Virus record (IMG/VR): IMGVR_UViG_3300032331_003707
Location: 1 to 64,000 of that record
Strand: one strand, 5' to 3'
Source of the DNA: a virus
Length of the DNA stretch: 64,000 nt
Of the stretch, positions 1 to 64,000 are shown piece after piece. The translations under genes were made by a program, and so were the position numbers. A model generated the notes under the pieces. The model worked only from the letters and a program-made list of their open reading frames with translations, was not told the DNA's origin and did not search any database. Position 1 is the first letter of the stretch; each line of letters starts with the position of its first letter.

Positions 1-1
1 A

Positions 2-628
2 GCTGATTTCTTAACCATACAAGCACAGGCCTCACTTCGAAATATTATTGAGACATATTCTCGTACTACTAGATTTATCTTAACATGCAATTATCTTGAA
101 CGTATCATTGACCCACTTCAATCTAGATGCCAGGTATTAAAAATTACACCCCCATCTAAAAAAGAAGTAGCACAACATATATCTGTTATTTTAGATAAAG
201 AAGATATTCACTACACACTAGAAGATCTAGTTTTAGTAGTTAATAAACATTACCCTGATGTTAGAAAAATACTTAATACTTGCCAAGTAAATACTATTCA
301 TGGGGAAGCAAATAGTTTTCTTAAAATAGATAAAACAGTATTAACAGGTGGTTATAAAGATGGATTATTAAAGGAACTTAAATCACCATCTAAAGATAGT
401 TTTAAAAACATTAGACAAATACTTGCTGACAGTAATTTGGATGATTTTGAAGATGTTTATAGATTTATGTATGATACTTTAGATGAATATGGAAATAATG
501 ATTTATCTAAAGCAATGATTATTATCGAAATAGAAAATTATATGTACCATGCTAATTTTAGAATCGATAAAGAAATCAATATAATGGCTTTATTAGCCTC
601 AGTTTTAAAAATAATTAATCAACAATAA
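2..628 (+). CDS. Sliding-clamp loader AAA+ subunit (RFC small subunit / T4 gp44-like), 5' truncated by window
   Basis: Frame 2 reads ADFLTIQAQASLRNIIETYSRTTRFILTCNYLERIIDPLQSRC, with the RFC 'SRC' motif, and is continuous with the 437..628 ORF. Confidence 0.9.
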   Translation, partial: ADFLTIQAQASLRNIIETYSRTTRFILTCNYLERIIDPLQSRCQVLKITPPSKKEVAQHISVILDKEDIHYTLEDLVLVVNKHYPDVRKILNTCQVNTIHGEANSFLKIDKTVLTGGYKDGLLKELKSPSKDSFKNIRQILADSNLDDFEDVYRFMYDTLDEYGNNDLSKAMIIIEIENYMYHANFRIDKEINIMALLASVLKIINQQ

Positions 629-630
629 AA

Positions 631-873
631 ATGGAAAACACCAGTAACCGCCCAAATCTTAATATCGATTTGGCATCAACCCAACCCCTATCATCACCTG
701 AAGGAAATCATATTTTCGCTGAAGGAATGATTTTACGTAAAGTATCAAAATTTGTAGCAGGAACCCCTGAAGATGCTATTATTCCTATCCCAGTAGTATA
801 TGATATTAAAACTGGAAAGATTTTAGCTGAAATGCTTCCTAAAGAACTTAGAGAAGAATATGCAAATATTTGA
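631..873 (+). CDS. Hypothetical protein
   Basis: 80-aa ORF tightly packed between clamp-loader genes. Confidence 0.6.
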   Translation: MENTSNRPNLNIDLASTQPLSSPEGNHIFAEGMILRKVSKFVAGTPEDAIIPIPVVYDIKTGKILAEMLPKELREEYANI

Positions 874-1276
874 TTGGTTAAAAGCATTAACTGTTAGTAA
901 ACCAAAATGGGAGTCATTTACTGAGGAAGAACAAGCAACATTTAACCCATATATGTTGCACCGCTTCCTCAGTATGAACCCCGAATACATAGAGTTTGTA
1001 AATTTAGTGCAGACTTTTCCATATTCCGATAAAAAGAAAATATATGAGATATATTTATATATGATACCCAAAAAGAATATGTTCCACAAATACATTAAAC
1101 CCTCTAGAAAGAAAAAGCAAGAACCATTGCTTAAACACATTGCTAATTATTATGAATGTTCATTAGGCGAAGCTGAAGAATATGTTGATATATTAAGAGA
1201 AGTAGGTATAAAAAGTATCCTTACTAAACTAGGTGTTGAGGAAAAAGAACAAAAAAAGTTATTAAAAAATGGATAG
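860..1276 (+). CDS. Clamp loader small subunit (T4 gp62-like)
   Basis: IFDWLKAL...FNPYMLHRFLSM...YLYMIPKK...KYIK resembles phage clamp loader subunit A; adjacent to gp44-like gene. Confidence 0.7.
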   Translation: MQIFDWLKALTVSKPKWESFTEEEQATFNPYMLHRFLSMNPEYIEFVNLVQTFPYSDKKKIYEIYLYMIPKKNMFHKYIKPSRKKKQEPLLKHIANYYECSLGEAEEYVDILREVGIKSILTKLGVEEKEQKKLLKNG

Positions 1277-1460
1277 TATAGTTACATCAATAATCAAACA
1301 ATTCGAAGAACGAAGTGTTAAGGGGAAAGAAAAGTATGGTACTGATTTAGATAGAACTGATTTGTCTTTATTAGATTGGATTGAACATGCTAAACAAGAG
1401 CATATGGATGCTATTCTGTATCTTGAAAAGCTTAAACAACAATTCATCCAAGAAAAATAA
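1269..1460 (+). CDS. Small phage protein, possible all-alpha NTP pyrophosphatase-like
   Basis: KGKEKYGTDL...WIEHAKQEHMDAILYLEK pattern seen in small phage proteins. Confidence 0.45.
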   Translation: MDSIVTSIIKQFEERSVKGKEKYGTDLDRTDLSLLDWIEHAKQEHMDAILYLEKLKQQFIQEK

Positions 1461-1463
1461 GTT

Positions 1464-2399
1464 TTGAATAAAAAAATCCCACAAATAATTAAGGAGATAA
1501 GACAATTTACTCCTTTAGAAATAGATTATTCTTACCAAAAATCTATCTCTTACTCTCAATATGCTATATGGAAACAATGTCCTCATAAGTGGGAGTTAAT
1601 GTATAAGGATGGGCATTCTGCTTATACCCCTACAATTCATACTGTATTTGGAACAGCAATGCATGAAGCACTTCAAAATTATTTAACAGTAATGTATGAA
1701 GAAAGTGCTGCTGCTGCTGATAGAATTGATATAGAAGAATACTTTGAAAGTAAATTTAGAGAAACATATTTAAAAGAATACCAAGCAAACAAATCAGTTC
1801 ATTTTAGTTCACCAACCGAAATGAGAGAGTTTTTTGATGATGGAATGAATATTTTAAATTTCTTCAAAAAGAAAAAAGGCGGTTATTTTAGTAAGAAAAA
1901 CTGGCATTTAGTAGGATGTGAACTACCACTATCTATACGCCCAGATGAACGTTATAAAAATGTTATATTAAAAGGGTATATTGATTTAGTAATGTATAAT
2001 CAAGAAGAAAATACATTAAAGATATACGATTTTAAAACGTCTACACGAGGTTGGAATGATAGTGCTAAAAAAGATGAAGATAAACAATTTCAAATTATTT
2101 TTTATAAGCATTATTATAGTAAACAATTTGGTATTCCTGAAGATAATATTGAGGTAGAGTTTTTTATATTAAAGAGAAAAATATGGGAAGAAAGTGAATT
2201 CCCACAAAGTAGAATCCAAACATTCTCACCTGCAAGTGGTAAAATTAAAACCAAAAAAGCAGTCGACTCAATGACACAATTTATAGAGGAATGTTTTGAT
2301 ATTACAGGAGGATACAAACATACCACCCATAAGATTAACCCTAACAAAAATTGCCAGTATTGTCCTTTCAATGACAATAAAGAATTGTGTATAAAATAA
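1464..2399 (+). CDS. PD-(D/E)XK nuclease (RecB/Cas4-like)
   Basis: SYSQ..CP, GTAMHEAL, GYIDLV...IYDFKT, Q..FY and C-terminal CQYCPF...C. Confidence 0.85.
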   Translation: MNKKIPQIIKEIRQFTPLEIDYSYQKSISYSQYAIWKQCPHKWELMYKDGHSAYTPTIHTVFGTAMHEALQNYLTVMYEESAAAADRIDIEEYFESKFRETYLKEYQANKSVHFSSPTEMREFFDDGMNILNFFKKKKGGYFSKKNWHLVGCELPLSIRPDERYKNVILKGYIDLVMYNQEENTLKIYDFKTSTRGWNDSAKKDEDKQFQIIFYKHYYSKQFGIPEDNIEVEFFILKRKIWEESEFPQSRIQTFSPASGKIKTKKAVDSMTQFIEECFDITGGYKHTTHKINPNKNCQYCPFNDNKELCIK

Positions 2400-2444
2400 C
2401 ATATTTTTTAAATCCGTATATATTTATATGAAAAAATAAATTCT

Positions 2445-2639
2445 ATGGATAAAAAAGATATGACATTAACTAGTGTAAAGATACAAAGTGAATTATTTGA
2501 AAATTTCAAAATAGCTTGTGTTAGACATAAATTTTCTTTACAAAAACTTGCCGATAGGTGTATTCATTTGTACCTTACGGATGAAGAGTTTAAAAAACAA
2601 GTTCACAACCACATAAATCTAGAAATAAAAGAAAAATAA
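2445..2639 (+). CDS. Small DNA-binding protein (ribbon-helix-helix-like)
   Basis: LTSVKI strand followed by two helices, 64 aa. Confidence 0.45.
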   Translation: MDKKDMTLTSVKIQSELFENFKIACVRHKFSLQKLADRCIHLYLTDEEFKKQVHNHINLEIKEK

Positions 2640-2653
2640 ATAAATAAGTTTTT

Positions 2654-4087
2654 ATGAATTCAAGTTTTGCCTATTTACCTCAAAATGAGAGGAAAAAAAT
2701 CCTATTAATTTGTGATGACATCCGAGTTCCATCTGGTGTAGCAACTGTAGGAAGAGAATTAGTATTAAATACTGCTCAACATTTTAATTGGGTAAATATT
2801 GGAGGAGCTCTCCAACACCCTGATCAAGGAAAAAGACTTGATCTTTCTCAAGACACAGATATTAATACTGGATTAACTGATTCATCAGTATATATGTATC
2901 CTGTAAGTGGTTATGGGGATGCTAATTTAATTAGGCAACTCATTAAGATTGAAAAACCAGATGCCATTTTCTTAATTACTGATCCTAGATATTTTATATG
3001 GTTGTTTCAAATTGAAGGTGAAATCCGTAAACAAATTCCTATTGTGTATTTAAACATCTGGGATGATTATCCGGCGCCTATGTACAACCAGGCATTTTAT
3101 GAGTCATGTGATGCATTATTAGCTATTTCAAAACAAACAAAAAATATTAATGAATTAGTATTAGGTGATAAGGCTAAGAATAAAATAATTGAGTATGTAC
3201 CTCATGGTTTAAATCATGATACATTCAAACCACTTAATAAAACTGATAAAAATCTAACTGAATTTAAGAAAAAATTATTTGGTAATAAAGAATATGATTT
3301 TGTTTTATTCTTTAACTCAAGAAATATCCGCCGCAAACAAATCCCAGATACAATGCTTGCGTATAGATTATTTATAGATCAATTACCTATTGAAAAAGCT
3401 AAAAAATGTGCTCTTGTTTTACACACTCATGTAGTAGATGAAAATGGGACAGATTTAGCAGCTGTACAAGAATTGCTTTTAAATGGAGACCAATATAATA
3501 TCATCTTTACTCCAGGTAATATGGATTCAAATGATATGAATTTATTGTATAATTGTTCTGATGCTCAAATATTATTAACTAACAATGAAGGTTGGGGATT
3601 AAGTTTAACAGAAGCTATATTAGTAGGTAATCCAATTATTGCTAATGTAACTGGTGGAATGCAAGATCAAATGCGCTTTAGTATTAATGGAAAATGGATT
3701 GATTTTGATGCTGATTTTCCTTCAAACCATAATGGTACTATTAAAGAACATGGAGAATGGGCATTCCCAGTCTACCCAACTAATAGATCAATTCAAGGAT
3801 CACCATTAACCCCATATATCTGGGATGATAGATGTAATGCTGAAGATGCAGCAGAGCAAATTATGAATGTTTATAATTTAGATAAGGAAGAAAGAAAAGC
3901 ACGTGGGCTAAAAGGACGCGAATGGGCTTTATCAGATGAAGCGGGGCTTACAGGTGAAAAAATGGGTCAAAGAGTTATAAAAACCTTAGATACATTATTT
4001 AAAACTTGGAAACCAAGAGAAAAATATGAATTTATAAATGTAAATGAAGTTAAAGACAAAACAATCCCTCACAAATTAGTATATTAA
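2654..4087 (+). CDS. Glycosyltransferase, GT-B/GT4 family
   Basis: SGVATVG N-terminal motif, RNIRRKQ, EGWGLSLTEA motif. Confidence 0.88.
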   Translation: MNSSFAYLPQNERKKILLICDDIRVPSGVATVGRELVLNTAQHFNWVNIGGALQHPDQGKRLDLSQDTDINTGLTDSSVYMYPVSGYGDANLIRQLIKIEKPDAIFLITDPRYFIWLFQIEGEIRKQIPIVYLNIWDDYPAPMYNQAFYESCDALLAISKQTKNINELVLGDKAKNKIIEYVPHGLNHDTFKPLNKTDKNLTEFKKKLFGNKEYDFVLFFNSRNIRRKQIPDTMLAYRLFIDQLPIEKAKKCALVLHTHVVDENGTDLAAVQELLLNGDQYNIIFTPGNMDSNDMNLLYNCSDAQILLTNNEGWGLSLTEAILVGNPIIANVTGGMQDQMRFSINGKWIDFDADFPSNHNGTIKEHGEWAFPVYPTNRSIQGSPLTPYIWDDRCNAEDAAEQIMNVYNLDKEERKARGLKGREWALSDEAGLTGEKMGQRVIKTLDTLFKTWKPREKYEFINVNEVKDKTIPHKLVY

Positions 4088-4094
4088 TAAAGTT

Positions 4095-5402
4095 ATGAAT
4101 AATCCATTATTTTTTATATCATGCCCTATCGATACCTACTCAGGATACGGAGCACGTTCTAGAGATTTAGTTAAAGCAATCATAGAATTAAACAAATACA
4201 ATGTTAAAATCTTACCAGCACAATGGGGAAATACTCCATGGGGATTTATCCAAAATAACCCAGAATGGGAATTTTTAAATAACCATATGTGGACTCACCC
4301 CCAGTTACCAAAACAACCTGAAATTTGGATGCAAATTACCGTACCAAATGAGTTTCAGCCAATTGGTAAGTATAATATTGGAGTAACAGCTGGAATTGAA
4401 ACTACTCTTTCTCCTGGAGATTTTATTGAGGGGGCAAATAGAATGGATCTAACATTAACTTCCTCAGAACATTCTAAATCTACATTTATAAATACTATTT
4501 TACAAAAAGTAGACCAACGTACAAATCAAGTTGTTGGTGAATTAAAAATTGAAAAACCAATTGAAGTATTATTTGAAGGAGCAGACATTAATGTTTATAA
4601 ACCACTTGACAAAGTATCTTTATTTCCTGAATTAAATAATATTAAAGAAGATTTTGCATTTTTATTTGTAGGGCACTGGATGAATGGTGAATTAGGTGAA
4701 GATAGAAAAAATGTTGGTTTATTAATCAAAGCATTTTATGAGATTTTTAAAAATAAAAAAATCAAACCAGCTTTAATATTAAAAACATCTCATGTTGGGT
4801 CTTCATATGTTGATAGAGAAGAAATTCTTAAAAAGATAAAAAGTATCCGTAAATCTGTAAATTCAAAAAATCTACCTAACATTTATCTATTACATGGTGA
4901 AATGTTAGATACAGAAATGAATGAGTTATACAACCATCCTAAAGTAAAGGCAATGGTTAATTTAACTAAAGGTGAAGGATTTGGAAGACCATTACTTGAA
5001 TTTAGTCTAGTTAAAAAACCTATTATAACTACCAACTGGAGTGGACACACAGATTTCCTCAACCCAGAGTTTACAACAATGTTGCCTGGTCAATTAACAA
5101 ACGTTCACCCGAGTGCTGCTAACCAATTCCTACTAAAAGAATCTCAATGGTTTTCAGTAGACCAAGCACAATCTGGAGTTTATATTAATGATATGTTTGA
5201 AAATTATAAAAATTATATTGATGGAGCAAAACGTCAAGCATATAAAAATAAAAATGAGTTTAGTTGGGAAAAGATGAAAGAAAAATTAGACGGGATTTTA
5301 ACCCAATATATTCCTGAGTTTCCAAAACAGGTTCAACTTAAATTACCTAATTTAAAGAAAATAGAATTACCTAAACTTAAAAAAGTAGAAAACAATGATT
5401 GA
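4095..5402 (+). CDS. Glycosyltransferase, GT-B/GT4 family
   Basis: SGYGARSR, DRKNVG, GEGFGRPLLE motif. Confidence 0.85.
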   Translation: MNNPLFFISCPIDTYSGYGARSRDLVKAIIELNKYNVKILPAQWGNTPWGFIQNNPEWEFLNNHMWTHPQLPKQPEIWMQITVPNEFQPIGKYNIGVTAGIETTLSPGDFIEGANRMDLTLTSSEHSKSTFINTILQKVDQRTNQVVGELKIEKPIEVLFEGADINVYKPLDKVSLFPELNNIKEDFAFLFVGHWMNGELGEDRKNVGLLIKAFYEIFKNKKIKPALILKTSHVGSSYVDREEILKKIKSIRKSVNSKNLPNIYLLHGEMLDTEMNELYNHPKVKAMVNLTKGEGFGRPLLEFSLVKKPIITTNWSGHTDFLNPEFTTMLPGQLTNVHPSAANQFLLKESQWFSVDQAQSGVYINDMFENYKNYIDGAKRQAYKNKNEFSWEKMKEKLDGILTQYIPEFPKQVQLKLPNLKKIELPKLKKVENND

Positions 5403-5871
5403 TAATTTAACTATATGCTCTAAATGTGGGTCTAATGCTTGTTATCATACTCAAATTAATACTCCAAACCCTGATAACCCAATAATAAATTCTTATTGGT
5501 GTTATGGGTGTGGGTTTACTTCAAATGATCTTTTAGTTAAAGATTCTGAGTATTATAATGCTCAAACTGAATTATTTCCTGAACTATATAAAGATCTTAT
5601 TTATGAGGATGAGAGTGGGAAATGTTGGATTCCTTCAAGTATAAATGTACCTGAAAAAGGAATGGTTTTTATTAATGGGAATAATTCTAATAACTGGAAA
5701 TGGGCAGGAGTAAAAGCTGTTCCAATACTAGAAAAAGAAAAACACAAATTCCCTATCCCTAAAAAACCAGGAGAATTTTATGAATGGAGAATGGATATGA
5801 GTACACTACAACATTTTGAACCCCAAGATTATATGGAGGCTTTAAGTTATATAGGAGTACTTCCTGAATAA
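5395..5871 (+). CDS. Hypothetical Zn-ribbon protein
   Basis: CSKC and CYGC motifs. Confidence 0.55.
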   Translation: MIDNLTICSKCGSNACYHTQINTPNPDNPIINSYWCYGCGFTSNDLLVKDSEYYNAQTELFPELYKDLIYEDESGKCWIPSSINVPEKGMVFINGNNSNNWKWAGVKAVPILEKEKHKFPIPKKPGEFYEWRMDMSTLQHFEPQDYMEALSYIGVLPE

Positions 5872-5909
5872 AATTTGGGTTTTTAAATTAAAGTTATTAT
5901 ATTCATAGT

Positions 5910-6536
5910 ATGAAAATTAGTTATGCAATTACTGTTTGTAATGAATTAGATGAAGTTAAGCGTTTACTTGATCTTCTTCTTGAAAGCAAACGAGAACAAG
6001 ATGAAATTGTTGTGTTGGTTGATGAACCAAAAGCAGACCAACTTTTATTAATAATGCTTCAAAATTATGAAACACACCATAATAATGTGTGTGTTATTGA
6101 AGATAACTTTAATGATCATTTTGCTGATTGGAAAAATAAACTTACTGCACATTGCAGAGGAGATTATATTTTTCAAATTGATGCTGATGAATTTCCTCAC
6201 CCTTATTTTATAGAAAATTTACCCTCTATTCTAGAACACAACTCAGCAGTTGAATTATATGCTGTACCTAGAATAAACACAGTTGAGGGTTTAACCCAAG
6301 AACATATTCAAAAATGGGGTTGGAAAGTTGATGATAATGGATGGGTAAATTGGCCTGATTTTCAAACAAGAATTTATAAAAACAATCCTGATATTAAATG
6401 GAAAAATAAAGTTCATGAAGTATTAGATGGGCATAAGGAATTTGCTTATTTGCCTATGAGTGAAGAGTATGCTTTATTTCATCCTAAATCAATAAAAAGA
6501 CAAGAAAAACAAAACAATTATTATAATACATTATGA
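5910..6536 (+). CDS. Glycosyltransferase, GT2 family
   Basis: ISYAITVCNE, IFQIDADE, WKNKVHE. Confidence 0.88.
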   Translation: MKISYAITVCNELDEVKRLLDLLLESKREQDEIVVLVDEPKADQLLLIMLQNYETHHNNVCVIEDNFNDHFADWKNKLTAHCRGDYIFQIDADEFPHPYFIENLPSILEHNSAVELYAVPRINTVEGLTQEHIQKWGWKVDDNGWVNWPDFQTRIYKNNPDIKWKNKVHEVLDGHKEFAYLPMSEEYALFHPKSIKRQEKQNNYYNTL

Positions 6537-6937
6537 GTGAAAGAAAGTATCTACCAACATTAAGTGAATTAATTGATCGTTTATCAATTACACAATTAAA
6601 AGAAGTATTCATTACAGACCATAAAGCAGAATATGCTGCTGAGATAGCTGATATAGTACATGATATTCAACTACATTTAAATGAATGTAAAGAACCAATT
6701 ACTGCTGAAACAATTCGTGCTATTGTAGTTTTATCACAAATGAATCTCCATATTTGGCACAATGAATCAAATGTTAGAAGTGGCAAATCAGGCCCAAATG
6801 CTTTAGCTTTAACTCATGGTCTAAATGGTATTCGTAACACAGCTAAAAATCAAATCCAAGAAGTAATGGGTGGTCGTAAAGACTATAAAATTGATTGTTT
6901 AGCAGCTGATTTTAAAGATTGGGAAATATCATGGTAA
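6533..6937 (+). CDS. Hypothetical protein of the sugar locus
   Basis: LSELIDRLSITQLKE...NLHIWHNES helical protein; translationally coupled (ATGA overlap). Confidence 0.55.
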   Translation: MSERKYLPTLSELIDRLSITQLKEVFITDHKAEYAAEIADIVHDIQLHLNECKEPITAETIRAIVVLSQMNLHIWHNESNVRSGKSGPNALALTHGLNGIRNTAKNQIQEVMGGRKDYKIDCLAADFKDWEISW

Positions 6938-7713
6938 AAAAACCAATGAAAGTAGTTATATTAGCTGGAGGATTCGGAACCAGACTATCAGAACATACTG
7001 ATTCTATTCCTAAACCTATGGTAGAAATTGGTGGTAAACCAATTTTATGGCATATAATGAAAATTTATTCTCATTATGGGTATAATGATTTTATTATTTG
7101 TTTAGGATATAAAGGTAATATTATTAAAGAATATTTTCTAAATAAACTAAAATATGACTCAGATGTAACTATTGATTTTACTACTAATGAAATTCAAACC
7201 TATAATCATATTGTTGAACCTTGGAAAGTATCATTAATAGATACTGGAGCAGATTCATTGACTGGTGGAAGGATAAAAAGAATACAACAACATATAGACG
7301 GCCCATTTTTATTAACCTATGGAGATGGAGTATCTGATATTAACATCCCAGAATTAATTAATCATCATAATAAACATAAAAGAAAAGTAACTGTTACAGC
7401 TGTCCAACCAGCAGGAAGATTTGGAGGGTTGGAAATTCAAGATAATGTATTAGTTAAATCATTTGTTGAGAAAAAAAGAAGTGATAGTCCTTGGATTAAT
7501 GGTGGATTTTTTGTTTGTGAGCCTGAAGTTTTTGATTATATTAAAGATGATAATACTATTTTTGAATCTGATGTTCTTGAAAAAATGGCTAGTGAAAACG
7601 AATTAACTAGTTACAAACATGATGGATTCTGGGAATGTATGGATACTATTAAAGATAAAAATAATTTAAATAATTTGTGGAATAATAATAAAGCATTATG
7701 GAAAACATGGTAA
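6931..7713 (+). CDS. rfbF: Glucose-1-phosphate cytidylyltransferase
   Basis: VVILAGGFGTRLSE...PKPMVEIGGKPILWHIMK, TGGRIKR, LTYGDG, GFWECMDT. Confidence 0.93.
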   Translation: MVKKPMKVVILAGGFGTRLSEHTDSIPKPMVEIGGKPILWHIMKIYSHYGYNDFIICLGYKGNIIKEYFLNKLKYDSDVTIDFTTNEIQTYNHIVEPWKVSLIDTGADSLTGGRIKRIQQHIDGPFLLTYGDGVSDINIPELINHHNKHKRKVTVTAVQPAGRFGGLEIQDNVLVKSFVEKKRSDSPWINGGFFVCEPEVFDYIKDDNTIFESDVLEKMASENELTSYKHDGFWECMDTIKDKNNLNNLWNNNKALWKTW

Positions 7714-8765
7714 ATGATGTTATTAAGCAAGACATTGCTGAAATTGTTAGTAGAGTTGATAACTCTAGATTTAGTGGTAAAAAAATACTTTTAACTGGGG
7801 GTGGTGGTTTTATTGGAACATACTTTGTTCATTATTTCACTGCGCTAAATGATTTAGGTATTTTACAAGAGCCATGTAAATTATGTATTGTAGAAAATTT
7901 TATTAGAGGAGTACCTAGTTGGTATGAGTATATCAAAGACAGATCAGATGTTGAAGCTATAGAAGCAGATATTAATTACCCTTTAACTCTTCCTAAGTCA
8001 GACTTTATTATACACGCTGCTACTATAGCTTCACCTACATATTACAGAATGCACCCTATAGAAACAATGGATGCTAATGTAATAGGACTTAGAAATTTAT
8101 TAGATTTCGCAAAAGATAACCCATGTGAGAGCTTATTATTTTTCTCCACTAGTGAAGTATACGGTGACCCAGACCCAGACAATATCCCAACAAAAGAAAC
8201 ATATAGAGGAAATGTTAGTTTCACAGGTCCTAGAGCATGTTATGATGAATCTAAAAGATACGGAGAAACACTATGTGTTAACTTTTATCAACAACATAAC
8301 ATCCCCATTAAAGTAGCTAGACCATTTAACAATTATGGACCTGGGTTAAGAATAACAGATAAACGAGTTATACCAGATTTCTTTAATAATATATTAAATA
8401 ATGAAAAAATAACTATATTATCAGATGGTAAAGCAACTAGAACATTTTGTTATATAGCAGACGCAGTTACCGGATATATTCAAATATTACTTTCAAACCA
8501 TAATGGAGAAGCATTTAATATAGGAACATCTTACCCTGAGATAACAATGTTAGAATTAGCTCAAACTATATCAGAAGTTGTAACTGGTAATAAAAATTTT
8601 GAACATGAATATAAAATAAGTACAGATACTGAATATTTAACTGATAATCCTCAAAGAAGATGTCCTGATCTTACTAAATCAAAATCATTATTAGGGTATG
8701 AACATAATATCAGTCTTAAGGAAGGTTTAACTAGAATTTATAATTACTATAAAAGTAGCATCTAA
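7698..8765 (+). CDS. NDP-glucuronate decarboxylase (UXS-like SDR)
   Basis: TGGGGFIG, STSEVYGDP, GPRACYDESKR, TRTFCY, DNPQRRCPD. Confidence 0.88.
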   Translation: MENMVNDVIKQDIAEIVSRVDNSRFSGKKILLTGGGGFIGTYFVHYFTALNDLGILQEPCKLCIVENFIRGVPSWYEYIKDRSDVEAIEADINYPLTLPKSDFIIHAATIASPTYYRMHPIETMDANVIGLRNLLDFAKDNPCESLLFFSTSEVYGDPDPDNIPTKETYRGNVSFTGPRACYDESKRYGETLCVNFYQQHNIPIKVARPFNNYGPGLRITDKRVIPDFFNNILNNEKITILSDGKATRTFCYIADAVTGYIQILLSNHNGEAFNIGTSYPEITMLELAQTISEVVTGNKNFEHEYKISTDTEYLTDNPQRRCPDLTKSKSLLGYEHNISLKEGLTRIYNYYKSSI

Positions 8766-10096
8766 TGAATATAACAATTATAGGAACAGGTTATGTAGGG
8801 TTAGTTTCTGGAGTATGTTTAGCTTCTAAACAACATAATGTAACTTGTGTAGATATTAGAGAAGAAGTTGTAGATTTACTTAATAATAATAAGCCTCATA
8901 TACATGAAAATGGTTTATCTGAGTTATTAGATCAAACACTTAAAAGTGGTCATTTTAAAGCTACAACAGATTTAAATAACGCTTTAGAACAAAGTGAATT
9001 AGTGATTATTGCTGTTGGAACACCTTCTAAAAATGGTAAAATTAATCTAACCCAAATTAAAAATGCTTGTACCAGCATAGGTAATTTTATTAAGACTAAT
9101 GATAAATTTATATCTGTAGTTGTTAAAAGCACTGTAGTGCCAGGGACTACAGATACATTTGTTAAAGATATAATAGAATCAACAAGTGGTAAGAAATTAG
9201 GAGAATTTGGACTAGGAATGAACCCAGAGTTTTTACGTGAAGGAGAAGCAATAGCAGACTTTCAATACCCAGATAGAATTGTTATAGGATATGAAGATCA
9301 AAAAACTAAAAATTTATTAGAGGAAATATATTCTCCTTGGGATTGTGATAAGATAGCAGTTAATACTAGAACAGCTGAGATGATAAAGTATTCAAACAAT
9401 ACTCTTTTAGCATGTTTAATCTCTATGAATAATGAATTAGCTAATTTAGCGTTTGAATTAGGTAATATTAATTACAATGATGTTATTAAAGGTGTAATTA
9501 GTGATAAAAGATGGAGTCCAATTATTGATAAAACTAGAATTACTCCTACAATAACTACTTATTTTACTCCTGGAGCTGGGTTTGGTGGAAGTTGCTTCCC
9601 AAAAGATGTCCAAGCAATAAGAGCTCAAGGAGAATATTTAGGCTTAAGTATGAATATGACTGATGCAGTTCTATCAGTGAATGATATTCAGCATTATAGA
9701 GTTTTACATTACTTAAAAAAGTATTTTGGAAAATTAACAGATAAAAAAATACTACTATTAGGATTAGCTTTTAAACCTGATACAGATGATATTAGGGAAT
9801 CCAGTGCTTTAAAAATACTATCAGTACTATTAGAAAATAATTGTCAAGTTAAAGCTCATGATCCTATTTCAATGCCTAATACTAAAAAGGAATTTAACAA
9901 TTCTAATTTAGAATTTATAGAAAATTGGAGAGAAGAAATAAACAATGTTGATGCTATTATAATTGGTACAAATTGGCCTGAGTATAAGGATATTAAAGAT
10001 AAAACTAATGTTTTAATATTTGATTCAAAACAATTATTTTCAATTGATGAAGTAAAAAATCATAAATACGCTACTTTTAGTTATAATAAAAAATAA
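8765..10096 (+). CDS. ugd: UDP-glucose/GDP-mannose 6-dehydrogenase
   Basis: IGTGYVG, KSTVVPGT, NPEFLREG, GFGGSCFPKD, LAFKPDTDDIRES. Confidence 0.93.
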   Translation: MNITIIGTGYVGLVSGVCLASKQHNVTCVDIREEVVDLLNNNKPHIHENGLSELLDQTLKSGHFKATTDLNNALEQSELVIIAVGTPSKNGKINLTQIKNACTSIGNFIKTNDKFISVVVKSTVVPGTTDTFVKDIIESTSGKKLGEFGLGMNPEFLREGEAIADFQYPDRIVIGYEDQKTKNLLEEIYSPWDCDKIAVNTRTAEMIKYSNNTLLACLISMNNELANLAFELGNINYNDVIKGVISDKRWSPIIDKTRITPTITTYFTPGAGFGGSCFPKDVQAIRAQGEYLGLSMNMTDAVLSVNDIQHYRVLHYLKKYFGKLTDKKILLLGLAFKPDTDDIRESSALKILSVLLENNCQVKAHDPISMPNTKKEFNNSNLEFIENWREEINNVDAIIIGTNWPEYKDIKDKTNVLIFDSKQLFSIDEVKNHKYATFSYNKK

Positions 10097-10101
10097 ACAA
10101 T

Positions 10102-11289
10102 ATGACAATTAACACTTGTGAGGTTTGTGGAAACACAGAGTTAACACCTGTTTTAGATTTAGGAAATCATCCTATATGTGATGACTTAATTAAAATAGGA
10201 GATGAAAGAAAAAATAAAACATATCCTATTCTAATTAAATACTGTGAAAAATGTGGAACAGCCCATCATACTTACCAAATACCTAAACATCAACTTTTCC
10301 CATCTGATTACCACTACAGAGCAAGATTTACAGCTGATGTATTAGATGGAATGAAAAATTTAGTTAATTATTTATCTAAAAATTTTATTAATTTAAAGGA
10401 TAAAAAAGTATTAGATGTAGGATGTAATGATGGAAGTTTATTAGATTTCTTTAGAGAAAAAGGAGCATCTACTTATGGAATTGATCCAACTGATGCCGCT
10501 TATGAAGCTAAAGAAAAAGAACATGATATCATATGTGATTATTTTAGCCCTGAGTTAGTAAAAGATTATACTAAAGTCGATGTTATAACATTTACCAATG
10601 TGTTTGCTCATATTGAAGATTTAAACCACCTACTTAAAGCAGTATCTACAGTATCTAACCCAGATACTTTATTGGTAATTGAAAATCATTACTTAGGTGG
10701 AGTATTACATCAAAATCAATTTGATACCTTCTATCATGAACACCCAAGAACATATAGTCTAAATAGTTTTGTACACATAGCTAAAACATTAGGATTAGAT
10801 ATACTTTCAGTAGAATTTCCATCTCGTTATGGAGGTAATATTAGAGTAGTCATAGGAGATAAAAAATATCATACTCCAATTGAATCAAATATTGATGAGA
10901 TACTAGAAAAAGAAAAACAATTTATTCATAAATTCAATGAAATGAATGAGTTTATTAAAAATTGGTCTCAAACAAAACGAGATGAAATTTTAGAATTCAT
11001 TAAAGAAAATGGAAAAATAGAAGCAAAAGCATTCCCAGCTAGAGCAGCTATTCCATTAACATTATTAGGATTAGATGAAAATCATATTAAATGTGTATAT
11101 GAAAAACCTGGATCATTAAAAATAGGATATTATGTTCCTGGCACTCGTATTCCTATTGTGAGTGATGATGAGATGGGAGATATATCTATTAAAAATGGAT
11201 TATTAAATAATGCATGGCATATATCAACTGAGATTGGAACTTATTTAAGAAAATTAGGCTTTAACGGAGAGATTATTAATATTATATAG
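10102..11289 (+). CDS. NDP-sugar C-methyltransferase (Zn-binding + SAM-dependent)
   Basis: CEVC...CEKC, LDVGCNDG, NVFAHI, FDTFYHEH, YGGNIR, KIGYYVPGTRIPI. Confidence 0.88.
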   Translation: MTINTCEVCGNTELTPVLDLGNHPICDDLIKIGDERKNKTYPILIKYCEKCGTAHHTYQIPKHQLFPSDYHYRARFTADVLDGMKNLVNYLSKNFINLKDKKVLDVGCNDGSLLDFFREKGASTYGIDPTDAAYEAKEKEHDIICDYFSPELVKDYTKVDVITFTNVFAHIEDLNHLLKAVSTVSNPDTLLVIENHYLGGVLHQNQFDTFYHEHPRTYSLNSFVHIAKTLGLDILSVEFPSRYGGNIRVVIGDKKYHTPIESNIDEILEKEKQFIHKFNEMNEFIKNWSQTKRDEILEFIKENGKIEAKAFPARAAIPLTLLGLDENHIKCVYEKPGSLKIGYYVPGTRIPIVSDDEMGDISIKNGLLNNAWHISTEIGTYLRKLGFNGEIINII

Positions 11290-12216
11290 ATGAATATAAA
11301 ATTAACAATACATTTAATGCCTTGGGAAATTGATAATGCATTATTAACATTTACCCAACTTAAAAAATCATTTTATCATATATCTAAAGATGCCAATGTA
11401 ATTATAGAATCAGTTTTAAATCTATCTTCTAAATTTACTGATTGGGATAAAAGCCAATTACCTAAAGAATTCTTTATAGATAAATACAATGATATATCTT
11501 TATTATTAAATGATTATACTCATATAAAAAGAATATATGATGGAGATGAAGTATATGGTTATTTAAATCTCCAACGTGAAAGTTTATCTAAAGAGATAGA
11601 TTATTATATTGGGGTATGTCCTGATTTTTATTTTAGTGAACATTTACTAGCACTACTAATTGAATCAGCTAAATTAATTTCTAATAAATACTTTGTAATA
11701 ACACCCCAAATATATAAAAGATGGGATCATACCTGGGATGAAATTACTGATAGTAACTATTTAGATGTTCCGTATAGTGAATGGGAAAATTATGATGTAT
11801 ATAAAGTTAGACATCAATTAAAAATGAACAATGAAGACGCATCATTAATACCTGTTCAAAAAAGTAAATGGGCTTGGTGGTTTGATTTATATAATAAAGA
11901 ATTCTATGAAAATTTATGTCCTGTTCATGATGATTGGAAGGGGTATGGTCCTTGGGATTGGTACTCTATGATGTTAAGTGAATATGCTAAACACAATATG
12001 GGATTAGATTTCCAACAATACTTGCTAAAAGAACAAACAATCTTAGACCTATCAGGAGGACCTCTTAAAGATATGGGATTTACATCATACTATAAAAAGT
12101 TTTTAACCCTAATACCAGATGATGCACCCCCAGCCCAAAGAAAGGTATTTGAAAGTAAAATGCAACATTATTTAAATGAAGGAATTAAACAACTTAAAAT
12201 TAAAAAAATAATTTAA
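11290..12216 (+). CDS. Putative glycosyltransferase (GT-A-like)
   Basis: Locus context; 'GYGPWD' C-terminal motif reminiscent of GT2/GT7. Confidence 0.45.
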   Translation: MNIKLTIHLMPWEIDNALLTFTQLKKSFYHISKDANVIIESVLNLSSKFTDWDKSQLPKEFFIDKYNDISLLLNDYTHIKRIYDGDEVYGYLNLQRESLSKEIDYYIGVCPDFYFSEHLLALLIESAKLISNKYFVITPQIYKRWDHTWDEITDSNYLDVPYSEWENYDVYKVRHQLKMNNEDASLIPVQKSKWAWWFDLYNKEFYENLCPVHDDWKGYGPWDWYSMMLSEYAKHNMGLDFQQYLLKEQTILDLSGGPLKDMGFTSYYKKFLTLIPDDAPPAQRKVFESKMQHYLNEGIKQLKIKKII

Positions 12217-13106
12217 TGCACATATTTGCCAATTTTAGAAACCCTGAAAATGATCCTTACTTAGTATTTTTAAAAGAAAAATACCAGGATTATCCTTTTA
12301 CTTTTTGGTATGATAAGTTTCCTGAATCTCAAGACCAATTAAATATAAATCCTTATAATTTTTTATTCATACATGAACCAAATGAATTTTTTGGATATGC
12401 CGCACCTGCTATAAAACTTCAAGATATATACACTGCTATACTATCTTGGGATCAAAATGTTTTAGATAACTGCCAAAATGGAGTTAAATTTACATATAAT
12501 GGTGTTACATTAGATAATACATTTGTAGATCAAATGAAAGATAAAGAAAAAGCATTTGAAATAAGTTTTTTATGTGGTACAAAAAATCTTGTTGAAGGAC
12601 ACATGTTAAGACATAAAGCATATTCTATAAAGGAACAAATTAATATTCCTAACAAATGGTTTTATGTCCTAGATGATTATGATCATGAAAATGGAGTTCG
12701 CCCAGGTTATGGTAACTATAGTAAAGATTTATCTCATATTCCCCCTGGAGTAGACATTATAGGATATGGACGTAGAGTTTTATTTAAAGATAGTATGTTT
12801 AATGTTGTTATTGAAAATGTGAATCAAAAAAACTGGTATAATAAAATAGGAGATGCTTTTTTAAGTAAAACAATTCCATTATATTGGGGATGTTCTAATA
12901 TTAGTGATTTTGGTTATGATGAAAGAGGAATAATTAGATTTAAAGATGAAAATGAACTACTAAATATCACAAATAATCTAACCCCAGATCTATACAACGA
13001 AATGAAACCTTATATTGATTATAATTATGAGATTGCATTGTTAGATTATTTTGAAACTAGAATAAGTGAGTTTTTTGACACATTTATTCAAATAAACAAC
13101 ATATGA
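12216..13106 (+). CDS. Putative fucosyltransferase-like glycosyltransferase (GT10-like)
   Basis: FNVVIEN...KIGDAFLSKTIPLYWG resembles the GT10 motif. Confidence 0.7.
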   Translation: MHIFANFRNPENDPYLVFLKEKYQDYPFTFWYDKFPESQDQLNINPYNFLFIHEPNEFFGYAAPAIKLQDIYTAILSWDQNVLDNCQNGVKFTYNGVTLDNTFVDQMKDKEKAFEISFLCGTKNLVEGHMLRHKAYSIKEQINIPNKWFYVLDDYDHENGVRPGYGNYSKDLSHIPPGVDIIGYGRRVLFKDSMFNVVIENVNQKNWYNKIGDAFLSKTIPLYWGCSNISDFGYDERGIIRFKDENELLNITNNLTPDLYNEMKPYIDYNYEIALLDYFETRISEFFDTFIQINNI

Positions 13107-13585
13107 TATTCCCAGAAGTAAAAATATACACACCCGACGTTTACACTGATTTTAGAGGTGACTTATGGACGTTATGGAAACAAGATGAATTTGAACCTAA
13201 ATTAAATTTTAATCATGATAAAGTTTCTACATCAAGAAAAGATGTTTTAAGAGGTATTCATGGTGATAATAAATCTTGGAAATTAATAACATGTTTATAT
13301 GGTGAAATGTATTTTGTAGTTGTAGATAATAGACCTGATTCCCCAAATTATCTAAAATGGGACTGGGTTATATTAGATGACAGAACTAGAAAATCAGTCT
13401 TAGTACCACCTCAATTTGGAAATGGATTCTATGTCCTAAGTAACCACTCAGTATTTCATTATAAATGGTCATACACAGGGTCATACCCAGACGTAAAAGA
13501 TCAATTTACTTTAAAATGGAATGATTCTAAAATAGGAATAGAATGGCCTAATGACAATCCAATTTTACAAAAAAGAGATAAATAA
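13103..13585 (+). CDS. rfbC: dTDP-4-dehydrorhamnose 3,5-epimerase family
   Basis: DFRG, VLRGIHG, VVVDNRPDSP, LKWNDSKIGIEWP. Confidence 0.9.
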   Translation: MIFPEVKIYTPDVYTDFRGDLWTLWKQDEFEPKLNFNHDKVSTSRKDVLRGIHGDNKSWKLITCLYGEMYFVVVDNRPDSPNYLKWDWVILDDRTRKSVLVPPQFGNGFYVLSNHSVFHYKWSYTGSYPDVKDQFTLKWNDSKIGIEWPNDNPILQKRDK

Positions 13586-13622
13586 TTTGGATTATTATAA
13601 AAATTATATTATATTAAATTAT

Positions 13623-14249
13623 ATGAAAATATTATCACAATACACTAAAGTTAGAGATGTTAAAATAACACCTCAAGAACTTATTGCTTTTGAAGATAGA
13701 GTAAAAGATGCATACGAAGCAGGACAGGTAAAAGGCCCTGTTCATCTATCTAAAAATAATGAAGAACAACTAATAGAATTATTCCAACACATCCACCCAG
13801 ATGATTGGGTTTTTTCAGCTTGGAGAAATCACTATCATGCTTTACTTCATGGGGTTGATCCTGAAAAATTATTCTCATGGATATCTGAGGGTAGAAGTAT
13901 GGGTACTAATAACATTAGTCCTAATTTTTATGCTTCATCTATTGTAGGTGGAATAATTCCCTTATCATTAGGAGCAGCTATGGGATTAAAACGTAAAAAC
14001 TCACCTCGTAGAGTTTGGTGTTTTATAGGAGACATGACTATGGAAACAGGGGTATTTCATGAAGCATATAAATACTCCCAAAATTTTAATTTACCATTAC
14101 AATTCGTAGTTGAGGATAATAACCTAAGCGTTCATACTCCTACTGATATTGCTTGGGGTAAAAGAATGGAAGTGCCTGAGAATGTTATTTATTATTCTTA
14201 TAAGATGTCATATCCTCATCATGGAACAGGTAAATGGGTTAATTTTTAA
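13623..14249 (+). CDS. TPP-dependent E1 alpha-like subunit (short)
   Basis: GPVHLS, RNHYHAL, SIVGG, GDMTMETG...VEDNN TPP motif; start placed after promoter at 13586. Confidence 0.85.
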   Translation: MKILSQYTKVRDVKITPQELIAFEDRVKDAYEAGQVKGPVHLSKNNEEQLIELFQHIHPDDWVFSAWRNHYHALLHGVDPEKLFSWISEGRSMGTNNISPNFYASSIVGGIIPLSLGAAMGLKRKNSPRRVWCFIGDMTMETGVFHEAYKYSQNFNLPLQFVVEDNNLSVHTPTDIAWGKRMEVPENVIYYSYKMSYPHHGTGKWVNF

Positions 14250-14254
14250 TTATT

Positions 14255-14791
14255 ATGAAATACAAAGACGAATTAGTTAGAGCAATGGAATGGCTTGGAG
14301 CCAAACCAAATACAGTATTTACAGGGCAAGCAATCGGTTTTAGTGGTCATGCTATCTCAAATACAATGGAAAAAGTACCTCAAGATAAAAGAATTGAGTT
14401 ACCTGTACTAGAAGAAACCCAATTAGGAATGGCTACAGGAATGGCTATGACGGGGTGGGTTCCTATTACTTGTTATCCTCGGTTTGATTTTTTTATCTTA
14501 GGTTTAAATCAATTAGTTAATCATTTAGATAAAATGCAAGACATGTCTAAAGGAGATATGAAACCAAAAGTTATTATTCGAGTAGCTGTTGGTTCAAAAC
14601 TTCCATTTAGTGCTGGTCCTCAACATACTCAAAACCATACTGAAGCTATAAGAAAAATGCTCACAGAAGTTGAAGTTGTTGAGTTAATAGAGCCTGAACA
14701 AATATTTGAAGCATTCAAAACTGCTTATGAAAGAGAAGATGGTAAGTCAACATTAATTATTGAACACGCAGAGTATTATGGGACAAAATAA
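14255..14791 (+). CDS. TPP-dependent E1 beta-like subunit (pyrimidine-binding domain only)
   Basis: ELPVLE..GMATGMA, NQLVNHLDK, GPQHTQ; 178 aa, no C-terminal domain. Confidence 0.85.
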   Translation: MKYKDELVRAMEWLGAKPNTVFTGQAIGFSGHAISNTMEKVPQDKRIELPVLEETQLGMATGMAMTGWVPITCYPRFDFFILGLNQLVNHLDKMQDMSKGDMKPKVIIRVAVGSKLPFSAGPQHTQNHTEAIRKMLTEVEVVELIEPEQIFEAFKTAYEREDGKSTLIIEHAEYYGTK

Positions 14792-15950
14792 TTTTAATTG
14801 GCCTCTTATTAATGATAATATTTCTAAAACAGATAGAGAAGTATTAGCTGATTTTTGTTTAAACGGAGAACGTTTTACAAACGGACCTAAAGTAAAAGAA
14901 TTCGAAAAAATATGGTCTGAATGGTTAGGAGTCAAACACAGTGTAATGGTCAATTCAGGTGCCTCAGCTAATTATATTTCAATAGCTATGGTTAAAGAAT
15001 TACTAGGTGAAGGAGAAGTTATAGTACCACCTCTAGGATGGACGTCTGATATCTCATCTGTAGCTCAGTTAGGAATGATACCAGTATTTGTGGATATAAG
15101 TTTTAGTAATTTAGCTATTACAGCCGAAAATATTAAACGTGCTATAACTCCTAAAACAAAAGCAATTGTGTTAGTGCACTGTCTAGGTTTTAATGGTATC
15201 AATGATGAAATTATTAAAATAGCTAAAGATAATAATTTAATATTAATTGAAGATTGTTGTGAATCTCATGGTGCTATGTTTGGAGATAAAAAAATAGGCT
15301 CAATAGGAGATATTTCATTATTTTCATTTTATTTTGGCCACCATATAACAACTATTGAAGGTGGAATGGTTTGTATTAATGATTCTAAACTATACGATCT
15401 AGCCAAATTATTCCGCTCACACGGAATGACCAGAGAAGCATCCCCTGAATTGCAGAAACAATATCAAGACTTATACCCTAAACTAAATCCACTATTTACT
15501 TTTGCTGTAGCTGGATTTAATATGAGAAGTACAGAATTAAATGCTGTGTTAGGTATAGAGCAAATGAAACGTATAGATTATAATATTAATAAACGTGTTG
15601 AGAATCTTAAAACATGGCTAGATCATTTAAATTCAAGTAAATTTATGACTAGTTTTACAACCCAAGGAAACAGTAGTTTTGCTTTACCCTTAATACTACA
15701 GTGGTCTAATGTTGATAAATTAAAAGACGTTTGTAGACTATTAGAAGAAGAAAAAGTAGAATATAGACTAGGAACAGCTGGAGGTGGGAATCAAGCACTT
15801 CAACCATACTTAAAAAAGTTTAACCACAGAATTAATGATAATTTACCTGTAGTTGATTATATCCACTCAAATTCACTTTATATTGGTAATCATCCTGAAT
15901 TAGAAAATGAGCAAATTATTAACCTTTGTAATAAATTAAATAATGTTTAA
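14778..15950 (+). CDS. DegT/DnrJ PLP enzyme, ColD/RfbH-like NDP-4-keto-6-deoxyhexose 3-dehydratase
   Basis: MVNSGASAN, EDCCESHGA, SFYFGHHITTIEGG (His in place of the catalytic Lys, typical of the 3-dehydratases). Confidence 0.85.
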   Translation: MGQNNFNWPLINDNISKTDREVLADFCLNGERFTNGPKVKEFEKIWSEWLGVKHSVMVNSGASANYISIAMVKELLGEGEVIVPPLGWTSDISSVAQLGMIPVFVDISFSNLAITAENIKRAITPKTKAIVLVHCLGFNGINDEIIKIAKDNNLILIEDCCESHGAMFGDKKIGSIGDISLFSFYFGHHITTIEGGMVCINDSKLYDLAKLFRSHGMTREASPELQKQYQDLYPKLNPLFTFAVAGFNMRSTELNAVLGIEQMKRIDYNINKRVENLKTWLDHLNSSKFMTSFTTQGNSSFALPLILQWSNVDKLKDVCRLLEEEKVEYRLGTAGGGNQALQPYLKKFNHRINDNLPVVDYIHSNSLYIGNHPELENEQIINLCNKLNNV

Positions 15951-16914
15951 AAATCAAAAAGTTTTAGTAACTGGTGGAGGAGGAATGATTGGTCGCTCAC
16001 TAGTAAAATTTTTATTAAAAAAAGGAGCTAAAGTAACCATAGCAGACTTAACCCAACCCTCAGACTTACCTAAAAAAGTAAAGTATAAAAAAATAGATTT
16101 AAGATACTTTGATCAATGTGAAAAGATCTGTAATGGAATGGATTATGTTTTTAATTTAGTAGGTATTAAAGGCTCACCTAAAATGTGTGCTGAACAACCA
16201 GCAGATTTTATGGTACCGATGCTTCAATTTAATACTAACATGATGGAAGCAGCTCGTAGAGCAGACGTTAAATGGTATTTATATACTAGTTCTGTTGGCG
16301 TTTATGCACCTGCTGACGTATTCAAAGAAGATGATGTGTTAAATACTGTTCCATCTCCTAATGATCGATTTGCGGGTTGGGCTAAAAGAATGGGTGAAAT
16401 GCAAGCTGAAGCATATTCTATTCAATACGGATGGGATAAGGTTTCTATTGTAAGACCTGCTAATGTATATGGAGCATATGACAATTTTAATCCTGCTAAT
16501 GCAATGGTTGTTCCTTCATTAATTAGAAAAGCCCAAGAAAATGATATATTAGAAGTTTGGGGAGATGGCTCAACAATTAGAGATTTTATTCATGCTGATG
16601 ATGTAGCATTAGGTATGTTATTTGCTGTTGAAAACCAAATTACCCAACCACTAAACTTAGGCTCAGGAGAAGGTTACTCAATTAAAGAAGTAGTAGATAT
16701 GGTAGTTAAATACTCTAATAAACCTCTAAAAGTAAAATGGTTAACAGATAAGCCTGCAGGAGATAAAATCCGTTTATTCGATATGACCAGAGCTAAATCA
16801 CATGGATTTAACATCTCAGTATCATTAGAAGAAGGAATTAAAAAAACTACTAAATGGTTTTTAAATAATAAAGAAATTTTAGATAAACGTTATAATGCAT
16901 TTGTAAACCACTAA
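15943..16914 (+). CDS. NAD-dependent epimerase/reductase (GDP-fucose synthase / GDP-mannose 3,5-epimerase-like)
   Basis: TGGGGMIG, RPANVYG..DNF, WGDGSTIRDFIHADD. Confidence 0.82.
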   Translation: MFKNQKVLVTGGGGMIGRSLVKFLLKKGAKVTIADLTQPSDLPKKVKYKKIDLRYFDQCEKICNGMDYVFNLVGIKGSPKMCAEQPADFMVPMLQFNTNMMEAARRADVKWYLYTSSVGVYAPADVFKEDDVLNTVPSPNDRFAGWAKRMGEMQAEAYSIQYGWDKVSIVRPANVYGAYDNFNPANAMVVPSLIRKAQENDILEVWGDGSTIRDFIHADDVALGMLFAVENQITQPLNLGSGEGYSIKEVVDMVVKYSNKPLKVKWLTDKPAGDKIRLFDMTRAKSHGFNISVSLEEGIKKTTKWFLNNKEILDKRYNAFVNH

Positions 16915-17600
16915 TGAAAGATTTTTTAATAACTGGAATTAATAGTGGATTAGGAAAATATCTATATGATAATTTACCTAACTCATTAGGATTAAATAGA
17001 GATAACTTTGCTGCTATAAAAGATGAAAGTTATCAAACTATAATACACTGCGCATTTAATAAAGAAAATACTATTACTGATTATAAGAAGTATTTAGATG
17101 ATAATATTTTTCTTACTCAACGTCTTAAAAATTTAAAATATAATAAATTTATCTATATATCAACTGTAGATGTTTACCAAGAATATCACAATGTGTATTC
17201 TTCTTTTAAGAAATTTGCAGAAACATTATTAGATGAAAACGATTTAATTTTAAGATGTCCTATGATGTTAGGTGACACTATGAAACCTAACCATGCTACA
17301 AAAATAAAAGACAATATCGAATCAATAGGACTATCAGGAAAATCTAAATTTAATTATCTATTAATGGATGATTTAGTTGAGTTTTTTATTAGTGATGATT
17401 ATAAACAATATAAAGGAGTAATTGATTTTGTAGCTAATAGTTTAGTTGAATTAGAAGATGTAAAACAATATTTTAACTCAACTACTAAATTAGGAGAATA
17501 TGTTTATGAGAATAACTTGGAATTTACAAATCCTATTTTTATATTAAATGAAAAGTATAATAAATCATCTTTAGACAATCTAAAACAATATTTTAAATGA
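16914..17600 (+). CDS. Divergent SDR / NAD-dependent epimerase
   Basis: ITGINSGLG, IIHCA, YISTVDVY, YSSFK. Confidence 0.7.
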   Translation: MKDFLITGINSGLGKYLYDNLPNSLGLNRDNFAAIKDESYQTIIHCAFNKENTITDYKKYLDDNIFLTQRLKNLKYNKFIYISTVDVYQEYHNVYSSFKKFAETLLDENDLILRCPMMLGDTMKPNHATKIKDNIESIGLSGKSKFNYLLMDDLVEFFISDDYKQYKGVIDFVANSLVELEDVKQYFNSTTKLGEYVYENNLEFTNPIFILNEKYNKSSLDNLKQYFK

Positions 17601-18547
17601 AAAAACGCATATTAATCTGTGGAGCAACAGGTTTTATTGGTAGAAACTTATTAGATTTCTACCACCAGAAAGATAATTATAATATCAGAGCAACACATTT
17701 TAATCGTCCCGCTATTGAAGGATATGATGGAGTTGAATGGGTTAAAGTTGATTTACGTAATCCCGAAGCCGTAAAACAAACATTGCAAGACGTAGATATT
17801 GTTTTACAATTTGCTGCTACAACATCTGGAGCTAAAGATATCATGACTCGTCCTTATATTCATGTTACAGATAATGCTGTTATGAATAGTTTATTATTAA
17901 GAGAATGTTATGAGCAAAATATTGAACATTTTGTATTCCCAAGTTGTACAGTAATGTATCAACCATCTTCATGTGCTTTAGCAGAATGTGATTTTAATGG
18001 AAATGAAGAATTATTTCCTACTTATTTTGGTGTAGGTAATACTAAAATTTATATTGAGAAAATGTGTGAATTCTTTTCTCGTTTAGGTAAAACTAAACAT
18101 ACTGTTATGAGACATTCAAACATGTATGGACCTTATGATAAATATGATTTAGAACGATCTCATATGTTTGGAGCTACCATTACAAAAGTAATGACTTCTA
18201 CTGATGGGAAGATTAATGTTTGGGGAACCGGAGAAGAAGCACGTGATTTACTTTATGTGGAAGATTTAGTTAAATTTGTTAATTGTGCTCTTGAAAAACA
18301 AGAAAACCTATATGAATTATTTAATGTAGGTGTAGGTAAGGCAATCCAAGTAAAAGATGTAGTTAATAAAATTATTACCCACTCAGGTAAAAATTTAGAA
18401 ATAGTTCATGATTTATCCAAACCAACAATCCCTACATCATTATTTTTAGATTGCACTAAAGCTAAAGAATTATTAGATTGGGAATCAGAAACAGACTTAG
18501 ACACAGGTATTATTAAAACTTTAAATTGGTATAAAGAAAACTTATGA
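17597..18547 (+). CDS. GDP-L-fucose synthase-like SDR
   Basis: CGATGFIG, SNMYGPYD, RSH, WGTGEEARDLLYVED. Confidence 0.82.
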   Translation: MKKRILICGATGFIGRNLLDFYHQKDNYNIRATHFNRPAIEGYDGVEWVKVDLRNPEAVKQTLQDVDIVLQFAATTSGAKDIMTRPYIHVTDNAVMNSLLLRECYEQNIEHFVFPSCTVMYQPSSCALAECDFNGNEELFPTYFGVGNTKIYIEKMCEFFSRLGKTKHTVMRHSNMYGPYDKYDLERSHMFGATITKVMTSTDGKINVWGTGEEARDLLYVEDLVKFVNCALEKQENLYELFNVGVGKAIQVKDVVNKIITHSGKNLEIVHDLSKPTIPTSLFLDCTKAKELLDWESETDLDTGIIKTLNWYKENL

Positions 18548-19554
18548 TTAATGCTTTTATAACAGGTATAACAGGGATGGTTGGCTCACATTTAGCTGAT
18601 TTCCTATTAGAAAATACAGATTGGAAAATTTATGGTTTAGCTAGATGGAATGATTCATTAGAAAATATTGAGCATTTGTCTGAGGAAATTAATAAACGAG
18701 AACGTATTGAACTTATTTATGGAGATTTAAATGATTTAGCTTCCCTTATCACATCAATAGATAAAGCTAAACCAGACTATATTTTTCATTTAGCGGCTCA
18801 ATCGTACCCACAAACAAGTTTTGATGTACCTATAGAAACGCTTCAAACAAATATATTAGGGACGGCTAATTTATTAGAGGCATTGCGTAAATCACCATAT
18901 AAAAATGCTATAACACACGTATGTGCATCTAGTGAAGTATTTGGTAGAGTACCTGCTGATAAACTACCTATTGGGGAAGAAACAAACTTCCACCCAGCAT
19001 CACCTTATGCTATATCTAAAGTTGGAACTGATTTAGTAGGTCGTTATTATGCTGAAGCATACGGAATGACTATTATGACTACTAGAATGTTTACCCATAC
19101 CGGTCCTAGACGTGGAGATGTATTTTCAGAATCAACATTTGCTAAACAAATTGCAATGATTGAAGCGGGGCTGCAAGAACCTAAAATTTATGTAGGTAAT
19201 TTAGATTCACTTAGAACATATGCTGATGTTAGAGATGCTGTTAAAGCATATTATATGTTAGTTACCCATGATCCTAAAGGTGGTGAGTATTATAATATTG
19301 GAGGAACATATACTTGTAAAATTGCAGACATGCTTAACTATTTGATTAGCCAATCAACAATTAAAAATATTGAAATTGTAACAGACCCTGAACGTTTAAG
19401 ACCAATTGATGCTGATTTACAAGTACCTGATACTACAAAATTTCAAACCCATACAGGGTGGTCCCCCGAATACACATTTGAACAGACAATGAATGATCTT
19501 CTCCAATACTGGAGAGATAGAGTTAATTCAGGTCGTAGATTTTTAAGACGATAA
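18544..19554 (+). CDS. gmd: GDP-mannose 4,6-dehydratase
   Basis: ITGITGMVGSHLA, HLAAQS, SSEVFG, SPYAISK, HTGPRRG, GNLDSLR, RLRPID. Confidence 0.9.
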   Translation: MINAFITGITGMVGSHLADFLLENTDWKIYGLARWNDSLENIEHLSEEINKRERIELIYGDLNDLASLITSIDKAKPDYIFHLAAQSYPQTSFDVPIETLQTNILGTANLLEALRKSPYKNAITHVCASSEVFGRVPADKLPIGEETNFHPASPYAISKVGTDLVGRYYAEAYGMTIMTTRMFTHTGPRRGDVFSESTFAKQIAMIEAGLQEPKIYVGNLDSLRTYADVRDAVKAYYMLVTHDPKGGEYYNIGGTYTCKIADMLNYLISQSTIKNIEIVTDPERLRPIDADLQVPDTTKFQTHTGWSPEYTFEQTMNDLLQYWRDRVNSGRRFLRR

Positions 19555-19557
19555 AAT

Positions 19558-20241
19558 ATGCAAGGTATAGTAATTCAAGGCCCTACAACTTATTGTAAAC
19601 AAATAGTTGAACATTATAAACATATTAAACATATTGTTTGGTCAACTTGGGATGATGAACCTGTTGAGAATTTAGAGTATATTAAACAACATATACCTTT
19701 AATAGTTAATGAAAAACCTTCATTTAGCGGGTATTTAAATGTTAATCTACAAGTATTATCTACTTTTAAAGGTATTGAATACCTAAAAAATAAAGAAGTA
19801 ACAGAAATCTTTAAAATTAGAGGAGATGTTATCATTACAGAGATTGATAAAATGTTAGGTCTTCTTAAAGGAAAACAACTTTCATTTTTACAAATGTGTA
19901 AACCCGAAACACGAAAAGATATATACTATGAATTAGTTTACTCTCATTTCTCTCATGATTACCCAGCAGATGTTGTAATTTATGGTTCTACAGATGTTTT
20001 ATATAATGGTTTTAATTTTTATATAGATCAAATGTATGCAATTCCCCCTGAATCTTTAGTAGCTTATAGTTTATTAGGTTATATGGGAGTAGAATTTTTA
20101 TTAGAATATAATCATTTAATTAATAATGGGGTTACTTTTTTCATGGAAGATTGTTTAGCCAATAATATTGATATTCTTTGGTTAAAAAGAAATACAAGTA
20201 TTGTTAATGATACAAAAGATAAAAACATATATGAGTATTAA
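19558..20241 (+). CDS. WavE-like LPS/glycan synthesis protein
   Basis: IVIQGP, VWSTW, NVNLQ..ST..G, KIRGD resemble WavE motifs. Confidence 0.6.
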   Translation: MQGIVIQGPTTYCKQIVEHYKHIKHIVWSTWDDEPVENLEYIKQHIPLIVNEKPSFSGYLNVNLQVLSTFKGIEYLKNKEVTEIFKIRGDVIITEIDKMLGLLKGKQLSFLQMCKPETRKDIYYELVYSHFSHDYPADVVIYGSTDVLYNGFNFYIDQMYAIPPESLVAYSLLGYMGVEFLLEYNHLINNGVTFFMEDCLANNIDILWLKRNTSIVNDTKDKNIYEY

Positions 20242-21592
20242 ATTAATTATATTTGATTTAGATGGTGTTTTAGTTGAAGCAAAAAATATTCATTTTGAAG
20301 CACTTAATAAAGCTTTAGGTAAATATTCTATAACTTGGGATGAACATTTATCTATATATGATGGTTTAAAAACTAATCAAAAATTAGAAATACTAAATGA
20401 ACGAAAAGGTTTACCAAAAGAATCTTTTAATGAAATATGGACAAATAAACAAAAATACACTCTAGAAGCTTTAAGGAATTTAAAATCAAATCCACAACTT
20501 CAAGTATGTATGGACTTGCTAATTAATGATGGTTATAAATTAGCTGTTTGTTCTAATAGTATTCGTAAAACAGTCTTAACTGTATTATCTAAATTTGATA
20601 TTATAGATCGTTTTGATTTAATTTTATCAAATGAGGATATTAAAAACAGTAAACCCCACCCTGAGATTTACTGGAAAGCAATCTCAGAAATGGGTTGCCT
20701 TCCAGAAGAAACACTAATCATAGAAGATTCCCCATATGGTTTATTATCAGCATCAAGAAGTAAATCTCATATTTTTAGAGTTGGCAGTCCAAAAGATGTT
20801 ATTTATCTTAACATAAAGAATAAAATTAATAAAATTAAAGAAAATTATAATATGAAATCACCTGCTTGGAGAGATGAAAAATTAAATGTTTTAATTCCTA
20901 TGGCTGGTGCTGGTTCACGTTTTGAACAAGCTGGTTATACATTTCCTAAACCTCTTATAGATGTTAAAAATAAACCAATGATTCAAGTAGTTGTTGATAA
21001 TTTAAATATTAAAGCCAACTACATATACATTGTTCAAAAATCACATAGAGAAAAATACAATCTAGATACTCTACTTAACCTAATCACTCCCGATTGTAAA
21101 ATAGTAGAAGTTGATGGTTTAACTGAAGGAGCTGCTTGTACAGCATTATTAGCAAAAGAATACATAAATACAAATTCACCTTTATTTTTTGCTAACTCAG
21201 ACCAATTTGTTGAATGGGATTCAAATGAATTTATGTATAAAATGAATGAAACTAATGCTGATGGAGGTATTGTTACATTTGAAGCAACTCACCCTAAATG
21301 GTCATTTGTTAAAGTAAATGAAAAAGGTTTAGTAACAGAAGTAGCTGAGAAAAATCCAATCTCAAATATTGCTACTGTTGGTTATTATTACTGGAAACAT
21401 GGTTCTGATTTTGTTAAATATGCTGAACAGATGATTGATAAAAATATTAGAATAAATAATGAATTCTATGTTTGCCCAGTATTTAACGAAGCTATAGGTG
21501 ATAATATGAAAATTAGAACTTTTAATGTAGAAGGAATGTGGGGTTTAGGTACTCCTGAAGATTTGAAATATTATTTAGAAAATTACAAATGA
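20231..21592 (+). CDS. Fusion of HAD phosphatase and sugar-phosphate nucleotidyltransferase
   Basis: FDLDGV, KPHPEIY, IEDS (HAD); IPMAGAGSRF, PKPLI, EGAACT, LGTPEDL (NTase). Confidence 0.88.
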   Translation: MSIKLIIFDLDGVLVEAKNIHFEALNKALGKYSITWDEHLSIYDGLKTNQKLEILNERKGLPKESFNEIWTNKQKYTLEALRNLKSNPQLQVCMDLLINDGYKLAVCSNSIRKTVLTVLSKFDIIDRFDLILSNEDIKNSKPHPEIYWKAISEMGCLPEETLIIEDSPYGLLSASRSKSHIFRVGSPKDVIYLNIKNKINKIKENYNMKSPAWRDEKLNVLIPMAGAGSRFEQAGYTFPKPLIDVKNKPMIQVVVDNLNIKANYIYIVQKSHREKYNLDTLLNLITPDCKIVEVDGLTEGAACTALLAKEYINTNSPLFFANSDQFVEWDSNEFMYKMNETNADGGIVTFEATHPKWSFVKVNEKGLVTEVAEKNPISNIATVGYYYWKHGSDFVKYAEQMIDKNIRINNEFYVCPVFNEAIGDNMKIRTFNVEGMWGLGTPEDLKYYLENYK

Positions 21593-22029
21593 TATTAATT
21601 AGTCACAGAGGAAATATTGTTGGTCGTTTTGAATCATATGAAAATGAACCCAATTATATTGACTTAGCGTTATCAGAAGGATATGATGTTGAAGTTGATG
21701 TTTGGGTAATTGAAGGAATTTTTTATTTAGGACATGATAAACCACAATATGGAATTACTTTAGATTGGTTAAATGAACGAAAAGATAAACTTTGGATTCA
21801 TTGTAAGAATACAGAAGCCGTTGAATGGTTTAATACTTTATGTAATACATACAACTATTTTTGGCATCAAGAAGATACACTTACTCTAACATCAAAAGGT
21901 TATATTTGGGTATACCCTGGAAAGCAACCTATAAATAATAGCATAGCTGTGATGCCCGAGATTAATAATGATGATACCTCCCATTGCTTAGGTATCTGTT
22001 CAGATTTTATTCAAAATTATAAACAATGA
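21589..22029 (+). CDS. Glycerophosphodiester phosphodiesterase-like small protein
   Basis: ISHRGN, EN, VEVDVW, LGHD, GICSD. Confidence 0.75.
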   Translation: MILISHRGNIVGRFESYENEPNYIDLALSEGYDVEVDVWVIEGIFYLGHDKPQYGITLDWLNERKDKLWIHCKNTEAVEWFNTLCNTYNYFWHQEDTLTLTSKGYIWVYPGKQPINNSIAVMPEINNDDTSHCLGICSDFIQNYKQ

Positions 22030-22763
22030 AAATATTAGTTATAGGAGATAGTTGTAAAGATGTTTTTAGATATGGAAGAGTAACTCGGATCGCACCTGAA
22101 GCCCCAGTTCCTATTATCATACCAGAAAAAGAAACATCAAACCCAGGTATGGCTGGTAATGTAGTAGCTAATTTAAAAAAATTAGACTCAACAGTAGATT
22201 TTATTACTAACCGAAATGAAATCTTTAAAATTAGATATGTTTGTTCAAAATATAATTATTTACTTTTAAGAGTAGATGAAAATGATACTTGTGAACATAT
22301 ATCTCATGATGTGTTAGAAAACATAAAATGGGATGAATATGATGCTGTTGTTATAAGTGATTACTGTAAAGGATTTTTAAATGAAGATGATATTAAGTAT
22401 ATTTCTTTATCTCACCCACTTACATTTTTAGATAGTAAAAAATTATTAGGAGATTGGGCTCACAATATTAGCTTTATAAAAATTAATTTTCATGAGTATG
22501 AAAGAAATAAAGAAATTTTAGATAGTGACTCTATTTTAAAAAATAAAACAATAGTAACTAGGGGTAAGTATGGATGTGATTACCAAGAAAAAAATTATCC
22601 TACAGAAGAAGTACCAGTAAAAGACGTCTCAGGAGCAGGAGACACATTCCTAGCAGGGTTGGTTTGTGATTATGCTAAAACTAAAAACATAGAATTGGCT
22701 ATTAATTTTGCTCAACTATGTACAACTATAGTAATCCAAAAAACAGGAGTATCAACAATATGA
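22026..22763 (+). CDS. PfkB-family sugar kinase (RfaE/HldE domain I-like)
   Basis: VIGDSCKD, RIAPEAPVP, GMAGNV, SDYCKG, DVSGAGDTF. Confidence 0.88.
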   Translation: MKILVIGDSCKDVFRYGRVTRIAPEAPVPIIIPEKETSNPGMAGNVVANLKKLDSTVDFITNRNEIFKIRYVCSKYNYLLLRVDENDTCEHISHDVLENIKWDEYDAVVISDYCKGFLNEDDIKYISLSHPLTFLDSKKLLGDWAHNISFIKINFHEYERNKEILDSDSILKNKTIVTRGKYGCDYQEKNYPTEEVPVKDVSGAGDTFLAGLVCDYAKTKNIELAINFAQLCTTIVIQKTGVSTI

Positions 22764-23614
22764 AAACAGCAGCATTATTATATGGAAGAAATGATGGTTA
22801 TAAAGAAGATGACCGAGTAATAGTTTGTTTAGAATCAATGTTAGATTCATTTGATGAAGTGTGGTTTTTAGATTGGAATTCACCTAAAGATAAAAACCCA
22901 TTATTGTGGGATTTAAAGGATAGATTACCTAAAACAGGGCGTTTAAAACATATTGTTATTTCATCTGAGATAGCATCTATACTAACCAACAATGATTCTA
23001 AAGTACAAGCATGTTTGCAAACATTATCAACTAATATAATGTTAAGAAGATGTAATGCCGATTGGATTGTAGCCACAACTATTGACATTATAGCTCCTAA
23101 AAAAGAAACATTAAATAACTTTTTATCATTAGCTGATAAGTCTACTTTTTATACTTTATCTAGAAGAGAAGCTAAAATGGAGGATTTAGAAAATATAGGA
23201 ATGGAAAATTGGAAGCAATTTAGAGATAACTTAGATACTATTTCAGAACCTAGGTATTTCCCAGCACAAGTAACACCTAATGATAAATACAGTTTAATTA
23301 ATTGCTGTGGGGATTTTCAGTTAGCTCATAAAGATATTTGGAATACTATTAAAGGGTTTGAAGAAGGAATGACCTATGCATGTTATCAAGATACCAATGT
23401 TCAAAAGAAATCAGTATTAAATGGTTTTAATTTACAAGCTATTTTTGATGTTCCTTTATATCATTTATCTCATAAAGGTATGGGTAATGATGGTTCATCA
23501 CCTTCAAAACAATACTATAATGATGCTTTAGACTGGGTTGAATTTTTTACAAAATCTGAAAATGAAGATGATTGGGGGTTAGCTAATACTGAAATTGAGT
23601 ATGAATTAATTTAA
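22760..23614 (+). CDS. Putative glycosyltransferase (GT-A-like)
   Basis: GRNDGY, DWNS, CGDFQL..GFEE; ends the sugar locus. Confidence 0.55.
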   Translation: MKTAALLYGRNDGYKEDDRVIVCLESMLDSFDEVWFLDWNSPKDKNPLLWDLKDRLPKTGRLKHIVISSEIASILTNNDSKVQACLQTLSTNIMLRRCNADWIVATTIDIIAPKKETLNNFLSLADKSTFYTLSRREAKMEDLENIGMENWKQFRDNLDTISEPRYFPAQVTPNDKYSLINCCGDFQLAHKDIWNTIKGFEEGMTYACYQDTNVQKKSVLNGFNLQAIFDVPLYHLSHKGMGNDGSSPSKQYYNDALDWVEFFTKSENEDDWGLANTEIEYELI

Positions 23615-23633
23615 TATGTATCAATAAAACGTT

Positions 23634-23948
23634 ATGAGCAAATCAGAATCACCACAAAAACCCCTTGCTTTAGAGATACTATTCCAGCAGATAGAAGATT
23701 TGCAAGATTTAGTTAATAATAAAGAATATGCATCTTTCATACTAAAAGAAAGTTATAAAATTATAACTAATGCTATTAAAAAAAAGCAACCTACTGTTCA
23801 ATTATTTAATATATCAAACTTAGGATTTATTGTTTCTGTTAAAAAAGAAAATTATAAACCATGTTTACAAAGTATTCTTAAATGTTATGAAGAAATAGAA
23901 GATTATAAAACATGTTCTCAAATTAATAAACTAATAAGTAAATTATAA
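23634..23948 (+). CDS. Hypothetical protein with C-terminal UVR-like helix pair
   Basis: YEEIEDYKTCSQINKL. Confidence 0.5.
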   Translation: MSKSESPQKPLALEILFQQIEDLQDLVNNKEYASFILKESYKIITNAIKKKQPTVQLFNISNLGFIVSVKKENYKPCLQSILKCYEEIEDYKTCSQINKLISKL

Positions 23949-23949
23949 T

Positions 23950-24108
23950 ATGGAATTTTATTTTTATCATAAGAACGATACACATAAGGAACCTATAAAT
24001 AGAAAAAAATTAAGTTCATATAATGAGGCCCTTAATTACTTTTCAACATCAAAGAAACTTACCCCAAATGAATTTTTAAATGTGTTTAAAATAGATAGAT
24101 ATGAGTGA
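23950..24108 (+). CDS. Small hypothetical protein (52 aa)
   Basis: Read from sequence: MEFYFYHKNDTHKEPIN...; fills the gap between flanking ORFs. Confidence 0.5.
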   Translation: MEFYFYHKNDTHKEPINRKKLSSYNEALNYFSTSKKLTPNEFLNVFKIDRYE

Positions 24109-24520
24109 AGATGTTCCAACACAAGGATTTGATGATGTAAATGAAATTAAAAAAGCTTTTGAAACAATTTTAGGAGCAACAGTTGATATAGAATTTACTT
24201 TAAATAATCTTGCTTCTAAACAACTTTTTATAGACGTTATTGAAGATATAATCACAGTTTCATCTCAAGGTGAACTGGTGTTTTCAGCAACCGGAATAGA
24301 TCTTGATACTATCACTAATCCTTATTTATCTATTATAGAAAAATTATTTGTGTTGCATTTTGGAGAGGAAGCATTTGAAGTAATAGCATGGTATATTAGT
24401 AAACAAATAACTCCAAATACTATAAAAACTAAACTTGAGGATAATGATGGTAATCTCCATAAACTAGATACTCCTGAAGATTTATGGGAGTTTTTAGTAA
24501 CAAAATTCTTTAGCGAATAA
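24101..24520 (+). CDS. Hypothetical protein
   Basis: 139-aa ORF in operon. Confidence 0.6.
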   Translation: MSEDVPTQGFDDVNEIKKAFETILGATVDIEFTLNNLASKQLFIDVIEDIITVSSQGELVFSATGIDLDTITNPYLSIIEKLFVLHFGEEAFEVIAWYISKQITPNTIKTKLEDNDGNLHKLDTPEDLWEFLVTKFFSE

Positions 24521-24568
24521 TTTGGAGATCGGAAAATTTTTTCATACATTTATAGAAAATTAAAACAT

Positions 24569-24934
24569 ATGATGATGAGAAAATGTTCAGTTTGCAATGA
24601 GGATATCAATCCTAAACGTTTAGAAATTCTTCCAAACACCCAAACATGTGTTCAACACTCTACTGTTGAGAAGAAAGTAGCAATAACAGTTCAAATGGGT
24701 ACTGGTGACCACACATGGACTGAAACATTTGCTGTTGAGCGAGAAGAATATGATCGTTTAGAGGAGATGAAGGGAAACTTTAAAAAAGCAACAGCATCTG
24801 AAACCAAATCAGAATCTACATTTATTAATGTTAATGAACTTAATGAATGGGATTTAGCGATATTGGATAATTTAGATGATGAAGATGAGCCTGAAAAAGA
24901 AGAACAAGACCTAGACGATATTACAGGAGAATAA
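24569..24934 (+). CDS. TraR/DksA-type Zn-finger protein with acidic tail
   Basis: CSVCNEDINPKRLEILPNTQTCVQH matches the DksA/TraR finger pattern. Confidence 0.72.
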   Translation: MMMRKCSVCNEDINPKRLEILPNTQTCVQHSTVEKKVAITVQMGTGDHTWTETFAVEREEYDRLEEMKGNFKKATASETKSESTFINVNELNEWDLAILDNLDDEDEPEKEEQDLDDITGE

Positions 24935-24935
24935 T

Positions 24936-25571
24936 ATGCCAAAATCAAAACCACTTACTAAAGAACAAATTTTAGCAGCGATGGGTAAAACCAAATCTAA
25001 TCGTGCCGCTGCTAGATATCTTAATGTAAGTTACATACACTATAAAGGCTGGGCTAAACTATACCATGAGGAAGAAGGAGGGGTATCTTTATTTGAAAAG
25101 CATAAAAACCCTTCAGGTAAAGGTATTCCTAAATTCCTTAGTAATGGGAAGAAAGACCCAGCTTTAATGGATGTTATTGAAGGAAGAGTAGATTCTTCTC
25201 ACTTCAACCCTCAAAAAATAAAATATCGTTTGATAGAAGAAGGTTATCTAAAAGAAGAATGTAATTCATGTGAATTCCAAGAACGTCGTGTTTTGGATTA
25301 TAAAATGCCACTCATTTTACATTTTAAAGATAACAACAAAAAGAACTACAGGGTAGAAAATTTACAAATGTTGTGTTATAATTGTTATTTTTTAACAATT
25401 GGAGATATATTTACTGGAAAACAGATTGAAGGACTTGAAGATCATAAACCTGTAAATGAAGGTCAAGTAGATTGGGAGGTTGATGATTATACCACCCAAC
25501 GGCTAGCTGAGTTAGGTTTAGGAGATTCTATTCCTAGAGATGATGGGAGTGAATTTATTAGTAGAGTTTAG
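24936..25571 (+). CDS. HTH + HNH-like endonuclease domain protein
   Basis: SNRAAARYLNVSY (HTH); CNSC...LILHFKDNNKKNYRVENLQMLCYNC. Confidence 0.72.
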   Translation: MPKSKPLTKEQILAAMGKTKSNRAAARYLNVSYIHYKGWAKLYHEEEGGVSLFEKHKNPSGKGIPKFLSNGKKDPALMDVIEGRVDSSHFNPQKIKYRLIEEGYLKEECNSCEFQERRVLDYKMPLILHFKDNNKKNYRVENLQMLCYNCYFLTIGDIFTGKQIEGLEDHKPVNEGQVDWEVDDYTTQRLAELGLGDSIPRDDGSEFISRV

Positions 25572-25587
25572 CAATATTTATAAATAA

Positions 25588-25746
25588 ATGAAAAGAAGCA
25601 AAAAACACCAAAATATAGTAAATGATTATTCTAAACAAAAGAATAAACATCTGGAAAATCTTGCTTCTCAACTACTTAAAAATGATGAAAAGGCAAGCCA
25701 ATTGAAAGCATATGATCTTGATGACAAATGGCTAAACCTATTCTAA
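25588..25746 (+). CDS. Small hypothetical protein (52 aa)
   Basis: Read from sequence: MKRSKKHQNIVNDYSK...; follows an AATATTTAT motif. Confidence 0.5.
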   Translation: MKRSKKHQNIVNDYSKQKNKHLENLASQLLKNDEKASQLKAYDLDDKWLNLF

Positions 25747-26054
25747 CCACCCCAACCCAGTTTCAAGTAGAAACATTTGATGATTTTCTTCAACTAGCTG
25801 AAAATCACGATTTTCGCCTTGCTGAAACAATAGTGAGAGTAATTCTAGCTAACCTAAAAACCAGAAAAAGATTTATAAATGTAATGTCTATATCAGTAAT
25901 AGCTACTAATGAAGTTATTGAGTTAACTGCAGATAGACGAGAATTTATAGAAATATTAAATAAAAATATAGTTCATTTTGAAAAACAAGAGTTATATGAG
26001 GATTGTATAAAAATAAAAAAAGCCATAGAGTATCTAGTTTCTAAGAAAAAATAG
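25728..26054 (+). CDS. Hypothetical protein with C-terminal UVR-like helix pair
   Basis: FEKQELYEDCIKIKKAI. Confidence 0.5.
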   Translation: MAKPILTTPTQFQVETFDDFLQLAENHDFRLAETIVRVILANLKTRKRFINVMSISVIATNEVIELTADRREFIEILNKNIVHFEKQELYEDCIKIKKAIEYLVSKKK

Positions 26055-26097
26055 ATTATGTATTATAGACAACCAAACTTAATACAATTTATACAAC

Positions 26098-26247
26098 ATG
26101 GCAGCAAAATTAAAAACCTCACAAACTAAAACTCACATAGCAAAACCAAAAAGAAAAAGACCGGGAGTGCACAGTAAGAAAAAAATTTCAAAATCTAAAA
26201 ATAGTAAAAACTATAAAAAAGCATATCGCGGACAAGGAAAAAAATAA
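26098..26247 (+). CDS. Small highly basic protein ending YRGQGKK (49 aa)
   Basis: MAAKLKTSQTKTHIAKPKRKRPGVHSKKKISKSKNSKNYKKAYRGQGKK, read from sequence. Confidence 0.65.
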   Translation: MAAKLKTSQTKTHIAKPKRKRPGVHSKKKISKSKNSKNYKKAYRGQGKK

Positions 26248-26610
26248 AATAAAACAAAGTTATGAGTAAAAACACCAATCTACAACGTTACGAATGTCTT
26301 AAGACATATATTCAAGTAATGGAGGGAAAAAAGAAACGAAAGGCTACTAGCCAAAAACAATTCGCCCAAAATTACAAATACCACCCAGCTTTAGAATATG
26401 TTGACCGGAGGAAGTCTAGCTAATTATTTTAATAGTATCCCTGATACGGATTTAGTAAAATTAGCTCTAAGCAATAGAAAGGGGTTAGAGGAATTTTGTA
26501 TTCTTCTTACTTTAGATGCACAGATGTATGAAGAAGAAAATTCTTCCCCCCAATTCTTTTGTTAGGATTTTAAAACTTATGTTAGTATATTTATAGAAAA
26601 TAATAAAGGT

Positions 26611-26838
26611 ATGCAATTTACATTAAATCAAGCGATTAAGAATCATTGGAGAACCGCAAATGAGCTGTTGAAAGAAAACCAATTAGAAGAAGCAAACGAA
26701 TACTTAGATAGGTGTTTAGTAGTTTTAGCTAAAGCCACAAGTAATAACCAAAATGAGTTAGCTGGGGTTAGAGTTGAACTATGGAAAGAACGAGTATGGT
26801 ATGCTTTAGAAAACAATGGATTATTAAATGACGCATGA
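26611..26838 (+). CDS. Hypothetical protein
   Basis: ORF downstream of TTAGG-N19-TATATTTA promoter. Confidence 0.6.
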   Translation: MQFTLNQAIKNHWRTANELLKENQLEEANEYLDRCLVVLAKATSNNQNELAGVRVELWKERVWYALENNGLLNDA

Positions 26839-27100
26839 AAACCCCCCAAAATCAAATAAACGGTTTAAATGAAAGGCATGTTGCTCAAATCATTAGAAGA
26901 AAAATGATTCAGCAAGTAGTCCCTTCAGGGAAAGTTTACTCAAGAAAAAACAATAAAAATATAATTAACAATGAGGAATAATATCCGAACACCCCAAATC
27001 TCTAGAACAATTTATACTAGAGATACAGTGACCCCACAAATTGCACCCCCCTCACCACCCAGTGAAGAACCAATACCTGTTGAAACTCCAACTGTAACAG

Positions 27101-27325
27101 ATGAAACAACCCCAAATGTACAACTCCCAACCACTGAGCCAAAAAATCCAGCTACTGGAAACAGTAAATAAGTTTTTAGTAGTATTAGGAGAAGAAAAAT
27201 TTACCTTACATTTTTGTCAAAGTAAAGATGAGGATGAATGGTTTGAAGTGTTTGATTCTTCTAACAATTCTGTAGATGATAATACTTTTGATGAAGTAAT
27301 AAATTACTGGGAAGAAAATTTTTAA
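27101..27325 (+). CDS. Hypothetical protein
   Basis: ORF in tandem small-gene run. Confidence 0.5.
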   Translation: MKQPQMYNSQPLSQKIQLLETVNKFLVVLGEEKFTLHFCQSKDEDEWFEVFDSSNNSVDDNTFDEVINYWEENF

Positions 27326-27347
27326 TGTAAAATAATAAATTAAGGTT

Positions 27348-27551
27348 ATGAAGAAACTCCTTCAATTAGAAGAGGATAATGAAAAATCTTTTTATGTAAT
27401 GAATGATTGGGCCGAGTATTGGTCTGGGTTAAAGCTTGGGAAAGCAGCCTTTAGTGATAATTTTGAAGATGCTAAAACTTTAGAAAGAGATACGCAATTC
27501 AAAACTCTTCAAATATTAAGTGATTATCCAATAGAAAAAATTTATTTATAA
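27348..27551 (+). CDS. Hypothetical protein
   Basis: A-rich leader 'taaggttATG'. Confidence 0.6.
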   Translation: MKKLLQLEEDNEKSFYVMNDWAEYWSGLKLGKAAFSDNFEDAKTLERDTQFKTLQILSDYPIEKIYL

Positions 27552-27842
27552 ATGGGAAAATTAAAATTAAAATATGATTTTGATACTTCAAAATGTCTTG
27601 AAGTAGAGTATGAACCCGGAGCATGGAATAGGGTTACGTGTAATACCTTTAGATCATACAATGGAAATAGAAGAATAATAACATGGGATAAAAATAAAAA
27701 TCCTATATATACTGAATTTAATCATCCTTTATATTACTTTGAGACAAATACTATAGTAGAAACTCCAATTAATGACGGAACTCAATACATTCATGGAAAA
27801 AGAACCGAATCACAACCTAGAAAATATGAAAATTTCTCCTAA
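27552..27842 (+). CDS. Hypothetical protein
   Basis: Abuts the upstream ORF. Confidence 0.6.
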   Translation: MGKLKLKYDFDTSKCLEVEYEPGAWNRVTCNTFRSYNGNRRIITWDKNKNPIYTEFNHPLYYFETNTIVETPINDGTQYIHGKRTESQPRKYENFS

Positions 27843-28384
27843 AAGTTATCTAACTGTAACTTCATATGAAGTAGAATATGAAGATAAAAAATACCTAATG
27901 AGTATCGACTATGATAATATCCACAACCTAACCCGGCTATACTTAGAAGATGAAGATGGTAATGAAATAAATGATTTTAAATTAGTAGATAAGTTTCTTC
28001 AAGAAATCAAAATCCAGTCTGCTCCTTACACAACCTAGTTATATTTATTAATATAAATTAAAACCATGGAAGGTGTCACGGAAATCAAATATAATACAGT
28101 TTATACTTGCCTGGGCACTTTCGGGGCTATACACTTTTGGGTTTAGTTTCATAGTGATATATACATTTTCACTGTCTATAGGTTTATTTATAGTATCTTT
28201 GTTTGTTTGGATATTTTTATTTATAATGTTTATGGGAATAACATCTGAATCATTAAAAGTTATGAAGGCCAAATTGAAAAAAAGCAAAACTGAGGAAACA
28301 ACTGAAAATCCTCTCCCTATAAGGAAAAAACCAAAGTATAGAGACGTATGTAATAATAGAGGTTAATAGGATTAATCAATATTT

Positions 28385-28669
28385 ATGGTCATGGAAAACG
28401 AGATTAAATCTAGCAGTTATGGTGAGACTTTCCTAAGTAAGCTTAAAGAGCAATCATTCACAATCATTATCTTAGTTGGCATAATGTACTACCAAAACAC
28501 TCTGTTCAATAAGCAGATGGATGAGTATAGACAGATGATTCAAGAGAAGGAAGAGTTGGTACTAAAGCTAACAGACGAAGAAAGAGCTCGTTTGGTTGAA
28601 CGTGAAAAGTACTTAATTGGCCAACGAGATATATTCATAGAAGACCTCAAAGAAAGAGCAAACAAATAA
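28385..28669 (+). CDS. Membrane-anchored coiled-coil protein (possible holin-like)
   Basis: One TM (FTIIILVGIMYY) plus coiled coil; AATATTTAT motif at the start. Confidence 0.45.
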   Translation: MVMENEIKSSSYGETFLSKLKEQSFTIIILVGIMYYQNTLFNKQMDEYRQMIQEKEELVLKLTDEERARLVEREKYLIGQRDIFIEDLKERANK

Positions 28670-28705
28670 GTTGTTTTTCTTAAAAAAAGATTGTATATTT
28701 AAGTT

Positions 28706-29143
28706 ATGGAATTAATCACAACTTATATCTGTAAGAAAGGAGATATAGGTGTTCACGATAATATGTTTGGTGGCACTATTCTTTCACTTATAGATGATGC
28801 AGCTGCTTCATATGCATCACAGATCTGCGATACACAGAAAATAGTTACTCGAAAAATTGACTCTCTTGAGTTTAAAAAACCAGTCAAAATAGGTACAATC
28901 CTTAAAGTATATGGTGAAGTAGTTAAATTTGGTAACACATCAGTAACAATAACAATTGACGTACGGAAACATAGTGTGTATACTGGGGATCAAGAAACTG
29001 TTACCCACACACAAATGGTATTTGTAAGAATTGATGATAGTGGAAAACCAAGACCTATTCACCAACACGTAAAAGATAGGTACTGGGATAGGGTTGAAAA
29101 ATATGGGAGAGGGTTGTTAGATGAGAGGGAAAGAAATCAATAG
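28706..29143 (+). CDS. Acyl-CoA thioesterase (hotdog fold, YciA-like)
   Basis: NMFGGTILSLIDDAA, VT..IDSLEFKKPV..G, GNTSV, VFVRID..GKP. Confidence 0.85.
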   Translation: MELITTYICKKGDIGVHDNMFGGTILSLIDDAAASYASQICDTQKIVTRKIDSLEFKKPVKIGTILKVYGEVVKFGNTSVTITIDVRKHSVYTGDQETVTHTQMVFVRIDDSGKPRPIHQHVKDRYWDRVEKYGRGLLDERERNQ

Positions 29144-29157
29144 ATTTTTAAGAAAAA

Positions 29158-29197
29158 TTTGGATTTTTTAAAAAGATATATTATCTTTAGAGTATAA
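29158..29197 (+). promoter_or_regulatory. Bacteroidota-type sigma70 promoter (TTTGG-N19-TATCTTTA)
   Basis: Same architecture at ~5874, 13586, 24521, 33834 (+) and ~58693, 60911 (-). Confidence 0.7.
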
Positions 29198-29214
29198 TTA
29201 AAAAAATAAAGGTT

Positions 29215-29538
29215 ATGAGCAAATCAGTCACACTCGAAAACAGCTTTGAACTACAATTAGTTCCAGACACTTATGAAAAAACTGTCACTGTGTATTTGTT
29301 TGATATAAACAATGGTACACGAGTAACATTAACCACATTTGAAGGTGGTAAGTGGAAATCAATTTCAAGAGAACATATTGATAAATTCTTTGAATTAATT
29401 AGAATACACCCTAAAATTAAAATTGCCTTGAAAAAAGTATTTGGGGAATTAAAAGAAGAAACCACTGGTGAATTTATTACTTCAATGAAATGTTTACGTC
29501 GTAGACTTACTATTCAAATTAAAAGATATCTAATTTAA
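29215..29538 (+). CDS. Hypothetical protein
   Basis: Downstream of TTTGG-N19-TATCTTTA promoter. Confidence 0.6.
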   Translation: MSKSVTLENSFELQLVPDTYEKTVTVYLFDINNGTRVTLTTFEGGKWKSISREHIDKFFELIRIHPKIKIALKKVFGELKEETTGEFITSMKCLRRRLTIQIKRYLI

Positions 29539-29548
29539 AACAAATACT

Positions 29549-29827
29549 ATGCCAACAATTACAGCCTATCATGTTGATGTTGATGTAGACATTGACGTTG
29601 AGGATTTCCTAACAGAATGTTCAAGTGGAGAGATTAATGATTTAATTAATGCTCTTGCTAAGGATGGACATTTATCCTCTAAACAAACCATCAAAGCATC
29701 TTCTAAAGGACTATCAGTACTAGAGGAAGAATTCTTTAATAAATGCACAGAATTAGCTCTTAAATTCCATTCTATAAGTAATGAAGAATTAGAATTAATT
29801 GAGAATTTACATAAAAAATATTGTTAA
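29549..29827 (+). CDS. Hypothetical protein
   Basis: ORF in operon. Confidence 0.55.
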   Translation: MPTITAYHVDVDVDIDVEDFLTECSSGEINDLINALAKDGHLSSKQTIKASSKGLSVLEEEFFNKCTELALKFHSISNEELELIENLHKKYC

Positions 29828-30225
29828 TGAAAAAAATAACAGCAACGCTTTTATTAACCCTATCATTAGTGGTAGGATACGCTCAAAGTGCAGTGTATGC
29901 AAGAGCAACTACCCTAAATGTAGGAGTTAAAAACAACTGGACGGGAGAATTTGAATGGATGGGTCCTCAAGTTACTGAGGGTGAAGTAACTGTAAAAATC
30001 GAACCAACAGTTATATCTATTAATTCCCAAACACCCCAACACTACACGATCTACTCAAACTCTGAGAATGTTGAAACAGAGGGTTCAGCGGTGTATTGGT
30101 ATGCCTATGATTCAACTGGCCAGCGGTGTAGGCTTTATTTAATAGAAAACGAAGTAGGAGATGATTTTCTCGCTATTGAGTATAACGACTTTGCTTGGAT
30201 ATATGGTTTAGTACCTTTAAAATAA
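29827..30225 (+). CDS. Secreted/periplasmic hypothetical protein
   Basis: MKKITATLLLTLSLVVGYAQ signal peptide. Confidence 0.6.
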   Translation: MKKITATLLLTLSLVVGYAQSAVYARATTLNVGVKNNWTGEFEWMGPQVTEGEVTVKIEPTVISINSQTPQHYTIYSNSENVETEGSAVYWYAYDSTGQRCRLYLIENEVGDDFLAIEYNDFAWIYGLVPLK

Positions 30226-30241
30226 AATAAAATAAAAAGTT

Positions 30242-30490
30242 ATGGCAGAATTTAGTAAACAATGGGTCGAATTAAACGACAATGAAATGGGTTGGGATTT
30301 TGATATTGAAAAAGTAGCATCCGAATTACCCAAAAGCACAATGATTCCTTATATTTGTGAAGGATTTGGATTCCTTGCAATTGGAAAAGACGAAAACGAT
30401 CAAATCTACTTAGCAATGCCTACAGGTAACTCCAATAAAGAAGGATCTGAAGTAGAATGGAAGAAAATGGAGGAGGTGACCAATGGATAA
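30242..30490 (+). CDS. Hypothetical protein
   Basis: A-rich leader, ORF in operon. Confidence 0.55.
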   Translation: MAEFSKQWVELNDNEMGWDFDIEKVASELPKSTMIPYICEGFGFLAIGKDENDQIYLAMPTGNSNKEGSEVEWKKMEEVTNG

Positions 30491-30749
30491 GATGATGTCA
30501 CTATTCGAATACCTAGGTAAACCAGCAGGAGGAGATTTAGGTAAAAAAGTATACCTTGCTGCACGAGCAAAAAATGTTAACCACTCACAACGAGAAGTAT
30601 CTACTAAGACTTACACAGGTATGGTAATGTTATATCCTGAATCATTTTTGGGTGAATATTTCAAAAGTGAAGCAGATAAACATAAAGCAAAAGAACTTCA
30701 AAAGATGGATTTACCTCCTATTGAAAATGAAAGTAGTACTCCTTTTTAA
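30483..30749 (+). CDS. Hypothetical protein
   Basis: Overlapping ORF in operon. Confidence 0.55.
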   Translation: MDKMMSLFEYLGKPAGGDLGKKVYLAARAKNVNHSQREVSTKTYTGMVMLYPESFLGEYFKSEADKHKAKELQKMDLPPIENESSTPF

Positions 30750-30771
30750 TATGTATAATCATTAAAACATA

Positions 30772-31170
30772 ATGATGAAAAATACTCAACTTACTAATAT
30801 TTTTAAATCTATATTATCTGAAGGTAAAAAAATAGATCAAGATGGAGATGGAGACAAAGACTTTGCAGATGTGATGATCGCAAGACTAACCGCTTCAGGA
30901 AAGGATAAAGATGATGCTATCAAATTTACCAAAAACAAGAAATATAATAAAAAATCAGTAAAAGAAGGTGGTGACAATATGACGGAAAACTATATGTTTT
31001 TCAGTAATCTAAAACAAATGCACCGCCAAATTGAGTTTTTAATGCAAATTGATCCTCAAGTTATTGAATCAATTCTCCAAAACGGACACGATTGGGCTGA
31101 TGACCATGTTACAGTTGCTAAGGAAAATATGGATCAAGTATTTGATTTCATAATGAACAAAACTAAATAA
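30772..31170 (+). CDS. Putative late/virion internal protein with DxDxDG motif
   Basis: DQDGDGDKDFAD EF-hand-like loop; late-type AATATGTAT motif upstream. Confidence 0.45.
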   Translation: MMKNTQLTNIFKSILSEGKKIDQDGDGDKDFADVMIARLTASGKDKDDAIKFTKNKKYNKKSVKEGGDNMTENYMFFSNLKQMHRQIEFLMQIDPQVIESILQNGHDWADDHVTVAKENMDQVFDFIMNKTK

Positions 31171-31195
31171 TTTTACGACGATAATTATCCTTTTT

Positions 31196-31205
31196 AATAT
31201 GTATT
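31196..31205 (+). promoter_or_regulatory. Putative late promoter motif AATAT(T/G)TAT
   Basis: Also at ~23613, 25573, 28378, 30748, 56564; related TATATTTATA at ~2418, 60950, 63486. Confidence 0.5.
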
Positions 31206-31227
31206 AGTAACAAACTAGTTTAAAATT

Positions 31228-32061
31228 ATGTTACTTAAAAACGGATCAAAAGGAGAAGAAGTAAAGTTACTTCAAGAAAAATTAGGTTTAGGTATTGATG
31301 GTATATTTGGACCAGGCACTGAAGCTAAAGTAAAAGAATGGCAAGCTGCAAATGGATTAGCAGCGGATGGTATAGTAGGACCAGGAACATGGGGTAAGAT
31401 GTTTGGAACAGCAGCTCCAGTAGTTACACCTGCATCTGCTCCAGTAGCAATCCCACCAAGTTCATTTAAATTAGCTGCCTTAAAGGGACATATCCCTGAT
31501 GCTGTAATAGCTCAAATACCTGAAACAGCAGCTAAATTCAATATAACAAATTCACTACGTTTAGCTCATTTCTTAGCACAATGTGGACATGAGTCAGGTG
31601 GATTTAAAGCAATAAGTGAAAACTTAAACTACTCAGCTGATGGTTTAAAAAGAATATTTGGAAAATATTTCCCTGGTGATCTAGCTGCTTCATACGCTCG
31701 CCAACCAGAAAAAATTGCATCTCGTGTTTACGGAGCAAGAATGGGTAATGGTGATGAATCAACAGGTGAAGGATATAAATATCGTGGACGTGGTTATATC
31801 CAATTAACTGGAAAGTCTAATTATACTGGTTTTGCTAAATTCATAGGTGAAGACACAGTTGCAAACCCTGATTTAGTAGCAAATAAATACCCGCTAGCAT
31901 CAGCGGCATTTTTCTTCGATTCAAATAAATTATGGTCAATATGTGATAAAGGAGCTGATGAAGCAACTGTCACTGCGGTTACTAAACGAGTTAACGGCGG
32001 TACAATTGGTTTACCAGATCGTATAAAGCATTTTAACGAGTACTATAATTTATTGAAATAA
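31228..32061 (+). CDS. Endolysin: peptidoglycan-binding domain + GH19 lysozyme/chitinase
   Basis: DGIFGPGT/DGIVGPGT repeats; AHFLAQCGHESG, ENLNYS, YRGRGYIQLTG, TKRVNGG. Confidence 0.93.
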   Translation: MLLKNGSKGEEVKLLQEKLGLGIDGIFGPGTEAKVKEWQAANGLAADGIVGPGTWGKMFGTAAPVVTPASAPVAIPPSSFKLAALKGHIPDAVIAQIPETAAKFNITNSLRLAHFLAQCGHESGGFKAISENLNYSADGLKRIFGKYFPGDLAASYARQPEKIASRVYGARMGNGDESTGEGYKYRGRGYIQLTGKSNYTGFAKFIGEDTVANPDLVANKYPLASAAFFFDSNKLWSICDKGADEATVTAVTKRVNGGTIGLPDRIKHFNEYYNLLK

Positions 32062-32069
32062 TACATTGA

Positions 32070-33176
32070 ATGAAAAATCTACCTAAAGAAGAATTATTAA
32101 GTAGACTTGAAGCGATTAATAGAAGTAATGCTATTATATACTTTGACCTTAATGGAGTTATATTAGGAGTTAATGACATTTTTTTAGAAGCAATGGGTTA
32201 TGGTAAAGGCAACCATGACGATTTAGTCGGTAAACACCATAGTATTTTTGTATGTGATGATTACGCAAGATCACTTGAATATGAAAAGTTTTGGGACATC
32301 TTAAGAAGCGGTAAACACTATCAAGGTGAGTTTGAAAGAAGAAAAAAGGATGGAAGTCTTATTAATCTTCAAGCAACTTACAATCCTATTTTTAATGAGG
32401 ATAATAAGATTACCAAGATAATGAAGATTGCTACTGACATTAGTTTAATTGTTAAAAGCAAGAATCAAATAGATGCAATCAACAGAAGCACAGCCCTTAT
32501 TAATTTTAACACTGATGGGTTTATAACAGAAGTTAATTCTATATTTTTAGAAACCATGGGATATAAATCCAATGAAAAGTCTAAAGTCATTGGAAAACAT
32601 CATAGTGTTTTTGTTAGTTATGAGTATTCTAAATCTGATGAATATGTTAAGTTTTGGGAGAATTTAAAAAAAGGTAAGTACTTTGATGGGATATTTGAAA
32701 GAAAAAAAGTAGATGGTTCCACTGTCTATCTACAAGCATCTTATAATCCTGTATTTGATAGTAAAGGAAATATTACTGATGTAGTTAAGATTGCTACTGA
32801 TGTTACGGATGCTGTGAACAATAAAAAGAAAATAGATGATCTTTCAAAGAACCTACAAACAGAATTAGATAACTCCCAGAAACTCAAGAACGCAATTGAG
32901 ATTGAAAAGGATGCTGCTTTGAACGACTTGGATGTGATGATGAAGAAAAGTCAAAGTGAATTAATACGAACTATTGTTAAAGTTGCATTGGCTGTCATAG
33001 TTGGAGTTGGAGTTGTGACAACAGCCTTATATTGGATGGCCATTATAACAAATCAAGACACACAAATTATTGGCTCTACTTGGAGCAACATGTTTAGTGT
33101 ACTGCTAACAAACGCATTTTCAATAGTTGGAACAATTATGGGTATTAAGTACGCAACACAAGATGGAAAAAAATAA
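32070..33176 (+). CDS. Tandem PAS-PAC domain protein with coiled coil and two C-terminal TM helices
   Basis: Two repeats of AINRS.A.I.F...G.I..VN..FL..MGY...GKHHS.FV...FW..L..G...G.FER.K.DGS...LQA.YNP.F...KIATD; no MCP or kinase domain. Confidence 0.85.
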   Translation: MKNLPKEELLSRLEAINRSNAIIYFDLNGVILGVNDIFLEAMGYGKGNHDDLVGKHHSIFVCDDYARSLEYEKFWDILRSGKHYQGEFERRKKDGSLINLQATYNPIFNEDNKITKIMKIATDISLIVKSKNQIDAINRSTALINFNTDGFITEVNSIFLETMGYKSNEKSKVIGKHHSVFVSYEYSKSDEYVKFWENLKKGKYFDGIFERKKVDGSTVYLQASYNPVFDSKGNITDVVKIATDVTDAVNNKKKIDDLSKNLQTELDNSQKLKNAIEIEKDAALNDLDVMMKKSQSELIRTIVKVALAVIVGVGVVTTALYWMAIITNQDTQIIGSTWSNMFSVLLTNAFSIVGTIMGIKYATQDGKK

Positions 33177-33206
33177 TAAAGAAGAAATAAACGAGAAAGA
33201 GAAATA

Positions 33207-33809
33207 ATGGAAATACTAATCCCAGTCATAATTGCTTTAATTACATCTGTATTTGGTCCTATATTAATGGAATGGGCAAAAAATAAACTCAGCAAAAAAT
33301 CAGCTGATCCAATGCCTGATGCAATTAAATATAATGAGCAAATTGAGCATCAATTAGATATAATGCTTGATGAATTAGACTGTGATCAAATATTCATAGC
33401 CCAATTCCACAATGGTGGTCATTTCTACCCAACTGGAAAATCTATCCAGAAATTTTCTATATTCTATGAGGTATTAAGTCCAAATATTGAATCAGTTAAA
33501 AACGTTTATCAAAATATACCTGTATCATTATTTAATAAACCATTATCTGAATTATACGAAAATGGTGAGGTAATAATAGAGGATGCTGAACATAACCCAT
33601 CATATCTTCTTAATATGACTACTGGTGGTAAATGTAAATCAATTTATTTATTAGCATTAACTGACTTAGATGGACGTATTGTAGGTGTTATGGGTATCCA
33701 CTATATTGAAAATAAACATAAACTGGTTAAAGACGAGTGGATATTTGTTCGTCAAAAGGTAGGTGCAATTGGTAATATTATTAGTAATTACTTACATAGT
33801 AAAAAATAA
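33207..33809 (+). CDS. N-terminal TM + GAF-like domain protein (holin/T-like candidate)
   Basis: TM segment, then LDELDCDQIFIAQFHNG...KSIYLLALTDLDGRIVGVMGIHY GAF-like pattern. Confidence 0.55.
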   Translation: MEILIPVIIALITSVFGPILMEWAKNKLSKKSADPMPDAIKYNEQIEHQLDIMLDELDCDQIFIAQFHNGGHFYPTGKSIQKFSIFYEVLSPNIESVKNVYQNIPVSLFNKPLSELYENGEVIIEDAEHNPSYLLNMTTGGKCKSIYLLALTDLDGRIVGVMGIHYIENKHKLVKDEWIFVRQKVGAIGNIISNYLHSKK

Positions 33810-34020
33810 AATATATAATTTTCTTAAATAACATTTGGCCTTCGGGTCATTTTTTATTATATTACGGGTATGAATAAAAAACAAGATAGAGAAGAAATTA
33901 TATTTGTTGTATTAGCATTATTAACAACTCTGTGGATGGTTTTTTGCTAAATTACCCCAATTCTTTATCCGAGATTCTGAAATTAGATTTTGTATCTTTA
34001 TAGTATAAGATTTAAAACAT

Positions 34021-34293
34021 ATGAAATACTCAAGAGAATTTAAAAATGCAGATGGTACTGCAAGTACTTGGTTCTATGACACAGAACGTTTCCCAAATGG
34101 TCCTTACCGTGTTGAAATCGGTTATGCAAAAGATACCGATTACGATAAGGTATTTGAAGAGGAATATGATGAAGATAAAGATACTTCAACTGATACCTCA
34201 GTACCAATTACAAAACGTAGATGGACCAACCCAGCAAATGGTAAGCTTGTAGGTTATACTAGAGCTAAAAACCTTGGATTAGTAAAAAGTTAA
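34021..34293 (+). CDS. Hypothetical protein
   Basis: First ORF after a CCGAG promoter. Confidence 0.6.
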   Translation: MKYSREFKNADGTASTWFYDTERFPNGPYRVEIGYAKDTDYDKVFEEEYDEDKDTSTDTSVPITKRRWTNPANGKLVGYTRAKNLGLVKS

Positions 34294-34302
34294 AATAAAA
34301 TT

Positions 34303-34563
34303 ATGTCTATATCACCAAGAGCAATTAGAAATAATATTACTATCAAATTTGATGGTAAAACAGTTGATAAAAAAACTGTGCTAGAAGCAAGTGAAGCATG
34401 GGAACCTAAACACGAATCATTATTCGTAAAACTATTAAAACAGGGTGGTAAATTTACTGCTAACGGAGTAGTAGTAGAAGTGTTTCCTGCAGATCAAATG
34501 TTAACTTCACGAGGTGAAAAAGATAGTGGTATCATCACTTCAGATCCTTTAGCACGATTTTAA
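34303..34563 (+). CDS. Hypothetical protein
   Basis: ORF with A-rich leader. Confidence 0.6.
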   Translation: MSISPRAIRNNITIKFDGKTVDKKTVLEASEAWEPKHESLFVKLLKQGGKFTANGVVVEVFPADQMLTSRGEKDSGIITSDPLARF

Positions 34564-34705
34564 ATTAAATAACTATGAAAAAACTAATTAAAAGATTTCA
34601 CCAGGAAATGGAGGAAGCTTGTTATCCAATAGATCCATTCCCGGTTTATTTATTTATGGTAATAGCGTTATTATGTCCTGTTATAGTTAACTTATTAAAA
34701 TAATT

Positions 34706-34960
34706 ATGGAAGCAAAAGAAAAAGCAGAACAGTTAGTAAACAAAATGTTTAATTGGATTCAAGGCGGAAGTGTAATAGAATATGAAACAGCTAAAGAATG
34801 TGCCTTGATAGCAGTAGATGAAATATTAAATACTTTGCCAATTTTGAGACCTGCGCAAGATGCTGTAAATTATTTAGAAAATTATTCTGCTATACAAACT
34901 CAATTAGATAATCTAAGTTATTATTGGCAAGATGTAAAAGGAGAAATAGAAAATCTTTAA
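34706..34960 (+). CDS. Hypothetical phage protein (KEKAEQLV...AKECALIAVDEIL...YWQDVK family)
   Basis: Recognisable small phage ORF pattern. Confidence 0.6.
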   Translation: MEAKEKAEQLVNKMFNWIQGGSVIEYETAKECALIAVDEILNTLPILRPAQDAVNYLENYSAIQTQLDNLSYYWQDVKGEIENL

Positions 34961-35230
34961 ATTATGGAAAAATACGAAAAGAGTTTTTTATTAGGATTTT
35001 TTGTAGGTGGAATAATTGGTATAATAGTACTCGATCTAGTCCAAAGAGGAATAATTTAAAAATATGGAAGGTAAATACGTAATCATAGATCTTAGAACTA
35101 TGGATTTTATGAAGGATGAACATGGTATTATAAAGTACTATGACACCGAGGAAGAAGCAGGTCTTACCTGTGGTATACAAGAGCTTGAAAATGCTTGGGT
35201 AATGAAATTAGTGTTTAATCATATAGAAGA

Positions 35231-35494
35231 ATGATGGATCAAATAGGTTATGTCTTATTATACACCATTAATGGATTAGCAATAGCGTTTGTAGTATATA
35301 TTGGGGTTTGGATGCCTAAAGAAAAAATGAAAGGCCACGCCGGTAGAGGTAAATGTAAATGTTGTAATGAGAAAGTAGTATATCATGAAGACGATAATGG
35401 GAATTGGTTCAAAACTACACGTGACAAAGATGGGAACCGAATCTACATGGAAAGTAATGATGGAGTAATTTTTGATAATAGAAAAAATAATTAG
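35231..35494 (+). CDS. Hypothetical membrane protein
   Basis: N-terminal TM. Confidence 0.5.
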   Translation: MMDQIGYVLLYTINGLAIAFVVYIGVWMPKEKMKGHAGRGKCKCCNEKVVYHEDDNGNWFKTTRDKDGNRIYMESNDGVIFDNRKNN

Positions 35495-35753
35495 CCCCGC
35501 TCGCGAGGGGATCGTAAAACACAGTAAGCCTCTGAGATCGTACCAGCTATACTATTATGGTATAGGCGAACCTCAAGTAACTGTTCTCATCGTATAGGAG
35601 ATAGGGTGTTAGTTAGCCTTTTCAAACACCCGACGTCGTATCCAGACTTTAAAAGGCAACTATTAGTGAACTTCGGTACCCATACCGCTGACGATGGGCT
35701 AAGTAAGATACAATTCCGTGCTGCGGGGAGTAGAATGCCGAAGAGCTAATAGT
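35495..35753 (+). ncRNA. Unassigned structured RNA (multi-hairpin with pseudoknot)
   Basis: GC-rich, ORF-free; GGGTGTT/AAACACCC stem whose loop GCCTTTT pairs with AAAAGGC; ACTATTAG/CTAATAGT and CTTCGGT/GCCGAAG long stem. Confidence 0.6.
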
Positions 35754-35758
35754 AACAT

Positions 35759-35858
35759 AGTCAGGTGGTGTAATTGGGTAGCACAACGAAACGGGAGTAA
35801 CCGAAAGGCCAGTACCAATCTACTTGCGTTGATATAGGTTCGAATCCTGTCCTGACTA
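35759..35858 (+). ncRNA. tRNA-like RNA 1 (expanded anticodon arm)
   Basis: AGTCAGG/CCTGACT acceptor, D-arm GTG-TAATTGGGTAG-CAC, T-arm ATAGG-TTCGAAT-CCTGT; ~38-nt insert closed by CAACG/CGTTG. Confidence 0.7.
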
Positions 35859-35873
35859 CAAAATTAAATAGGA

Positions 35874-35978
35874 ATGACACAGGAGGAAATAAAACATTGG
35901 GTCGATAGGTGGTCGAAACTAAAGCCATCTCCTCAAAGAGATATGGTAATTAAGATTTGGTCTAGGTTATTGAAATAA
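35874..35978 (+). CDS. 34-aa ORF between the tRNA-like RNAs
   Basis: MTQEEIKHWVDRWSKLKPSPQRDMVIKIWSRLLK, fills the spacer exactly. Confidence 0.45.
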   Translation: MTQEEIKHWVDRWSKLKPSPQRDMVIKIWSRLLK

Positions 35979-35983
35979 AACAT

Positions 35984-36137
35984 AGTCAGGTGGTGGAATG
36001 GTAGACACATAATGACACGCACGGCAACCTTGAATAAGTGCACTTTGAAAAGGCAATGCGAATGATGAAGAACACTACCTCACAGTGCGTAGGTAAAATT
36101 CAAAGTGTTCATACAGGTTCGATTCCTGTCCTGACTA
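35984..36137 (+). ncRNA. tRNA-like RNA 2 (large insert replacing the anticodon arm)
   Basis: Same AGTCAGG/CCTGACT acceptor, GTGGAATGGTAGACAC D-arm, ACAGG-TTCGATT-CCTGT T-arm; ~100-nt insert with CACTTTGAA/TTCAAAGTG stem. Confidence 0.7.
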
Positions 36138-36196
36138 CTAAAGAGGATAAAACGCGTAGTAACCTCAGGGGTCTGCAGCCCCACTACGCTCCATTA

Positions 36197-36270
36197 GCGC
36201 CCTTAGCTCATTAGGTTAGAGCAACTGACTCATAATCAGTAGGTACCTGGTTCGATCCCAGGAGGGCGCA
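36197..36270 (+). tRNA. tRNA with CAT anticodon (probably Ile2, possibly Met)
   Basis: GCGCCCT/AGGGCGC acceptor, ACTGA-CTCATAA-TCAGT anticodon arm, GGTTCGATCCC T-loop; no encoded CCA. Confidence 0.92.
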
Positions 36271-36352
36271 CAAAATTTTTTTAACTATAGGTTGGCTTTA
36301 CTACTATAGTTATTATATTTCGGATATAATTAAAAACCAAATAAATAAAGTT

Positions 36353-36598
36353 ATGAACAAAATGTCAACAACCCCAAGTGCACGTTCTTACCGTCGCTTG
36401 AACCGTACTGCTAAATTAGCATTTTACAATGCTCGTCAACGTAAAGGTGACACTACCCGCTTAGCAGAAACTACTGGTTACTCAGCTAGCCATGTATCAA
36501 ATATTATTAATGGTCGCCGTTCGGTGAATCAGGATGTAGCAAACGCTATGTACAATATGTCTCGTCGTCGTATGAGAACAATCGAGCTAGTAGGTTAA
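36353..36598 (+). CDS. XRE-like HTH protein
   Basis: TRLAETTGYSASHVSNIINGRR. Confidence 0.75.
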   Translation: MNKMSTTPSARSYRRLNRTAKLAFYNARQRKGDTTRLAETTGYSASHVSNIINGRRSVNQDVANAMYNMSRRRMRTIELVG

Positions 36599-36625
36599 TT
36601 ACCTAAGCCATGTTGTGTGTTGGAG

Positions 36626-36655
36626 AGCATATCCTAAAGAGGATATGCTTTTCTT
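36626..36655 (+). terminator. Intrinsic terminator
   Basis: AGCATATCC-TAAAGA-GGATATGCT followed by TTTC. Confidence 0.7.
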
Positions 36656-36722
36656 CTCACTAAAGATATCCCCCAATTCTTTATCCGAGATTATAAAATT
36701 ATCTTTACTATATTTACAGTAT

Positions 36723-37196
36723 ATGAATATTTTTTACGTACATAAAGACCCAATAGTTGCAGCACAAATGCTAGCAGATGATCACATTCGCAAAATGCAA
36801 ATTGAAAGCGCTCAGATGCTTTGTACAGCACATTGGGAAACAGGAGGTGAAGCACCTTATAAGCGAGCTCATAAAAATCACCCCTCAACTATTTGGGCTA
36901 GACAATCACTGCAACATTATAGATGGTTGCTGAAGCATGGTTTAGAAATTTGTTATGAGTTTGAGAAACGTTATGGTAAACGCCATGCAACACAAGCTGT
37001 ACTTGAATGGTGTGAATTGAATATACCCAATATACCAAATGTTGAGTTCGTTGAACCACCATTGTGTATGCCTGAGGAATTTAAGATTGATGATACTATT
37101 GGTTCGTATAGAAACTTTTACATCAATGATAAAGTAAAAATTAAAAAATTGGATTGGAAGAAAAATCCTGAAAGAAAACCGAATTGGATATTATGA
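36723..37196 (+). CDS. Pyrimidine-dimer DNA glycosylase (DenV-like family)
   Basis: MNIF...D.H..KMQIESAQML, YK.AHKNHPSTIW, EFEKRYGKRH, YRNFY; start reassigned to the ATG after the promoter. Confidence 0.8.
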   Translation: MNIFYVHKDPIVAAQMLADDHIRKMQIESAQMLCTAHWETGGEAPYKRAHKNHPSTIWARQSLQHYRWLLKHGLEICYEFEKRYGKRHATQAVLEWCELNIPNIPNVEFVEPPLCMPEEFKIDDTIGSYRNFYINDKVKIKKLDWKKNPERKPNWIL

Positions 37197-37798
37197 GGAA
37201 TAATTTTGAGCAAATACGTAATATGTTGAAATTTGAGGATGATTATTTTTATTTCATTCAGATTATTCAACGTAAAAAAGAAAACCCTGAATTATGTTCT
37301 AGTAATAGAGTTATTCGTTCATATAATATCTCCAGTTTAGAGAAGTTTGATAAAGACAAAGATGAAATTATCACATTATGTGAAACATTTAATGCTCGTG
37401 CTTACATTCACTTGAATAGAAGAAAGTGGAGTAAGATTGCTTTAGAGTGTTTAAGACACAATGCTGAATTAATTGCAAATGAGCAGTACTATGGTATTAA
37501 ATCTAGTTTTGAAACTATCATTGGGCGTAACAATGGTGAATCAAGTAGAACCAAAACATGGATTATTGATGTTGATATGAATGATTTGGAGGTTGTAAAT
37601 AAAATTGAACGTATTATTAACAGTATAGAACCTATAGATAGGACTGTAACCAAATTAATGCATATTATTCCTACCAAGAATGGATATCATATGATTACTA
37701 CACCCTTCGATAGAGCTGAATTTAACAAATATATGCAATTACAAGGTGATGTACCTGATGTACACACCGATAATCCAACAATATTATACGCAATATGA
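37193..37798 (+). CDS. Putative AEP (primase-polymerase superfamily)-like nucleotidyltransferase
   Basis: WIIDVD (hhhDhD) and PTKNGYH motifs. Confidence 0.5.
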   Translation: MRNNFEQIRNMLKFEDDYFYFIQIIQRKKENPELCSSNRVIRSYNISSLEKFDKDKDEIITLCETFNARAYIHLNRRKWSKIALECLRHNAELIANEQYYGIKSSFETIIGRNNGESSRTKTWIIDVDMNDLEVVNKIERIINSIEPIDRTVTKLMHIIPTKNGYHMITTPFDRAEFNKYMQLQGDVPDVHTDNPTILYAI

Positions 37799-38184
37799 AA
37801 GATTTAATATTATTAAGAGGGTTACCTGGAGCAGGTAAGTCAACATTAGCTAAGTCATTAAGTTGTTGTGTATTTGAGGCGGATCAATATTTTATTGACT
37901 CTGAAACTGGCGAATATAAATTTGATATGTCAAAAATAAAACTAGCTCATGATTGGTGTAAATTGCGTGTTGGACATAGTATGGAAGATGGGTTAGGTAC
38001 GATTGTAGTTGCTAATACTTTTACCCGAGAATGGGAAATGGATGCTTATTATGAGTTAGCCGAAAAGTATGGATATCGAGTGCATTCTGTTATTGTGGAG
38101 AATAGACACGATGGAGTGAATGAACATGGATGCCCAGATGATAAAATAAAACAAATGAAAAATCGTTTTGAAATAAAGTTATAA
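37795..38184 (+). CDS. P-loop polynucleotide kinase-like protein (AAA_33)
   Basis: LRGLPGAGKST, EADQYF, AHDWC, VVANTF, NEHGCP. Confidence 0.82.
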   Translation: MKDLILLRGLPGAGKSTLAKSLSCCVFEADQYFIDSETGEYKFDMSKIKLAHDWCKLRVGHSMEDGLGTIVVANTFTREWEMDAYYELAEKYGYRVHSVIVENRHDGVNEHGCPDDKIKQMKNRFEIKL

Positions 38185-38185
38185 T

Positions 38186-39328
38186 ATGGAAAATAATAAT
38201 TCAGTGTGCTACGTAGCACGCATAAACGAAATCAAAGAAATCCCAGGAGCAGATAATATCGAGCAAGGTGTTATCGGTGGATGGAATTGTATTATCAAGA
38301 AAGGAGAATACAAAGTAGATGACTTGGTTGTAGTGGCAACAACCGATGCAGTCATTCCTGTAGAGTTGTCAGATGCAATGAATGTAACCAATTACTTACG
38401 TAAAGGTCAACGTGTGCGTACTGTTAAGTTGAGGGGAGTATATTCTGAGTGTTTGATTATACCTTTAAGATATGCTCGTCAATCTGCTAAGTACACTAAA
38501 TTGGAGTGGGATGAAGGTAAGGATATAATGGAATTGTTGGGTGTCTACAAGTATGAACCACCAGTACGCCAAGTACAATTGGCTGGGGGTCGTAAAATTA
38601 AATATAAAGACAATCCTAACTTCACAGTATATCACAAGTTCCCTAACATTAAGAATGTAACTGGAATGTTTACTGAAGAAGATTATGTACAAATTACTCG
38701 TAAGATACATGGTACAAATGCTCGTTACGGTATTGTTAAGAAACATAAATTATCGTTTTGGGATAAAGTTAAAAAACTCTTTACTAACAATATATGGGCT
38801 GAATATGAGTTTATATATGGGTCCCATAACGTTGAGAAAGGTTCAGATACACAAGGTTTTTATGATACTGATGTTTGGAGGGAAGTAGCTGATAAATATG
38901 ATATCAAAAACAAGTTATGGGAGTTTGCTAAAAAAATCTCACCAGCTGTAATTGGGTCTGGGGTAGTAGTTTATGGTGAAGTATATGGTCCTGGTATCCA
39001 AAAGAACTATGATTATGGGTTAAAGGAGTTAGAGTTTGCTGGGTTTGATATTACAGTCAATGGTACATACCAAACCACATTCGCTACTAGACATATTATG
39101 GTTGGTGCATTCGAATTACCACACGTACCTGAATTATGTGAACATACATCTTGGTCACAAGAGATTCAAGACCAATTCACATTCAACAACTTCATTGAAG
39201 GAACTAAAGTACCACATGAAGGTATTGTAATCAAACATATAAGTGGACAAAGAGAAAAAATAGCCAAAGTAATCAACCCAGACTACCTCATCTATGGAGA
39301 GAAACACGATGTAGGAGATAGCCACTAA
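38186..39328 (+). CDS. RNA ligase, DRB0094/Rnl5-like family
   Basis: N-terminal OB domain (IPGADNIE..VRTVKLRGVYSE), KIHGTN, YGEVYG, FDI, EGIV, AKVIN. Confidence 0.88.
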   Translation: MENNNSVCYVARINEIKEIPGADNIEQGVIGGWNCIIKKGEYKVDDLVVVATTDAVIPVELSDAMNVTNYLRKGQRVRTVKLRGVYSECLIIPLRYARQSAKYTKLEWDEGKDIMELLGVYKYEPPVRQVQLAGGRKIKYKDNPNFTVYHKFPNIKNVTGMFTEEDYVQITRKIHGTNARYGIVKKHKLSFWDKVKKLFTNNIWAEYEFIYGSHNVEKGSDTQGFYDTDVWREVADKYDIKNKLWEFAKKISPAVIGSGVVVYGEVYGPGIQKNYDYGLKELEFAGFDITVNGTYQTTFATRHIMVGAFELPHVPELCEHTSWSQEIQDQFTFNNFIEGTKVPHEGIVIKHISGQREKIAKVINPDYLIYGEKHDVGDSH

Positions 39329-39373
39329 ACTCTTTATCCTAGGCTTTTAAATAAAATTTATTATCTTTATAGT

Positions 39374-40024
39374 ATGAAAATAGAGTTAAAACAACATCAA
39401 AGATTATGGTTTACGAGTGATACTCACTACAACCACTCCAATATTTGTAGAGCAACTACACGTTGGACTGATGCTGATAGTGTGACTCGTGATTTTGCTT
39501 CATTAGAGAAGATGAATGAGGAGTTAGTGTACTGGATAAATAGGAGAGTAGCGCAGGATGATATCTTGATTCACTTAGGTGATTGGTCGTTTGGTGGTTT
39601 TGAAAGTATCCAAACATTTAGAGATAGAATTGTATGTCAAAACATACATTTAGTGTTAGGCAATCACGACCACCACATTCAGAATAACAGAGATAACATC
39701 CAATCTATATTCAGCTCAGTAAACCAATACTTGGACTTAGGTGTTAGTTGGTGGATTGCTGGCAAGAAAAAGGAACACGCTCGTTTCATTTGTATGCACT
39801 ACCCAATCGCAAGTTGGAATGGGATGAATGATGGTGCAGTGCATTTACACGGACACGTTCACTTACCTAAACATTTAAGAATGGCAGCAGGTAAAGCAAT
39901 GGATGTAGGAGTTGATGGAAATGACTTGGAGCCAATTGAAATGGATGATATATTAATAAAGATGGTATCTAGGCCAATTGCTAAATTAGCATTACCAAAG
40001 GATCACCACGAAAAAAGATTATAA
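39374..40024 (+). CDS. Calcineurin-like metallophosphoesterase
   Basis: SDTHYNH, LGD, GNHD, HYP, HGHVH, DVGVD. Confidence 0.9.
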   Translation: MKIELKQHQRLWFTSDTHYNHSNICRATTRWTDADSVTRDFASLEKMNEELVYWINRRVAQDDILIHLGDWSFGGFESIQTFRDRIVCQNIHLVLGNHDHHIQNNRDNIQSIFSSVNQYLDLGVSWWIAGKKKEHARFICMHYPIASWNGMNDGAVHLHGHVHLPKHLRMAAGKAMDVGVDGNDLEPIEMDDILIKMVSRPIAKLALPKDHHEKRL

Positions 40025-40025
40025 C

Positions 40026-40733
40026 ATGAAAACAATAGTATTAGGAGATACACATGGTCGTAACATTTGGAAAGAGATTGTGTTTCAAGAAAAAGCAGAT
40101 CGAGTTATTTTTATTGGAGACTATTTTGATAGCTTTGATATCGGTCCTGCTGAGCAGATGTTTAACTTTAGAGAGATTATTGACTTTAAAGAGAAGGGTG
40201 AGTGCGAAGTTATTTTACTAATCGGTAATCATGACTTCCACTACTACCCAGGTGGTGAAACATACTCAGGATATAAAGCAGGCGCGGCACCAGCTATTAG
40301 ACAAATACTACAAGAAAATAATCACCACATACAAATGTGTTATCAACTTGATAATGTTTTGTTTACACATGCTGGTATTGGTCATGATTGGTTAGTATAC
40401 CAAAATAAATATGAAAGTGGCTCAATTGCTGATTTTGTAAATGATATTTGGAAATATCAGCCTAATCGCTTTATGTTTTATGGTATTGACCAATATGGTA
40501 ATACTAAAACACAAACACCAATTTGGATTAGACCTCAAGCATTAATGGCTGGTAATAGAGATACATTCTTGAAAAAAGAGTATATTCAAGTAGTAGGACA
40601 TACTGCTGTAAGAAAGATTGATATCGAAGGTAAAGCAACAGGAGGCAGATATTACTTTATCGACACATTTGACACATCAGGCCAATTCCTGATTTATGAG
40701 AATGGAGAATTTAGATTAGGAGAATACCCTTAA
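40026..40733 (+). CDS. Calcineurin-like metallophosphoesterase
   Basis: GDTHG, GDYFD, GNHD, THAG, VGHT. Confidence 0.9.
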   Translation: MKTIVLGDTHGRNIWKEIVFQEKADRVIFIGDYFDSFDIGPAEQMFNFREIIDFKEKGECEVILLIGNHDFHYYPGGETYSGYKAGAAPAIRQILQENNHHIQMCYQLDNVLFTHAGIGHDWLVYQNKYESGSIADFVNDIWKYQPNRFMFYGIDQYGNTKTQTPIWIRPQALMAGNRDTFLKKEYIQVVGHTAVRKIDIEGKATGGRYYFIDTFDTSGQFLIYENGEFRLGEYP

Positions 40734-40747
40734 CACTTATATAAATT

Positions 40748-40990
40748 ATGGCAAAAGTAATAATTGAATTTGATTGCGTTGAAGAAGCAGATGGAATACA
40801 CTCTGCATTATACGGATACAAGTATAGAAATATACTTTGGGAGTTAGACCAAAAACTACGTAGTGTGCATAAGTATGGTGCTGCTCTTGAAGGTAATGGA
40901 GAAGCTACAGATGCAGAAATGGATGTATGTTATAGACTGAGAGATGTTATCAGAAAAATGCTACAAGAAGATAACTTGACAATAGAGTAA
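40748..40990 (+). CDS. Hypothetical protein
   Basis: ORF in operon. Confidence 0.55.
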   Translation: MAKVIIEFDCVEEADGIHSALYGYKYRNILWELDQKLRSVHKYGAALEGNGEATDAEMDVCYRLRDVIRKMLQEDNLTIE

Positions 40991-40992
40991 CT

Positions 40993-42063
40993 ATGAACAA
41001 TTTAGATAAAGAATACCAAATGCTCCTAGAGTATATTCTAGGTAATGGAGTAGAAAAGAAAGACCGAACTGGTACTGGGACTAAATCAATCTTTGGTTGG
41101 CAGATTCGTCACAACATGAGCGAAGGATTTCCTTTACTCACAACCAAGAAGATGGCTTGGAAGCAGATTGTAACCGAGTTATTATGGTTTTTAAGAGGTG
41201 ATACCAACATCAAATACCTTGTTGATAACAATTGTCATATTTGGGATGGCGATGCGTATAATAATTACCTTAAAGGTGGTGATGTGAAGTGGTTAAAATT
41301 TACAGAAGTAGATACACCAATAGGTAAAATGAACATTCCAACACCGTATTCAAAAGAAGAATTCATCAACAAAATCAAAACTGATGATGAGTTTGCTTAT
41401 AAGTGGGGTGATTTAGGTCCTGTGTATGGTGCACAATGGAGAGGTTGGCATTGGAGAAGTGAACCATTCCTACCAGAAGAAAAAGATGTGATTTACACAA
41501 CCGAAGGTAAACCAGTAACTTGGTCAAAAGAAAAGTATATTGACCAAATCGCAAACCTAATCAACGACCTTAAAACAAACCCAGACTCAAGACGATTAAT
41601 GGTTAATGCTTGGAATGTTGGAGAATTAGACCAAATGGTTCTCCCACCTTGTCATTATGGATTTCAAGTTTATACAAGAGAGTTGACTCAATATGAAAAA
41701 TATAGTTGGGGGATGTTAAATGAAGATAATCCTAACATCCCAACCCGAGCAATTTCTTTAATGTGGAATCAACGTTCAGTAGACACATTTTTAGGTTTAC
41801 CATTCAACATCGCAAGTTATGGATTGTTATTAACTATGATTGCAGATGAGGTAAATATGGTTCCTGATGAATTGATTGGTAACTTAGGTGATGTGCATTT
41901 GTACAACAACCACATTGAGCAAGCGGAGTTGCAATTAACTAGAGAGCCATTTGAGTTACCTAAAGTAATAGTTCAAGATGGGATATTCTGTAGCTCAGTT
42001 AATGATGTCATTTTAGAAAATTACCAATCACACCCAGCAATTAAAGCACCATTAAGTAATTAA
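40993..42063 (+). CDS. thyA: Thymidylate synthase
   Basis: DRTGTGT, FPLLTTKK, ELLWF, LGPVYGAQWR, LPPCH, QRSVD.FLGLPFNIASY, HLYNNH. Confidence 0.96.
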   Translation: MNNLDKEYQMLLEYILGNGVEKKDRTGTGTKSIFGWQIRHNMSEGFPLLTTKKMAWKQIVTELLWFLRGDTNIKYLVDNNCHIWDGDAYNNYLKGGDVKWLKFTEVDTPIGKMNIPTPYSKEEFINKIKTDDEFAYKWGDLGPVYGAQWRGWHWRSEPFLPEEKDVIYTTEGKPVTWSKEKYIDQIANLINDLKTNPDSRRLMVNAWNVGELDQMVLPPCHYGFQVYTRELTQYEKYSWGMLNEDNPNIPTRAISLMWNQRSVDTFLGLPFNIASYGLLLTMIADEVNMVPDELIGNLGDVHLYNNHIEQAELQLTREPFELPKVIVQDGIFCSSVNDVILENYQSHPAIKAPLSN

Positions 42064-42567
42064 ACTATGACCATAACTTTAGAACCCATAACTCATATTA
42101 ACACATTAGATGTTATATATGATACAAAACTAAAGCAATTTTGTGTTTACCCACAAGGTGTAACTAACTTTGACGAGGATTATATTAAAAAGAATTGTTT
42201 AAGATTACCTTTACCGAATTAAATTATTATCCCTAATTCCTTATCCGAGGCTCTTTAATTATCTTTATTATCTTTATAGTATAAGAAAAAAATTATGATT
42301 ATATCAATTGTTATTTCAATTTCATTAGCAGCAATAGTTGCATTATTAATGGTTCGAGGATTGACCTATATGGAAAAAAATCACCCCGATTATAAAGGTG
42401 AGGATTTGTTTGACGAAGATAAAGATAATTTAATAAAATAAAGGTTATGAAAAATAAATTAAGCAATAAAGCAACAGATTTATTCGTAAGTTTTGCTATT
42501 GTATTTGGAGTATTCACATGCGTGTTTGCATTTTTAGGAATGTTTCTTAAATTAATATTTGGATAAT

Positions 42568-42960
42568 ATGGAAGATAGAATACAAATAAATGGGGTATGG
42601 TACACTCGAGAAGATAACCAACCAACACAAGAAATAAAACCATTAAAGAGAGAAGATGTAACTGGCTTTAAAGGGTTTGTATATGAAACAGATAAATTTT
42701 GTTATGAAGTAACTATTATAGCAAAAGATGGTTTATTTGAAGAAGGTGAATACCATGATAATATTGATATTAAGTTCACTGACAAACGTATTAAACCATG
42801 GGTAGAAGATCACTGGGATAGTATGTTTTGGTTTAAAGGAGTACTTGAAAATAACCCAGACTCAATTAACTCATTAATAAATGAAAATGAAATGGAGGCT
42901 GAAGATATATTAGAGTTTAGATCATTTTTAGCATTTTTAAAACAACAAGGATGGCTGTAA
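42568..42960 (+). CDS. Hypothetical protein
   Basis: MEDRIQINGVWY start, operon. Confidence 0.55.
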   Translation: MEDRIQINGVWYTREDNQPTQEIKPLKREDVTGFKGFVYETDKFCYEVTIIAKDGLFEEGEYHDNIDIKFTDKRIKPWVEDHWDSMFWFKGVLENNPDSINSLINENEMEAEDILEFRSFLAFLKQQGWL

Positions 42961-43301
42961 TAACATATATAAGAGTAACATACGTAGCATTATCACACTA
43001 CGGCAAACCCATAGCAACTGCTCATACAGAGAAAGATCTCAAAGATGGTATAGATGAATACTATGGGATAGGAACAGACAATAAAGCTAAGTATATCGAA
43101 TGGGTACCATACAACTGCAAATACCCAGATGAACTTGAAGGACATCATGTATATGAAGTAGATGATTTCAATGGTGGGTTAGAGTTTGAGCGGGTAAAGG
43201 TGTATTGTGTAGAATTTTATCCACATACAAAATATGAAGTCGATACTCAAAAAGAAGCACTTATTGAACTAACAAATATAAATTTAGAAGATGAAAACTA
43301 A
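42951..43301 (+). CDS. Hypothetical protein
   Basis: Overlapping operon ORF. Confidence 0.55.
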   Translation: MAVITYIRVTYVALSHYGKPIATAHTEKDLKDGIDEYYGIGTDNKAKYIEWVPYNCKYPDELEGHHVYEVDDFNGGLEFERVKVYCVEFYPHTKYEVDTQKEALIELTNINLEDEN

Positions 43302-43548
43302 AACAGTAGAGCGTCTAATGAACGAGACACCAGAGCATATCAAACAACAAGTTAGTGAGTATGCTGATAATGTAGTTCAAAACAACGCATCATTTGTATT
43401 TACTCCATTTCCTAAATATGTGGGTTGTTATTGTTTAGGAGGTAAGACAGGAGTATGTATTTATTTTAAAACTAAACCTAACTGGTTTCATAGAACAATG
43501 ATGAAATTATGTTTAGGTTGGGAATGGAAAGATGATAATAGAATATAA
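43291..43548 (+). CDS. Hypothetical protein
   Basis: Overlapping operon ORF. Confidence 0.55.
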   Translation: MKTKTVERLMNETPEHIKQQVSEYADNVVQNNASFVFTPFPKYVGCYCLGGKTGVCIYFKTKPNWFHRTMMKLCLGWEWKDDNRI

Positions 43549-43551
43549 GTT

Positions 43552-43923
43552 ATGAAAAGAGATACACCCGTTTTTAATATAATTGTAATGCTAGCAATAA
43601 TAGTAGGTATAGCATGGTCACTATCAAAAGTAGGAGAAGTTATAACTTCTAGTAAACAATATCCTGAACAACCTGTTAAGCCTACTATCTCAGACTCGGT
43701 AAAACCAGTCCCGGAACAACCATATGAATCAAAGGAAGATAGTTTAATAAAACAACTATATCCTATTTGTGTGATTGAAATAAATAAATCTACTTATAAA
43801 GGATATAAGTGGGAAGTAATAGCAGAGAACGGTTTAATGTATTATACTAATAATAAACCAAAAATTGGTGACCCTGCTTTTTATATTGGTAGTGATAGTG
43901 AAACATTATATTGGACTAAATAA
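43552..43923 (+). CDS. Membrane-anchored hypothetical protein
   Basis: N-terminal TM. Confidence 0.55.
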   Translation: MKRDTPVFNIIVMLAIIVGIAWSLSKVGEVITSSKQYPEQPVKPTISDSVKPVPEQPYESKEDSLIKQLYPICVIEINKSTYKGYKWEVIAENGLMYYTNNKPKIGDPAFYIGSDSETLYWTK

Positions 43924-43926
43924 GTT

Positions 43927-44154
43927 ATGAGTAAACAAACAGCAGTACATTGGTTAATGGAACAAGTAGCCGATGAAGAAAACCAAAGAACACTCTCAGG
44001 AGATCAGTGGAGGGATATAATTGATCGAGCCGTTCAGATGGAAAAAGAACAACTAATAAAAGCAGTATATGACTCTATGGGAACTAACTTTGATCCTAAT
44101 ATGGGTAGAGCAGAACTATACTACAACAAAACTTACGGAGGTAACGATGAGTAA
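43927..44154 (+). CDS. MSKQTAVxWL-family protein, copy 1
   Basis: Paralogous to the next ORF. Confidence 0.7.
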   Translation: MSKQTAVHWLMEQVADEENQRTLSGDQWRDIIDRAVQMEKEQLIKAVYDSMGTNFDPNMGRAELYYNKTYGGNDE

Positions 44155-44419
44155 GCAAACTGCGGTTGAATGGTTGGTGCAAGAAATTCATAAAAATGGC
44201 AATTGGATTCCTACTCATATGATTGACCAAGCCAAGCAAATGGAAAAGGAGCAGATAAATAAAACAGCTCAAGATAACTTTTATGCAGGTCAAGATTTAG
44301 CAAATGGTTATAAAATTGATTGGGATTCTTCAGAACAATACTACAACGAAACTTACGGAGGCCAAGAAGAACCCAACCCAAAACCAGACCAAAACTACAA
44401 ATTCGAAGACGGCGTATGA
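44147..44419 (+). CDS. MSKQTAVxWL-family protein, copy 2
   Basis: MSKQTAVEWL...QMEKEQI...EQYYNETYGG. Confidence 0.7.
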   Translation: MSKQTAVEWLVQEIHKNGNWIPTHMIDQAKQMEKEQINKTAQDNFYAGQDLANGYKIDWDSSEQYYNETYGGQEEPNPKPDQNYKFEDGV

Positions 44420-44682
44420 GTGAAGAACAGGAAGAACTACCAAACGAGACTTATGAACAACGCTGGAGGGACACTCAAGCATACAATACAAAACATAATA
44501 AGACTTGGGTAGAATGCCCTGGATATGATAAGGCTTGGATCGCTTGTGAAACAGACAGTTCGTATCACATAACTAAACTCAAAAACGTATACGATGATAA
44601 GGGAAATGTCCGACGTCCTCGAACATGGGGACTTGAAGGTGAATGGGTAAAAAAAACTAAATTTAATTATAGAAAGTTATGA
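44416..44682 (+). CDS. Hypothetical protein
   Basis: Likely start MSEEQEE overlapping the upstream stop. Confidence 0.5.
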   Translation: MSEEQEELPNETYEQRWRDTQAYNTKHNKTWVECPGYDKAWIACETDSSYHITKLKNVYDDKGNVRRPRTWGLEGEWVKKTKFNYRKL

Positions 44683-44909
44683 GCAACATTAAATTTTATA
44701 CAAACAGACAAATAGCCCTACAGATGGCTATGGAACATACTAAACAAGAAGGAACATTACGTTATAGTCAAGGTATAGGAAGCGTATGTAAAATAGCAGA
44801 TGAGTATTATAAATGGTTACAAGACGCACCACAATCCGATAAAGATGAAAATAAGTGGTATTATGATGTTACAACTACTAAACCTAAAGGGAAGTCTGAT
44901 TCAAAATAA
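44679..44909 (+). CDS. Hypothetical protein
   Basis: ATGA-coupled ORF. Confidence 0.55.
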   Translation: MSNIKFYTNRQIALQMAMEHTKQEGTLRYSQGIGSVCKIADEYYKWLQDAPQSDKDENKWYYDVTTTKPKGKSDSK

Positions 44910-44989
44910 TTTTCACTCCCTAACTCTTTATCCGGGGCTCTTAAACATTCTATATTATCTTTAGAGTATAATTAAAAACAATAAAAGTT

Positions 44990-45796
44990 ATGTTAGAAAT
45001 CAAAAACACATCATTTCTCGACAAAGTTGAGATTAAAAAACGCGCCGCGTCAGTATTCACATCTGTAAAAGGCGAAGCAACAAGTGAAAAATACACTCAT
45101 ATTCCAACAGACCGTGTTATTGAAGACATGGAAAAGTTAGGATGGGGTGTAGTAGATGCTAAAGAAGTACGTGCTCGTAAAGGAGTAGGGTTTCAAAAGC
45201 ATTTGGTAGTATTTCGAAACCCAAGCATTGCCATTACAGGTGATGATGGTGATGATGTATTTCCACAAATTCTATTAACAAATAGTCATGATGGTAAAAA
45301 TGCATTTACATTTACGGCTGGTTTGTTTAGATTGGTTTGTGAGAATGGTTTAGTTATTTCAACTCAAGAGTTTGAAAACCTAAAGATTCGTCACATGGGT
45401 TATAACTTTGAAGAGCTACAAACAACAATCACAGCGTTAGTAGAAAAACTACCACTGACAGTTGATAGCATGAACAAGTTGAAAGCAACCAAACTGAATC
45501 AGAAACAGAAAGAAGACTTTGCTAAGCGTGCCCTAGAAACACGATTTGGTAAGGAAGATGTTCAAAACATTACTATTGATGTTAAGTCACTATTAGAACC
45601 AACTCGTAAGGAAGACAGTGGTGATGACATTTGGAGTGTGTTTAACGTGATTCAAGAGAAATTGATTCACGGTATGTTCGAGTATAAATTTGGTACTAAG
45701 GTACGTAAAGCTCGTAAAATCAAGAATTTCAAACAAGACATAAAGGTAAATGAAGATTTGTTTGAATTAGCACTTGATTATGTAACAGCGGCGTAA
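44990..45796 (+). CDS. DUF932/DUF945-family phage/plasmid protein
   Basis: SEKYTHIPT, LTNSHDG, AGLFRLVCENG, IRH, WSVFNVIQEKL. Confidence 0.8.
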   Translation: MLEIKNTSFLDKVEIKKRAASVFTSVKGEATSEKYTHIPTDRVIEDMEKLGWGVVDAKEVRARKGVGFQKHLVVFRNPSIAITGDDGDDVFPQILLTNSHDGKNAFTFTAGLFRLVCENGLVISTQEFENLKIRHMGYNFEELQTTITALVEKLPLTVDSMNKLKATKLNQKQKEDFAKRALETRFGKEDVQNITIDVKSLLEPTRKEDSGDDIWSVFNVIQEKLIHGMFEYKFGTKVRKARKIKNFKQDIKVNEDLFELALDYVTAA

Positions 45797-45966
45797 ACGC
45801 CAACGGTAGAAACAAAACATCCCCAGTTTCTTGCAGTGGGCCCACTGAGACTTTATAAGGATGTACATGGCCTCGACTCTGATCAAGTCGGGGCCTTCTT
45901 GATCCAAATTTTTTATCCGAGATTATAGATTATTTGTTTGTATCTTTATATTAAATAATAAAACAT

Positions 45967-46101
45967 ATGACTAATAAAGAGCTAGCAAAACAGATCCAAG
46001 ACCTAAATGCGTATTTGGATAAAAATCCATGGGATGTTCAGCAACGTCAATTGCGTTACGATCTTGTTGACCAATTGTGTAATAAGATCCTTAATCCTTA
46101 A
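45967..46101 (+). CDS. 44-aa cassette ORF
   Basis: MTNKELAKQ...KILNP*; between two CCGAG promoters, stop lies inside the repeat. Confidence 0.6.
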   Translation: MTNKELAKQIQDLNAYLDKNPWDVQQRQLRYDLVDQLCNKILNP

Positions 46102-46152
46102 TCCGAGATCATCAATTAACTTATATTATCTTTATACTATAAATTAAAACAC

Positions 46153-46614
46153 ATGATTAAATTTACAGAAACAGATTCAGGGCGTGTCAGAGCCGGATTC
46201 ACAGATGAAAACAATGACTGCGCAGTTAGAGCATTAGCTGAAGTAACTGGAACAAGTTATTCAAATGCACACATGTTTTGGGGGCAGTTAGGTCGAAAAA
46301 GAGGTGGTGGTTCGTTTATGGTGTGGTTAGATAAGTATTTGTTTAATAATGACGACAAAGTATTTGGTATGAAAGTAAAGCGACACAAAATGCCATATCA
46401 CGATCATGAACGTCAACCCGACCCTGTTACTCGTAAACCAACATTGAAGCGATTAAATGTTAAAACGTTTATACAACAAAACCCAACAGGTAGGTTCATG
46501 ATTATTACTTGTAATCATGCTAAGGCCATTGTTGATAGTGAGATACGTGATTTTGAACAAGGTGTTTACAGTGAGGTAGCATTAGTATATGAATTTATAT
46601 CCCCAACTTCTTAG
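46153..46614 (+). CDS. Hypothetical phage protein (NDCAVRALA motif; possible thiol-protease fold)
   Basis: DC.VRA...H motif; own promoter. Confidence 0.55.
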   Translation: MIKFTETDSGRVRAGFTDENNDCAVRALAEVTGTSYSNAHMFWGQLGRKRGGGSFMVWLDKYLFNNDDKVFGMKVKRHKMPYHDHERQPDPVTRKPTLKRLNVKTFIQQNPTGRFMIITCNHAKAIVDSEIRDFEQGVYSEVALVYEFISPTS

Positions 46615-46671
46615 CCGAGATTTTAGAACAAATGATATTATCTTTATAGTATAATTAAAAACACAAAACAC

Positions 46672-47394
46672 ATGGAAAAAATTAGAATTGTTTGTGGTAA
46701 AGATTTGAATTTCAATAATTCAATCCTTCAACCAATGAAAACCAAATCAGAATTAGATGTAATTCTATCTGAAAGTGGTGGTTTAATGCCTGCAACTAAC
46801 ATGGTTATTGCTGGTGGTGCTGGGTCAGGTAAAACAACGTTAACATTAGATATGTTAGCTCGACTCACCACTGAGGGGTATAAAACATTGTTTATATCTG
46901 CTGAGATGGATGAGATTGGTTATTTCAAGTATTGCAAACGCTTACCTGCCATCGCATCTGTTCCCGTATTTTTTGTTAAAAATCATGTTGATACGTTAGC
47001 TCAAACATTGCTAACAGTGTTAGATGAGGGTTATGATGTGGTTGCTATTGATAGTGTTGCTGAGATATTAGGCATGTTCAAAGATGTATATAAAACTACG
47101 GAAGTAGCTGGTGAGAGATGGTTATTGGAGTTACAAGACAAACATAAAATGGGTCGTAACAAAACATCTACACATACATGTTTCATTAACATTCAACAAG
47201 TAACCAAACAAGGTACGTTTGCTGGTAGTAACCGATTGAAACATATGACTGATGCTATGGCCATTATCAAACGTGATGTGGATACAGCAGAGCGTAGTCT
47301 ACAGTTTGAGAAGAATCGTGATGGTAACACAGATCAGGTAGTAACATTTAGAATTACATCTGATAGTGTAGCATATGGTTTTGAGAGTATATAA
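46672..47394 (+). CDS. RadA/Sms-like RecA-family ATPase (no Zn finger or Lon domain)
   Basis: GGAGSGKTT, FISAE, VAIDS, VTKQGTFAGSNRLKHMTD, KNR. Confidence 0.82.
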   Translation: MEKIRIVCGKDLNFNNSILQPMKTKSELDVILSESGGLMPATNMVIAGGAGSGKTTLTLDMLARLTTEGYKTLFISAEMDEIGYFKYCKRLPAIASVPVFFVKNHVDTLAQTLLTVLDEGYDVVAIDSVAEILGMFKDVYKTTEVAGERWLLELQDKHKMGRNKTSTHTCFINIQQVTKQGTFAGSNRLKHMTDAMAIIKRDVDTAERSLQFEKNRDGNTDQVVTFRITSDSVAYGFESI

Positions 47395-47515
47395 TGTGTG
47401 TGTGTTTTAACATAGGTATGAATTAGGGTGAAGAGTAAAAAAAGCAGTAGCCCTAATTTCTTACCCTTGGTTTTAAAAGTATTTTTATTATCTTTATAGT
47501 ATAAGAAAAAATAAT

Positions 47516-47601
47516 GGCCGGATGGTGAAACAGGTAGACACGCAGGACTTAAAATCCTGTTGCCCGAAACGGCAGTGTGGGTTCGATTCCCACTCCGGCT
47601 A
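47516..47601 (+). tRNA. tRNA-Leu(TAA)
   Basis: GGCCGGA/TCCGGCT acceptor, CAGGA-CTTAAAA-TCCTG anticodon arm, long variable arm, GGTTCGATTCC. Confidence 0.93.
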
Positions 47602-47608
47602 CTAAAAA

Positions 47609-47792
47609 GGATTGTTATGCTACCCACACCTAGGGTTAGTGAGTTACTTAAAGAGGTACAGTCTGACGAGGCAGACCATAACAATAATACAATGAGGAAG
47701 GCCCTTAGGCAAGGCTATGTCAACTGGAACGTATGCCGGAAGATGAATAACCACTTACTCATGGGTTCGAACGCGATGCAAAGCGCCCCAGA
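47609..47792 (+). ncRNA. Unassigned structured RNA downstream of tRNA-Leu
   Basis: ATTGTTATG/CATAACAAT closing stem with inner hairpins (GTCTG/CAGAC), ATGAG/CTCAT stem; GC-rich. Confidence 0.45.
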
Positions 47793-47826
47793 GACCCAGA
47801 CCTGATCAGTCTGGGTCTTACCTTTT
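47792..47826 (+). terminator. Intrinsic terminator
   Basis: AGACCCAGAC-CTGATCA-GTCTGGGTCT followed by a T-rich tract. Confidence 0.75.
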
Positions 47827-48250
47827 AAAATTACCATAATTTTTTATCCGAGGTTCTGAAATTGAATTTTATATCTTTATAGTATAAGAAAAAAATATGA
47901 GTAAGTTTCAAGTAAAGTATTCAGGTAAGATGATGGATCAATTCCCACAGAATAGATTCAATCAATACCCAGCAACAGCACCTGCTTATGAGGTATTAGA
48001 TGAAAACGGAACATCTAGGTTTGTTGGTTCATATCAAGCATGTTGGAATTTTATTCAAATATTCGCTAATTAAACAATACATAATATGAAATATACACCA
48101 GCAATGCAACAAGTAGTAATGACACTCCAACAATATGGAATTGTCAACCCATCACCAAACCAAGTAGCATTAATCGCTTCAGATATAGGTGAGAATTTAA
48201 CCAGCGCTCAAATAGTATACATATCAAATAATGTCTAAATAAAACACAAC

Positions 48251-48736
48251 ATGAACGTAGCAGAAATTAAACACAAAGTAGCAGAGCTAATGCTCGAATC
48301 AAAGACAAAATGGGAAAAAACATTTAATGGTATTGAACCCGCTACAAAAGAAGAACGAGATGCTTATGAACAGCATTTGAAGCTCACCAACAGCAAAATC
48401 AAACAAATCGTTCCACGAGAACTACAACTATGCATAGGCTTAACTGGATGTGCTAAGACAGTATGGAATGGTGATGTTGATAGAGAGATTGAAGCAGAGT
48501 TTGGTAAGGGTAATGGTGTGTATTGTGATAGTGAGTCAGGTATGTTTTATGCTAAGGCATCACCTAGGATGGTTCATAAGTTGATTCGATTCATTGATTA
48601 TAAGTTTCCAAACGAACTTGAACTAAGCATATCACCAACAGGCGATTGGGATGATAATGGTAATCCATGGTTTTACAACTGGAATGGTATTGAACGTTAT
48701 TTTAAGGAGTTAGAACAAGATGCCGAAAACTCTTGA
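48251..48736 (+). CDS. Hypothetical protein
   Basis: ORF ending within the next repeat. Confidence 0.6.
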   Translation: MNVAEIKHKVAELMLESKTKWEKTFNGIEPATKEERDAYEQHLKLTNSKIKQIVPRELQLCIGLTGCAKTVWNGDVDREIEAEFGKGNGVYCDSESGMFYAKASPRMVHKLIRFIDYKFPNELELSISPTGDWDDNGNPWFYNWNGIERYFKELEQDAENS

Positions 48737-48792
48737 GCCGAGGTTATTAAATGAACATTATTATCTTTATAGTATAATTAAAAAATACACAC

Positions 48793-49128
48793 ATGAGTAA
48801 AAAAACAAGCAAAATCATCACAGTATCCTTCAATGAAGGTAAAGAGCGAGTTAGAACAATGATTAGCGAGACATTCTCCCATATGATAGGTGATGTTGTA
48901 CTTGATCTACAACAACTCAAAGATAGTGGTGATTTAGATGAATTACAATCAACCACAAGCATGTTACAAACATTTCTAAGCATGCAAAAATCTATGTTGC
49001 TAAGCTTAGATAAGTGTTATTGCTTAGCAGAGATTGTAGGTTTAAGTAGTGAGTATGATATATTTGAGGAGTGTGAAGAGCAATTGGTTGGGGCGTTTTT
49101 AGGACAAAACATAATCATAATACAATAA
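48793..49128 (+). CDS. Hypothetical cassette protein
   Basis: Own CCGAG promoter, ACACAC leader. Confidence 0.65.
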   Translation: MSKKTSKIITVSFNEGKERVRTMISETFSHMIGDVVLDLQQLKDSGDLDELQSTTSMLQTFLSMQKSMLLSLDKCYCLAEIVGLSSEYDIFEECEEQLVGAFLGQNIIIIQ

Positions 49129-49205
49129 TAAATTCCCTAACTTCTTAGCCGAGATTTTCAAGTATTATATATTATCTTTATAGTATAAATTAAAAACATA
49201 AACAT

Positions 49206-49436
49206 ATGAAATTTCAATGTATTAAAGGTTTCGCAACATCAGATAATATATCTGTAATTGCAATGGAAGGTGATGTGGTTGAATTAATTTCAACTGATGA
49301 AGGTGAAGTTGTAGTGAATGGGATAGCAGGATGGTGTAATGGGTTTGAATTAAACTTCACACCAAGAGAATTCACTACACACTTCAGAACACTTGGAATC
49401 ACATATACTATTTGGGATAAGGATAAAGTAAAATAA
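49206..49436 (+). CDS. Hypothetical cassette protein
   Basis: Own CCGAG promoter. Confidence 0.65.
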   Translation: MKFQCIKGFATSDNISVIAMEGDVVELISTDEGEVVVNGIAGWCNGFELNFTPREFTTHFRTLGITYTIWDKDKVK

Positions 49437-49447
49437 AAACAAACAAT

Positions 49448-49990
49448 ATGAAAACAGTAGAAGAACAAATCGCAGAGTTACAAGACCGATTAAATAAACT
49501 TGAAAACAACTTAACAGAACGCTCTGAAGAGTATGAGCCGTGTTGTATTGAGGAGTGTACTTGTGAAGAACCTGAAACAGAAACGAATGAAGAAAAAGTC
49601 ATATTAAGACGAGGTGAGGTTTTAACAGAAGATGATAATGGACCTGAGTTTGACAGTGCAGGGTTTAGCGAAGCAGACCGCGAACCAGACCCAGAACAAA
49701 CAATATCATTCAATAGAGAAGAACTAATCACACTTGCTGCTAAACTAATGGAGCGAGCCTTAAAAGCAGCTAAAGAAGCAGTGGCAGATACTGAGTTTGA
49801 TGTTGATTCGTTAGTTTCATTAGAGTTAAATACGTGGAGTGGTAATACAATTGAAGTTGAGTTAGACAAAGACACAATTGTTGATAATATATGTAGTGAG
49901 ATTAGTGATACTATTTATTTAGATAATGACTCAGTTGAAGATGAATTACATGATATTTTAGTAGAAATAGGTAAAATAAAAATAAGTTAA
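49448..49990 (+). CDS. Highly acidic hypothetical protein
   Basis: Very D/E-rich, 180 aa. Confidence 0.65.
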   Translation: MKTVEEQIAELQDRLNKLENNLTERSEEYEPCCIEECTCEEPETETNEEKVILRRGEVLTEDDNGPEFDSAGFSEADREPDPEQTISFNREELITLAAKLMERALKAAKEAVADTEFDVDSLVSLELNTWSGNTIEVELDKDTIVDNICSEISDTIYLDNDSVEDELHDILVEIGKIKIS

Positions 49991-50358
49991 TTATGTGTGT
50001 GTTTTATATGTGTGCGATTGTGGGGACTTAGGTCCCCACTCTTGTTCCGAGGTAAAAAAACATTCGATATTATCTTTATAGTATAATTAAAAAATATACA
50101 CATATGAATCTAATTAAAGTAGAAAGAATCATTGCTCTAAAACAAAGACAAAAACAACTTGCAACACATTATGGCGAGCCAGATTGGGACCTTGAATGGG
50201 AATTGTCAGAACTAGAAGGGTCATTAACAAAACAGGAAGCATCAAAACTAATTGAACTCGAAACAGCAATACTATTTTAGTATTGTTGCCTTAACTCCTT
50301 ATCCGAGGTTATTAAGCAGATTATATTAAATTTATAGAAATAATAAAAACATACAATT

Positions 50359-50601
50359 ATGACAGTAAAAGAATTAAGAGAAGTATTAGCAGATTTCGAC
50401 GCAGACATGGAAGTACGATTCGCATACAACTATGGCGATTATTGGAATAGCGAAGTAGCAGCAGACATAACTGATGCAGAAATAGGTCAAGTTCAATACT
50501 CAGCATATCATAGATCAGACAAGGTTGTTGATCCTGACAGAGATAATGATGACGATAGCATAAATGCCTTAACCGCTCCACACGTAGTGATTTTAAGATA
50601 A
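50359..50601 (+). CDS. Hypothetical cassette protein
   Basis: Own CCGAG promoter. Confidence 0.65.
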   Translation: MTVKELREVLADFDADMEVRFAYNYGDYWNSEVAADITDAEIGQVQYSAYHRSDKVVDPDRDNDDDSINALTAPHVVILR

Positions 50602-50671
50602 TACAACTCCTTAGCCGAGATTCTAAAATGAACGATATTATCTTTAGAGTATAATTAAAAATAACACACAT

Positions 50672-51049
50672 ATGAAAATCTTATTAACACAAATCGAATC
50701 AGAAGATTATTTCTTGAATGCATTATGTAATGGCCTACATGAATTAGGTAATTACGGAGTTGAACTCGATTACAACGAGGATGAATATAAATTATCACGA
50801 GCATCATTAGGACCAAATGCACCGTGTTTTGAAGATGTATTGATGCAAATGTTACGTGATGGTTACAAATTAGATTTTACTGATACTGAAGCAGAAGAAA
50901 CCACATCTATTACAATGCATGACGTTTACGCTAAGGTACAGGAAACAGATATACGTCATTTATTAGATATGATAAATGAACGAGACGATGCTATAACAGC
51001 AGATGCTATATTACAAACAGTTATATATGGTGAGGTTATCTTCGGATAA
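50672..51049 (+). CDS. Ocr-like/acidic hypothetical cassette protein
   Basis: Acidic; ends DAITADAILQTVIYGEVIFG; own promoter. Confidence 0.55.
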   Translation: MKILLTQIESEDYFLNALCNGLHELGNYGVELDYNEDEYKLSRASLGPNAPCFEDVLMQMLRDGYKLDFTDTEAEETTSITMHDVYAKVQETDIRHLLDMINERDDAITADAILQTVIYGEVIFG

Positions 51050-51119
51050 CCTTACCTTTTAGCCGAGGTTATTCAACATTTGTTATTACTTTTATAGTAT
51101 AAGAAAAAATAACACACAT

Positions 51120-51389
51120 ATGAAAAAGTATCAAGACATACCCGAAATTACCGAGTATATACAAGCCCAAGAACTAATGATGTTAGCAGATTTAGCTAGG
51201 TTTGGTATTAGTGAAGGTAAGTTTCAACTTGAATTGTGTAAAGAAGAATTGAAAGCAACACCAGACATGGATGAACGGGAAGAAATTCTATTACAAGCTA
51301 AAGATATACAACATCATATCGATACATGTAATGAAACACTAAAATTCTTCAAAACGGAATTAAAATCATTAGTGTATATATTTAATTAA
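51120..51389 (+). CDS. Hypothetical cassette protein
   Basis: Own CCGAG promoter. Confidence 0.65.
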   Translation: MKKYQDIPEITEYIQAQELMMLADLARFGISEGKFQLELCKEELKATPDMDEREEILLQAKDIQHHIDTCNETLKFFKTELKSLVYIFN

Positions 51390-51460
51390 CCCTAATTCCT
51401 TACCCGAGATAAGGGAATAAATGATATTATCTTTAGAGTATAATTAAAAAATATACACAC

Positions 51461-51718
51461 ATGAGTAAAAAAACAATCAAAATTAACCTAAACGCAAACA
51501 CAGAAAAAGAATTGTTGTATAGACATTCATACGATTTAGGAACACTAATCGGAACAATGAGTGGTATATTAAAATACACAGATACTACTGACGAAGTGAA
51601 ACGTTTAATACTTAGATCACTACGTGAAATTGAACACGGTGATTCAGAATATAGTAAAAGTAAGATTAAACAGTTAGAAGCATTGGCGGATAGTTTTGGA
51701 TTCGAATTCGAATCCTAA
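51461..51718 (+). CDS. Hypothetical cassette protein
   Basis: Own CCGAG promoter. Confidence 0.65.
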   Translation: MSKKTIKINLNANTEKELLYRHSYDLGTLIGTMSGILKYTDTTDEVKRLILRSLREIEHGDSEYSKSKIKQLEALADSFGFEFES

Positions 51719-51794
51719 ACTCTTTATCCGAGGTTTTAAGATAGATATTCATATTTTTATAGTATAAGAAAAAATAATAAACACATAAAAGCAT

Positions 51795-51995
51795 ATGAAC
51801 GCAGATATCCACTTCACAGACGACCAAGGTAATGAGTTTTATGTTGGGATAAGAAATGGTGAATTAAGTCAAGTTTGGAAAAATAAAATGGACCTACATG
51901 ATTTTAGAGTTTATTATGAAGAATTAGATAAAATAGAACCTAACCATGGTATGTTTATAGATAGTGATGAATGGGAGAAAGAAATGGGTAGATAG
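51795..51995 (+). CDS. Hypothetical cassette protein
   Basis: Own CCGAG promoter. Confidence 0.65.
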   Translation: MNADIHFTDDQGNEFYVGIRNGELSQVWKNKMDLHDFRVYYEELDKIEPNHGMFIDSDEWEKEMGR

Positions 51996-52083
51996 TACCC
52001 TAACTGTTTAGCCGAGATTATTGAGTAAAATATATTATCTTTATATCATAAGAAAAAATAATAATCAAATAAAACACACAATT

Positions 52084-52260
52084 ATGCAAAGCGAATTACA
52101 GAAAATCATCAGTAACTTACTTCAATGTGGTATCAGTCAAAGTCAAATCGATGCGTTCGCAGCATTATATAGCGAAGCAGAAAAATTGAAAATTGAATTT
52201 GAAGAATTTGATCAATACGAAAAGGACGGACCATTGTACATCACATTGAAAATAAAATAA
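52084..52260 (+). CDS. Hypothetical cassette protein
   Basis: Start reassigned to MQSELQK after the promoter. Confidence 0.6.
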   Translation: MQSELQKIISNLLQCGISQSQIDAFAALYSEAEKLKIEFEEFDQYEKDGPLYITLKIK

Positions 52261-52279
52261 TAATTAAAAATAAAAAATT

Positions 52280-52435
52280 ATGTATAGTTTAGATTGTTCC
52301 TACTACACAAAATCATTTACAACATTAAATGAGTTAATAGATGATGTGACAATATCAGGCATGGACCCAAATTATGAGATAACACGTGACGGAAAAGGAA
52401 TAGGGGAAAATGCAATTGATTACCTAGTATTTTAA
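52280..52435 (+). CDS. 51-aa protein, copy 1 (MYSLDCSYY...SGMDPNYEIT)
   Basis: Read from sequence; paralog at 54147. Confidence 0.75.
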   Translation: MYSLDCSYYTKSFTTLNELIDDVTISGMDPNYEITRDGKGIGENAIDYLVF

Positions 52436-52505
52436 TCCGAGATAAGAAAGCAGATTATATTAAATTTATAGTATAAGAAAAAATAAAATATAATACCAGA
52501 AAAAC

Positions 52506-52805
52506 ATGAAGACACAGAACGAATTATTCAAAACATTCCTAAACGAGAATATCAATGAATTGAAAGATGTATTGGTGGATACGTTTGAATTAGATGAGGA
52601 TAATGTGAATGATATTGTTGGGTTTGACGGAAACAATTATGATGGGTATTATGGAGTAGATAAAGAAGGAGAATGTGTAACGTTTGGATGTGATATATTT
52701 GAATCATTAGATGATGATTTTGAAGAAGATAATGGTGATGATGTATCGATTGGAACAGATGTGATTGGTGGGAAAGAAATATATTTTGTATGTTACGATT
52801 TCTAA
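52506..52805 (+). CDS. Extremely acidic small protein (DNA-mimic candidate)
   Basis: D/E-rich, 99 aa; own promoter. Confidence 0.6.
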   Translation: MKTQNELFKTFLNENINELKDVLVDTFELDEDNVNDIVGFDGNNYDGYYGVDKEGECVTFGCDIFESLDDDFEEDNGDDVSIGTDVIGGKEIYFVCYDF

Positions 52806-53011
52806 AATCCTAACTCATTGTCCGTGATAAAGAAAGAAAATATATTATCTTTATAGTATGAAAGGAAAAATAACAGAAATGATAGTATCAATCATCACAA
52901 TGTATTTGATTGGTAGTTGTATGTTTTTATCGTTTAATCCATATGAATGGAGTATAACGGGAATAATCATATTAACATTAGTATTAGGAAAAGTATTAGG
53001 AGATTTGTATT

Positions 53012-53263
53012 ATGGGACAAAAGAATAAATTTAGTTCGTATAAACATTATCTAACATATCTAACTAATCATGGAGATGTGGAGAGTGATATGATAGAGAA
53101 ATTCATTGAAACGGGATTGTTGATAAAAGAGAAACAAGTGACGGTGGATGGGTATGAAGCGATTGGGTTTCGTGTGATGACGGAACGTGAATTTAACGGA
53201 TCTAAGATGAAGAGAAATGATATTTTTAGTCGTGTTGAGAGATGGTTAATTGGTGACAAATAA
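53012..53263 (+). CDS. Hypothetical protein
   Basis: ORF track. Confidence 0.5.
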   Translation: MGQKNKFSSYKHYLTYLTNHGDVESDMIEKFIETGLLIKEKQVTVDGYEAIGFRVMTEREFNGSKMKRNDIFSRVERWLIGDK

Positions 53264-53496
53264 AGATAGTGTGTGTTGTTTTAGGAATGGGAATTGGTGG
53301 TATGTGACATACGTATATATCAATGATATTACGGAATTATGAACACATGCTACCTTCCCCCCATCGCCTTCCAAATTTAGATAAGTAAAAAGAGGATATT
53401 TGTATATATTTTCCCTAACTCCTTATCCGAGGTTCCAAAAAGAAGGAATATATCTTTAGAGTATAAGTAAAAAGATATAAATTAAAAACAACAACT

Positions 53497-53697
53497 ATGT
53501 TAAGATGGATGTGGGATATGTATGGTATGTTTTCTTTAATGAAACTACTAATGTGGGACCTACCATTTATGTCCCTGAAGTTTACATATTACATGTTTAA
53601 GTACACTATCATAACGATGTATTATGTTATGAAGGGTTGTTTTGAAATGTTTAAGCTTTTTTATGTATTCATAAAGTTTTTAACAGGTATTTTTTAA
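53497..53697 (+). CDS. Met/aromatic-rich hydrophobic small protein
   Basis: Own promoter and downstream terminator. Confidence 0.55.
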   Translation: MLRWMWDMYGMFSLMKLLMWDLPFMSLKFTYYMFKYTIITMYYVMKGCFEMFKLFYVFIKFLTGIF

Positions 53698-53787
53698 GAG
53701 ATAAAAAGGGAACTTGAATAAGATTCCCTTCTCTTTATTCGAGATAAGAAGAAAAATGAACGTATTTTTACAGAAAAAAGAAAACAA

Positions 53788-54099
53788 ATGATTAAGATAA
53801 ATAAACACCCAGAATCAATCGACAACATGAGTAACCTAATAGAATCAGGGTTCACCATGAAATTCGAGAACGGAAATACTATCAGTGTTCAGTTCGGTGA
53901 TTTTAATTACAGTAGTAATAAAGATAAAGGAACAAAGAACACTGCAACATCAGCAGAAGTAGCAATATGGAACAGTGATGGGACGTGGTACGATTTTGGT
54001 GATGAGTTATATATTAAGGGATGGTGTGGTGTTGATGAGGTAGCGAAGTGGGTTTCATTTGCTGCTACCAATGTTTTTAGCCAAGGCTCTGAAGCATGA
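53788..54099 (+). CDS. Hypothetical phage protein (F.NG.TISVQFG...SAEVAIW family)
   Basis: Own promoter. Confidence 0.65.
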   Translation: MIKINKHPESIDNMSNLIESGFTMKFENGNTISVQFGDFNYSSNKDKGTKNTATSAEVAIWNSDGTWYDFGDELYIKGWCGVDEVAKWVSFAATNVFSQGSEA

Positions 54100-54146
54100 T
54101 ATCGTACATTTATAGTATAAGAAAAAATAATTAAACACACACAATT

Positions 54147-54302
54147 ATGTATAGCTTAAACTGCCATTACTACACAAAGCAATTCCCAGCATTAAACGAA
54201 TTGATAGAGGATATAACTATATCAGGTATGGATCCAAATTATGAGATAACACTTGATGGAGAAGGAACAGGAGAAGAAGCAATTGATTTCATTACTTTCT
54301 AG
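54147..54302 (+). CDS. 51-aa protein, copy 2 (MYSLNCHYY...SGMDPNYEIT)
   Basis: Read from sequence; paralog at 52280. Confidence 0.75.
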   Translation: MYSLNCHYYTKQFPALNELIEDITISGMDPNYEITLDGEGTGEEAIDFITF

Positions 54303-54525
54303 CCGAGACTCTAGAACATGATATATTATATTTACATAAAAAATAAAGGTTATGAAAAACAACAACACAGCACATTTGGGTAAGTATGTAGTGGTGAACA
54401 ATGTCCCACACAAGTTCGTAAACGGAAAATTAATAGCGCTAACCAAGAAGGGTTAAGCGCTATTTTTTATCCGAGACAACACATTGTTTAGTCGTATATT
54501 TAGCTTGTAATAAAAAAACACACAC

Positions 54526-54984
54526 ATGAAAATTACAGCATCAACCCCAATCACATCGCTCACCAGCAAAGAATTAACAACGGTAGTGATAAACACAGTA
54601 CAGTGGTGTTTCGATAATTTGAAACAACCACGTCGTCACAGAGTGTTCAACGGTATAAAATTAACCATGCCTGAGATGCATGTGTTCATTTCACGTAAAC
54701 GTGGTTATGATTTGAATCCGAAAAACAATTGTCGTGGTGAATACAATCCATTCATCAACCAAATCATCATTGTTAAAAACAACATTGATAGTTTCGAGGA
54801 TTTGGTCGACACAATCATTCATGAGTATACTCACTCAACACAAACATTAGGTAGCTATGCTAAGAAGAGCCTAAAATATGGTTATTATGATAACCCGTTT
54901 GAGGTTGAGGCACGTACTGTTGCTGCCATTCATACTGATGATTGTGTGTTTGATGTTTGTAAATTGTTAAATCCTAACTATTGA
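54526..54984 (+). CDS. Zincin-like metallopeptidase
   Basis: GEY, TIIHEYTH..Q, NPFEVEAR. Confidence 0.8.
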   Translation: MKITASTPITSLTSKELTTVVINTVQWCFDNLKQPRRHRVFNGIKLTMPEMHVFISRKRGYDLNPKNNCRGEYNPFINQIIIVKNNIDSFEDLVDTIIHEYTHSTQTLGSYAKKSLKYGYYDNPFEVEARTVAAIHTDDCVFDVCKLLNPNY

Positions 54985-55058
54985 TCCGAGATTACAAAGC
55001 GTATTGTCGTATTTTTATAGTATAAGAAAAAATAATAACAACACATAAACACACGATT

Positions 55059-55253
55059 ATGACAATTTCAGAAATGATTGAACAATTGACCGAGTTAAAA
55101 GCACAACACGGTGACATCGAAGTAGTATTGAACGTTACTGATCACACTGATTGGGATTACAATTTTGAACACCCCGGTTTTGATGTTGGTGAGGTGTATG
55201 AAGAGGGGTTTGATGAAGATACTAACTATTGTATCTGTAGTATACAAATATAG
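55059..55253 (+). CDS. Hypothetical cassette protein
   Basis: Own CCGAG promoter. Confidence 0.6.
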   Translation: MTISEMIEQLTELKAQHGDIEVVLNVTDHTDWDYNFEHPGFDVGEVYEEGFDEDTNYCICSIQI

Positions 55254-55344
55254 TCGTAGTTACCTATCCGAGATTAGAAGACAAATGTTCGTATTTTTAT
55301 AGTATAAGAAAAAAATAATAAACACAAAAACAAAACACACAGTT

Positions 55345-55701
55345 ATGAAAAAGAAAAACACAACAACCCCAGCTCCAGTAGTAGTAACAGTTCAATTAGG
55401 TCGTCCAGTTAACCCGACCAGTGAGCGTCAAAAGCGTTTAGCAGCATTTGCAGAGCGTGAAAAGTTAGGTGTAACAGTTAAGCGTGGTCGTCCTGTAGTG
55501 AGTGACAGTGACCGTCAAAAGCGCCTTGCCGAGCAAGCACAACGTGCAGCAGCAAACGGTGGTGTAGCGAAGCGCGGCCGTCCAATTAAAACTGACAGTG
55601 CACGTCAAGCGCGTTTAGCAGAGCGTGAAGCCAAAATTGCTAGCGGTGCAGAAATTAAGCGCGGTCGCCCTGCAATTGCGAAGTTGCCCGAAGTTAAGTA
55701 A
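55345..55701 (+). CDS. Basic repeat protein with AT-hook-like (K/L)RGRP motifs
   Basis: LGRP + 3x KRGRP; the first three are followed by S.RQ.RLA. Confidence 0.75.
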   Translation: MKKKNTTTPAPVVVTVQLGRPVNPTSERQKRLAAFAEREKLGVTVKRGRPVVSDSDRQKRLAEQAQRAAANGGVAKRGRPIKTDSARQARLAEREAKIASGAEIKRGRPAIAKLPEVK

Positions 55702-56115
55702 TTGTAGAGTGCGATTAGTAAGTAGTGGGTCCCGTAGTGGGGCCCACTGTGTTCGTACTTAGTGCGCCATATATACGCCATATATAACGCGGTATAACTG
55801 CCGTACCTACCACGCGCACCGCTGTCACTCGATGCCGCGTACCGGGCAAAAAGGAGTTGGATTAACAACTATATAGTATATAACTATACAAGCCGATGAA
55901 GTATATACTTATATAACCACTAGCCACCCTGCGTCTCCAAAAAATAACCCATTTTTAACTATAGGCATTTTGGGAAAAATCCAACGGATCGCAAATCGTA
56001 GAGACTAACAATCTTTTGCGTCGATGAAGGATATACGTATATTTCATTTGACTACCAGTAGACAACAAAAGAGACCCATTACGGGTCCCTTTCATGTTTC
56101 ACCAGAAATCCTAAC

Positions 56116-56478
56116 TTACTTTGATGATGATGGTGTGTTAGGACTCTTTTTTGGTGATTTTTTGTAGTACTTTTTAGTAGCTACCTTTGGAGTCGTCGGT
56201 TGACCACTTGTGGTCCCATTCTGAGAAGATGGTTTAACCTCGTCCTTTTGCATCTTGAGTTTATCAAGTGCTTGTTTTAAATCAAGATTGAGCGAGTAAA
56301 CTTTCAGTTTGAACTCCTCCGCTTGGACACCAATTTTGTTTAGTGCTTCTTGCGTTCTTTGATTTGTTGTTTTAAGCGCGTCTGTGAGGTTCATGCTGTG
56401 TTTTACGTTTCTGTAAAGCAATACGTTTACCACCAATGATAACGCGAATAAAACTGATAATGATGTTAATAAAATCAT
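56116..56478 (-). CDS. Membrane-anchored coiled-coil protein with basic tail
   Basis: N-terminal TM, coiled coil. Confidence 0.6.
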   Translation of the reverse strand: MILLTSLSVLFALSLVVNVLLYRNVKHSMNLTDALKTTNQRTQEALNKIGVQAEEFKLKVYSLNLDLKQALDKLKMQKDEVKPSSQNGTTSGQPTTPKVATKKYYKKSPKKSPNTPSSSK

Positions 56479-56584
56479 AATATATTATTTAATAATTATA
56501 CCCCAATATAATAAAAGTATATACGTAGGCACGTTTAGGGGGTGAAGTTTTCAAGGAGTTTTTAATATTTATTGTAAAAATAAT

Positions 56585-56917
56585 ATGGTAGAGAAATTTT
56601 TGAAGGAATATTGGTTAAGAATATTCCCTTGGTTTACAACTGTAGTCTTGTTAACGCTGTTAGTAATTGTTTTAAATCGACCCAAATACGTTTCCCCACC
56701 ACCTCCTGTAGATAATCGTATAGATAGTTTACAACAAATAGTAAACCAATTACACATTGATTTATTGGATGCACGACATGATTATGATAGTGCACAATCA
56801 AACATAAAAACAGATATAGTAACAATAAGAATACAAAATGCGAAAGACGTTAGCAATATTAGCAATTTTAGTACTAAGCAGCTTGACAGCGCTTGGTCAG
56901 CCATCACTATCCCCTAA
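56585..56917 (+). CDS. TM + coiled-coil protein (spanin-like candidate)
   Basis: N-terminal TM, Pro stretch, coiled coil; AATATTTAT motif upstream. Confidence 0.4.
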   Translation: MVEKFLKEYWLRIFPWFTTVVLLTLLVIVLNRPKYVSPPPPVDNRIDSLQQIVNQLHIDLLDARHDYDSAQSNIKTDIVTIRIQNAKDVSNISNFSTKQLDSAWSAITIP

Positions 56918-57293
56918 ACGTATAATATATAACGGTGACACGGGTGTGTTCTTTATACGCACACAAGAAGTAGCTTTGTTACAACTTATAAAACAAGGTG
57001 AAGGACTTAAGAAAGAGAATGCACGTTTACTTGATTATCAAATCAATTGTGATAAACAAACTATATTAGAACGTAAAGCGTATGATACTCTTTATACTAA
57101 ATTCGGTGAGATGACTAGTTTAGCTAATGAGTATAAGGTTAAGTATGAGAAAGAATGGTCTTTACATAAAGAAACCCAAAATGAGTTAGATACTCAAATT
57201 GGGTTAACCACTAAGTGGAAAAAACGGGCTATTGGTTTAGGTGTAGGTAATTTAATTTTAGGTGGAACTATATATTTAATTATTACCTATTAA
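56838..57293 (+). CDS. Signal peptide + coiled coil + C-terminal TM protein (spanin-like candidate)
   Basis: Overlaps the previous ORF in another frame. Confidence 0.4.
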   Translation: MRKTLAILAILVLSSLTALGQPSLSPKRIIYNGDTGVFFIRTQEVALLQLIKQGEGLKKENARLLDYQINCDKQTILERKAYDTLYTKFGEMTSLANEYKVKYEKEWSLHKETQNELDTQIGLTTKWKKRAIGLGVGNLILGGTIYLIITY

Positions 57294-57838
57294 TCCCACC
57301 AACCTCTAATTCCTGAACCATCGAATTGGTCTAGGAACTCTGATTTTTTATTAAATTTAGAATAGTCTTGTCCATTAAGTAAGTGCATAAGCTCTTTCCA
57401 ACCTTTCTTTTGCATATCGTGAGCTCTTCTTAATATTCGTTCATTAATCTTTTTCTCTTTTTTCGTAACGTCATTCACCATCTCGTATAGATCTGGTCTA
57501 TCCTCTAAAGGTACAAAGTGAGTATTGAGAATCATTTCTAATCCTAACTCCTTCTCTGCTTCTTCTATAAAGTCGTCATTAGCAAATAGGTTAAGTAGAT
57601 ATACACATCTCTTCATTGCTTCTACTTTCTTTTCTTTAGATATCCACTCCTCAATACCACGTTCTTCTATGTTGGTATGCATATCTTTTACAGCATCTGC
57701 CATAAGCGTAAACACTGAATGGTGTCCTCCATACCAACGATATTTCCATAAGGCTTTACGGAATATCCATAGGTTTCTAAAAAATGTAGGTAGGTCGTAT
57801 CTAAATAACTCCCATATACGTTGTAATTTATATCTCAT
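57290..57838 (-). CDS. Hypothetical phage protein
   Basis: 182-aa ORF ending GWWD. Confidence 0.65.
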   Translation of the reverse strand: MRYKLQRIWELFRYDLPTFFRNLWIFRKALWKYRWYGGHHSVFTLMADAVKDMHTNIEERGIEEWISKEKKVEAMKRCVYLLNLFANDDFIEEAEKELGLEMILNTHFVPLEDRPDLYEMVNDVTKKEKKINERILRRAHDMQKKGWKELMHLLNGQDYSKFNKKSEFLDQFDGSGIRGWWD

Positions 57839-57923
57839 AATTTTCCAAACATTTGTTTACTTTGAATTTCATTAGTGGTTTGTTGGACTTCCAATAACCA
57901 TCTCCAAATTTTTTTAATTATAA

Positions 57924-58394
57924 TTTTAGTAGGCGTTCTCATGGGTTAATATTATCCTTTTATTACTTGTTTAGCACCTAATGTGCCTGTTACTTTATCG
58001 ATGCGTGAATCGATATATGAGTGGGTATGCTTTATTTCTTCACATATATCTTTAAATCGTAAGTCTAAATCGCGATCATGTCTTTCAAATTCAGAGTATA
58101 TATTTCGCTCATTTTTTCCAAATTCAGAACTTATATCGCGTTCTAATTCCTTAAATCTACGATCAAACTCTTCACGTGTGTCGTGGGTTGTTTCCCAAAA
58201 CGTTCGGCTGACTTCTGATATTCTTTCTTCATTGGTTTTAACTTCTTTTAACAAATTGTTAATCTTAACTACACCCCAAACAATCGTTGCTAACATAATA
58301 GCACCAACAATCGAGAGCATACCTAAAACAAAATACATTGTTTCCATAATTTATTTCTCCTTATAATTTTTATTTCAAAGAACGCCTACTAAAA
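57924..58394. repeat. Perfect 16-bp inverted repeat bracketing ORF 57952..58347
   Basis: TTTTAGTAGGCGTTCT (57924-57939) and AGAACGCCTACTAAAA (58379-58394). Confidence 0.9.
57952..58347 (-). CDS. TM + coiled-coil protein
   Basis: N-terminal TM; AAGGAG upstream on the minus strand. Confidence 0.7.
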   Translation of the reverse strand: METMYFVLGMLSIVGAIMLATIVWGVVKINNLLKEVKTNEERISEVSRTFWETTHDTREEFDRRFKELERDISSEFGKNERNIYSEFERHDRDLDLRFKDICEEIKHTHSYIDSRIDKVTGTLGAKQVIKG

Positions 58395-58458
58395 CATATC
58401 ATCTAACTCGGGTGGACATGTGTCAATAATATGATTTTTGACAAATCTTTTCCACCAA

Positions 58459-58656
58459 TCAGTTATCTTTCGAATAATTTTCATAACGACAAATAGAGGT
58501 ATAATAATTAATTATTTGATCCTTATTAAATTTTAAATTTTTATTTTCTTTATTATTTAATACAACCCACAATTCTTTTACAGCACTATCTACTAATGGA
58601 GATTTTTTCTCCTTAATTAAAAATTGCTCTAATTGTTCGATATTATCTAATTTCAC
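58459..58656 (-). CDS. Hypothetical protein (GTG start, probably leaderless)
   Basis: Minus-strand TTTGG-N19-TATCTTTA-N4-GTG. Confidence 0.5.
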   Translation of the reverse strand: MKLDNIEQLEQFLIKEKKSPLVDSAVKELWVVLNNKENKNLKFNKDQIINYYTSICRYENYSKDN

Positions 58657-58719
58657 TATATAAAGATAATAAAAAATGGCCCGAAGGCCAAATTTATTAT
58701 TTAAAAAAAGATTAAGATT

Positions 58720-58986
58720 TTATAATAATGGCTCTTCGTCTTTAGGTTTTTCGTTTTTAGCCTGTTGTTTCATTTTAACAACATTTTCAATTACTGTTAA
58801 ACCTAATCCACCTCCCGCGATAAGCGCTATAGAGTCAAACATAAATTCTGGTGTGATGTGTTCTTCGTTTTTATAGGTAGCGATATATGCTAACGATATA
58901 ACAACAAATAAAGCTAATAATGAAGCAAAACGCTTGCTTGAAGTATCAGAAGAACCTGATAGTAAGTCTTTAAAAAATTTTTTCAT
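58720..58986 (-). CDS. Two-TM small membrane protein (holin-like)
   Basis: MKKFFKDLLSG...SSKRF + 2 TM. Confidence 0.55.
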   Translation of the reverse strand: MKKFFKDLLSGSSDTSSKRFASLLALFVVISLAYIATYKNEEHITPEFMFDSIALIAGGGLGLTVIENVVKMKQQAKNEKPKDEEPLL

Positions 58987-59021
58987 GGTTGTATGTGTTT
59001 TCTCATACATATCACATGATG

Positions 59022-59594
59022 TTACATAATTTCGTCTACCATCATTAATTTTAAAGCTTCTTCTGCTGTAATATACCAATCACGTCTTGATTTTTTAACA
59101 TCATCTAATTGTTTTTGAGATACAGATGATTTTAATAATAAAATTGTATCATATTGTTTCATTATACGATTACATTCATCTAAATCATCTTTAATAATAG
59201 ATAATTTATCAAATTGAGGATAATTATTTAGAGCCTCATGATACATAAATGTAGCATATTTGCTAGCAAATCGTTTATGGCCTGAAATAAAGATGGGTAA
59301 TCCCATTGACATAGCGTAACCATAACAATAAGTATGGATTGGGGTTATAGAATTTTCAATTACACCTATTAAAGCAAAACCATCATAAATCACCCCACCA
59401 AAACTATTAATAATTAATTTAATGGGTTTACGTTCGTAATCTTTAGTTACTGATTCTTGTTCATCATCATATTCATTAGCGTCTAATATGAATTGAATAA
59501 TTTCTTCAACTGATTCATTATCAATGTCATTACTTAGAATAATACTCCTAAATTGATCTTCCCTATCAAAATATCTACTTTTTCTATTCGTCAT
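59022..59594 (-). CDS. clpP: ClpP-like serine protease
   Basis: IINSFGG, GFALI, YAMSMG (Ser), KRFA..ATFMYH (His), RDWYITAEEAL...VDEI. Confidence 0.88.
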   Translation of the reverse strand: MTNRKSRYFDREDQFRSIILSNDIDNESVEEIIQFILDANEYDDEQESVTKDYERKPIKLIINSFGGVIYDGFALIGVIENSITPIHTYCYGYAMSMGLPIFISGHKRFASKYATFMYHEALNNYPQFDKLSIIKDDLDECNRIMKQYDTILLLKSSVSQKQLDDVKKSRRDWYITAEEALKLMMVDEIM

Positions 59595-59797
59595 ATGATA
59601 ACTTTTACTACTGTTTTTCTAGGCACTCCTGGATAGTAGGCATCTATCATATTATGGTAATGTTCTATAGGTAAAATAGATTCTATCCCTACACCAAAAT
59701 CTAATATATCAAACATTGAATAAGACTTCTCAGCTAATTCAAGTCGTTGTTCTAACGTTAGATCAATTTCTATACTATAACTAGATATTAATTCCAT
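59591..59797 (-). CDS. Hypothetical protein
   Basis: Coupled minus-strand ORF. Confidence 0.5.
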   Translation of the reverse strand: MELISSYSIEIDLTLEQRLELAEKSYSMFDILDFGVGIESILPIEHYHNMIDAYYPGVPRKTVVKVII

Positions 59798-59976
59798 TAT
59801 CTATGTTTTTTAGGTGAACACTGGTGTTGGAGTTGGTTTTTACCTTTATTAACTCGTTTGGTTTGTTTATACATTTTCTGCTGTCTATTACTATGGTGTT
59901 TATAGTTATAGCCTTTTTGAGGGGCTGAGCAGGAAGCAAATATAATTACGATTAAAAAGAAAATTAATTTTTTCAT
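59797..59976 (-). CDS. Small basic lipoprotein
   Basis: MKKLIFFLIVIIFASC lipobox. Confidence 0.6.
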   Translation of the reverse strand: MKKLIFFLIVIIFASCSAPQKGYNYKHHSNRQQKMYKQTKRVNKGKNQLQHQCSPKKHR

Positions 59977-60182
59977 AGTATTTCTACCCATTCGGGTTCT
60001 TTAATTGTTTCGCAAAATAAAAAATGAGAGTCTGTTTTTAATACATGATCCGCATCTAAATATTCCTTCCATCCGTGAAGTAATTCTCTAATAAGTTGTC
60101 CTTCTTTATTAAAGAAATAACTTACTGGGATATTCCTGAGTATTTTGTATACTTCTCCGTTATAAAAATAAAGTGGTTTCAT
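59973..60182 (-). CDS. Hypothetical protein
   Basis: Coupled minus-strand ORF. Confidence 0.55.
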   Translation of the reverse strand: MKPLYFYNGEVYKILRNIPVSYFFNKEGQLIRELLHGWKEYLDADHVLKTDSHFLFCETIKEPEWVEIL

Positions 60183-60271
60183 ATTATACCCCGGTTACAT
60201 TCCTACGTTTTTATTTATCACCCTTCCTTCCCGTATTCCCAATATACATAGTGAGAATTTTATTTCCAAAT

Positions 60272-60616
60272 TTATTTAAGAAAGATTTGTACTAAAAGTA
60301 TCATTAAACTTAACCCCAAACATATCCATGTTTTTAGATTAATATTTTCATCAAATATAAAATTAGACATAAGTGTAAATACTATAGTCCCAATTGAGAA
60401 TCCTATTAACCTTCCGGGCCACAATTCTCCATTAAAAGCATGCTGGAAGTTTCTTACTGAGGTAGTAAACAGATATGATATAGGAATCCCCCAAAGTAAC
60501 ACAAACCAGAAATTCTGCTTTAAAAAATTATACTTCAGTGGACCCTGGAGTTGATAGAATGTAACTACTTGAGCTGTTATTCCACTTAAAACCCCTAATA
60601 TTAAATTATAATTCAT
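60272..60616 (-). CDS. Four-TM small membrane protein (SMR/DMT-like)
   Basis: Four hydrophobic segments in 114 aa. Confidence 0.55.
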   Translation of the reverse strand: MNYNLILGVLSGITAQVVTFYQLQGPLKYNFLKQNFWFVLLWGIPISYLFTTSVRNFQHAFNGELWPGRLIGFSIGTIVFTLMSNFIFDENINLKTWICLGLSLMILLVQIFLK

Positions 60617-60840
60617 ACAAAAATAAAATATAATGTGAAGTATATAATTGAGTATAAAACGATAAGTACAATAAATCCTCCTAATACTTCATAAAATTCA
60701 TGTCTAGGACTTACAAAAATATCTCCTTTAGTATAATCTCTTAATCTAAGAAGACATACGATAGTTCCTATTAAGTAAATAGAATTTAAAAATCCTAAAA
60801 ATCCTAATAATCCTTGAATAATTTCAATTGTTGTTTCCAT
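60613..60840 (-). CDS. Two-TM membrane protein
   Basis: Downstream of minus-strand TTTGG-N19-TATCTTTA promoter (~60911-60880). Confidence 0.55.
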   Translation of the reverse strand: METTIEIIQGLLGFLGFLNSIYLIGTIVCLLRLRDYTKGDIFVSPRHEFYEVLGGFIVLIVLYSIIYFTLYFIFV

Positions 60841-60958
60841 AACCTTTATTTTTTTATAACCTTAATTTTTATTATACTATAAAGATAATACCCCTAATTA
60901 AAGATTCCAAATTTTTTAGTGGAAATCTTCAAAGTTTTTATATATTAATATATTTATA

Positions 60959-61399
60959 ATGATGAATCTAGAAGAAATTTTTTCCCTATTTGATAACCCC
61001 TCAGATAATAATGGAAAATATACTGTTTCTGATGAGGATTTATTTTTTTATCTTAAAATGTTTAAAGGTTATATCTTAAGATTTGATGAGCTTAAAAAAG
61101 GATTCCTCCCATTTATGCATTCGATTAATCCTGAAATAGCAGAAAAACTATCTACTACTACTATTAATCCACTTTGTTATTATAAAGCTTATTCTTTTTT
61201 AAAGAAAATAGACCTAAATGATAAGGATCATTATGAATCTTTCTCTAAAAATATAGACTTAGATTTTATAAAAGCATGTAATAAATCCATAGAATACTTC
61301 ATCAGTACAGAAGAATATGAAAAATGTAACATGCTAAACATATTTCTACAAGAAGGAATGAAAATTCTTAAAGTAAACTTGCTAGATACAAATTATTAA
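60959..61399 (+). CDS. Hypothetical protein with C-terminal UVR-like helix pair
   Basis: YFISTEEYEKCNML. Confidence 0.5.
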   Translation: MMNLEEIFSLFDNPSDNNGKYTVSDEDLFFYLKMFKGYILRFDELKKGFLPFMHSINPEIAEKLSTTTINPLCYYKAYSFLKKIDLNDKDHYESFSKNIDLDFIKACNKSIEYFISTEEYEKCNMLNIFLQEGMKILKVNLLDTNY

Positions 61400-61436
61400 T
61401 TACATTATCATATTATTTACTTAAAAAACAACAATT

Positions 61437-61637
61437 ATGAGAAATCGCGACCTAATCTTTAATAAGATTGAACGCGTTGAAGGTGCTTTAAAATCATTAA
61501 AAGTATTCTCAACACGCCCAGGAATTACAGTAGAAGATATTCATGCTATCATTAACGATGCTGAAAATATCCTCTCAGACTTAAAATCTATGATTGAAAG
61601 AGAGCCAATGGGGCCTAATGAAATTAACAGAGTTTAA
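61437..61637 (+). CDS. Hypothetical protein
   Basis: ORF with A-rich leader. Confidence 0.6.
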   Translation: MRNRDLIFNKIERVEGALKSLKVFSTRPGITVEDIHAIINDAENILSDLKSMIEREPMGPNEINRV

Positions 61638-61656
61638 TTATTAAAAAATAAAAGTT

Positions 61657-62439
61657 ATGAAATTAACAGCAGAAGAAATCCAAAATAATTGGATTGATTT
61701 AGAAGAAACTATTAAATCATATATTAGCGAACCACGTCGTTCTCAATTACTTGGTTTTTATTCTCAATATGCAGAACGCATTATGATGATGCCTGCTTCA
61801 TATAAAAAAGAATATCACAATGCATTCCCAGGAGGATATGTTGATCACATCTTACGAGTAGTAGATTGTGCTCTTAAATTAAATAATGTGTGGATTGAAA
61901 TGGGGGTAGATGATTCTACTTATACTAAAGAAGAATTAGTATTTGCTGCTTTAAATCATGATTTAGGTAAAATGGGTGATGAAGAACATGAATCGTATGT
62001 TCCTCAAACTGATCAATGGCGTAAAGATAAACTTGGTGAAGATTATACCTTCAATACTAAATTAGCATTTGCATCTGTACCTGATAGAGGTTTATATTTA
62101 CTCCAACAACATGGTATCAAATATTCATTCAATGAAATGATTGCTATCCAAACCCATGATGGATTATACGATGAAGGTAACAAAAAATATTTAATGGCTT
62201 GGACCCCAGAACAACGTCCTCGTACATCATTACCGTTTATTGTTCACCAAGCCGATTTAATGGCATCTCGTATCGAATTTGAACGCGAGTGGTTACCTAA
62301 ATTCAAAACCAATACTCCTAAAAATTTCAAATTAGATACTACCTCTACAACCTCTACAGAGAAAAAAACACCTATTAAAACTAAAGCTTTAGGAAATATT
62401 CAAAGTGAAAATTTAAAAAATATGCTTAATAACTTATGA
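61657..62439 (+). CDS. HD-domain phosphohydrolase
   Basis: YHNAFPGGYVDH, NHDLGK, THDG, HQAD. Confidence 0.85.
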   Translation: MKLTAEEIQNNWIDLEETIKSYISEPRRSQLLGFYSQYAERIMMMPASYKKEYHNAFPGGYVDHILRVVDCALKLNNVWIEMGVDDSTYTKEELVFAALNHDLGKMGDEEHESYVPQTDQWRKDKLGEDYTFNTKLAFASVPDRGLYLLQQHGIKYSFNEMIAIQTHDGLYDEGNKKYLMAWTPEQRPRTSLPFIVHQADLMASRIEFEREWLPKFKTNTPKNFKLDTTSTTSTEKKTPIKTKALGNIQSENLKNMLNNL

Positions 62440-62711
62440 TTTCAATTATTATTATATCAATTTTGAGTTGTCTAGTAGTATTACTAAGTTATACTACTTT
62501 TAATCTTCTTAAAAAGAATGAAAAAGCTGAAGATATTTTAATTTCATATAAAGAATATATTGATAAATTATCTTCTCAAATTGAAGAATCTAATCAAAAA
62601 ATTAAAGAAATTGATGAAAAGGGAGTTTTTGATAGTGATGATGAAATAGGATGGTTTTTTAAAGAGCTTAAGAAAATTCAATCCTCTTTAGAAAAATTTA
62701 AAATAAATTAA
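62436..62711 (+). CDS. Membrane-anchored hypothetical protein
   Basis: N-terminal TM + coiled coil. Confidence 0.6.
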   Translation: MISIIIISILSCLVVLLSYTTFNLLKKNEKAEDILISYKEYIDKLSSQIEESNQKIKEIDEKGVFDSDDEIGWFFKELKKIQSSLEKFKIN

Positions 62712-62715
62712 TTCT

Positions 62716-63477
62716 ATGACTGTTACAAAAAAAGGAAAAAACTATTTTACCCAAGATACTGAATTAGCAATATTAGAATATAATAATTGTGAGGATTTTT
62801 CACAACGAAGTCAAATTTACGATAAAAAAATCCACTATGCTTTTTTCAAACTAACCGAAAACATTATCCATACCTTTAAATTTTACTATACAGAGGTAAA
62901 TAATCTTGAGGATTTACAACACGAGGTAATTACTTTTTTACTTTCTAAAATCCATCTCTACAACCAGGATAAAGGTAAGGCTTATTCATATTTTGGTACT
63001 ATTGCTAAAAGATATCTTATTATATCTAATACCAAAAATTATAAAAGAAAAATAGATACTATTCCTTTAACCGAACTTGGAAATTCTCATTCGGATAATG
63101 ATGACTTCACCAATCATAATAAAAAATCTATCCATGACGAACCTCAGGGGGAAATTACTATATTTGATGAAGAAAAAAACATATTACCTGAAAAAGATAA
63201 TCTTTCTAGATTTATAGATTTATATGTAGAATATAGTTCTAAAAATTTATATAAATTATTCCCCAAAGAATCAGATGCACGAATAGCAGATGCGGTATTA
63301 GAATTATTTAGAAAAAGAGATCATTTAACTATATTTAATAAAAAGGCTCTTTATATCTATATAAGAGAAATTATAGATGTAAAAACTCCAAAAATTACTA
63401 AAATAGCTCTTCAATTATATGATTTGTTTAAAGAAAAACACGCATTTTATTTAGAAAACGGATATTTTGAGTCCTAA
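62716..63477 (+). CDS. Phage sigma factor (T4 gp55-like late sigma)
   Basis: NYFT, KLTENII..F.FY, EDL.HE...KIHLYNQDKGKAYSYFGTIAKRYLI resembles sigma region 2 of gp55. Confidence 0.7.
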   Translation: MTVTKKGKNYFTQDTELAILEYNNCEDFSQRSQIYDKKIHYAFFKLTENIIHTFKFYYTEVNNLEDLQHEVITFLLSKIHLYNQDKGKAYSYFGTIAKRYLIISNTKNYKRKIDTIPLTELGNSHSDNDDFTNHNKKSIHDEPQGEITIFDEEKNILPEKDNLSRFIDLYVEYSSKNLYKLFPKESDARIADAVLELFRKRDHLTIFNKKALYIYIREIIDVKTPKITKIALQLYDLFKEKHAFYLENGYFES

Positions 63478-63503
63478 TTCTTTCTATATTTATAAGAAAA
63501 AAT

Positions 63504-63845
63504 ATGGCTTCTTTAGATGAAATAATATTCGGTAAAAAAAGTTTTTCTAATCTTTTAGAAGAAATATACGATAACCAAAAGAAAAAAGAAAAACAAATCT
63601 CTGCTTTAATTAGTGAACTTAAGCCTCTTATAAGAGAAATAGGTGATGCTACTTTAATTGTTCCTTTAATTAAGGAATATTTGGAAATAGGTGTTAAAAA
63701 TGATGAGCAGTTAATTAAAATGGCTACAATCATTCAAAGAGCACTCCAAACCTCAACATCTACAGATAATTTTTCTATTACTGAAGAAGAAAAACAACAA
63801 CTTCTTAATCAAATTGATCAATTAAAATCCGACGGAAATGGTTAA
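63504..63845 (+). CDS. Hypothetical protein
   Basis: Late-type TATATTTATA motif upstream. Confidence 0.65.
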   Translation: MASLDEIIFGKKSFSNLLEEIYDNQKKKEKQISALISELKPLIREIGDATLIVPLIKEYLEIGVKNDEQLIKMATIIQRALQTSTSTDNFSITEEEKQQLLNQIDQLKSDGNG

Positions 63846-64000
63846 TTTTGGTTTTATAAATAATCTAAGACTAGCAGCCCCTACTCCAAATGTAATGAGT
63901 AGTGTAGGAGGAACTGTTACTCCTGTTAGAGTAATAAACACCATGTTAACTGCTCAAGATATTAAAGATTATTATCAAGGAGATTTATATCTTTTACTTA
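63838..64000 (+). CDS. ORF truncated by the window end
   Basis: MVNFGFINNLRLAAP..., open to the end. Confidence 0.45.
   Translation, partial: MVNFGFINNLRLAAPTPNVMSSVGGTVTPVRVINTMLTAQDIKDYYQGDLYLLL

Follow-up and report, generated by a model that had tools for sequence, protein, structure and literature searches.

The window analysed here, the whole stretch of 64,000 nucleotides at positions 1 to 64,000 of IMG/VR record IMGVR_UViG_3300032331_003707, comes from an uncultured freshwater phage. It carries an operon-like unit in which a GH19 endolysin (A) is followed by a PAS-PAS-helix-2TM protein (B), a TM plus GAF protein (C) and a terminator hairpin. An earlier, sequence-only reading had described the three ORFs, with B starting 8 nt past the endolysin stop and a terminator at about 33837. 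All three were found; A ends at 32061 and B begins at 32070, and the hairpin proper spans 33836-33849 ahead of a T-run. The features, in window coordinates, are as follows.

31192..31206, + strand: promoter-like motif TTTTAATATGTATTA, 5' of endolysin A; two exact copies in the window (30744, 31192)
31228..32061, + strand: endolysin A, PG_binding_1 plus GH19, soluble (Pfam, PHROG, hydropathy)
32070..33176, + strand: B, PAS-PAS, long helix and two-TM hairpin (Pfam, AF2, hydropathy); about 160 homologous loci in lysis cassettes
32127..32819, + strand: B residues 20-250, tandem PAS, predicted cytoplasmic (PAS_3/PAS_9)
32805..33044, + strand: B residues 246-325, continuous coiled-coil-like helix into TM1 (AF2; hydropathy TM 302-320)
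33060..33158, + strand: B residues 331-363, invariant loop plus TM2 block TQIIGSTWSNMFSVLLTNAFSIVGTIMGIKYAT (159-copy comparison)
33207..33809, + strand: C, N-terminal TM (3-21) plus GAF (37-200), predicted N-out/C-in (AF2, VIA, Foldseek, charge)
33836..33857, + strand: terminator-like hairpin TGGCC-TTCG-GGTCA plus T-run (sequence)
58723..58986, - strand: 88-aa two-TM protein with charged tail, candidate canonical holin (homology to the holin-like family flanking B)

The motif ahead of the unit had been called late-type. It proved to be a genuine repeated element. The window has exactly two copies of TTTTAATATGTATWA (30744 and 31192), and a third, near-copy of the promoter-like motif lies at 23609, also 5' of an ATG; TTAATATGTA is present at three places in the 100-kb record, always 15-30 nt 5' of an ATG. 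The label 'late' found no support. The Bacteroidota promoter pattern TTTG-N18-20-TAnnTTTG was not enriched in the window, with one match against two expected.

Endolysin A (277 aa) is a GH19-type phage endolysin with a Glyco_hydro_19 catalytic domain (PF00182, E 1e-9) and a PG_binding_1 domain (PF01471, E 5e-14) in Pfam, and it matches the PHROGs endolysin family phrog_181 at E 2e-69. Hydropathy revealed no TM or SAR segment in A, which would therefore need a holin.

The tandem-PAS protein and its hairpin

Pfam recognises two PAS stretches in the 368-aa protein B (PAS_3, E 4e-25). The AF2 model (pLDDT 84) comprises PAS1 (21-123), PAS2 (142-244), a single helix (246-326) continuing into TM1, and TM2 (332-363), and hydropathy places the TM segments at 302-320 and 341-359. 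Foldseek matched the model to MmoS (3ewk) at E 4e-15; by Pfam, AF2 and Foldseek together, the N-terminal part of B is a tandem PAS sensor. The model and the hydropathy profile also bear out the earlier description of a coiled coil and two C-terminal TM helices in place of a signalling domain.

The PAS domains had been described as chemoreceptor-type, and their nearest cellular relatives (40-46% identity) are indeed multi-PAS proteins; an MCP signalling domain was present in four of the ten that we scanned and GGDEF in one. They are also 40-52% identical to the PAS domains of phage histidine kinases. The arrangement of B, a PAS sensor followed by a membrane hairpin, is that of Aer, and its PAS pair resembles that of multi-PAS cytoplasmic chemoreceptors, several of the related proteins being MCPs. 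B differs from both in ending 8 residues past TM2, with no Pfam match to the MCP signalling domain (PF00015) or HAMP. The JGI label for B homologs, methyl-accepting chemotaxis protein, was therefore rejected. In the PDB, B is matched best in sequence by three FAD-PAS proteins (MmoS, Aer and NifL), at only E 1e-7 to 1e-5, and in a pairwise alignment SVFVSYEYSKS of PAS2 falls against NMVRHPDMPK of Aer, a stretch that holds the flavin-contacting residues of that receptor. Redox or O2 sensing through a cofactor in the PAS domains is, from these alignments, only a lead.

No described holin family was matched by B in Pfam or PHROGs at E <=0.1, nothing in PHROGs was better than E 0.028, and GenBank phages gave only three partial B-like matches, none of them in a studied phage. 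Contigs from freshwater RNA libraries match parts of B with 0-3 differences. These contigs, in which DNA carry-over is possible and gaps in the cover of B carry no evidential weight, are a weak sign of expression.

The most conserved part of B is the 33-residue block formed by the loop and TM2, in which we found zero amino-acid changes across 159 copies with 100 distinct nucleotide versions; the block was also unchanged in alignment rows down to 64% identity to the B of the window. It stays the same though synonymous sites are saturated; the hairpin is thus under extreme constraint, and as judged from these copies the constraint on the loop and TM2 is far above the needs of a mere anchor. TM2 carries a Ser/Thr stripe (S339, S343, T347, S351, T355) within a Ser/Thr/Asn face, together with GxxxG. 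The predicted topology is class II-like, with two TMs and both termini inside (N-in/C-in). In our searches the hairpin family was found on viral contigs only, and a representative search with the C-terminal part of B returned matches only in its own family. An internal start at M290/M291, yielding an 80-aa hairpin-only product in the manner of dual-start holins, was considered and rejected as a general feature, the Met not being conserved. The 81-aa database entries resemble internal-start or truncated gene calls.

Lysis-gene neighbourhoods of B and its relatives

Across about 160 viral contigs, B keeps company with lysis genes; the gene orders number more than 30, and endolysins of five kinds adjoin it. 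The two-PAS form was analysed at 80 loci (84-95% identity, likewise more than 30 gene orders), where the endolysins were of the Phage_lysozyme, Peptidase_M15_3, GH19 and PG_binding_1 plus unknown types, and where the neighbours also included Phage_holin_4_1-like and spanin-like genes; the spanin-like and 99-aa Lys-rich neighbours are named by sequence alone. A single-PAS form of about 250 aa showed the same pattern of lysis-gene neighbours. The link between PAS-TM genes and endolysins, for which a synteny check had been proposed, is thus kept in relatives through many rearrangements, and these comparisons support an association of the PAS-TM gene with lysis cassettes that reaches far outside this window. 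Since the phages behind the 160 loci are related to one another, they represent well below 160 independent events.

The commonest companion of B is a small 2-TM holin-like gene, which stood directly beside it in 65 of the 80 two-PAS loci and within 2.2 kb in 71. No family for these genes was found in Pfam or PHROGs. They vary greatly (mean column identity 36%), and since TM2 of B never varies, tight TM-TM co-adaptation between the two proteins is disfavoured. The window has its own member of the family, 25 kb from B and on the opposite strand: the 88-aa protein, with TMs at 20-38 and 48-66 by hydropathy, is 29-33% identical to members of the family (E 9e-11 and 4e-5) and 50% identical to the copy directly 3' of a single-PAS B at locus L218.

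In close relatives without B, the endolysin stop lies 1-16 nt before the C start, and DNA contigs from an independent freshwater run contain the exact B-less joint (32062->33175). On this comparison the short endolysin-C gap of 1-16 nt has received B as a clean insertion, and the gene is optional. In being optional and so often next to a holin-like gene, B is like an antiholin or lysis-timing regulator in two respects, and is a candidate for such a role.

The coiled coil and hairpin of B also form the end of a second group of phage proteins of about 190 aa, here called D, at 64% identity. D lies directly 3' of a PAS-HATPase_c kinase and a Response_reg-only protein in 57 of the 60 loci with enough upstream sequence. 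The kinases at loci L247, L252 and L307 contain PAS and HATPase_c, and L247:2803-3246 encodes the Response_reg, so that D stands in one operon with a two-component system of HATPase_c kinase and Response_reg receiver. Lysis genes were recognised within 2.5 kb of D at 37 of 80 loci and at the other 43 none was. Receiver and kinase domains are absent from the B loci and from the 100 kb of this phage's record. PHROGs holds no family for the D proteins, no D homolog was found in GenBank phages, and neither B nor D has a homolog with known function in either collection. From domain order and shared C-terminal sequence, B is a fusion that condenses into one gene a phage unit otherwise made of three: kinase, receiver-only regulator and D. 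As the same hairpin ends D behind a kinase and receiver, B would join a sensor straight to a membrane effector.

The TM-GAF protein

The AF2 model of the 200-aa protein C (pLDDT 85) has a TM at residues 3-21 followed by a GAF fold. Structure comparison supports this assignment, with a VIA Z of 16.1 to 6mgh (140 aligned residues, rmsd 2.5), more than 100 chains at Z >=8 and a Foldseek match at E 1e-7. The description of C as a TM plus GAF-like protein is accordingly upheld by AF2, VIA and Foldseek; at the sequence level Pfam gave no GAF match. PF01590 is present on some Atlas clusters related to C.

C had been likened to holin T of T4, described as a TM plus a GAF-fold domain. In BFVD, Foldseek matched C to models that bear a class III or T holin annotation (E 2.6e-7 to 5e-5), so that C does share the TM plus GAF-like architecture of T-type holins; our search found no paper saying that T has a GAF. 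The fold resemblance holds, but charge predicts N-out/C-in for C, which would put its soluble domain in the cytoplasm, the reverse of T4 T, and C is without the N-terminal cytoplasmic segment of T. Neither Pfam nor PHROGs assigned C to a holin family at E <=0.1, Phage_holin_T included. We therefore rejected C as a T4-type class III holin, the fold alone being alike. The nearest architectural precedent is SpoIISA, a Bacillus subtilis toxin with a membrane-anchored cytoplasmic GAF that damages the membrane when expressed and has been proposed to be holin-like (PMC3057836). SpoIISA differs in having three TM helices and an antitoxin, SpoIISB, shows no sequence similarity to C and is absent from the listed fold matches of C.

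For C, 449 viral relatives were found. Among the 80 closest loci, the 22 most like the window (71-91% identity) have C directly 3' of a GH19 endolysin; the endolysin-C gap is 1-16 nt in 22 related contigs, among them one with B as well. The more distant loci (48-64%) nearly all have C 3' of a zinc-ribbon gene of 189 aa, within a region of primase, NadR and deoxyribonucleotidase genes, and one C at 50% identity has an endolysin of another type, Amidase_2, upstream. GenBank phages gave only four distant matches, none near annotated lysis genes. A position behind tail-fibre genes, like that of T4 t, was ruled out, as the large protein encoded upstream in relatives is not a fibre but has its match in a NadR-like protein of Flavobacterium phage immuto. 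The motif QFHNGGHFYPTGKSIQKFS is invariant in C, which suggests a ligand or partner site.

We tentatively propose that C may act as a holin or lysis regulator in this clade. A serious alternative is that C is not lytic: tethered to the membrane, its cytoplasmic GAF would bind a small molecule such as a nucleotide signal for another purpose, and C would have come to lie beside the endolysin by a chance move in this clade. The nucleotide-metabolism setting of the more distant loci, the invariant motif, the predicted orientation unlike that of T4 T and the lack of a Phage_holin_T match are all consistent with such a role, but C keeps its tight spacing to the endolysin in the 22 related contigs, follows the Amidase_2 endolysin in one case and precedes B and a holin-like gene in another, has a fold like annotated class III holins, and has in SpoIISA a precedent for a TM plus cytoplasmic GAF protein able to disrupt membranes.

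Possible roles in lysis timing

Lysis timing sets phage burst size and fitness, and its known controls are the built-in holin clock and superinfection-triggered inhibition in T4, ICP1 and N4. With its hairpin beside holin genes in related phages, B probably couples the time of host bursting to an intracellular signal, and we consider it fairly probable that it serves the phage lysis machinery as an optional membrane component coupled to a sensor. Two cytoplasmic PAS domains would be linked through one rigid helix to an N-in/C-in membrane hairpin; on a ligand or redox change, the PAS domains could signal down the helix to the hairpin, which would alter the moment of membrane permeabilisation. 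The hairpin might restrain or promote the true holin, as an antiholin-like protein or pro-holin, or might disturb the membrane enough to trigger it. B would have been inserted here between the endolysin and C, and C would not be its dedicated partner. A wider reading falls just short of probable in our judgement: aquatic phages, probably of Bacteroidota and widespread, may feed the state of the cell into an invariant, phage-only hairpin that gates holin-dependent lysis, with either fused PAS domains or a kinase and receiver as input and, in this clade, beside a second sensor, C.

The architecture had been said to be unlike described lysis systems, and our literature search agreed: no description was found of PAS or GAF with a holin, antiholin or endolysin, or of a phage two-component system with lysis (many subscription journals lay outside the search). 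The closest functional parallels are in lysis inhibition, where T4 has holin T with the antiholins RI and RIII (PMC11413866, PMC8385771) and ICP1 has TeaA and ArrA (PMC7182436). These, too, involve accessory, non-essential membrane-associated proteins that lie by the holin or act on it and retime lysis upon a signal. RI, however, is a periplasmic sensor that lacks PAS, whereas the PAS sensors of B are predicted to be cytoplasmic, and the two-TM hairpin of B has no sequence relation to RI, RIII or ArrA. In Gram-positive bacteria, the LytSR two-component system and the holin/antiholin-like LrgAB and CidAB proteins control murein-hydrolase-dependent lysis (PMC3507848). The link from two-component system to holin-like membrane proteins is parallel to the phage kinase-receiver-hairpin unit. 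The phage receiver differs in being without an output domain, so that its control would be by protein contact, and no sequence similarity was found. LytR itself acts through DNA binding, that is, on transcription.

If a PAS sensor or a phage two-component system is wired to a lysis membrane protein, phages would tune lysis to how the host stands in metabolism or redox. Such an input by signal transduction would have no characterised precedent in lysis timing. It would also pose a testable question on signal and mechanism in abundant lake and marine phages, and would make B a compact ligand-gated membrane switch whose frozen 33-residue hairpin is a target for mutagenesis and partner searches.

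Other readings of B fit the data less well. It is unlikely that B forms the hole itself, as a signal-gated holin or pinholin whose polar-striped TM2 lines the channel while the PAS domains keep it shut or open. Such a protein would have the N-in/C-in two-TM topology of class II holins and pinholins and might use the Ser/Thr/Asn face and GxxxG of TM2, and an invariant TM2 next to a variable holin-like family fits self-assembly better than partner binding; B is, however, dispensable in close relatives, a separate holin-like gene is almost always present, and holins usually evolve fast whereas the hairpin of B is frozen. We regard it as distinctly improbable that B is unrelated to lysis, serving as a membrane-tethered sensor or decoy against host PAS signalling, respiration or another membrane machine in a region that merely tolerates accessory genes. 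Accessory genes often cluster near lysis genes for expression reasons alone, the PAS pair has its closest relatives among cellular multi-PAS chemoreceptor and GGDEF proteins, an invariant TM2 would suit binding of a conserved host membrane protein, and many D loci have no recognised lysis gene nearby; yet the lysis-cassette location of B was kept through more than 30 rearrangements, mostly with a holin-like gene adjoining, and in our searches its hairpin was found on viral contigs only and its C-terminal part in its own family only.

Very improbable is the original proposal that B and C are a dedicated holin/antiholin pair, which synteny largely refutes: the two are adjacent within one operon-like unit of the window, a divergent C lies directly upstream of B at locus L077 and C resembles T-type holin models, but the endolysin-B-C order recurs in one of the 80 two-PAS loci, C adjoins B at just one other two-PAS locus, neither arrangement occurs in the single-PAS set, B is optional, most of the viral relatives of C have no B nearby, and the usual neighbour of B is the 2-TM holin-like gene.

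The endolysin-B-C gene unit and its source genome

The window spans the opening 64 kb of an IMG/VR virus record of 100,345 bp, which is about 62% complete with a G+C content of about 30%. The closest cultured relative is Flavobacterium phage immuto (160 kb), many freshwater metagenomes hold DNA near-identical to the window, and its gene content includes sugar-nucleotide, RNA-repair and nucleotide-metabolism genes. The three packed plus-strand open reading frames and the terminator-like hairpin described in the sequence-only reading are indeed present.

31228-32061, plus strand: A, soluble endolysin with PG_binding_1 and GH19 domains (Pfam, PHROG, hydropathy)
32070-33176, plus strand: B, PAS-PAS protein with a long helix and two-TM hairpin, starting 8 nt past A
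33207-33809, plus strand: C, TM and GAF protein, starting 30 nt past B
33836-33849: hairpin and T-run downstream of C
23611, 30746 and 31194, plus strand: motif TTAATATGTA, three copies in the 100-kb record, each 15-30 nt 5' of a start codon

The 15-nt motif ahead of A recurs exactly once more, before the gene preceding A, and in near-identical form before a third gene; TTAATATGTA is a candidate promoter class. Elsewhere on the plus strand, a long run of glycan and sugar-nucleotide genes (2654-21592) encodes two glycosyltransferases, an epimerase, a UDP-glucose dehydrogenase, an aminotransferase and a HAD hydrolase fusion. Two small membrane open reading frames were also noted on that strand. 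The first (28073-28366) has a GTG start and encodes 97 aa with three hydrophobic segments. The second (28385-28669) encodes 94 aa, including a single TM helix and a coiled coil, and has a 93-96% identical counterpart approximately 1.5 kb 3' of C in two relatives (L082, L109).

The endolysin gene ends 1-16 nt ahead of the C start codon in 21 closely related contigs, a gap that B occupies exactly in the window. Contigs from an independent freshwater DNA run carry a B-less joint (32062 to 33175) alongside the B-bearing form, and DNA contigs of the freshwater run show an in-frame 366-nt skip (32146 to 32513) that would remove one PAS unit, converting two-PAS to one-PAS. B is therefore polymorphic by presence or absence and by repeat number in natural populations. 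Judged from these contigs, B is an optional gene, inserted into an endolysin-C couple, a finding that is new for the window. Contigs from RNA libraries of lake metatranscriptomes matched portions of B with 0-3 differences; given possible DNA carry-over, this hints only weakly at expression.

Protein B, its invariant hairpin and neighbouring lysis genes

Two PAS domains were identified in B using Pfam. In the AlphaFold model (pLDDT 84), PAS1, a linker helix and PAS2 are followed by an unbroken helix (residues 246-326) that becomes TM1, a short loop and TM2; hydropathy gave the same TM layout, and the flanking charges predict an N-in/C-in topology. Repeats of cellular multi-PAS proteins share 40-46% identity with the PAS pair; of ten such proteins scanned, four have an MCP signalling domain and one has GGDEF. 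The top solved-structure matches were MmoS, Aer, NifL, DosP and FixL; in pairwise alignment, SVFVSYEYSKS of B PAS2 lies opposite NMVRHPDMPK of Aer.

The hairpin is extraordinarily constrained. Residues 331-363 are unchanged throughout an alignment with rows down to 64% identity to the window's B, and 159 copies of the 99-nt block comprise 100 nucleotide versions, all encoding the same amino acids even where serine (AGY/TCN) or leucine (CTN/TTR) codons switch family; it is thus the protein, and not the DNA, that is constrained. A Ser/Thr stripe of period four (S339, S343, T347, S351, T355) and a GxxxG motif occur in TM2.

A viral-contig scan returned 180 B relatives, and neighbourhoods were counted in the best 80 of these (84-95% identical). 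They were very diverse, with more than 30 gene orders among the best 80 of 180, across which the association of the PAS-TM gene with endolysins recurs. A two-TM protein of 82-96 aa whose tail is charged lies within 2.2 kb of B in 71 of the 80 loci and is directly adjacent in 65; in contrast to TM2, this holin-like family is highly variable (mean column identity 36%). Four further kinds of endolysin occur around B (Phage_lysozyme, Peptidase_M15_3, GH19 without a binding domain, and PG_binding_1 with an unknown catalytic part), together with Phage_holin_4_1-like proteins and lipoproteins with a C-terminal TM helix, which look like unimolecular spanins.

L002:1719-2195 and L012:2648-3148 (two compared loci): putative spanins (158-166 aa), each combining a lipoprotein-type signal, in which Cys follows a hydrophobic stretch, with a C-terminal TM helix; located directly 5' of B in 11 loci

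A single-PAS form of B (about 250 aa) occupies the same genomic contexts. By its neighbourhoods, B belongs to lysis cassettes.

The window encodes its own member of the holin-like family, a further holin candidate.

58723-58986, minus strand: 88-aa protein with two TM helices and a charged tail, lying 25 kb from the endolysin

It is flanked by a ClpP-like gene (59022-59594, read from sequence) and a TM and coiled-coil gene (57952-58347). The GH19 endolysin and C are 31 kb apart in a complete 159-kb relative with terminal repeats, where an 81-aa two-TM family member and an M15 peptidase come after the endolysin.

A kinase-receiver-hairpin operon and the probable role of B

Searching with the C-terminal 83 residues of B, then with a divergent match, identified D, a protein of 181-218 aa on 317 further viral contigs. 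D consists of a small N-terminal domain followed by a long coiled coil and the B-type hairpin, and shares 64% identity with B over 109 residues. Of 60 loci in which sufficient sequence lies upstream of D, 57 have a histidine kinase and a 148-aa receiver-only regulator directly 5' of it; of 80 D loci, 37 have recognised lysis genes within 2.5 kb. The kinases combine a TM or PAS-PAS sensor with HATPase_c, and their PAS domains are 40-52% identical to those of B. This operon is conserved across L245-L324 (for example L247:1574-3827), often preceded by a 62-aa DUF2892-like membrane protein (read from sequence) and with a 176-aa unknown protein after it.

No receiver or kinase domain was found in the 100-kb record or in any B locus. 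Together with the shared hairpin and kinase-like PAS domains, this suggests B as a one-chain sensor-effector; it looks like a fusion of the sensor and effector of a phage signalling unit, with the phosphorelay skipped. The fusion is Rosetta-stone evidence that sensor and hairpin work together. The reading fitting most facts, and probably the right one, is that B would act as an accessory regulator coupling a cytoplasmic signal to holin-dependent permeabilisation. The invariance of TM2 beside a variable holin is also compatible with B as a self-assembling, signal-gated pore, which we consider unlikely, and with a hairpin aimed at a conserved host target with no tie to lysis, which is more doubtful still. 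That B and C form a dedicated holin/antiholin pair, as originally proposed, is very improbable: the endolysin-B-C order, newly recognised as a rare case, is repeated by only one of the best 80 of 180 relatives.

The closest described systems are T4 and ICP1 lysis inhibition (PMC11413866, PMC8385771, PMC7182436), the bacterial LytSR-LrgAB/CidAB circuit and, for C, SpoIISA. None of them is known to link a PAS sensor, or a phosphorelay carried by the phage, to a membrane protein of a lysis cassette. The literature searched held no description of such a linkage, in agreement with the initial impression that the architecture is absent from described lysis systems.

Protein C compared with T4 holin T

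C has 449 relatives on viral contigs, with identity down to 48%; the N-terminal TM helix is conserved in all of them, as is the invariant motif QFHNGGHFYPTGKSIQKFS. Members of related Atlas clusters are viral in 89-100% of cases. The predicted structure (pLDDT 85) clearly adopts a GAF fold (VIA Z 16.1, rmsd 2.5 over 140 residues; Foldseek E 1e-7). Among predicted viral structures the best matches were phage 'GAF domain-containing' proteins, followed by models bearing a class III or T holin annotation from Proteus phages Stubb and phiP4-3 and Serratia phage PS2 (E 2.6e-7 to 5e-5). Further matches were to uncharacterised proteins from phages of Tenacibaculum and Polaribacter. These holin-model matches lend structural support to the suggested analogy with T4 holin T. 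C departs from T in other respects: neither Pfam nor PHROGs returned a holin family for C, and with only two residues before the TM helix and lysines after it, the GAF domain is predicted to be cytoplasmic, the opposite of T.

The usual position of C, judged by gene order, is also not lytic. Relatives at 48-64% identity lie 3' of a 189-aa zinc-ribbon gene, often with overlapping codons, which adjoins a deoxyribonucleotidase and a NadR-like gene; in immuto this region adjoins a primase and an exonuclease.

G000:86190-86756 (the window's own record, outside the window, locus L162): 189-aa zinc-ribbon gene, followed by an unrelated 159-aa open reading frame and no C

C has therefore moved in this genome. 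Tight endolysin-C coupling in the window's clade, an Amidase_2 endolysin directly 5' of a C at 50% identity, and a divergent C directly 5' of B, a holin-like gene and a lysozyme (L077) argue in favour of a link between C and lysis, in which we regard a role as possible but somewhat less likely than not. Bacillus SpoIISA is a membrane-anchored cytoplasmic GAF protein able to be a holin-like toxin (PMC3057836). New for the window is C as a T-holin-like TM and GAF protein of inverted predicted topology.

Follow-up and report, generated by a model that had tools for sequence, protein, structure and literature searches.

An array of CCGAG-type putative promoter cassettes in the accessory-gene region of a T4-like phage

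Repeated cassettes that carry a promoter are known from T4-type phages: PeSL (promoter-early stem-loop) cassettes were described in RB49/phi1, PST/T4 and nt-1/KVP40 (Arbiol et al. 2010, PMC2839356; Comeau et al. 2014, PMC4122927), and PmSL cassettes are the Mot-box cassettes of Vibrio phage nt-1 (PMC4122927). Middle promoters of T4 have a host -10 element and a phage box that replaces the -35 element (Hinton 2010, PMC2988021), the case of sigma appropriation by MotA/AsiA (PMC2988021, PMC6755090), while T4 early promoters are enhanced by the injected Alt ADP-ribosyltransferase (PMC2988021). In Bacteroidota the sigma-A box, TAnnTTTG, is located at -12 to -5 (PMC9723704).

We analysed the first 64,000 nt (the window) of a 100,345-bp contig, labelled G000 among its relatives; the phage is T4-like, with a Bacteroidota bacterium as its probable host.

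Counts and anatomy of the cassettes

The exact pattern CCGAG-N19-TATCTTTA was found 13 times, on the + strand only, versus 0.00 in 100 shuffles. Allowing TAnnTTTA as the -7 box raised this to 22 copies (0 expected), again on the + strand only; all 22 are located between 33969 and 55299, with zero elsewhere in the 100,345-bp record. Spacers of 14-24 nt were scanned: the distance was 19 nt in 22 of 22 copies, and no CCGAG paired with TAnnTTTA on the - strand. Three more sites inside the same array have a box with one mismatch (Table 1). The first-pass annotation had described ~28 copies with conserved ends and a constant spacer, all on one strand. The array is real and these properties hold for every relaxed copy; the true number, though, is 25, and 28 is reached only if TTTGG sites are added. 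The high density that had been claimed (300-400 bp per copy) compares with 17 cassettes in 48-55.3 kb at a mean spacing of 408 bp. When sites were selected by the downstream half alone (TAnnTTTA and the start region as criterion; 35 sites), the 5-mer 19 nt upstream was CCGAG in 20 cases and TTTGG in four, the rest being singletons.

A cassette takes ~75 nt and contains, in this order, CC, 12 nt, CCGAG, the spacer, the -7 box, a conserved start region, an A-rich leader and ATG; the consensus, ..CCctAAcTCyTTAt-CCGAG-rTT..-tAT-TATcTTTA-tAGTATAA-gaAAAAA, is longer than the one given earlier. The box first written as CCGAG does stand in the TTTGG position as a true swap, but it is better written CCKAG and is accompanied by another CC, 14 bp further upstream, whose conservation is limited to the CCKAG class. 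In every copy the ATG follows at 19-45 nt, and the preceding stop codon, where measured, lies 0-22 nt before the cassette (at 46615, CCGAG directly adjoins the TAG stop of the upstream gene). Hairpins of <= -8 kcal/mol were found upstream of 14 of 50 cassettes (~30%) versus 12 of 120 random sites. Shine-Dalgarno motifs were not enriched (6% of genes versus 11% of random windows) and leaders were A-rich (compare PMC6847099).

The proposal of a Bacteroidota promoter grammar is upheld: the -7 half agrees with the sigma-A box TAnnTTTG, and the host-type box TTTGG precedes the same downstream half (-7 half plus start region) in identical register, as had been stated, at four sites of the window and at a fifth site of the contig outside it (94407). 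A scan for E. coli-type promoters gave no enrichment (63 found versus 71.5 expected).

Table 1. Coordinates of cassettes, TTTGG-type sites and the sigma-like gene in the window (G001 and G002 are related phages)
Coordinates	Strand	Core or box	Remarks
24521..24552	+	TTTGG-N19-TACATTTA	host-type -33 box, register as in CCGAG cassettes
29158..29189	+	TTTGG-N19-TATCTTTA	same start region; 5' of conserved 107-aa gene 29215-29538
33969..34000	+	CCGAG-N19-TATCTTTA	first of array; ATG 34021
36685..36716	+	CCGAG-N19-TATATTTA	5' of DenV-like gene
42245..42276	+	CCGAG-N19-TATCTTTA	ATG 42295
44932..44963	+	CCGGG box, one mismatch	5' of conserved 268-aa gene 44990-45796
45917..45948	+	cassette core	strong hairpin upstream, 45869-45895
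46103..46134	+	cassette core	ATG 46153
46615..46646	+	cassette core	predicted to drive RecA-like ATPase gene 46672-47394
47848..47879	+	cassette core
48738..48769	+	cassette core	upstream gene common to G002 (94% aa), downstream gene different
49149..49180	+	cassette core
50047..50078	+	cassette core	hairpin GTGGGGAC..GTCCCCAC upstream, 50020-50039
50303..50334	+	CCGAG-N19-TAAATTTA
50615..50646	+	cassette core
51063..51094	+	CCGAG-N19-TACTTTTA	UUCG-loop hairpin upstream
51404..51435	+	cassette core
51728..51759	+	CCGAG-N19-TATTTTTA	hairpin upstream
52012..52043	+	cassette core
52437..52468	+	CCGAG-N19-TAAATTTA
53427..53458	+	cassette core
53739..53770	+	TCGAG box, one mismatch
54081..54112	+	CCAAG box, one mismatch
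54303..54334	+	CCGAG-N19-TATATTTA
54471..54502	+	cassette core	hairpin upstream; orthologous promoter in G001 has CTTGG
54986..55017	+	CCGAG-N19-TATTTTTA
55268..55299	+	cassette core	last of array; predicted to drive AT-hook repeat protein gene 55345-55701
58661..58692	-	TTTGG-N19-TATCTTTA	GGCC-TTCG-GGCC hairpin within spacer
60880..60911	-	TTTGG-N19-TATCTTTA	heads minus-strand block
62716..63477	+		sigma-like two-domain protein; tested as CCKAG reader, rejected

Boxes and gene order in related phages

The swap had been called phage-specific; it is not unique to this phage, as the CCKAG box is present in at least six related contigs. We observed CCTAG in G002 (n=28) and G006 (n=26), CCGAG in G009 (n=4), and both in G001 (11 CCGAG and six CCTAG, with four intermediates) and G010 (3-4 CCTAG and one CCGAG); only TTTGG/CTTGG was seen in G008 (n=15) and in the 92%-complete G007. 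Since G001 and G010 mix CCGAG and CCTAG, position 3 carries little specificity, a point that speaks against the reading favoured below. That the upstream box is truly swapped was confirmed by orthologous promoters, which in different phages have TTTGG, CCTAG or CCGAG in the same register; e.g. the promoter at 44932 corresponds to CTGGG in G001, CCTAG in G002 and G006 and TTTGG in G008. In 28 pairs of orthologous promoters, identity was 80-98% at box positions 1, 2, 4 and 5, ~10% at position 3, ~90-99% in the -7 box and 20-60% in the spacer and flanks. Intermediate boxes were CTTGG, CTGGG, CTTAG, CCGGG and CCAAG. The promoter at 29158 retains TTTGG in G002 and G005; in G005, TTTGG/CTTGG is located 5' of the DNA polymerase, clamp loader and FolE genes, of a GroEL operon and of the operon that precedes the endolysin gene.

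The expandable array that was proposed earlier is indeed seen: it consists mostly of small variable accessory genes, with gain, loss and reordering at cassettes. Host-takeover and anti-defence roles are a suggestion of the first-pass annotation; the genes to which a name could be given encode enzymes of DNA and RNA repair and nucleotide enzymes. Homology blocks among G000, G001 and G002 end inside cassettes; within 44.9-55.3 kb, 21 of the 28 ends of G000/G002 blocks are <= ~65 nt from a cassette, with the blocks in a shuffled order. At 48738 G002 has the same upstream gene but another downstream gene, so the break falls inside the cassette. As the modules are ~75 nt long, near-identical and in one orientation, they are likely to act as seams of homologous recombination.

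Possible readers of the box

We lean, with little more than even confidence, to the explanation that the 25 elements form one phage-specific promoter class, serving as junction modules of a variable accessory-gene region, with CCKAG read by a non-sigma factor. We infer from sequence that the cassettes act as promoters, where and when they start transcription, and that the box has a reader. A module would begin with the stop codon of the preceding gene or, in ~30% of cases, a terminator-like hairpin, then a T-rich stretch; the two-part CC-N12-CCKAG would stand where host promoters have their -33 box, followed by 19 nt of spacer, a -7 box TAnnTTTA that matches the host type almost perfectly, the start region tAGTATAA and an A-rich leader without a Shine-Dalgarno sequence, and transcription would start ~5 nt past the -7 box. 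The host primary sigma factor would recognise this -7 box, as at the phage TTTGG promoters, and sigma region 4 would not recognise CCKAG; this box would be read by a different factor at -33, in all likelihood one that the phage encodes or injects, giving a separately controlled regulon comparable with that of the MotA box at T4 middle promoters. The exchange of TTTGG for CCGAG points to a candidate factor redirecting host RNA polymerase. In profile searches of G000, G001, G002, G005 and G006, no hit to MotA_activ, Sigma70_r4 or Sigma70_r2 exceeded the family cut-offs, and there was no match to MotA_activ or sigma region 4 in a relative rebuilt from two contigs (~171 kb in total); the phage activator acting by sigma appropriation, as put forward in the first-pass annotation, is only an analogy. 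Gene content runs against this T4 analogy, as TTTGG drives replication genes (middle in T4) and CCKAG drives small orphans (early in T4). Instead of depending on an activator, CCKAG cassettes may be exceptionally strong early promoters.

It is rather unlikely, in our estimate, that host polymerase with the primary sigma factor reads the cassettes unaided, by means of the near-perfect extended -7 box together with the start region and the stretch of T-rich sequence upstream, CCKAG being an operator for coordinated shut-off of the accessory array or a near-neutral sequence kept uniform by gene conversion. Several points favour unaided reading: the -7 half is very well conserved and the same as at TTTGG promoters; small orphan genes, such as those of the array, belong to the early class in T4 (PMC2988021); the profile searches revealed no gene for an activator; and intermediate boxes exist. 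Related phages (G008) run the same array from TTTGG promoters, so that the array genes need, in principle, no special factor. Uniformity of the box within one genome could also come from gene conversion among near-identical repeats instead of selection. Nevertheless, C-C-x-A-G and the CC upstream were kept while spacers and flanks diverged, which argues for selection on the element and against drift, and replication-gene promoters in the same genomes retain TTTGG, so the swap is confined to one class of genes. We consider it improbable that recombination is the main role of the element (as a seam of PeSL or integron-like type), with CCKAG and CC as the target of a recombination protein and only the -7 half as promoter. 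Block ends inside cassettes and the shuffled gene order in G000, G001 and G002 would fit, and for PeSL cassettes mini-circles formed by recombination between cassettes are on record and a specific binding protein was speculated (PMC2839356). Still, TTTGG-type arrays of relatives are shuffled as well, with no CCKAG motif, the constant spacing of 19 nt before the -7 box suggests that the motif works within the polymerase complex, and no integrase or recombinase was seen adjoining the array. Acting as a recombination module is, however, compatible with the promoter class that we favour.

Replacement of the host sigma by the phage's own sigma-like protein, which would read CCKAG by its C-terminal helix-turn-helix, appears very improbable. 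Its gene sits 7 kb downstream of the array; the protein matches Sigma70_r2 weakly (16.3 bits, E 7.6e-4), some homologs were named sigma-24 family by JGI, and its model shows two helical domains, with nearly all of the top 50 Foldseek matches being sigma factors (best E-value 0.06). Residue 232 of the putative recognition helix varies: L in G000, F in P0004 (a close homolog), V in G001 and N in G002. Yet the helix, KITKIANQLYSIFK, is the same in G002 (CCTAG) and G007 (TTTGG), and N232 occurs also in G009 (CCGAG); thus it does not track the box. Phages with TTTGG only (G007 and G008) encode the protein as well, it has at least 8000 homologs at ~65% identity, and the -7 half of the cassettes is of host sigma-A type. 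A third motif, ATATTTATAA, present 5' of structural genes in every phage compared, is a more economical partner; the protein was rejected as the CCKAG reader, with no covariation with the box and a better fit to this late-type motif. Class II activator sites overlap the position of the upstream promoter box. The conserved upstream element, covering roughly -52 to -28, overlaps -33 in the same way, and could be a site of this type near -40, CC-N12-CCKAG being bound by a host transcription factor and borrowed by the phage; the profile searches, which found no phage reader, are in line with this. We regard it as the least probable of the readings: the element has no dyad symmetry, and the cassette pattern, in a form that included the phage-specific start region, was absent from 185,579 bacterial and archaeal species (one representative genome each).

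Comparison with known cassettes and promoters

Similarly to T4 early promoters, the cassettes are numerous, very similar, conserved beyond the host consensus and placed before small genes of an early-type region; the excellent -35 element of T4 is, however, absent in CCKAG cassettes, and no ADP-ribosyltransferase was identified (a 1154-aa protein that we examined has nucleotidyltransferase domains). With PeSL cassettes, which together with PmSL cassettes are the nearest system on record, the array shares repeated same-strand modules of ~75-100 nt between small non-essential genes in hyperplastic regions, the order of upstream stop codon, stem-loop in some copies, promoter and start of the next gene, and differences between relatives that break at modules; the hairpin between the two boxes at the TTTGG site 58661-58692 corresponds to a described PeSL subclass. 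The grammar differs, being of Bacteroidota type here (-33/-7, no Shine-Dalgarno) and sigma-70 in PeSL; a clear hairpin accompanies only ~30% of the CCKAG cassettes, and their upstream box is other than the host box. In comparison with PmSL cassettes and T4 middle promoters, no MotA or AsiA homolog was detected, the element has two parts (CC-N12-CCKAG) at a rigid 19 nt from the -7 box, and the gene classes of T4 middle promoters are reversed, as replication genes here keep the host-type box. What is shared is a good host-type downstream element with a phage-specific box in place of the host upstream element, and the presence, in the same genome, of another class whose upstream box is that of the host. 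By this comparison the array is the Bacteroidota counterpart of the T4-type PeSL/PmSL cassettes, resembling the Mot-box (PmSL) form.

Cassette copies, anatomy and host signals

The window covers the first 64 kb of its source record (100,345 bp; 62% complete by the CheckV estimate). An exact search for CCGAG-N19-TATCTTTA returned 13 copies, all on the plus strand, whereas 100 dinucleotide-preserving shuffles gave 0.00. Allowing any TAnnTTTA as downstream box raised the count to 22, none of them on the minus strand, and among the spacers of 14 to 24 nt that were tried only 19 occurred. All 22 copies fall within 33969-55299, with zero in the remaining 45 kb of the record; three cassettes one base away from CCGAG lie inside the same array (Table). 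The first-pass annotation had described about 28 CCGAG cassettes and, elsewhere, TTTGG paired with the same downstream box in identical register. The array proved real and far beyond chance, and the pairing was found at four sites in the window and a fifth further along the record, but the number of cassettes came down to 25 (22 with CCGAG and the three one-base-off copies).

The stretch from 48 to 55.3 kb contains 17 cassettes, on average 408 bp apart. We also made a non-circular choice of sites, picking them by the downstream half alone and then reading the 5-mer 19 nt upstream: it was CCGAG in 20 of 35 cases and TTTGG in 4 of 35, the others being singletons. The 25 array cassettes (33.9-55.3 kb) precede genes mostly of 40-270 aa, many of which are missing from relatives. 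No match came from cultured phage genomes, searched by megablast with 44-56 kb, or from representative bacterial genomes, scanned for the cassette.

The conserved element extends over ~75 nt (..CCctAAcTCyTTAt-CCGAG-rTT..(spacer)..tAT-TATcTTTA-tAGTATAA-gaAAAAA..). The ATG follows 19-45 nt downstream of the box, and the stop of the preceding gene, where measured, lies 0-22 nt 5′ of CCGAG, with several stop codons abutting the box. Every copy has the -7 box TAnnTTTA, its last position being A where the Bacteroidota consensus has G. As the -7 box of the Bacteroidota primary sigma factor, TAnnTTTG, occupies -12 to -5 (PMC9723704), transcription from a cassette would be expected to start at about the fifth base past the box. 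The Bacteroidota TTTG is absent from the -33 position of the cassettes, which is taken by CCGAG in 22 and by CCGGG, TCGAG and CCAAG in the other three; TTTGG at this position is confined to the other promoter class.

The leaders are A-rich, and Shine-Dalgarno-like motifs are not enriched (6% of genes versus 11% of random windows), in line with the translation signals of Bacteroidota (PMC6847099). A scan for promoters of E. coli type likewise showed no enrichment (63 found versus 71.5 expected). Taken together, promoter and translation signals point to the Bacteroidota as the probable host phylum; a search for close bacterial relatives of the phage UDP-glucose dehydrogenase, by which the host might be named, found none.

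Hairpins (<= -8 kcal/mol) ending 4-14 nt 5′ of the box were seen in 7 of 22 cassettes of this record and in 7 of 28 cassettes of the related phage contig G002, as compared with 12 of 120 random sites; most cassettes have no hairpin. Terminator-like sites within 42-56.5 kb number 15, versus 5.7 expected. These counts suggest that a minority of the modules are composites of terminator and promoter. A role of the element at the RNA level, as a processing site, was set aside because the element lies 5′ of the predicted start and stands at a constant distance from the -7 box.

Coordinates of the promoters, motifs and genes discussed (window positions unless the record is named)
Feature	Position	Strand	Remark
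One-base-off cassette, CCGGG	44932	+	inside the same array
One-base-off cassette, TCGAG	53739	+	inside the same array
One-base-off cassette, CCAAG	54081	+	inside the same array
TTTGG with same -7 box and start region	24521	+	same register
TTTGG with same -7 box and start region	29158	+	same register
TTTGG with same -7 box and start region	58692	-	same register
TTTGG with same -7 box and start region	60911	-	same register
TTTGG with same -7 box and start region	94407 (record, outside window)		same register
TTTGG promoter with close ATG	94407-94438 (record, outside window)
Hairpin in TTTGG/-7 spacer	58661-58692	-
ATATTTATAA sites	25575, 26588, 27543, 28218, 60951, 63487
ATATTTATAA, further sites	64-100 kb of record; G002, G005, G007, G008		many
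Acidic 121-aa protein	24569-24934	+	behind TTTGG promoter
Basic conserved 107-aa protein	29215-29538
Repair gene set	36645-40733	+	inside array
AT-hook repeat protein	55345-55701	+	118 aa
ClpP-family protease gene	59022-59594	-	between array and structural genes
Sigma-like protein	62716-63477	+	253 aa

Two promoter classes within and between genomes

CCKAG (CCGAG or CCTAG) occupies the register of TTTGG, 19 nt 5′ of the same TAnnTTTA box, and the first part of the spacer, r-y-T-y-T-t-A-A, is common to both classes. The upstream flank is A-rich before TTTGG; before CCKAG it is T-rich, with a conserved CC 14 bp away. Within one genome the two classes partition by gene function. In the related contig G005, TTTGG or CTTGG stands before the genes for DNA polymerase and the clamp loader, the GroEL operon, the operon upstream of the endolysin gene, and FolE, which is followed by a nucleotide pyrophosphohydrolase gene; the QueC/D/E genes upstream of FolE are behind a separate TTTGG site. 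Behind CCKAG promoters we observed small genes without known function, together with genes for a DenV-like glycosylase, RNA ligase, a kinase, two phosphoesterases, thymidylate synthase and a RecA-like ATPase.

Relatives were collected by an IMG/VR pattern scan and a search with the RecA-like protein, which led to a small clade; further lineages (G007-G010) were reached via a sigma-like phage protein. G001 (66.6 kb), syntenic with the present record and ~70% identical to it at the amino-acid level in structural genes, has 11 CCGAG boxes, six CCTAG boxes and four intermediates (CTGGG twice, CTTGG, CTTAG). CCTAG occurs 28 times in G002 (140 kb) and 26 times in G006, CCGAG in neither; G005 (127.8 kb) and G006 (43.5 kb), from the same sample, fit as ~171 kb of one CCTAG-type relative. 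Each with its own -7 variant, G009 has four CCGAG boxes and G010 three to four CCTAG boxes and one CCGAG. TTTGG/CTTGG are the only boxes in G008 (15 sites) and in the 92%-complete G007, and a more distant relative has cassettes of a stem-loop and TTTGG-N19-TACATTAAC.

Promoters standing before orthologous downstream genes were taken as orthologous. Before a 268-aa gene, for instance, the box is CCGGG in the present record, CTGGG in G001, CCTAG in G002 and G006 and TTTGG in G008, all in the same register. Over 28 orthologous pairs the identity was 80-98% at box positions 1, 2, 4 and 5 and ~10% at position 3; it was ~90-99% in the -7 box and 20-60% in spacer and flanks. Such values indicate that the upstream element is CCKAG, under constraint, and that box type is a property of the lineage rather than of the gene.

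The cassettes also coincide with breaks in homology. Between 44.9 and 55.3 kb, 21 of the 28 ends of nucleotide homology blocks shared with G002 lie within ~65 nt of a cassette, a coincidence that is in part expected since cassettes are intergenic. The blocks come in different order in the two phages. At the cassette at 48738 the upstream gene is shared with a relative and the downstream gene is different, and the gene tables contain many lineage-specific small genes interspersed between shared ones. Despite the expected part of the coincidence, this is the pattern described for PeSLs, the repeated promoter and stem-loop modules of T4-type hyperplastic regions (PMC2839356, PMC4122927).

Several further features of these genomes deserve mention. 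In one TTTGG promoter on the minus strand a GGCC-TTCG-GGCC hairpin and then a T-run lie within the 19-nt spacer, and similar in-spacer hairpins are found at several TTTGG promoters of G005 and G008; the arrangement looks like a terminator nested in a promoter, a PeSL subclass described for phi1. At the TTTGG promoter outside the window the ATG comes 6-7 nt past the -7 box, with similar cases in G002 and G005, implying that some TTTGG messages would be leaderless or almost so. The very acidic 121-aa protein, which matches the DksA/TraR zinc finger weakly (22.5 bits, slightly below the cut-off), may bind the polymerase secondary channel. A repair set inside the array (DenV-like pyrimidine dimer glycosylase, AAA_33 kinase, RNA ligase and two metallophosphoesterases) resembles the tRNA-repair logic of T4 Pnk/Rnl. 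The ClpP-family protease gene (Pfam CLP_protease, 78 bits), part of a minus-strand block, is distinct from the T4-type prohead protease found in G001; it is present in CCKAG phages, with none detected in G007 or G008. The part of the genome that this record lacks is seen in G005 (loci L065 and L066) and encodes QueC, QueD, QueE, FolE, GroEL and a DNA polymerase split by a homing endonuclease. Given QueC, QueD, QueE and FolE (7-deazaguanine synthesis), the phage DNA is probably modified at G, and this modification could alter the recognition of G-containing promoter boxes.

Candidate readers of CCKAG and a late-type motif

Searches with MotA_activ (PF09114), Sigma70_r4 and Sigma70_r2 gave nothing above the family cut-off in the present record, G001, G002, G005 and G006. 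PHROG (~70 proteins) and Pfam (40 proteins) scans, the latter excluding AsiA's own model, found no MotA, AsiA or anti-sigma family. Small proteins too divergent for sequence searches to recognise may be present.

A weak region-2 match led to the 253-aa sigma-like protein, modeled as two helical domains with a disordered linker between them. Sigma factors make up almost all of its 50 best Foldseek hits, which are weak (best E-value 0.06), and its profile found nothing among PDB sequences; of at least 8000 metagenomic homologs at ~65% identity, a few are named as sigma-24 family. As the reader of CCKAG this protein was ruled out: it is found in the TTTGG-only phages G007 and G008 as well as universally in the wider group, G002 (CCTAG) and G007 (TTTGG) share the same putative recognition helix KITKIANQLYSIFK, and G009 (CCGAG) also has N where the present phage has L.

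The protein is more readily connected with a third motif, ATATTTATAA. Confined to the coding strand, this motif lies 0-32 nt 5′ of the ATG in structural genes and others of late type; five genomes together have 78 distinct sites, many of them 2-6 nt before the ATG and all without an upstream -35-like element. This motif is probably a late promoter class. The sigma-like protein likely pairs with this universal motif and probably serves a very large group of aquatic phages as late sigma factor. A C-terminal helix-turn-helix-like domain sets the protein apart from T4 gp55, although its likely promoters lack an upstream element. The T4 late consensus TATAAATA itself was discarded as the motif, most copies being on the non-coding strand, as the reverse complement of the true coding-strand motif TATTTATA; the reverse complement of ATATTTATAA is TATAAATA, in an orientation opposite to that in T4.

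Two other routes to a candidate reader were followed. The basic conserved 107-aa protein, tried as a possible activator, is modeled with confidence (pLDDT 77.6) as a beta-meander with three helices, and Foldseek against PDB (best E only 0.13) produced no fold match; the gene has a TTTGG promoter in three genomes, is absent from G007 and has ~70 homolog clusters. A screen by presence in G002, G005 or G006 and absence from G007/G008 left ~50 mostly small proteins and was too unspecific. The best match to the phyletic pattern is the AT-hook repeat protein, with 4-5 RGRPVxxxSxRQxRLA repeats (AT-hook cores), which is the last array gene in every CCKAG phage examined. Against this protein speak a weak relative in G008 and an unsuitable DNA preference, as AT-hooks bind AT-rich minor grooves and not CCKAG. 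The RecA-like ATPase orthologs of G007 and G008 carry an N-terminal RGRP extension.

Readings of the array and comparison with known systems

That the array is made of promoter cassettes is, judged from the sequence features, well supported. The first-pass annotation had gone further and proposed, as one of two alternatives, a distinct promoter class read through sigma appropriation; the sigma appropriation stands as an analogy, reasonable but unproven. We lean towards a promoter class read by a factor and doubling as recombination seams, a reading that seems on balance probable. Beside it, one may consider the host-like -7 box of every copy and the scans with no MotA or AsiA family, and suppose that the host reads the cassettes unaided, CCKAG being an operator or a homogenised sequence; with the box constrained between lineages, we regard this as unlikely, and the remaining rivals have smaller shares.

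Within the factor-read interpretation, a specific scheme can be offered tentatively, as a possibility that we would not yet count on: aquatic T4-like Bacteroidota phages may have evolved a sigma appropriation other than that by MotA. A putative small phage protein or injected protein would read CC-N12-CCKAG, and region 4 of the primary sigma factor, which is unusual in Bacteroidota, would be displaced or remodeled by it. Pre-late genes would then fall into two regulons: replication genes with TTTGG, read by the host, and accessory genes with CCKAG, read by the factor. If this is true, the sister lineages with TTTGG at orthologous promoters make a natural before-and-after comparison.

To our knowledge, little is understood of how transcription is controlled in Bacteroidota and their phages, and we know of no system of the sigma-appropriation type described outside the MotA/AsiA phages. 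The comparative handle here is the same downstream half combined with three upstream boxes (TTTGG, CCTAG and CCGAG) at orthologous promoters of sister lineages; together with the two classes, it makes the search for the reader directly testable. Should a reader exist, the cassettes would be orthogonal, switchable promoters for Bacteroidota genetics.

Genes found in the contig or its relatives include T4-type large terminase and baseplate wedge, portal, prohead protease, major head protein, sheath, tail tube, gp32-like SSB, UvsX-like recombinase, exonuclease, clamp loader, small clamp-loader subunit and DNA polymerase; no match to gp55 or gp33 was found in them. Of the known systems, PeSLs contain an upstream stop codon and a downstream start, break the homology of close relatives and form mini-circles (PMC2839356, PMC4122927), and Vibrio phage nt-1 has in addition PmSLs built on the Mot box (PMC4122927). 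As in these systems, many copies of one predicted promoter module stand between the small genes of a hyperplastic region, and insertions, deletions and replacements among relatives break at the modules. The array differs in its host grammar, in an unrelated box and in having no detected MotA. With these data the idea of promoter modules as recombination seams would extend to a distant host phylum.

In T4 middle promoters an excellent host -10 element is kept and the MotA box replaces the -35 element (PMC2988021). The cassettes are similar in joining a host downstream element to a phage-specific box where the host upstream element would stand, and differ in which genes carry which promoter class. 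The distinctive points here are the use within one genome of two upstream boxes with a single downstream half, the exclusion after testing of the obvious candidate reader (the phage sigma-like protein), and the documented swap at orthologous promoters.

Follow-up and report, generated by a model that had tools for sequence, protein, structure and literature searches.

Two covariation-supported RNA families, one pseudoknotted with a self-complementary loop, beside the tRNA-like genes of an uncultured lake phage

Structured RNAs other than tRNAs are found among the tRNA genes of several phages. RNA C and RNA D of T4 (species 1 and 2) and the stable RNAs of the T5 tRNA region belong to this group, and they are presumably co-transcribed with the cluster and trimmed by tRNA-processing enzymes. 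Their function is unknown, and we know of none that has been assigned to a non-tRNA RNA of a phage tRNA cluster since the first T4 and T5 studies. Phage tRNA clusters themselves are increasingly viewed as counter-defence loci. In the MALAT1 and MEN-beta RNAs, RNase P cuts at a tRNA-like element (mascRNA in the former) and makes an A-rich structured 3′ end, which is shielded by its structure. The phi29 pRNA is a phage RNA, about 120 nt long, which multimerises through its loops. GOLLD, ROOL and the manA motif are structured RNAs that are linked to phages; their function is unknown, and they assemble into multimers made of RNA alone (10.1101/2024.12.08.627333; 10.64898/2026.07.01.735769). In addition, candidate structured RNAs have been collected from IMG/VR by covariation in the intergenic regions of uncultured viruses, and 8,495 of these candidates are unnamed (PMC10690425). 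Here we describe a phage locus that resembles each of these systems in part.

The locus lies in a 100-kb IMG/VR virus record, which derives from an uncultured lake phage; the first 64,000 nucleotides of this record were analyzed (hereafter, the window). A preliminary description of positions 35495-35753 had proposed a GC-rich, ORF-free stretch that encodes a single pseudoknotted RNA of about 260 nt at the head of a cluster of tRNA-like RNAs. The stretch is indeed GC-rich (0.467, against 0.314 for the whole window). The term ORF-free nearly holds: there are two mechanical ORFs with TTG or GTG starts (41 and 47 amino acids). Despite these ORFs, indels among the homologues and the base-pair covariation described below fit an RNA rather than a coding sequence. 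When the 259 nt were folded alone, the minimum free energy was -70.1 kcal/mol, which corresponds to a z-score of -0.72 against shuffled sequences. Therefore, thermodynamics is uninformative for the window copy, and the structural support comes from the comparison with relatives.

Directly upstream, an 87-amino-acid ORF (35231-35494, + strand) ends in a TAG stop codon (35492-35494), which overlaps the conserved UAGC that opens the RNA motif described below (motif A). Downstream, the tRNA-like RNA 1 (35759-35858, + strand; acceptor halves at 35759 and 35851) starts exactly 5 nt (35754-35758) after the end of the stretch. Its score with the Rfam tRNA model is 24.8 bits, which is under the threshold. 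A second tRNA-shaped RNA follows at 35974-36138; the two have identical acceptor stems and carry long inserts in place of the anticodon arm. Neither was called by ARAGORN, which found only tRNA-Met and tRNA-Leu in the window. Genes of the same type lie 3′ of motif A in 43 other contexts. Copies of a promoter-like phage repeat (TTATCCGAGATT... followed by a TATA-rich box) near 33969 and 36685 bracket the RNA-gene operon, and neither sigma-70-like promoters nor + strand terminators were found between 34873 and 36281. Therefore, a single transcription unit appears to comprise the small ORFs, the stretch, both tRNA-like RNAs and tRNA-Met.

Positions 35489-35753 were compared with Rfam 15. At the gathering thresholds no family matched, including RNase P RNA, SRP RNA, ribozymes, riboswitches, GOLLD, ROOL and Flavo-1. 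At E ≤ 10, the sole look-alike was CRISPR-DR10, in the first hairpin, with 15 bits against a threshold of 39. A tmRNA was not detected at the stretch by ARAGORN. Thus, the earlier statement that the stretch resembles no tmRNA, RNase P RNA, SRP RNA or known ribozyme holds in these searches. As described later, the stretch consists of two modules, and neither was matched by blastn in 50,697 deposited phage genomes. Among 185,579 prokaryote species genomes, the motif A family gave one match only; it lies in a Bacteroidia MAG, on a contig of 81 kb that is probably a binned phage. The phages that carry motif A probably infect Bacteroidota, with Flavobacteriia among the likely hosts.

Relatives were collected in two ways. 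Searches with three flanking proteins (193, 81 and 87 amino acids) gave 92 loci, and the motif was within reach in one phage (L083/L084). In this copy, the 5′ 170 nt are reduced to 117 nt, two blocks of 20-25 nt are identical and one stem is fully exchanged. Four exact-pattern scans were anchored on the P3 loop and the P4 loop (scan 1), the joining strand and the P3 loop (scan 2), the joining strand and the P4 loop (scan 3, in metagenomes), and the inner P2 hairpin and five P3-loop bases (scan 4). Together the scans yielded about 140 true contigs from uncultured phages and lake metagenomes, mostly from freshwater lakes. Merging left 106 distinct motif A cores; because many of the family sequences are close relatives, counts in this family are not independent events. 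A covariance model (R1) was made from an alignment of 52 sequences (A1), and a broader model (R2) was also used. Full-length members match at 72-146 bits and divergent members at 18-49 bits. The window copy of motif A (35489-35659, + strand) matches R1 over all 120 model positions with 95.9 bits (E = 1.5e-22). The comparison shows motif A to be a member of a large, uncatalogued family of predicted phage RNAs.

The family has a common layout. A conserved AGC is followed by the P1 hairpin, a conserved joining strand (J1/2), a variable P2, a P3 with a near-invariant loop that starts AUCGU, and a P4 whose loop is paired with a strand further downstream. In the window, the core of about 115 nt is enlarged by a 30-nt additional P2 hairpin and a longer P4. 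P1 (35495-35510) is the CCCC/GGGG hairpin noticed earlier; it has 4 base pairs, all four of which covary, and an 8-nt loop with a self-complementary hexamer at 35501-35506. J1/2 (35511-35520) is a near-invariant single strand, AUCGUAAAAC, with invariant alignment columns. Its last C (35520) covaries with G35635: this long-range pair is CG in 68 and UA in 6 sequences of a 93-hit alignment, CG in 99 and UA in 6 of the 106 cores, with no exception. P2 (35521-35584) corresponds to the long hairpin of the preliminary description, and its three helices are present (ACAGT at 35521 with ACTGT at 35580, TGAG at 35533 with CTCA at 35572, and CTATAC at 35547 with GTATAG at 35560). All five pairs of the outer stem (35521-35525 with 35580-35584) covary. 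The interior of P2 is variable, ranging from a bare hairpin of 4-5 base pairs (L102, L131) to the 64-nt version of the window; the extra hairpin at 35533-35575 occurs in a minority of members. P3 (35585-35601; stem 35585-35588 with 35598-35601) abuts P2 directly and carries a 9-nt near-invariant loop, AUCGUAUAG, which is 8-9 nt long across the family. In the wider set that includes the divergent members, P3 is 100% paired and its four pairs all covary.

P4 (35604-35631) has 7 base pairs in the window (GGGTGTT at 35604 with AACACCC at 35625) and only 3 in short-form members, in which an A-U to G-C change is seen. Its loop carries the 5′ strand of the pseudoknot (GCCTT, 35616-35620). A conserved linker that begins GACGUCGU and an A-run (together 35632-35657) follow, ending in the 3′ strand (AAGGC, 35653-35657). 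Across the family, the partner is an AAGGC-type strand about 15-30 nt downstream of the P4 loop. This H-type pseudoknot has five pairs, is 98.3% paired, and three of the five pairs change on both sides; its helix was absent from the search model. The pair types observed are GC/AU/GU, CG/AU and CG/UA/UG. Whole-strand exchanges occur as well, in which GAUUU faces AAAUC, AACCUU faces AAGGU or GCUUU faces AAAGC (cases among L168, L173, L176, L179 and L182).

In the 93-hit alignment, 96.2% of the cells are paired, against 35-53% when the partners were slid, and 20 of the 25 pairs change on both sides. It should be mentioned that covariance-model alignments lean towards the nested helices that were modelled; the pseudoknot, the additional long-range pair and the palindrome of the P1 loop lay outside the model. 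In the wider set with divergent members, 95.8% are paired, 17 of 19 pairs covary, and the covariation score increases to 0.67 (slid controls, 0.07-0.11). The G-U pairs of the stems would be A-C mismatches on the opposite strand, and therefore the RNA is read from the + strand. Thus, the collection of homologues and the covariation check that the preliminary description had suggested bear out its structured non-coding RNA, with all helices and the pseudoknot covarying. Motif A also contains about 45 near-invariant unpaired nucleotides, and UCGU lies within three of the invariant unpaired strands; exact-pattern collection partly forces some of these "invariant" columns, and the different anchors relaxed each region in turn.

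Several other pairings and likenesses were considered and rejected. A pairing of the 5′ AGCC with the 3′ strand of the pseudoknot was set aside, because the 5′ end stays constant when the pseudoknot changes (L176, L179). An AAA/UUU pairing between J1/2 and the linker fails because the linker positions vary freely. A double T-loop for the UCGUA words was set aside because of the pyrimidine at position 4. Likenesses in topology to HDV-like, pistol and hatchet ribozymes and to preQ1-I were discarded because Rfam gives no match and the strand order differs.

Divergent members form a subfamily with a different 3′ domain. AGC-P1 and the palindrome in its loop, the joining strand and P3 are all retained, as is P2 including its inner hairpin, and a long plain hairpin stands in place of the pseudoknot domain (L310, L312, L313, L315, L316, L318, which is L245 1501-1626, L319, L320, L321, L322, L323, L324 and L325). 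Another RNA module reuses the P4 loop sequence and the AAGGC strand of motif A with an unrelated 5′ hairpin, and scores 18-21 bits with R1. It is found at L116 522-581 and L157 7173-7239, and right after motif A in L106, L163, L196, L228 and L238.

The described systems nearest in location are the T4 and T5 cluster RNAs. Motif A has in common with them that it lies in a phage tRNA cluster. However, blastn over the 50,697 phage records gave no homology, motif A folds differently, into four hairpins and a pseudoknot and without a tRNA-like end, and it was found only in uncultured phages, which probably infect Bacteroidota. Compared with GOLLD and ROOL, motif A is much smaller; it has no Rfam match to either or to the manA motif, and only a dimer is predicted for it. 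The study of IMG/VR candidates used the same source data and the same kind of evidence, covariation (PMC10690425). Its main text, on which this comparison is based, contains no such motif, and the motif A family could be among its 8,495 unnamed candidates. New here are the full, covariation-backed fold of motif A and the test of its pseudoknot, the palindrome in the P1 loop, the divergent members whose 3′ domain differs, and a distribution that crosses lineages and is independent of proteins.

The stretch had been taken as a single RNA of about 260 nt, and this was not borne out. Motif A takes up the 5′ 171 nt, and the 3′ 94 nt form a separate module. This module B (35660-35753, + strand) was aligned in 21 sequences (alignment A3). 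It is closed by two outer stems, 35660-35668 with 35745-35753 and 35671-35678 with 35736-35743, which contain the CTATTAG/CTAATAG (35660/35746) and CTTCGGT/GCCGAAG (35671/35737) pairings reported before, and has hairpins at 35679-35698 and 35713-35731. Among the relatives it is 97.4% paired, and 10 pairs are changed on both sides. The two hairpin loops are connected by a loop-loop contact (35685-35688 with 35723-35726), the middle pair of which is UA in 13, CG in 6 and AU in 2 sequences. In some phages module B lies 184, 345 or 737 nt from motif A, and in others it follows directly; once it is found between two tRNA-like genes, with its closing stem fully exchanged. Most members of the motif A family have no module B. 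The alignment shows module B to be a second family of predicted RNAs, a three-way junction with a loop-loop contact. In other words, the stretch, on comparative evidence, holds two real and new families of RNA genes. They look like two neighbouring, independent structured small RNAs encoded in a phage operon, which runs from the repeat near 33969 through the small ORFs, these RNAs, the two tRNA-like RNAs and tRNA-Met to the repeat near 36685.

The loop of P1 contains a palindromic word that lies one base off the hairpin centre, and three different hexamers and several tetramers occur at this place. Among distinct P1 loops, 13 of 14 contain a palindrome (34% of random loops do), and 7 of 14 contain a hexamer palindrome (7.6% of random loops). 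Loop positions 14 and 17 have the highest mutual information of any pair in the family (CG 61, GC 41 in the 106 cores). Because these positions are separated by two nucleotides, they cannot pair within one hairpin. When the hexamer is counted as three "pairs", it is 97.6% self-complementary with 40 double changes. Thus, a self-complementary loop word is maintained by covariation, as is required of a kissing loop. Two further palindromes, GUAC and ACGU, come from the divergent members; in one of these members the word is GGCU, whose self-complementarity depends on G-U pairs, and this favours RNA over DNA. The calculated energies of the hexamer duplexes are -5.0 to -9.1 kcal/mol, which makes the pairing feasible but no more. 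The simplest reading is that motif A probably forms a kissing-loop homodimer through P1. A similar design is found in the HIV-1 DIS, where one or two unpaired loop bases precede a six-base self-complementary word and the sequence changes while self-complementarity is kept. The loop of P1 has 8 nt, against 9 in kissing-loop elements, and the dimer of motif A is a prediction. Elsewhere in the window, at 45865-45895 and 47788-47818, there are two 10-bp hairpins with different stems and a 7-nt loop composed of one base and the palindrome TGATCA. These hairpins share the loop design of P1, and self-pairing loops may be a recurring theme in the RNAs of this phage.

We compared the genes around motif A in 114 distinct neighbourhoods. 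On its 3′ side, tRNA-like genes adjoin it in 48 and true tRNAs in about 10 more; module B follows in 18, one of three other recurrent RNA modules in 21, and an ORF directly in about 10. In 54 of 100 contexts, the acceptor stem of a tRNA or tRNA-like gene begins 4-6 nt past the pseudoknot. In these contexts a tRNA-like element lies at a fixed distance downstream, which is the arrangement looked for in an RNA with a 3′ end matured by RNase P; in the window, module B intervenes after motif A. Upstream, tRNA or tRNA-like 3′ ends occur in part of the contexts, and in several loci tRNA 3′ ends are 2-5 nt away. In a complete 173-kb genome (G003), motif A is inside an array of 25 tRNAs (89.5-94.3 kb, L271 9508-14322): at L271 11074-11192 it comes after tRNA-Ser, which ends at 10874, and 4 nt before tRNA-His at 11197. 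In contrast, a complete 120-kb carrier has no tRNA within 40 kb of motif A. Thus, motif A is not always the leader of a tRNA-like cluster as had been proposed. Furthermore, since an ORF follows directly in about 10% of contexts and one genome has no nearby tRNA, processing linked to tRNAs is not universal. The 3′ end of the stretch in the window would likely be set by an RNase P cut at the 5′ end of tRNA-like RNA 1. From the tight spacing and the analogy with the T4/T5 cluster RNAs and MALAT1/mascRNA, we infer that both RNAs are released by tRNA-processing enzymes. The likeness to MALAT1 and MEN-beta is the structured A-rich 3′ end directly upstream of a tRNA-like element. However, those are eukaryotic nuclear long non-coding RNAs with a triple helix, whereas motif A has an H-type pseudoknot, and its cleavage and protection are deduced from the spacing of 4-6 nt. 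Some related phages encode a tmRNA within this array of RNA genes (L069 2597-2962, L070 2607-2963 and L245 2463-2847), and the tags end in AVAA. In L083, from about 1405 onward, an ORF about 300 nt past the tRNA array starts, on a reading of its sequence, like QueC (7-cyano-7-deazaguanine synthase).

This arrangement can also be explained in cis. Motif A might be an end protection or processing element, in which the pseudoknotted 3′ end of the upstream mRNA or array blocks 3′ exonucleases after the RNase P cut, with no function in trans. In 36 of the 114 contexts the motif lies at the end of an ORF with 60 or more open codons, as it does here with the 87-amino-acid ORF, and the pseudoknot with its A-run is placed at the extreme 3′ end, 4-6 nt from the cut site. 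The module at L116 522-581 and L157 7173-7239, which joins the P4/pseudoknot part to a different 5′ part, fits such an element as well. However, the near-invariant unpaired nucleotides, P1-P3 and the self-complementary loop would be superfluous for a simple cap, and in the divergent members P1-P3 are retained and the pseudoknot domain is swapped for a plain hairpin. Moreover, many copies come after a tRNA or non-coding sequence and not after an ORF. We consider this explanation unlikely, and rank it first among the alternatives.

Copies that are followed by an ORF (L117, L132, L144, L166 and L167) have a conserved spacer 3′ of the motif, which includes a UUCG-capped hairpin and a CCUU word. 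It is possible that the CCUU competes with the pseudoknot for its 3′ strand, as an alternative pairing. Such a pairing, found by reading the sequences, would suit a catalytic or ligand-sensing RNA, namely a ribozyme that cleaves itself just 5′ of AGC or a riboswitch-like sensor of the downstream genes. Ribozymes and aptamers typically have a size like that of motif A, a pseudoknot and many invariant nucleotides in their junctions, as it does, and the sequence upstream varies freely while AGC is fixed. Nevertheless, we judge this explanation improbable. No ribozyme or riboswitch model matched at E ≤ 10, most copies precede tRNA-like genes and not ORFs, an extra cleavage would be needless where a tRNA adjoins upstream, and the competing pairing of a sensor comprises only 4-5 nt.

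The distribution of motif A among phage genomes was also compared. Exactly one copy was present in each of six genomes searched, including the 100-kb record. Four complete carriers, which were fetched in full, represent at least three lineages. Across lineages, carriers have only 2-13 of their 200-300 ORF clusters in common, and their motifs are 79-95% identical. Three complete genomes that are close relatives of two carriers lack motif A even when searched with R2. When the four complete carriers were compared with these three complete non-carriers, no ORF cluster was common to all four carriers. Within ±6 kb of the motif there is no constant neighbour gene: none of the three commonest clusters is found in more than 37 of the 90 loci, and neither Pfam nor PHROG gives a function for them. 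These comparisons show that unrelated phage lineages exchange motif A, that close relatives can do without it and that no phage protein co-occurs with it. An RNA of this kind, which is mobile between unrelated phages, independent of phage proteins and open to loss, fits an accessory role that is directed to the host or to counter-defence. Its absence from close relatives also argues against an essential motor role such as that of phi29 pRNA; both are phage RNAs of similar size, but motif A has no link to packaging. In L140, a ribonucleotide reductase gene with an intein containing a LAGLIDADG domain (4882-7236, - strand) is located just upstream of motif A.

A rival explanation is a decoy for a host RNA, with P1 and its AAAAC tail mimicking a CRISPR repeat (an RNA anti-CRISPR) or the repeated U-CGU-A words mimicking an anticodon loop, so that a host nuclease is soaked up. 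The only recurrent likeness in Rfam, to CRISPR-DR10 (15 bits, E 0.6-3.6), comes from P1 with J1/2, and phage RNA anti-CRISPRs, as described in PMC10651486, are solitary repeat mimics; the accessory, horizontally moving distribution suits counter-defence as well. However, a clear likeness to a host CRISPR repeat was not found, because the score is far under the family threshold of 39 and words of the P1 tail gave scattered single matches and no clusters in 401 sampled Bacteroidota genomes, a sample that may not include the true host. The sequence of P1 varies freely, P2-P4 and the pseudoknot are needless for a repeat mimic, and the anticodon idea depends on a 5-nt word alone. We regard mimicry of this kind as very doubtful. 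Finally, a site at the DNA level, where the palindromic hexamer and inverted repeats bind a dimeric protein or serve recombination, deserves hardly any credence: the P1 loop words are perfect DNA palindromes and the element moves between unrelated genomes, but G-U is tolerated in the stems and in the loop word GGCU, covariation reaches the pseudoknot and the long-range pair, which is sensible only for a single strand, the palindrome is one base off the hairpin centre, and the orientation of motif A is always that of the flanking genes.

From these comparisons, we lean, by a little, to the explanation that motif A and module B are accessory small RNAs, which would be cut from the transcript of a tRNA array by tRNA-processing enzymes and would act on a component of the host. 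In the proposed mechanism, host RNase P would cut the polycistronic transcript at the 5′ end of the next tRNA or tRNA-like RNA, and a 3′-processing enzyme would cut after the upstream tRNA. The 3′ end of motif A would be left 4-6 nt past the pseudoknot, and the pseudoknot and the A-run would shield it against 3′ exonucleases. Two copies of motif A would join via the self-complementary P1 loop, and the invariant unpaired strands, three of them with UCGU, might form a surface or pocket for a component common to these hosts. Motif A would then be an accessory RNA for host takeover or counter-defence and not part of the core phage machinery.

A more specific form of this explanation is speculative, and we give it a low probability. 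Here motif A would be a self-dimerising RNA that spreads horizontally among unrelated large Bacteroidota phages and, independently of phage proteins, inhibits a conserved factor of the host or acts as its decoy; a defence nuclease directed at tRNAs and an enzyme of RNA processing are examples of such a factor. Motif A would be one of the cargoes of a wider system in which tRNA-shaped cut marks release many RNAs from a single transcript.

Motif A provides a family of about 115 nt with a covariation-backed fold, a pseudoknot and a testable prediction, the dimer through the palindromic loop, and it is small enough for chemical probing, native gels, cryo-EM and crystallography. Its single copy, its sharing across lineages, its absence from close relatives and the lack of a protein partner together point to a host target. 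The two families also add to the case for a "tRNA-punctuated" RNA operon with interchangeable RNA cargo in large Bacteroidota phages.
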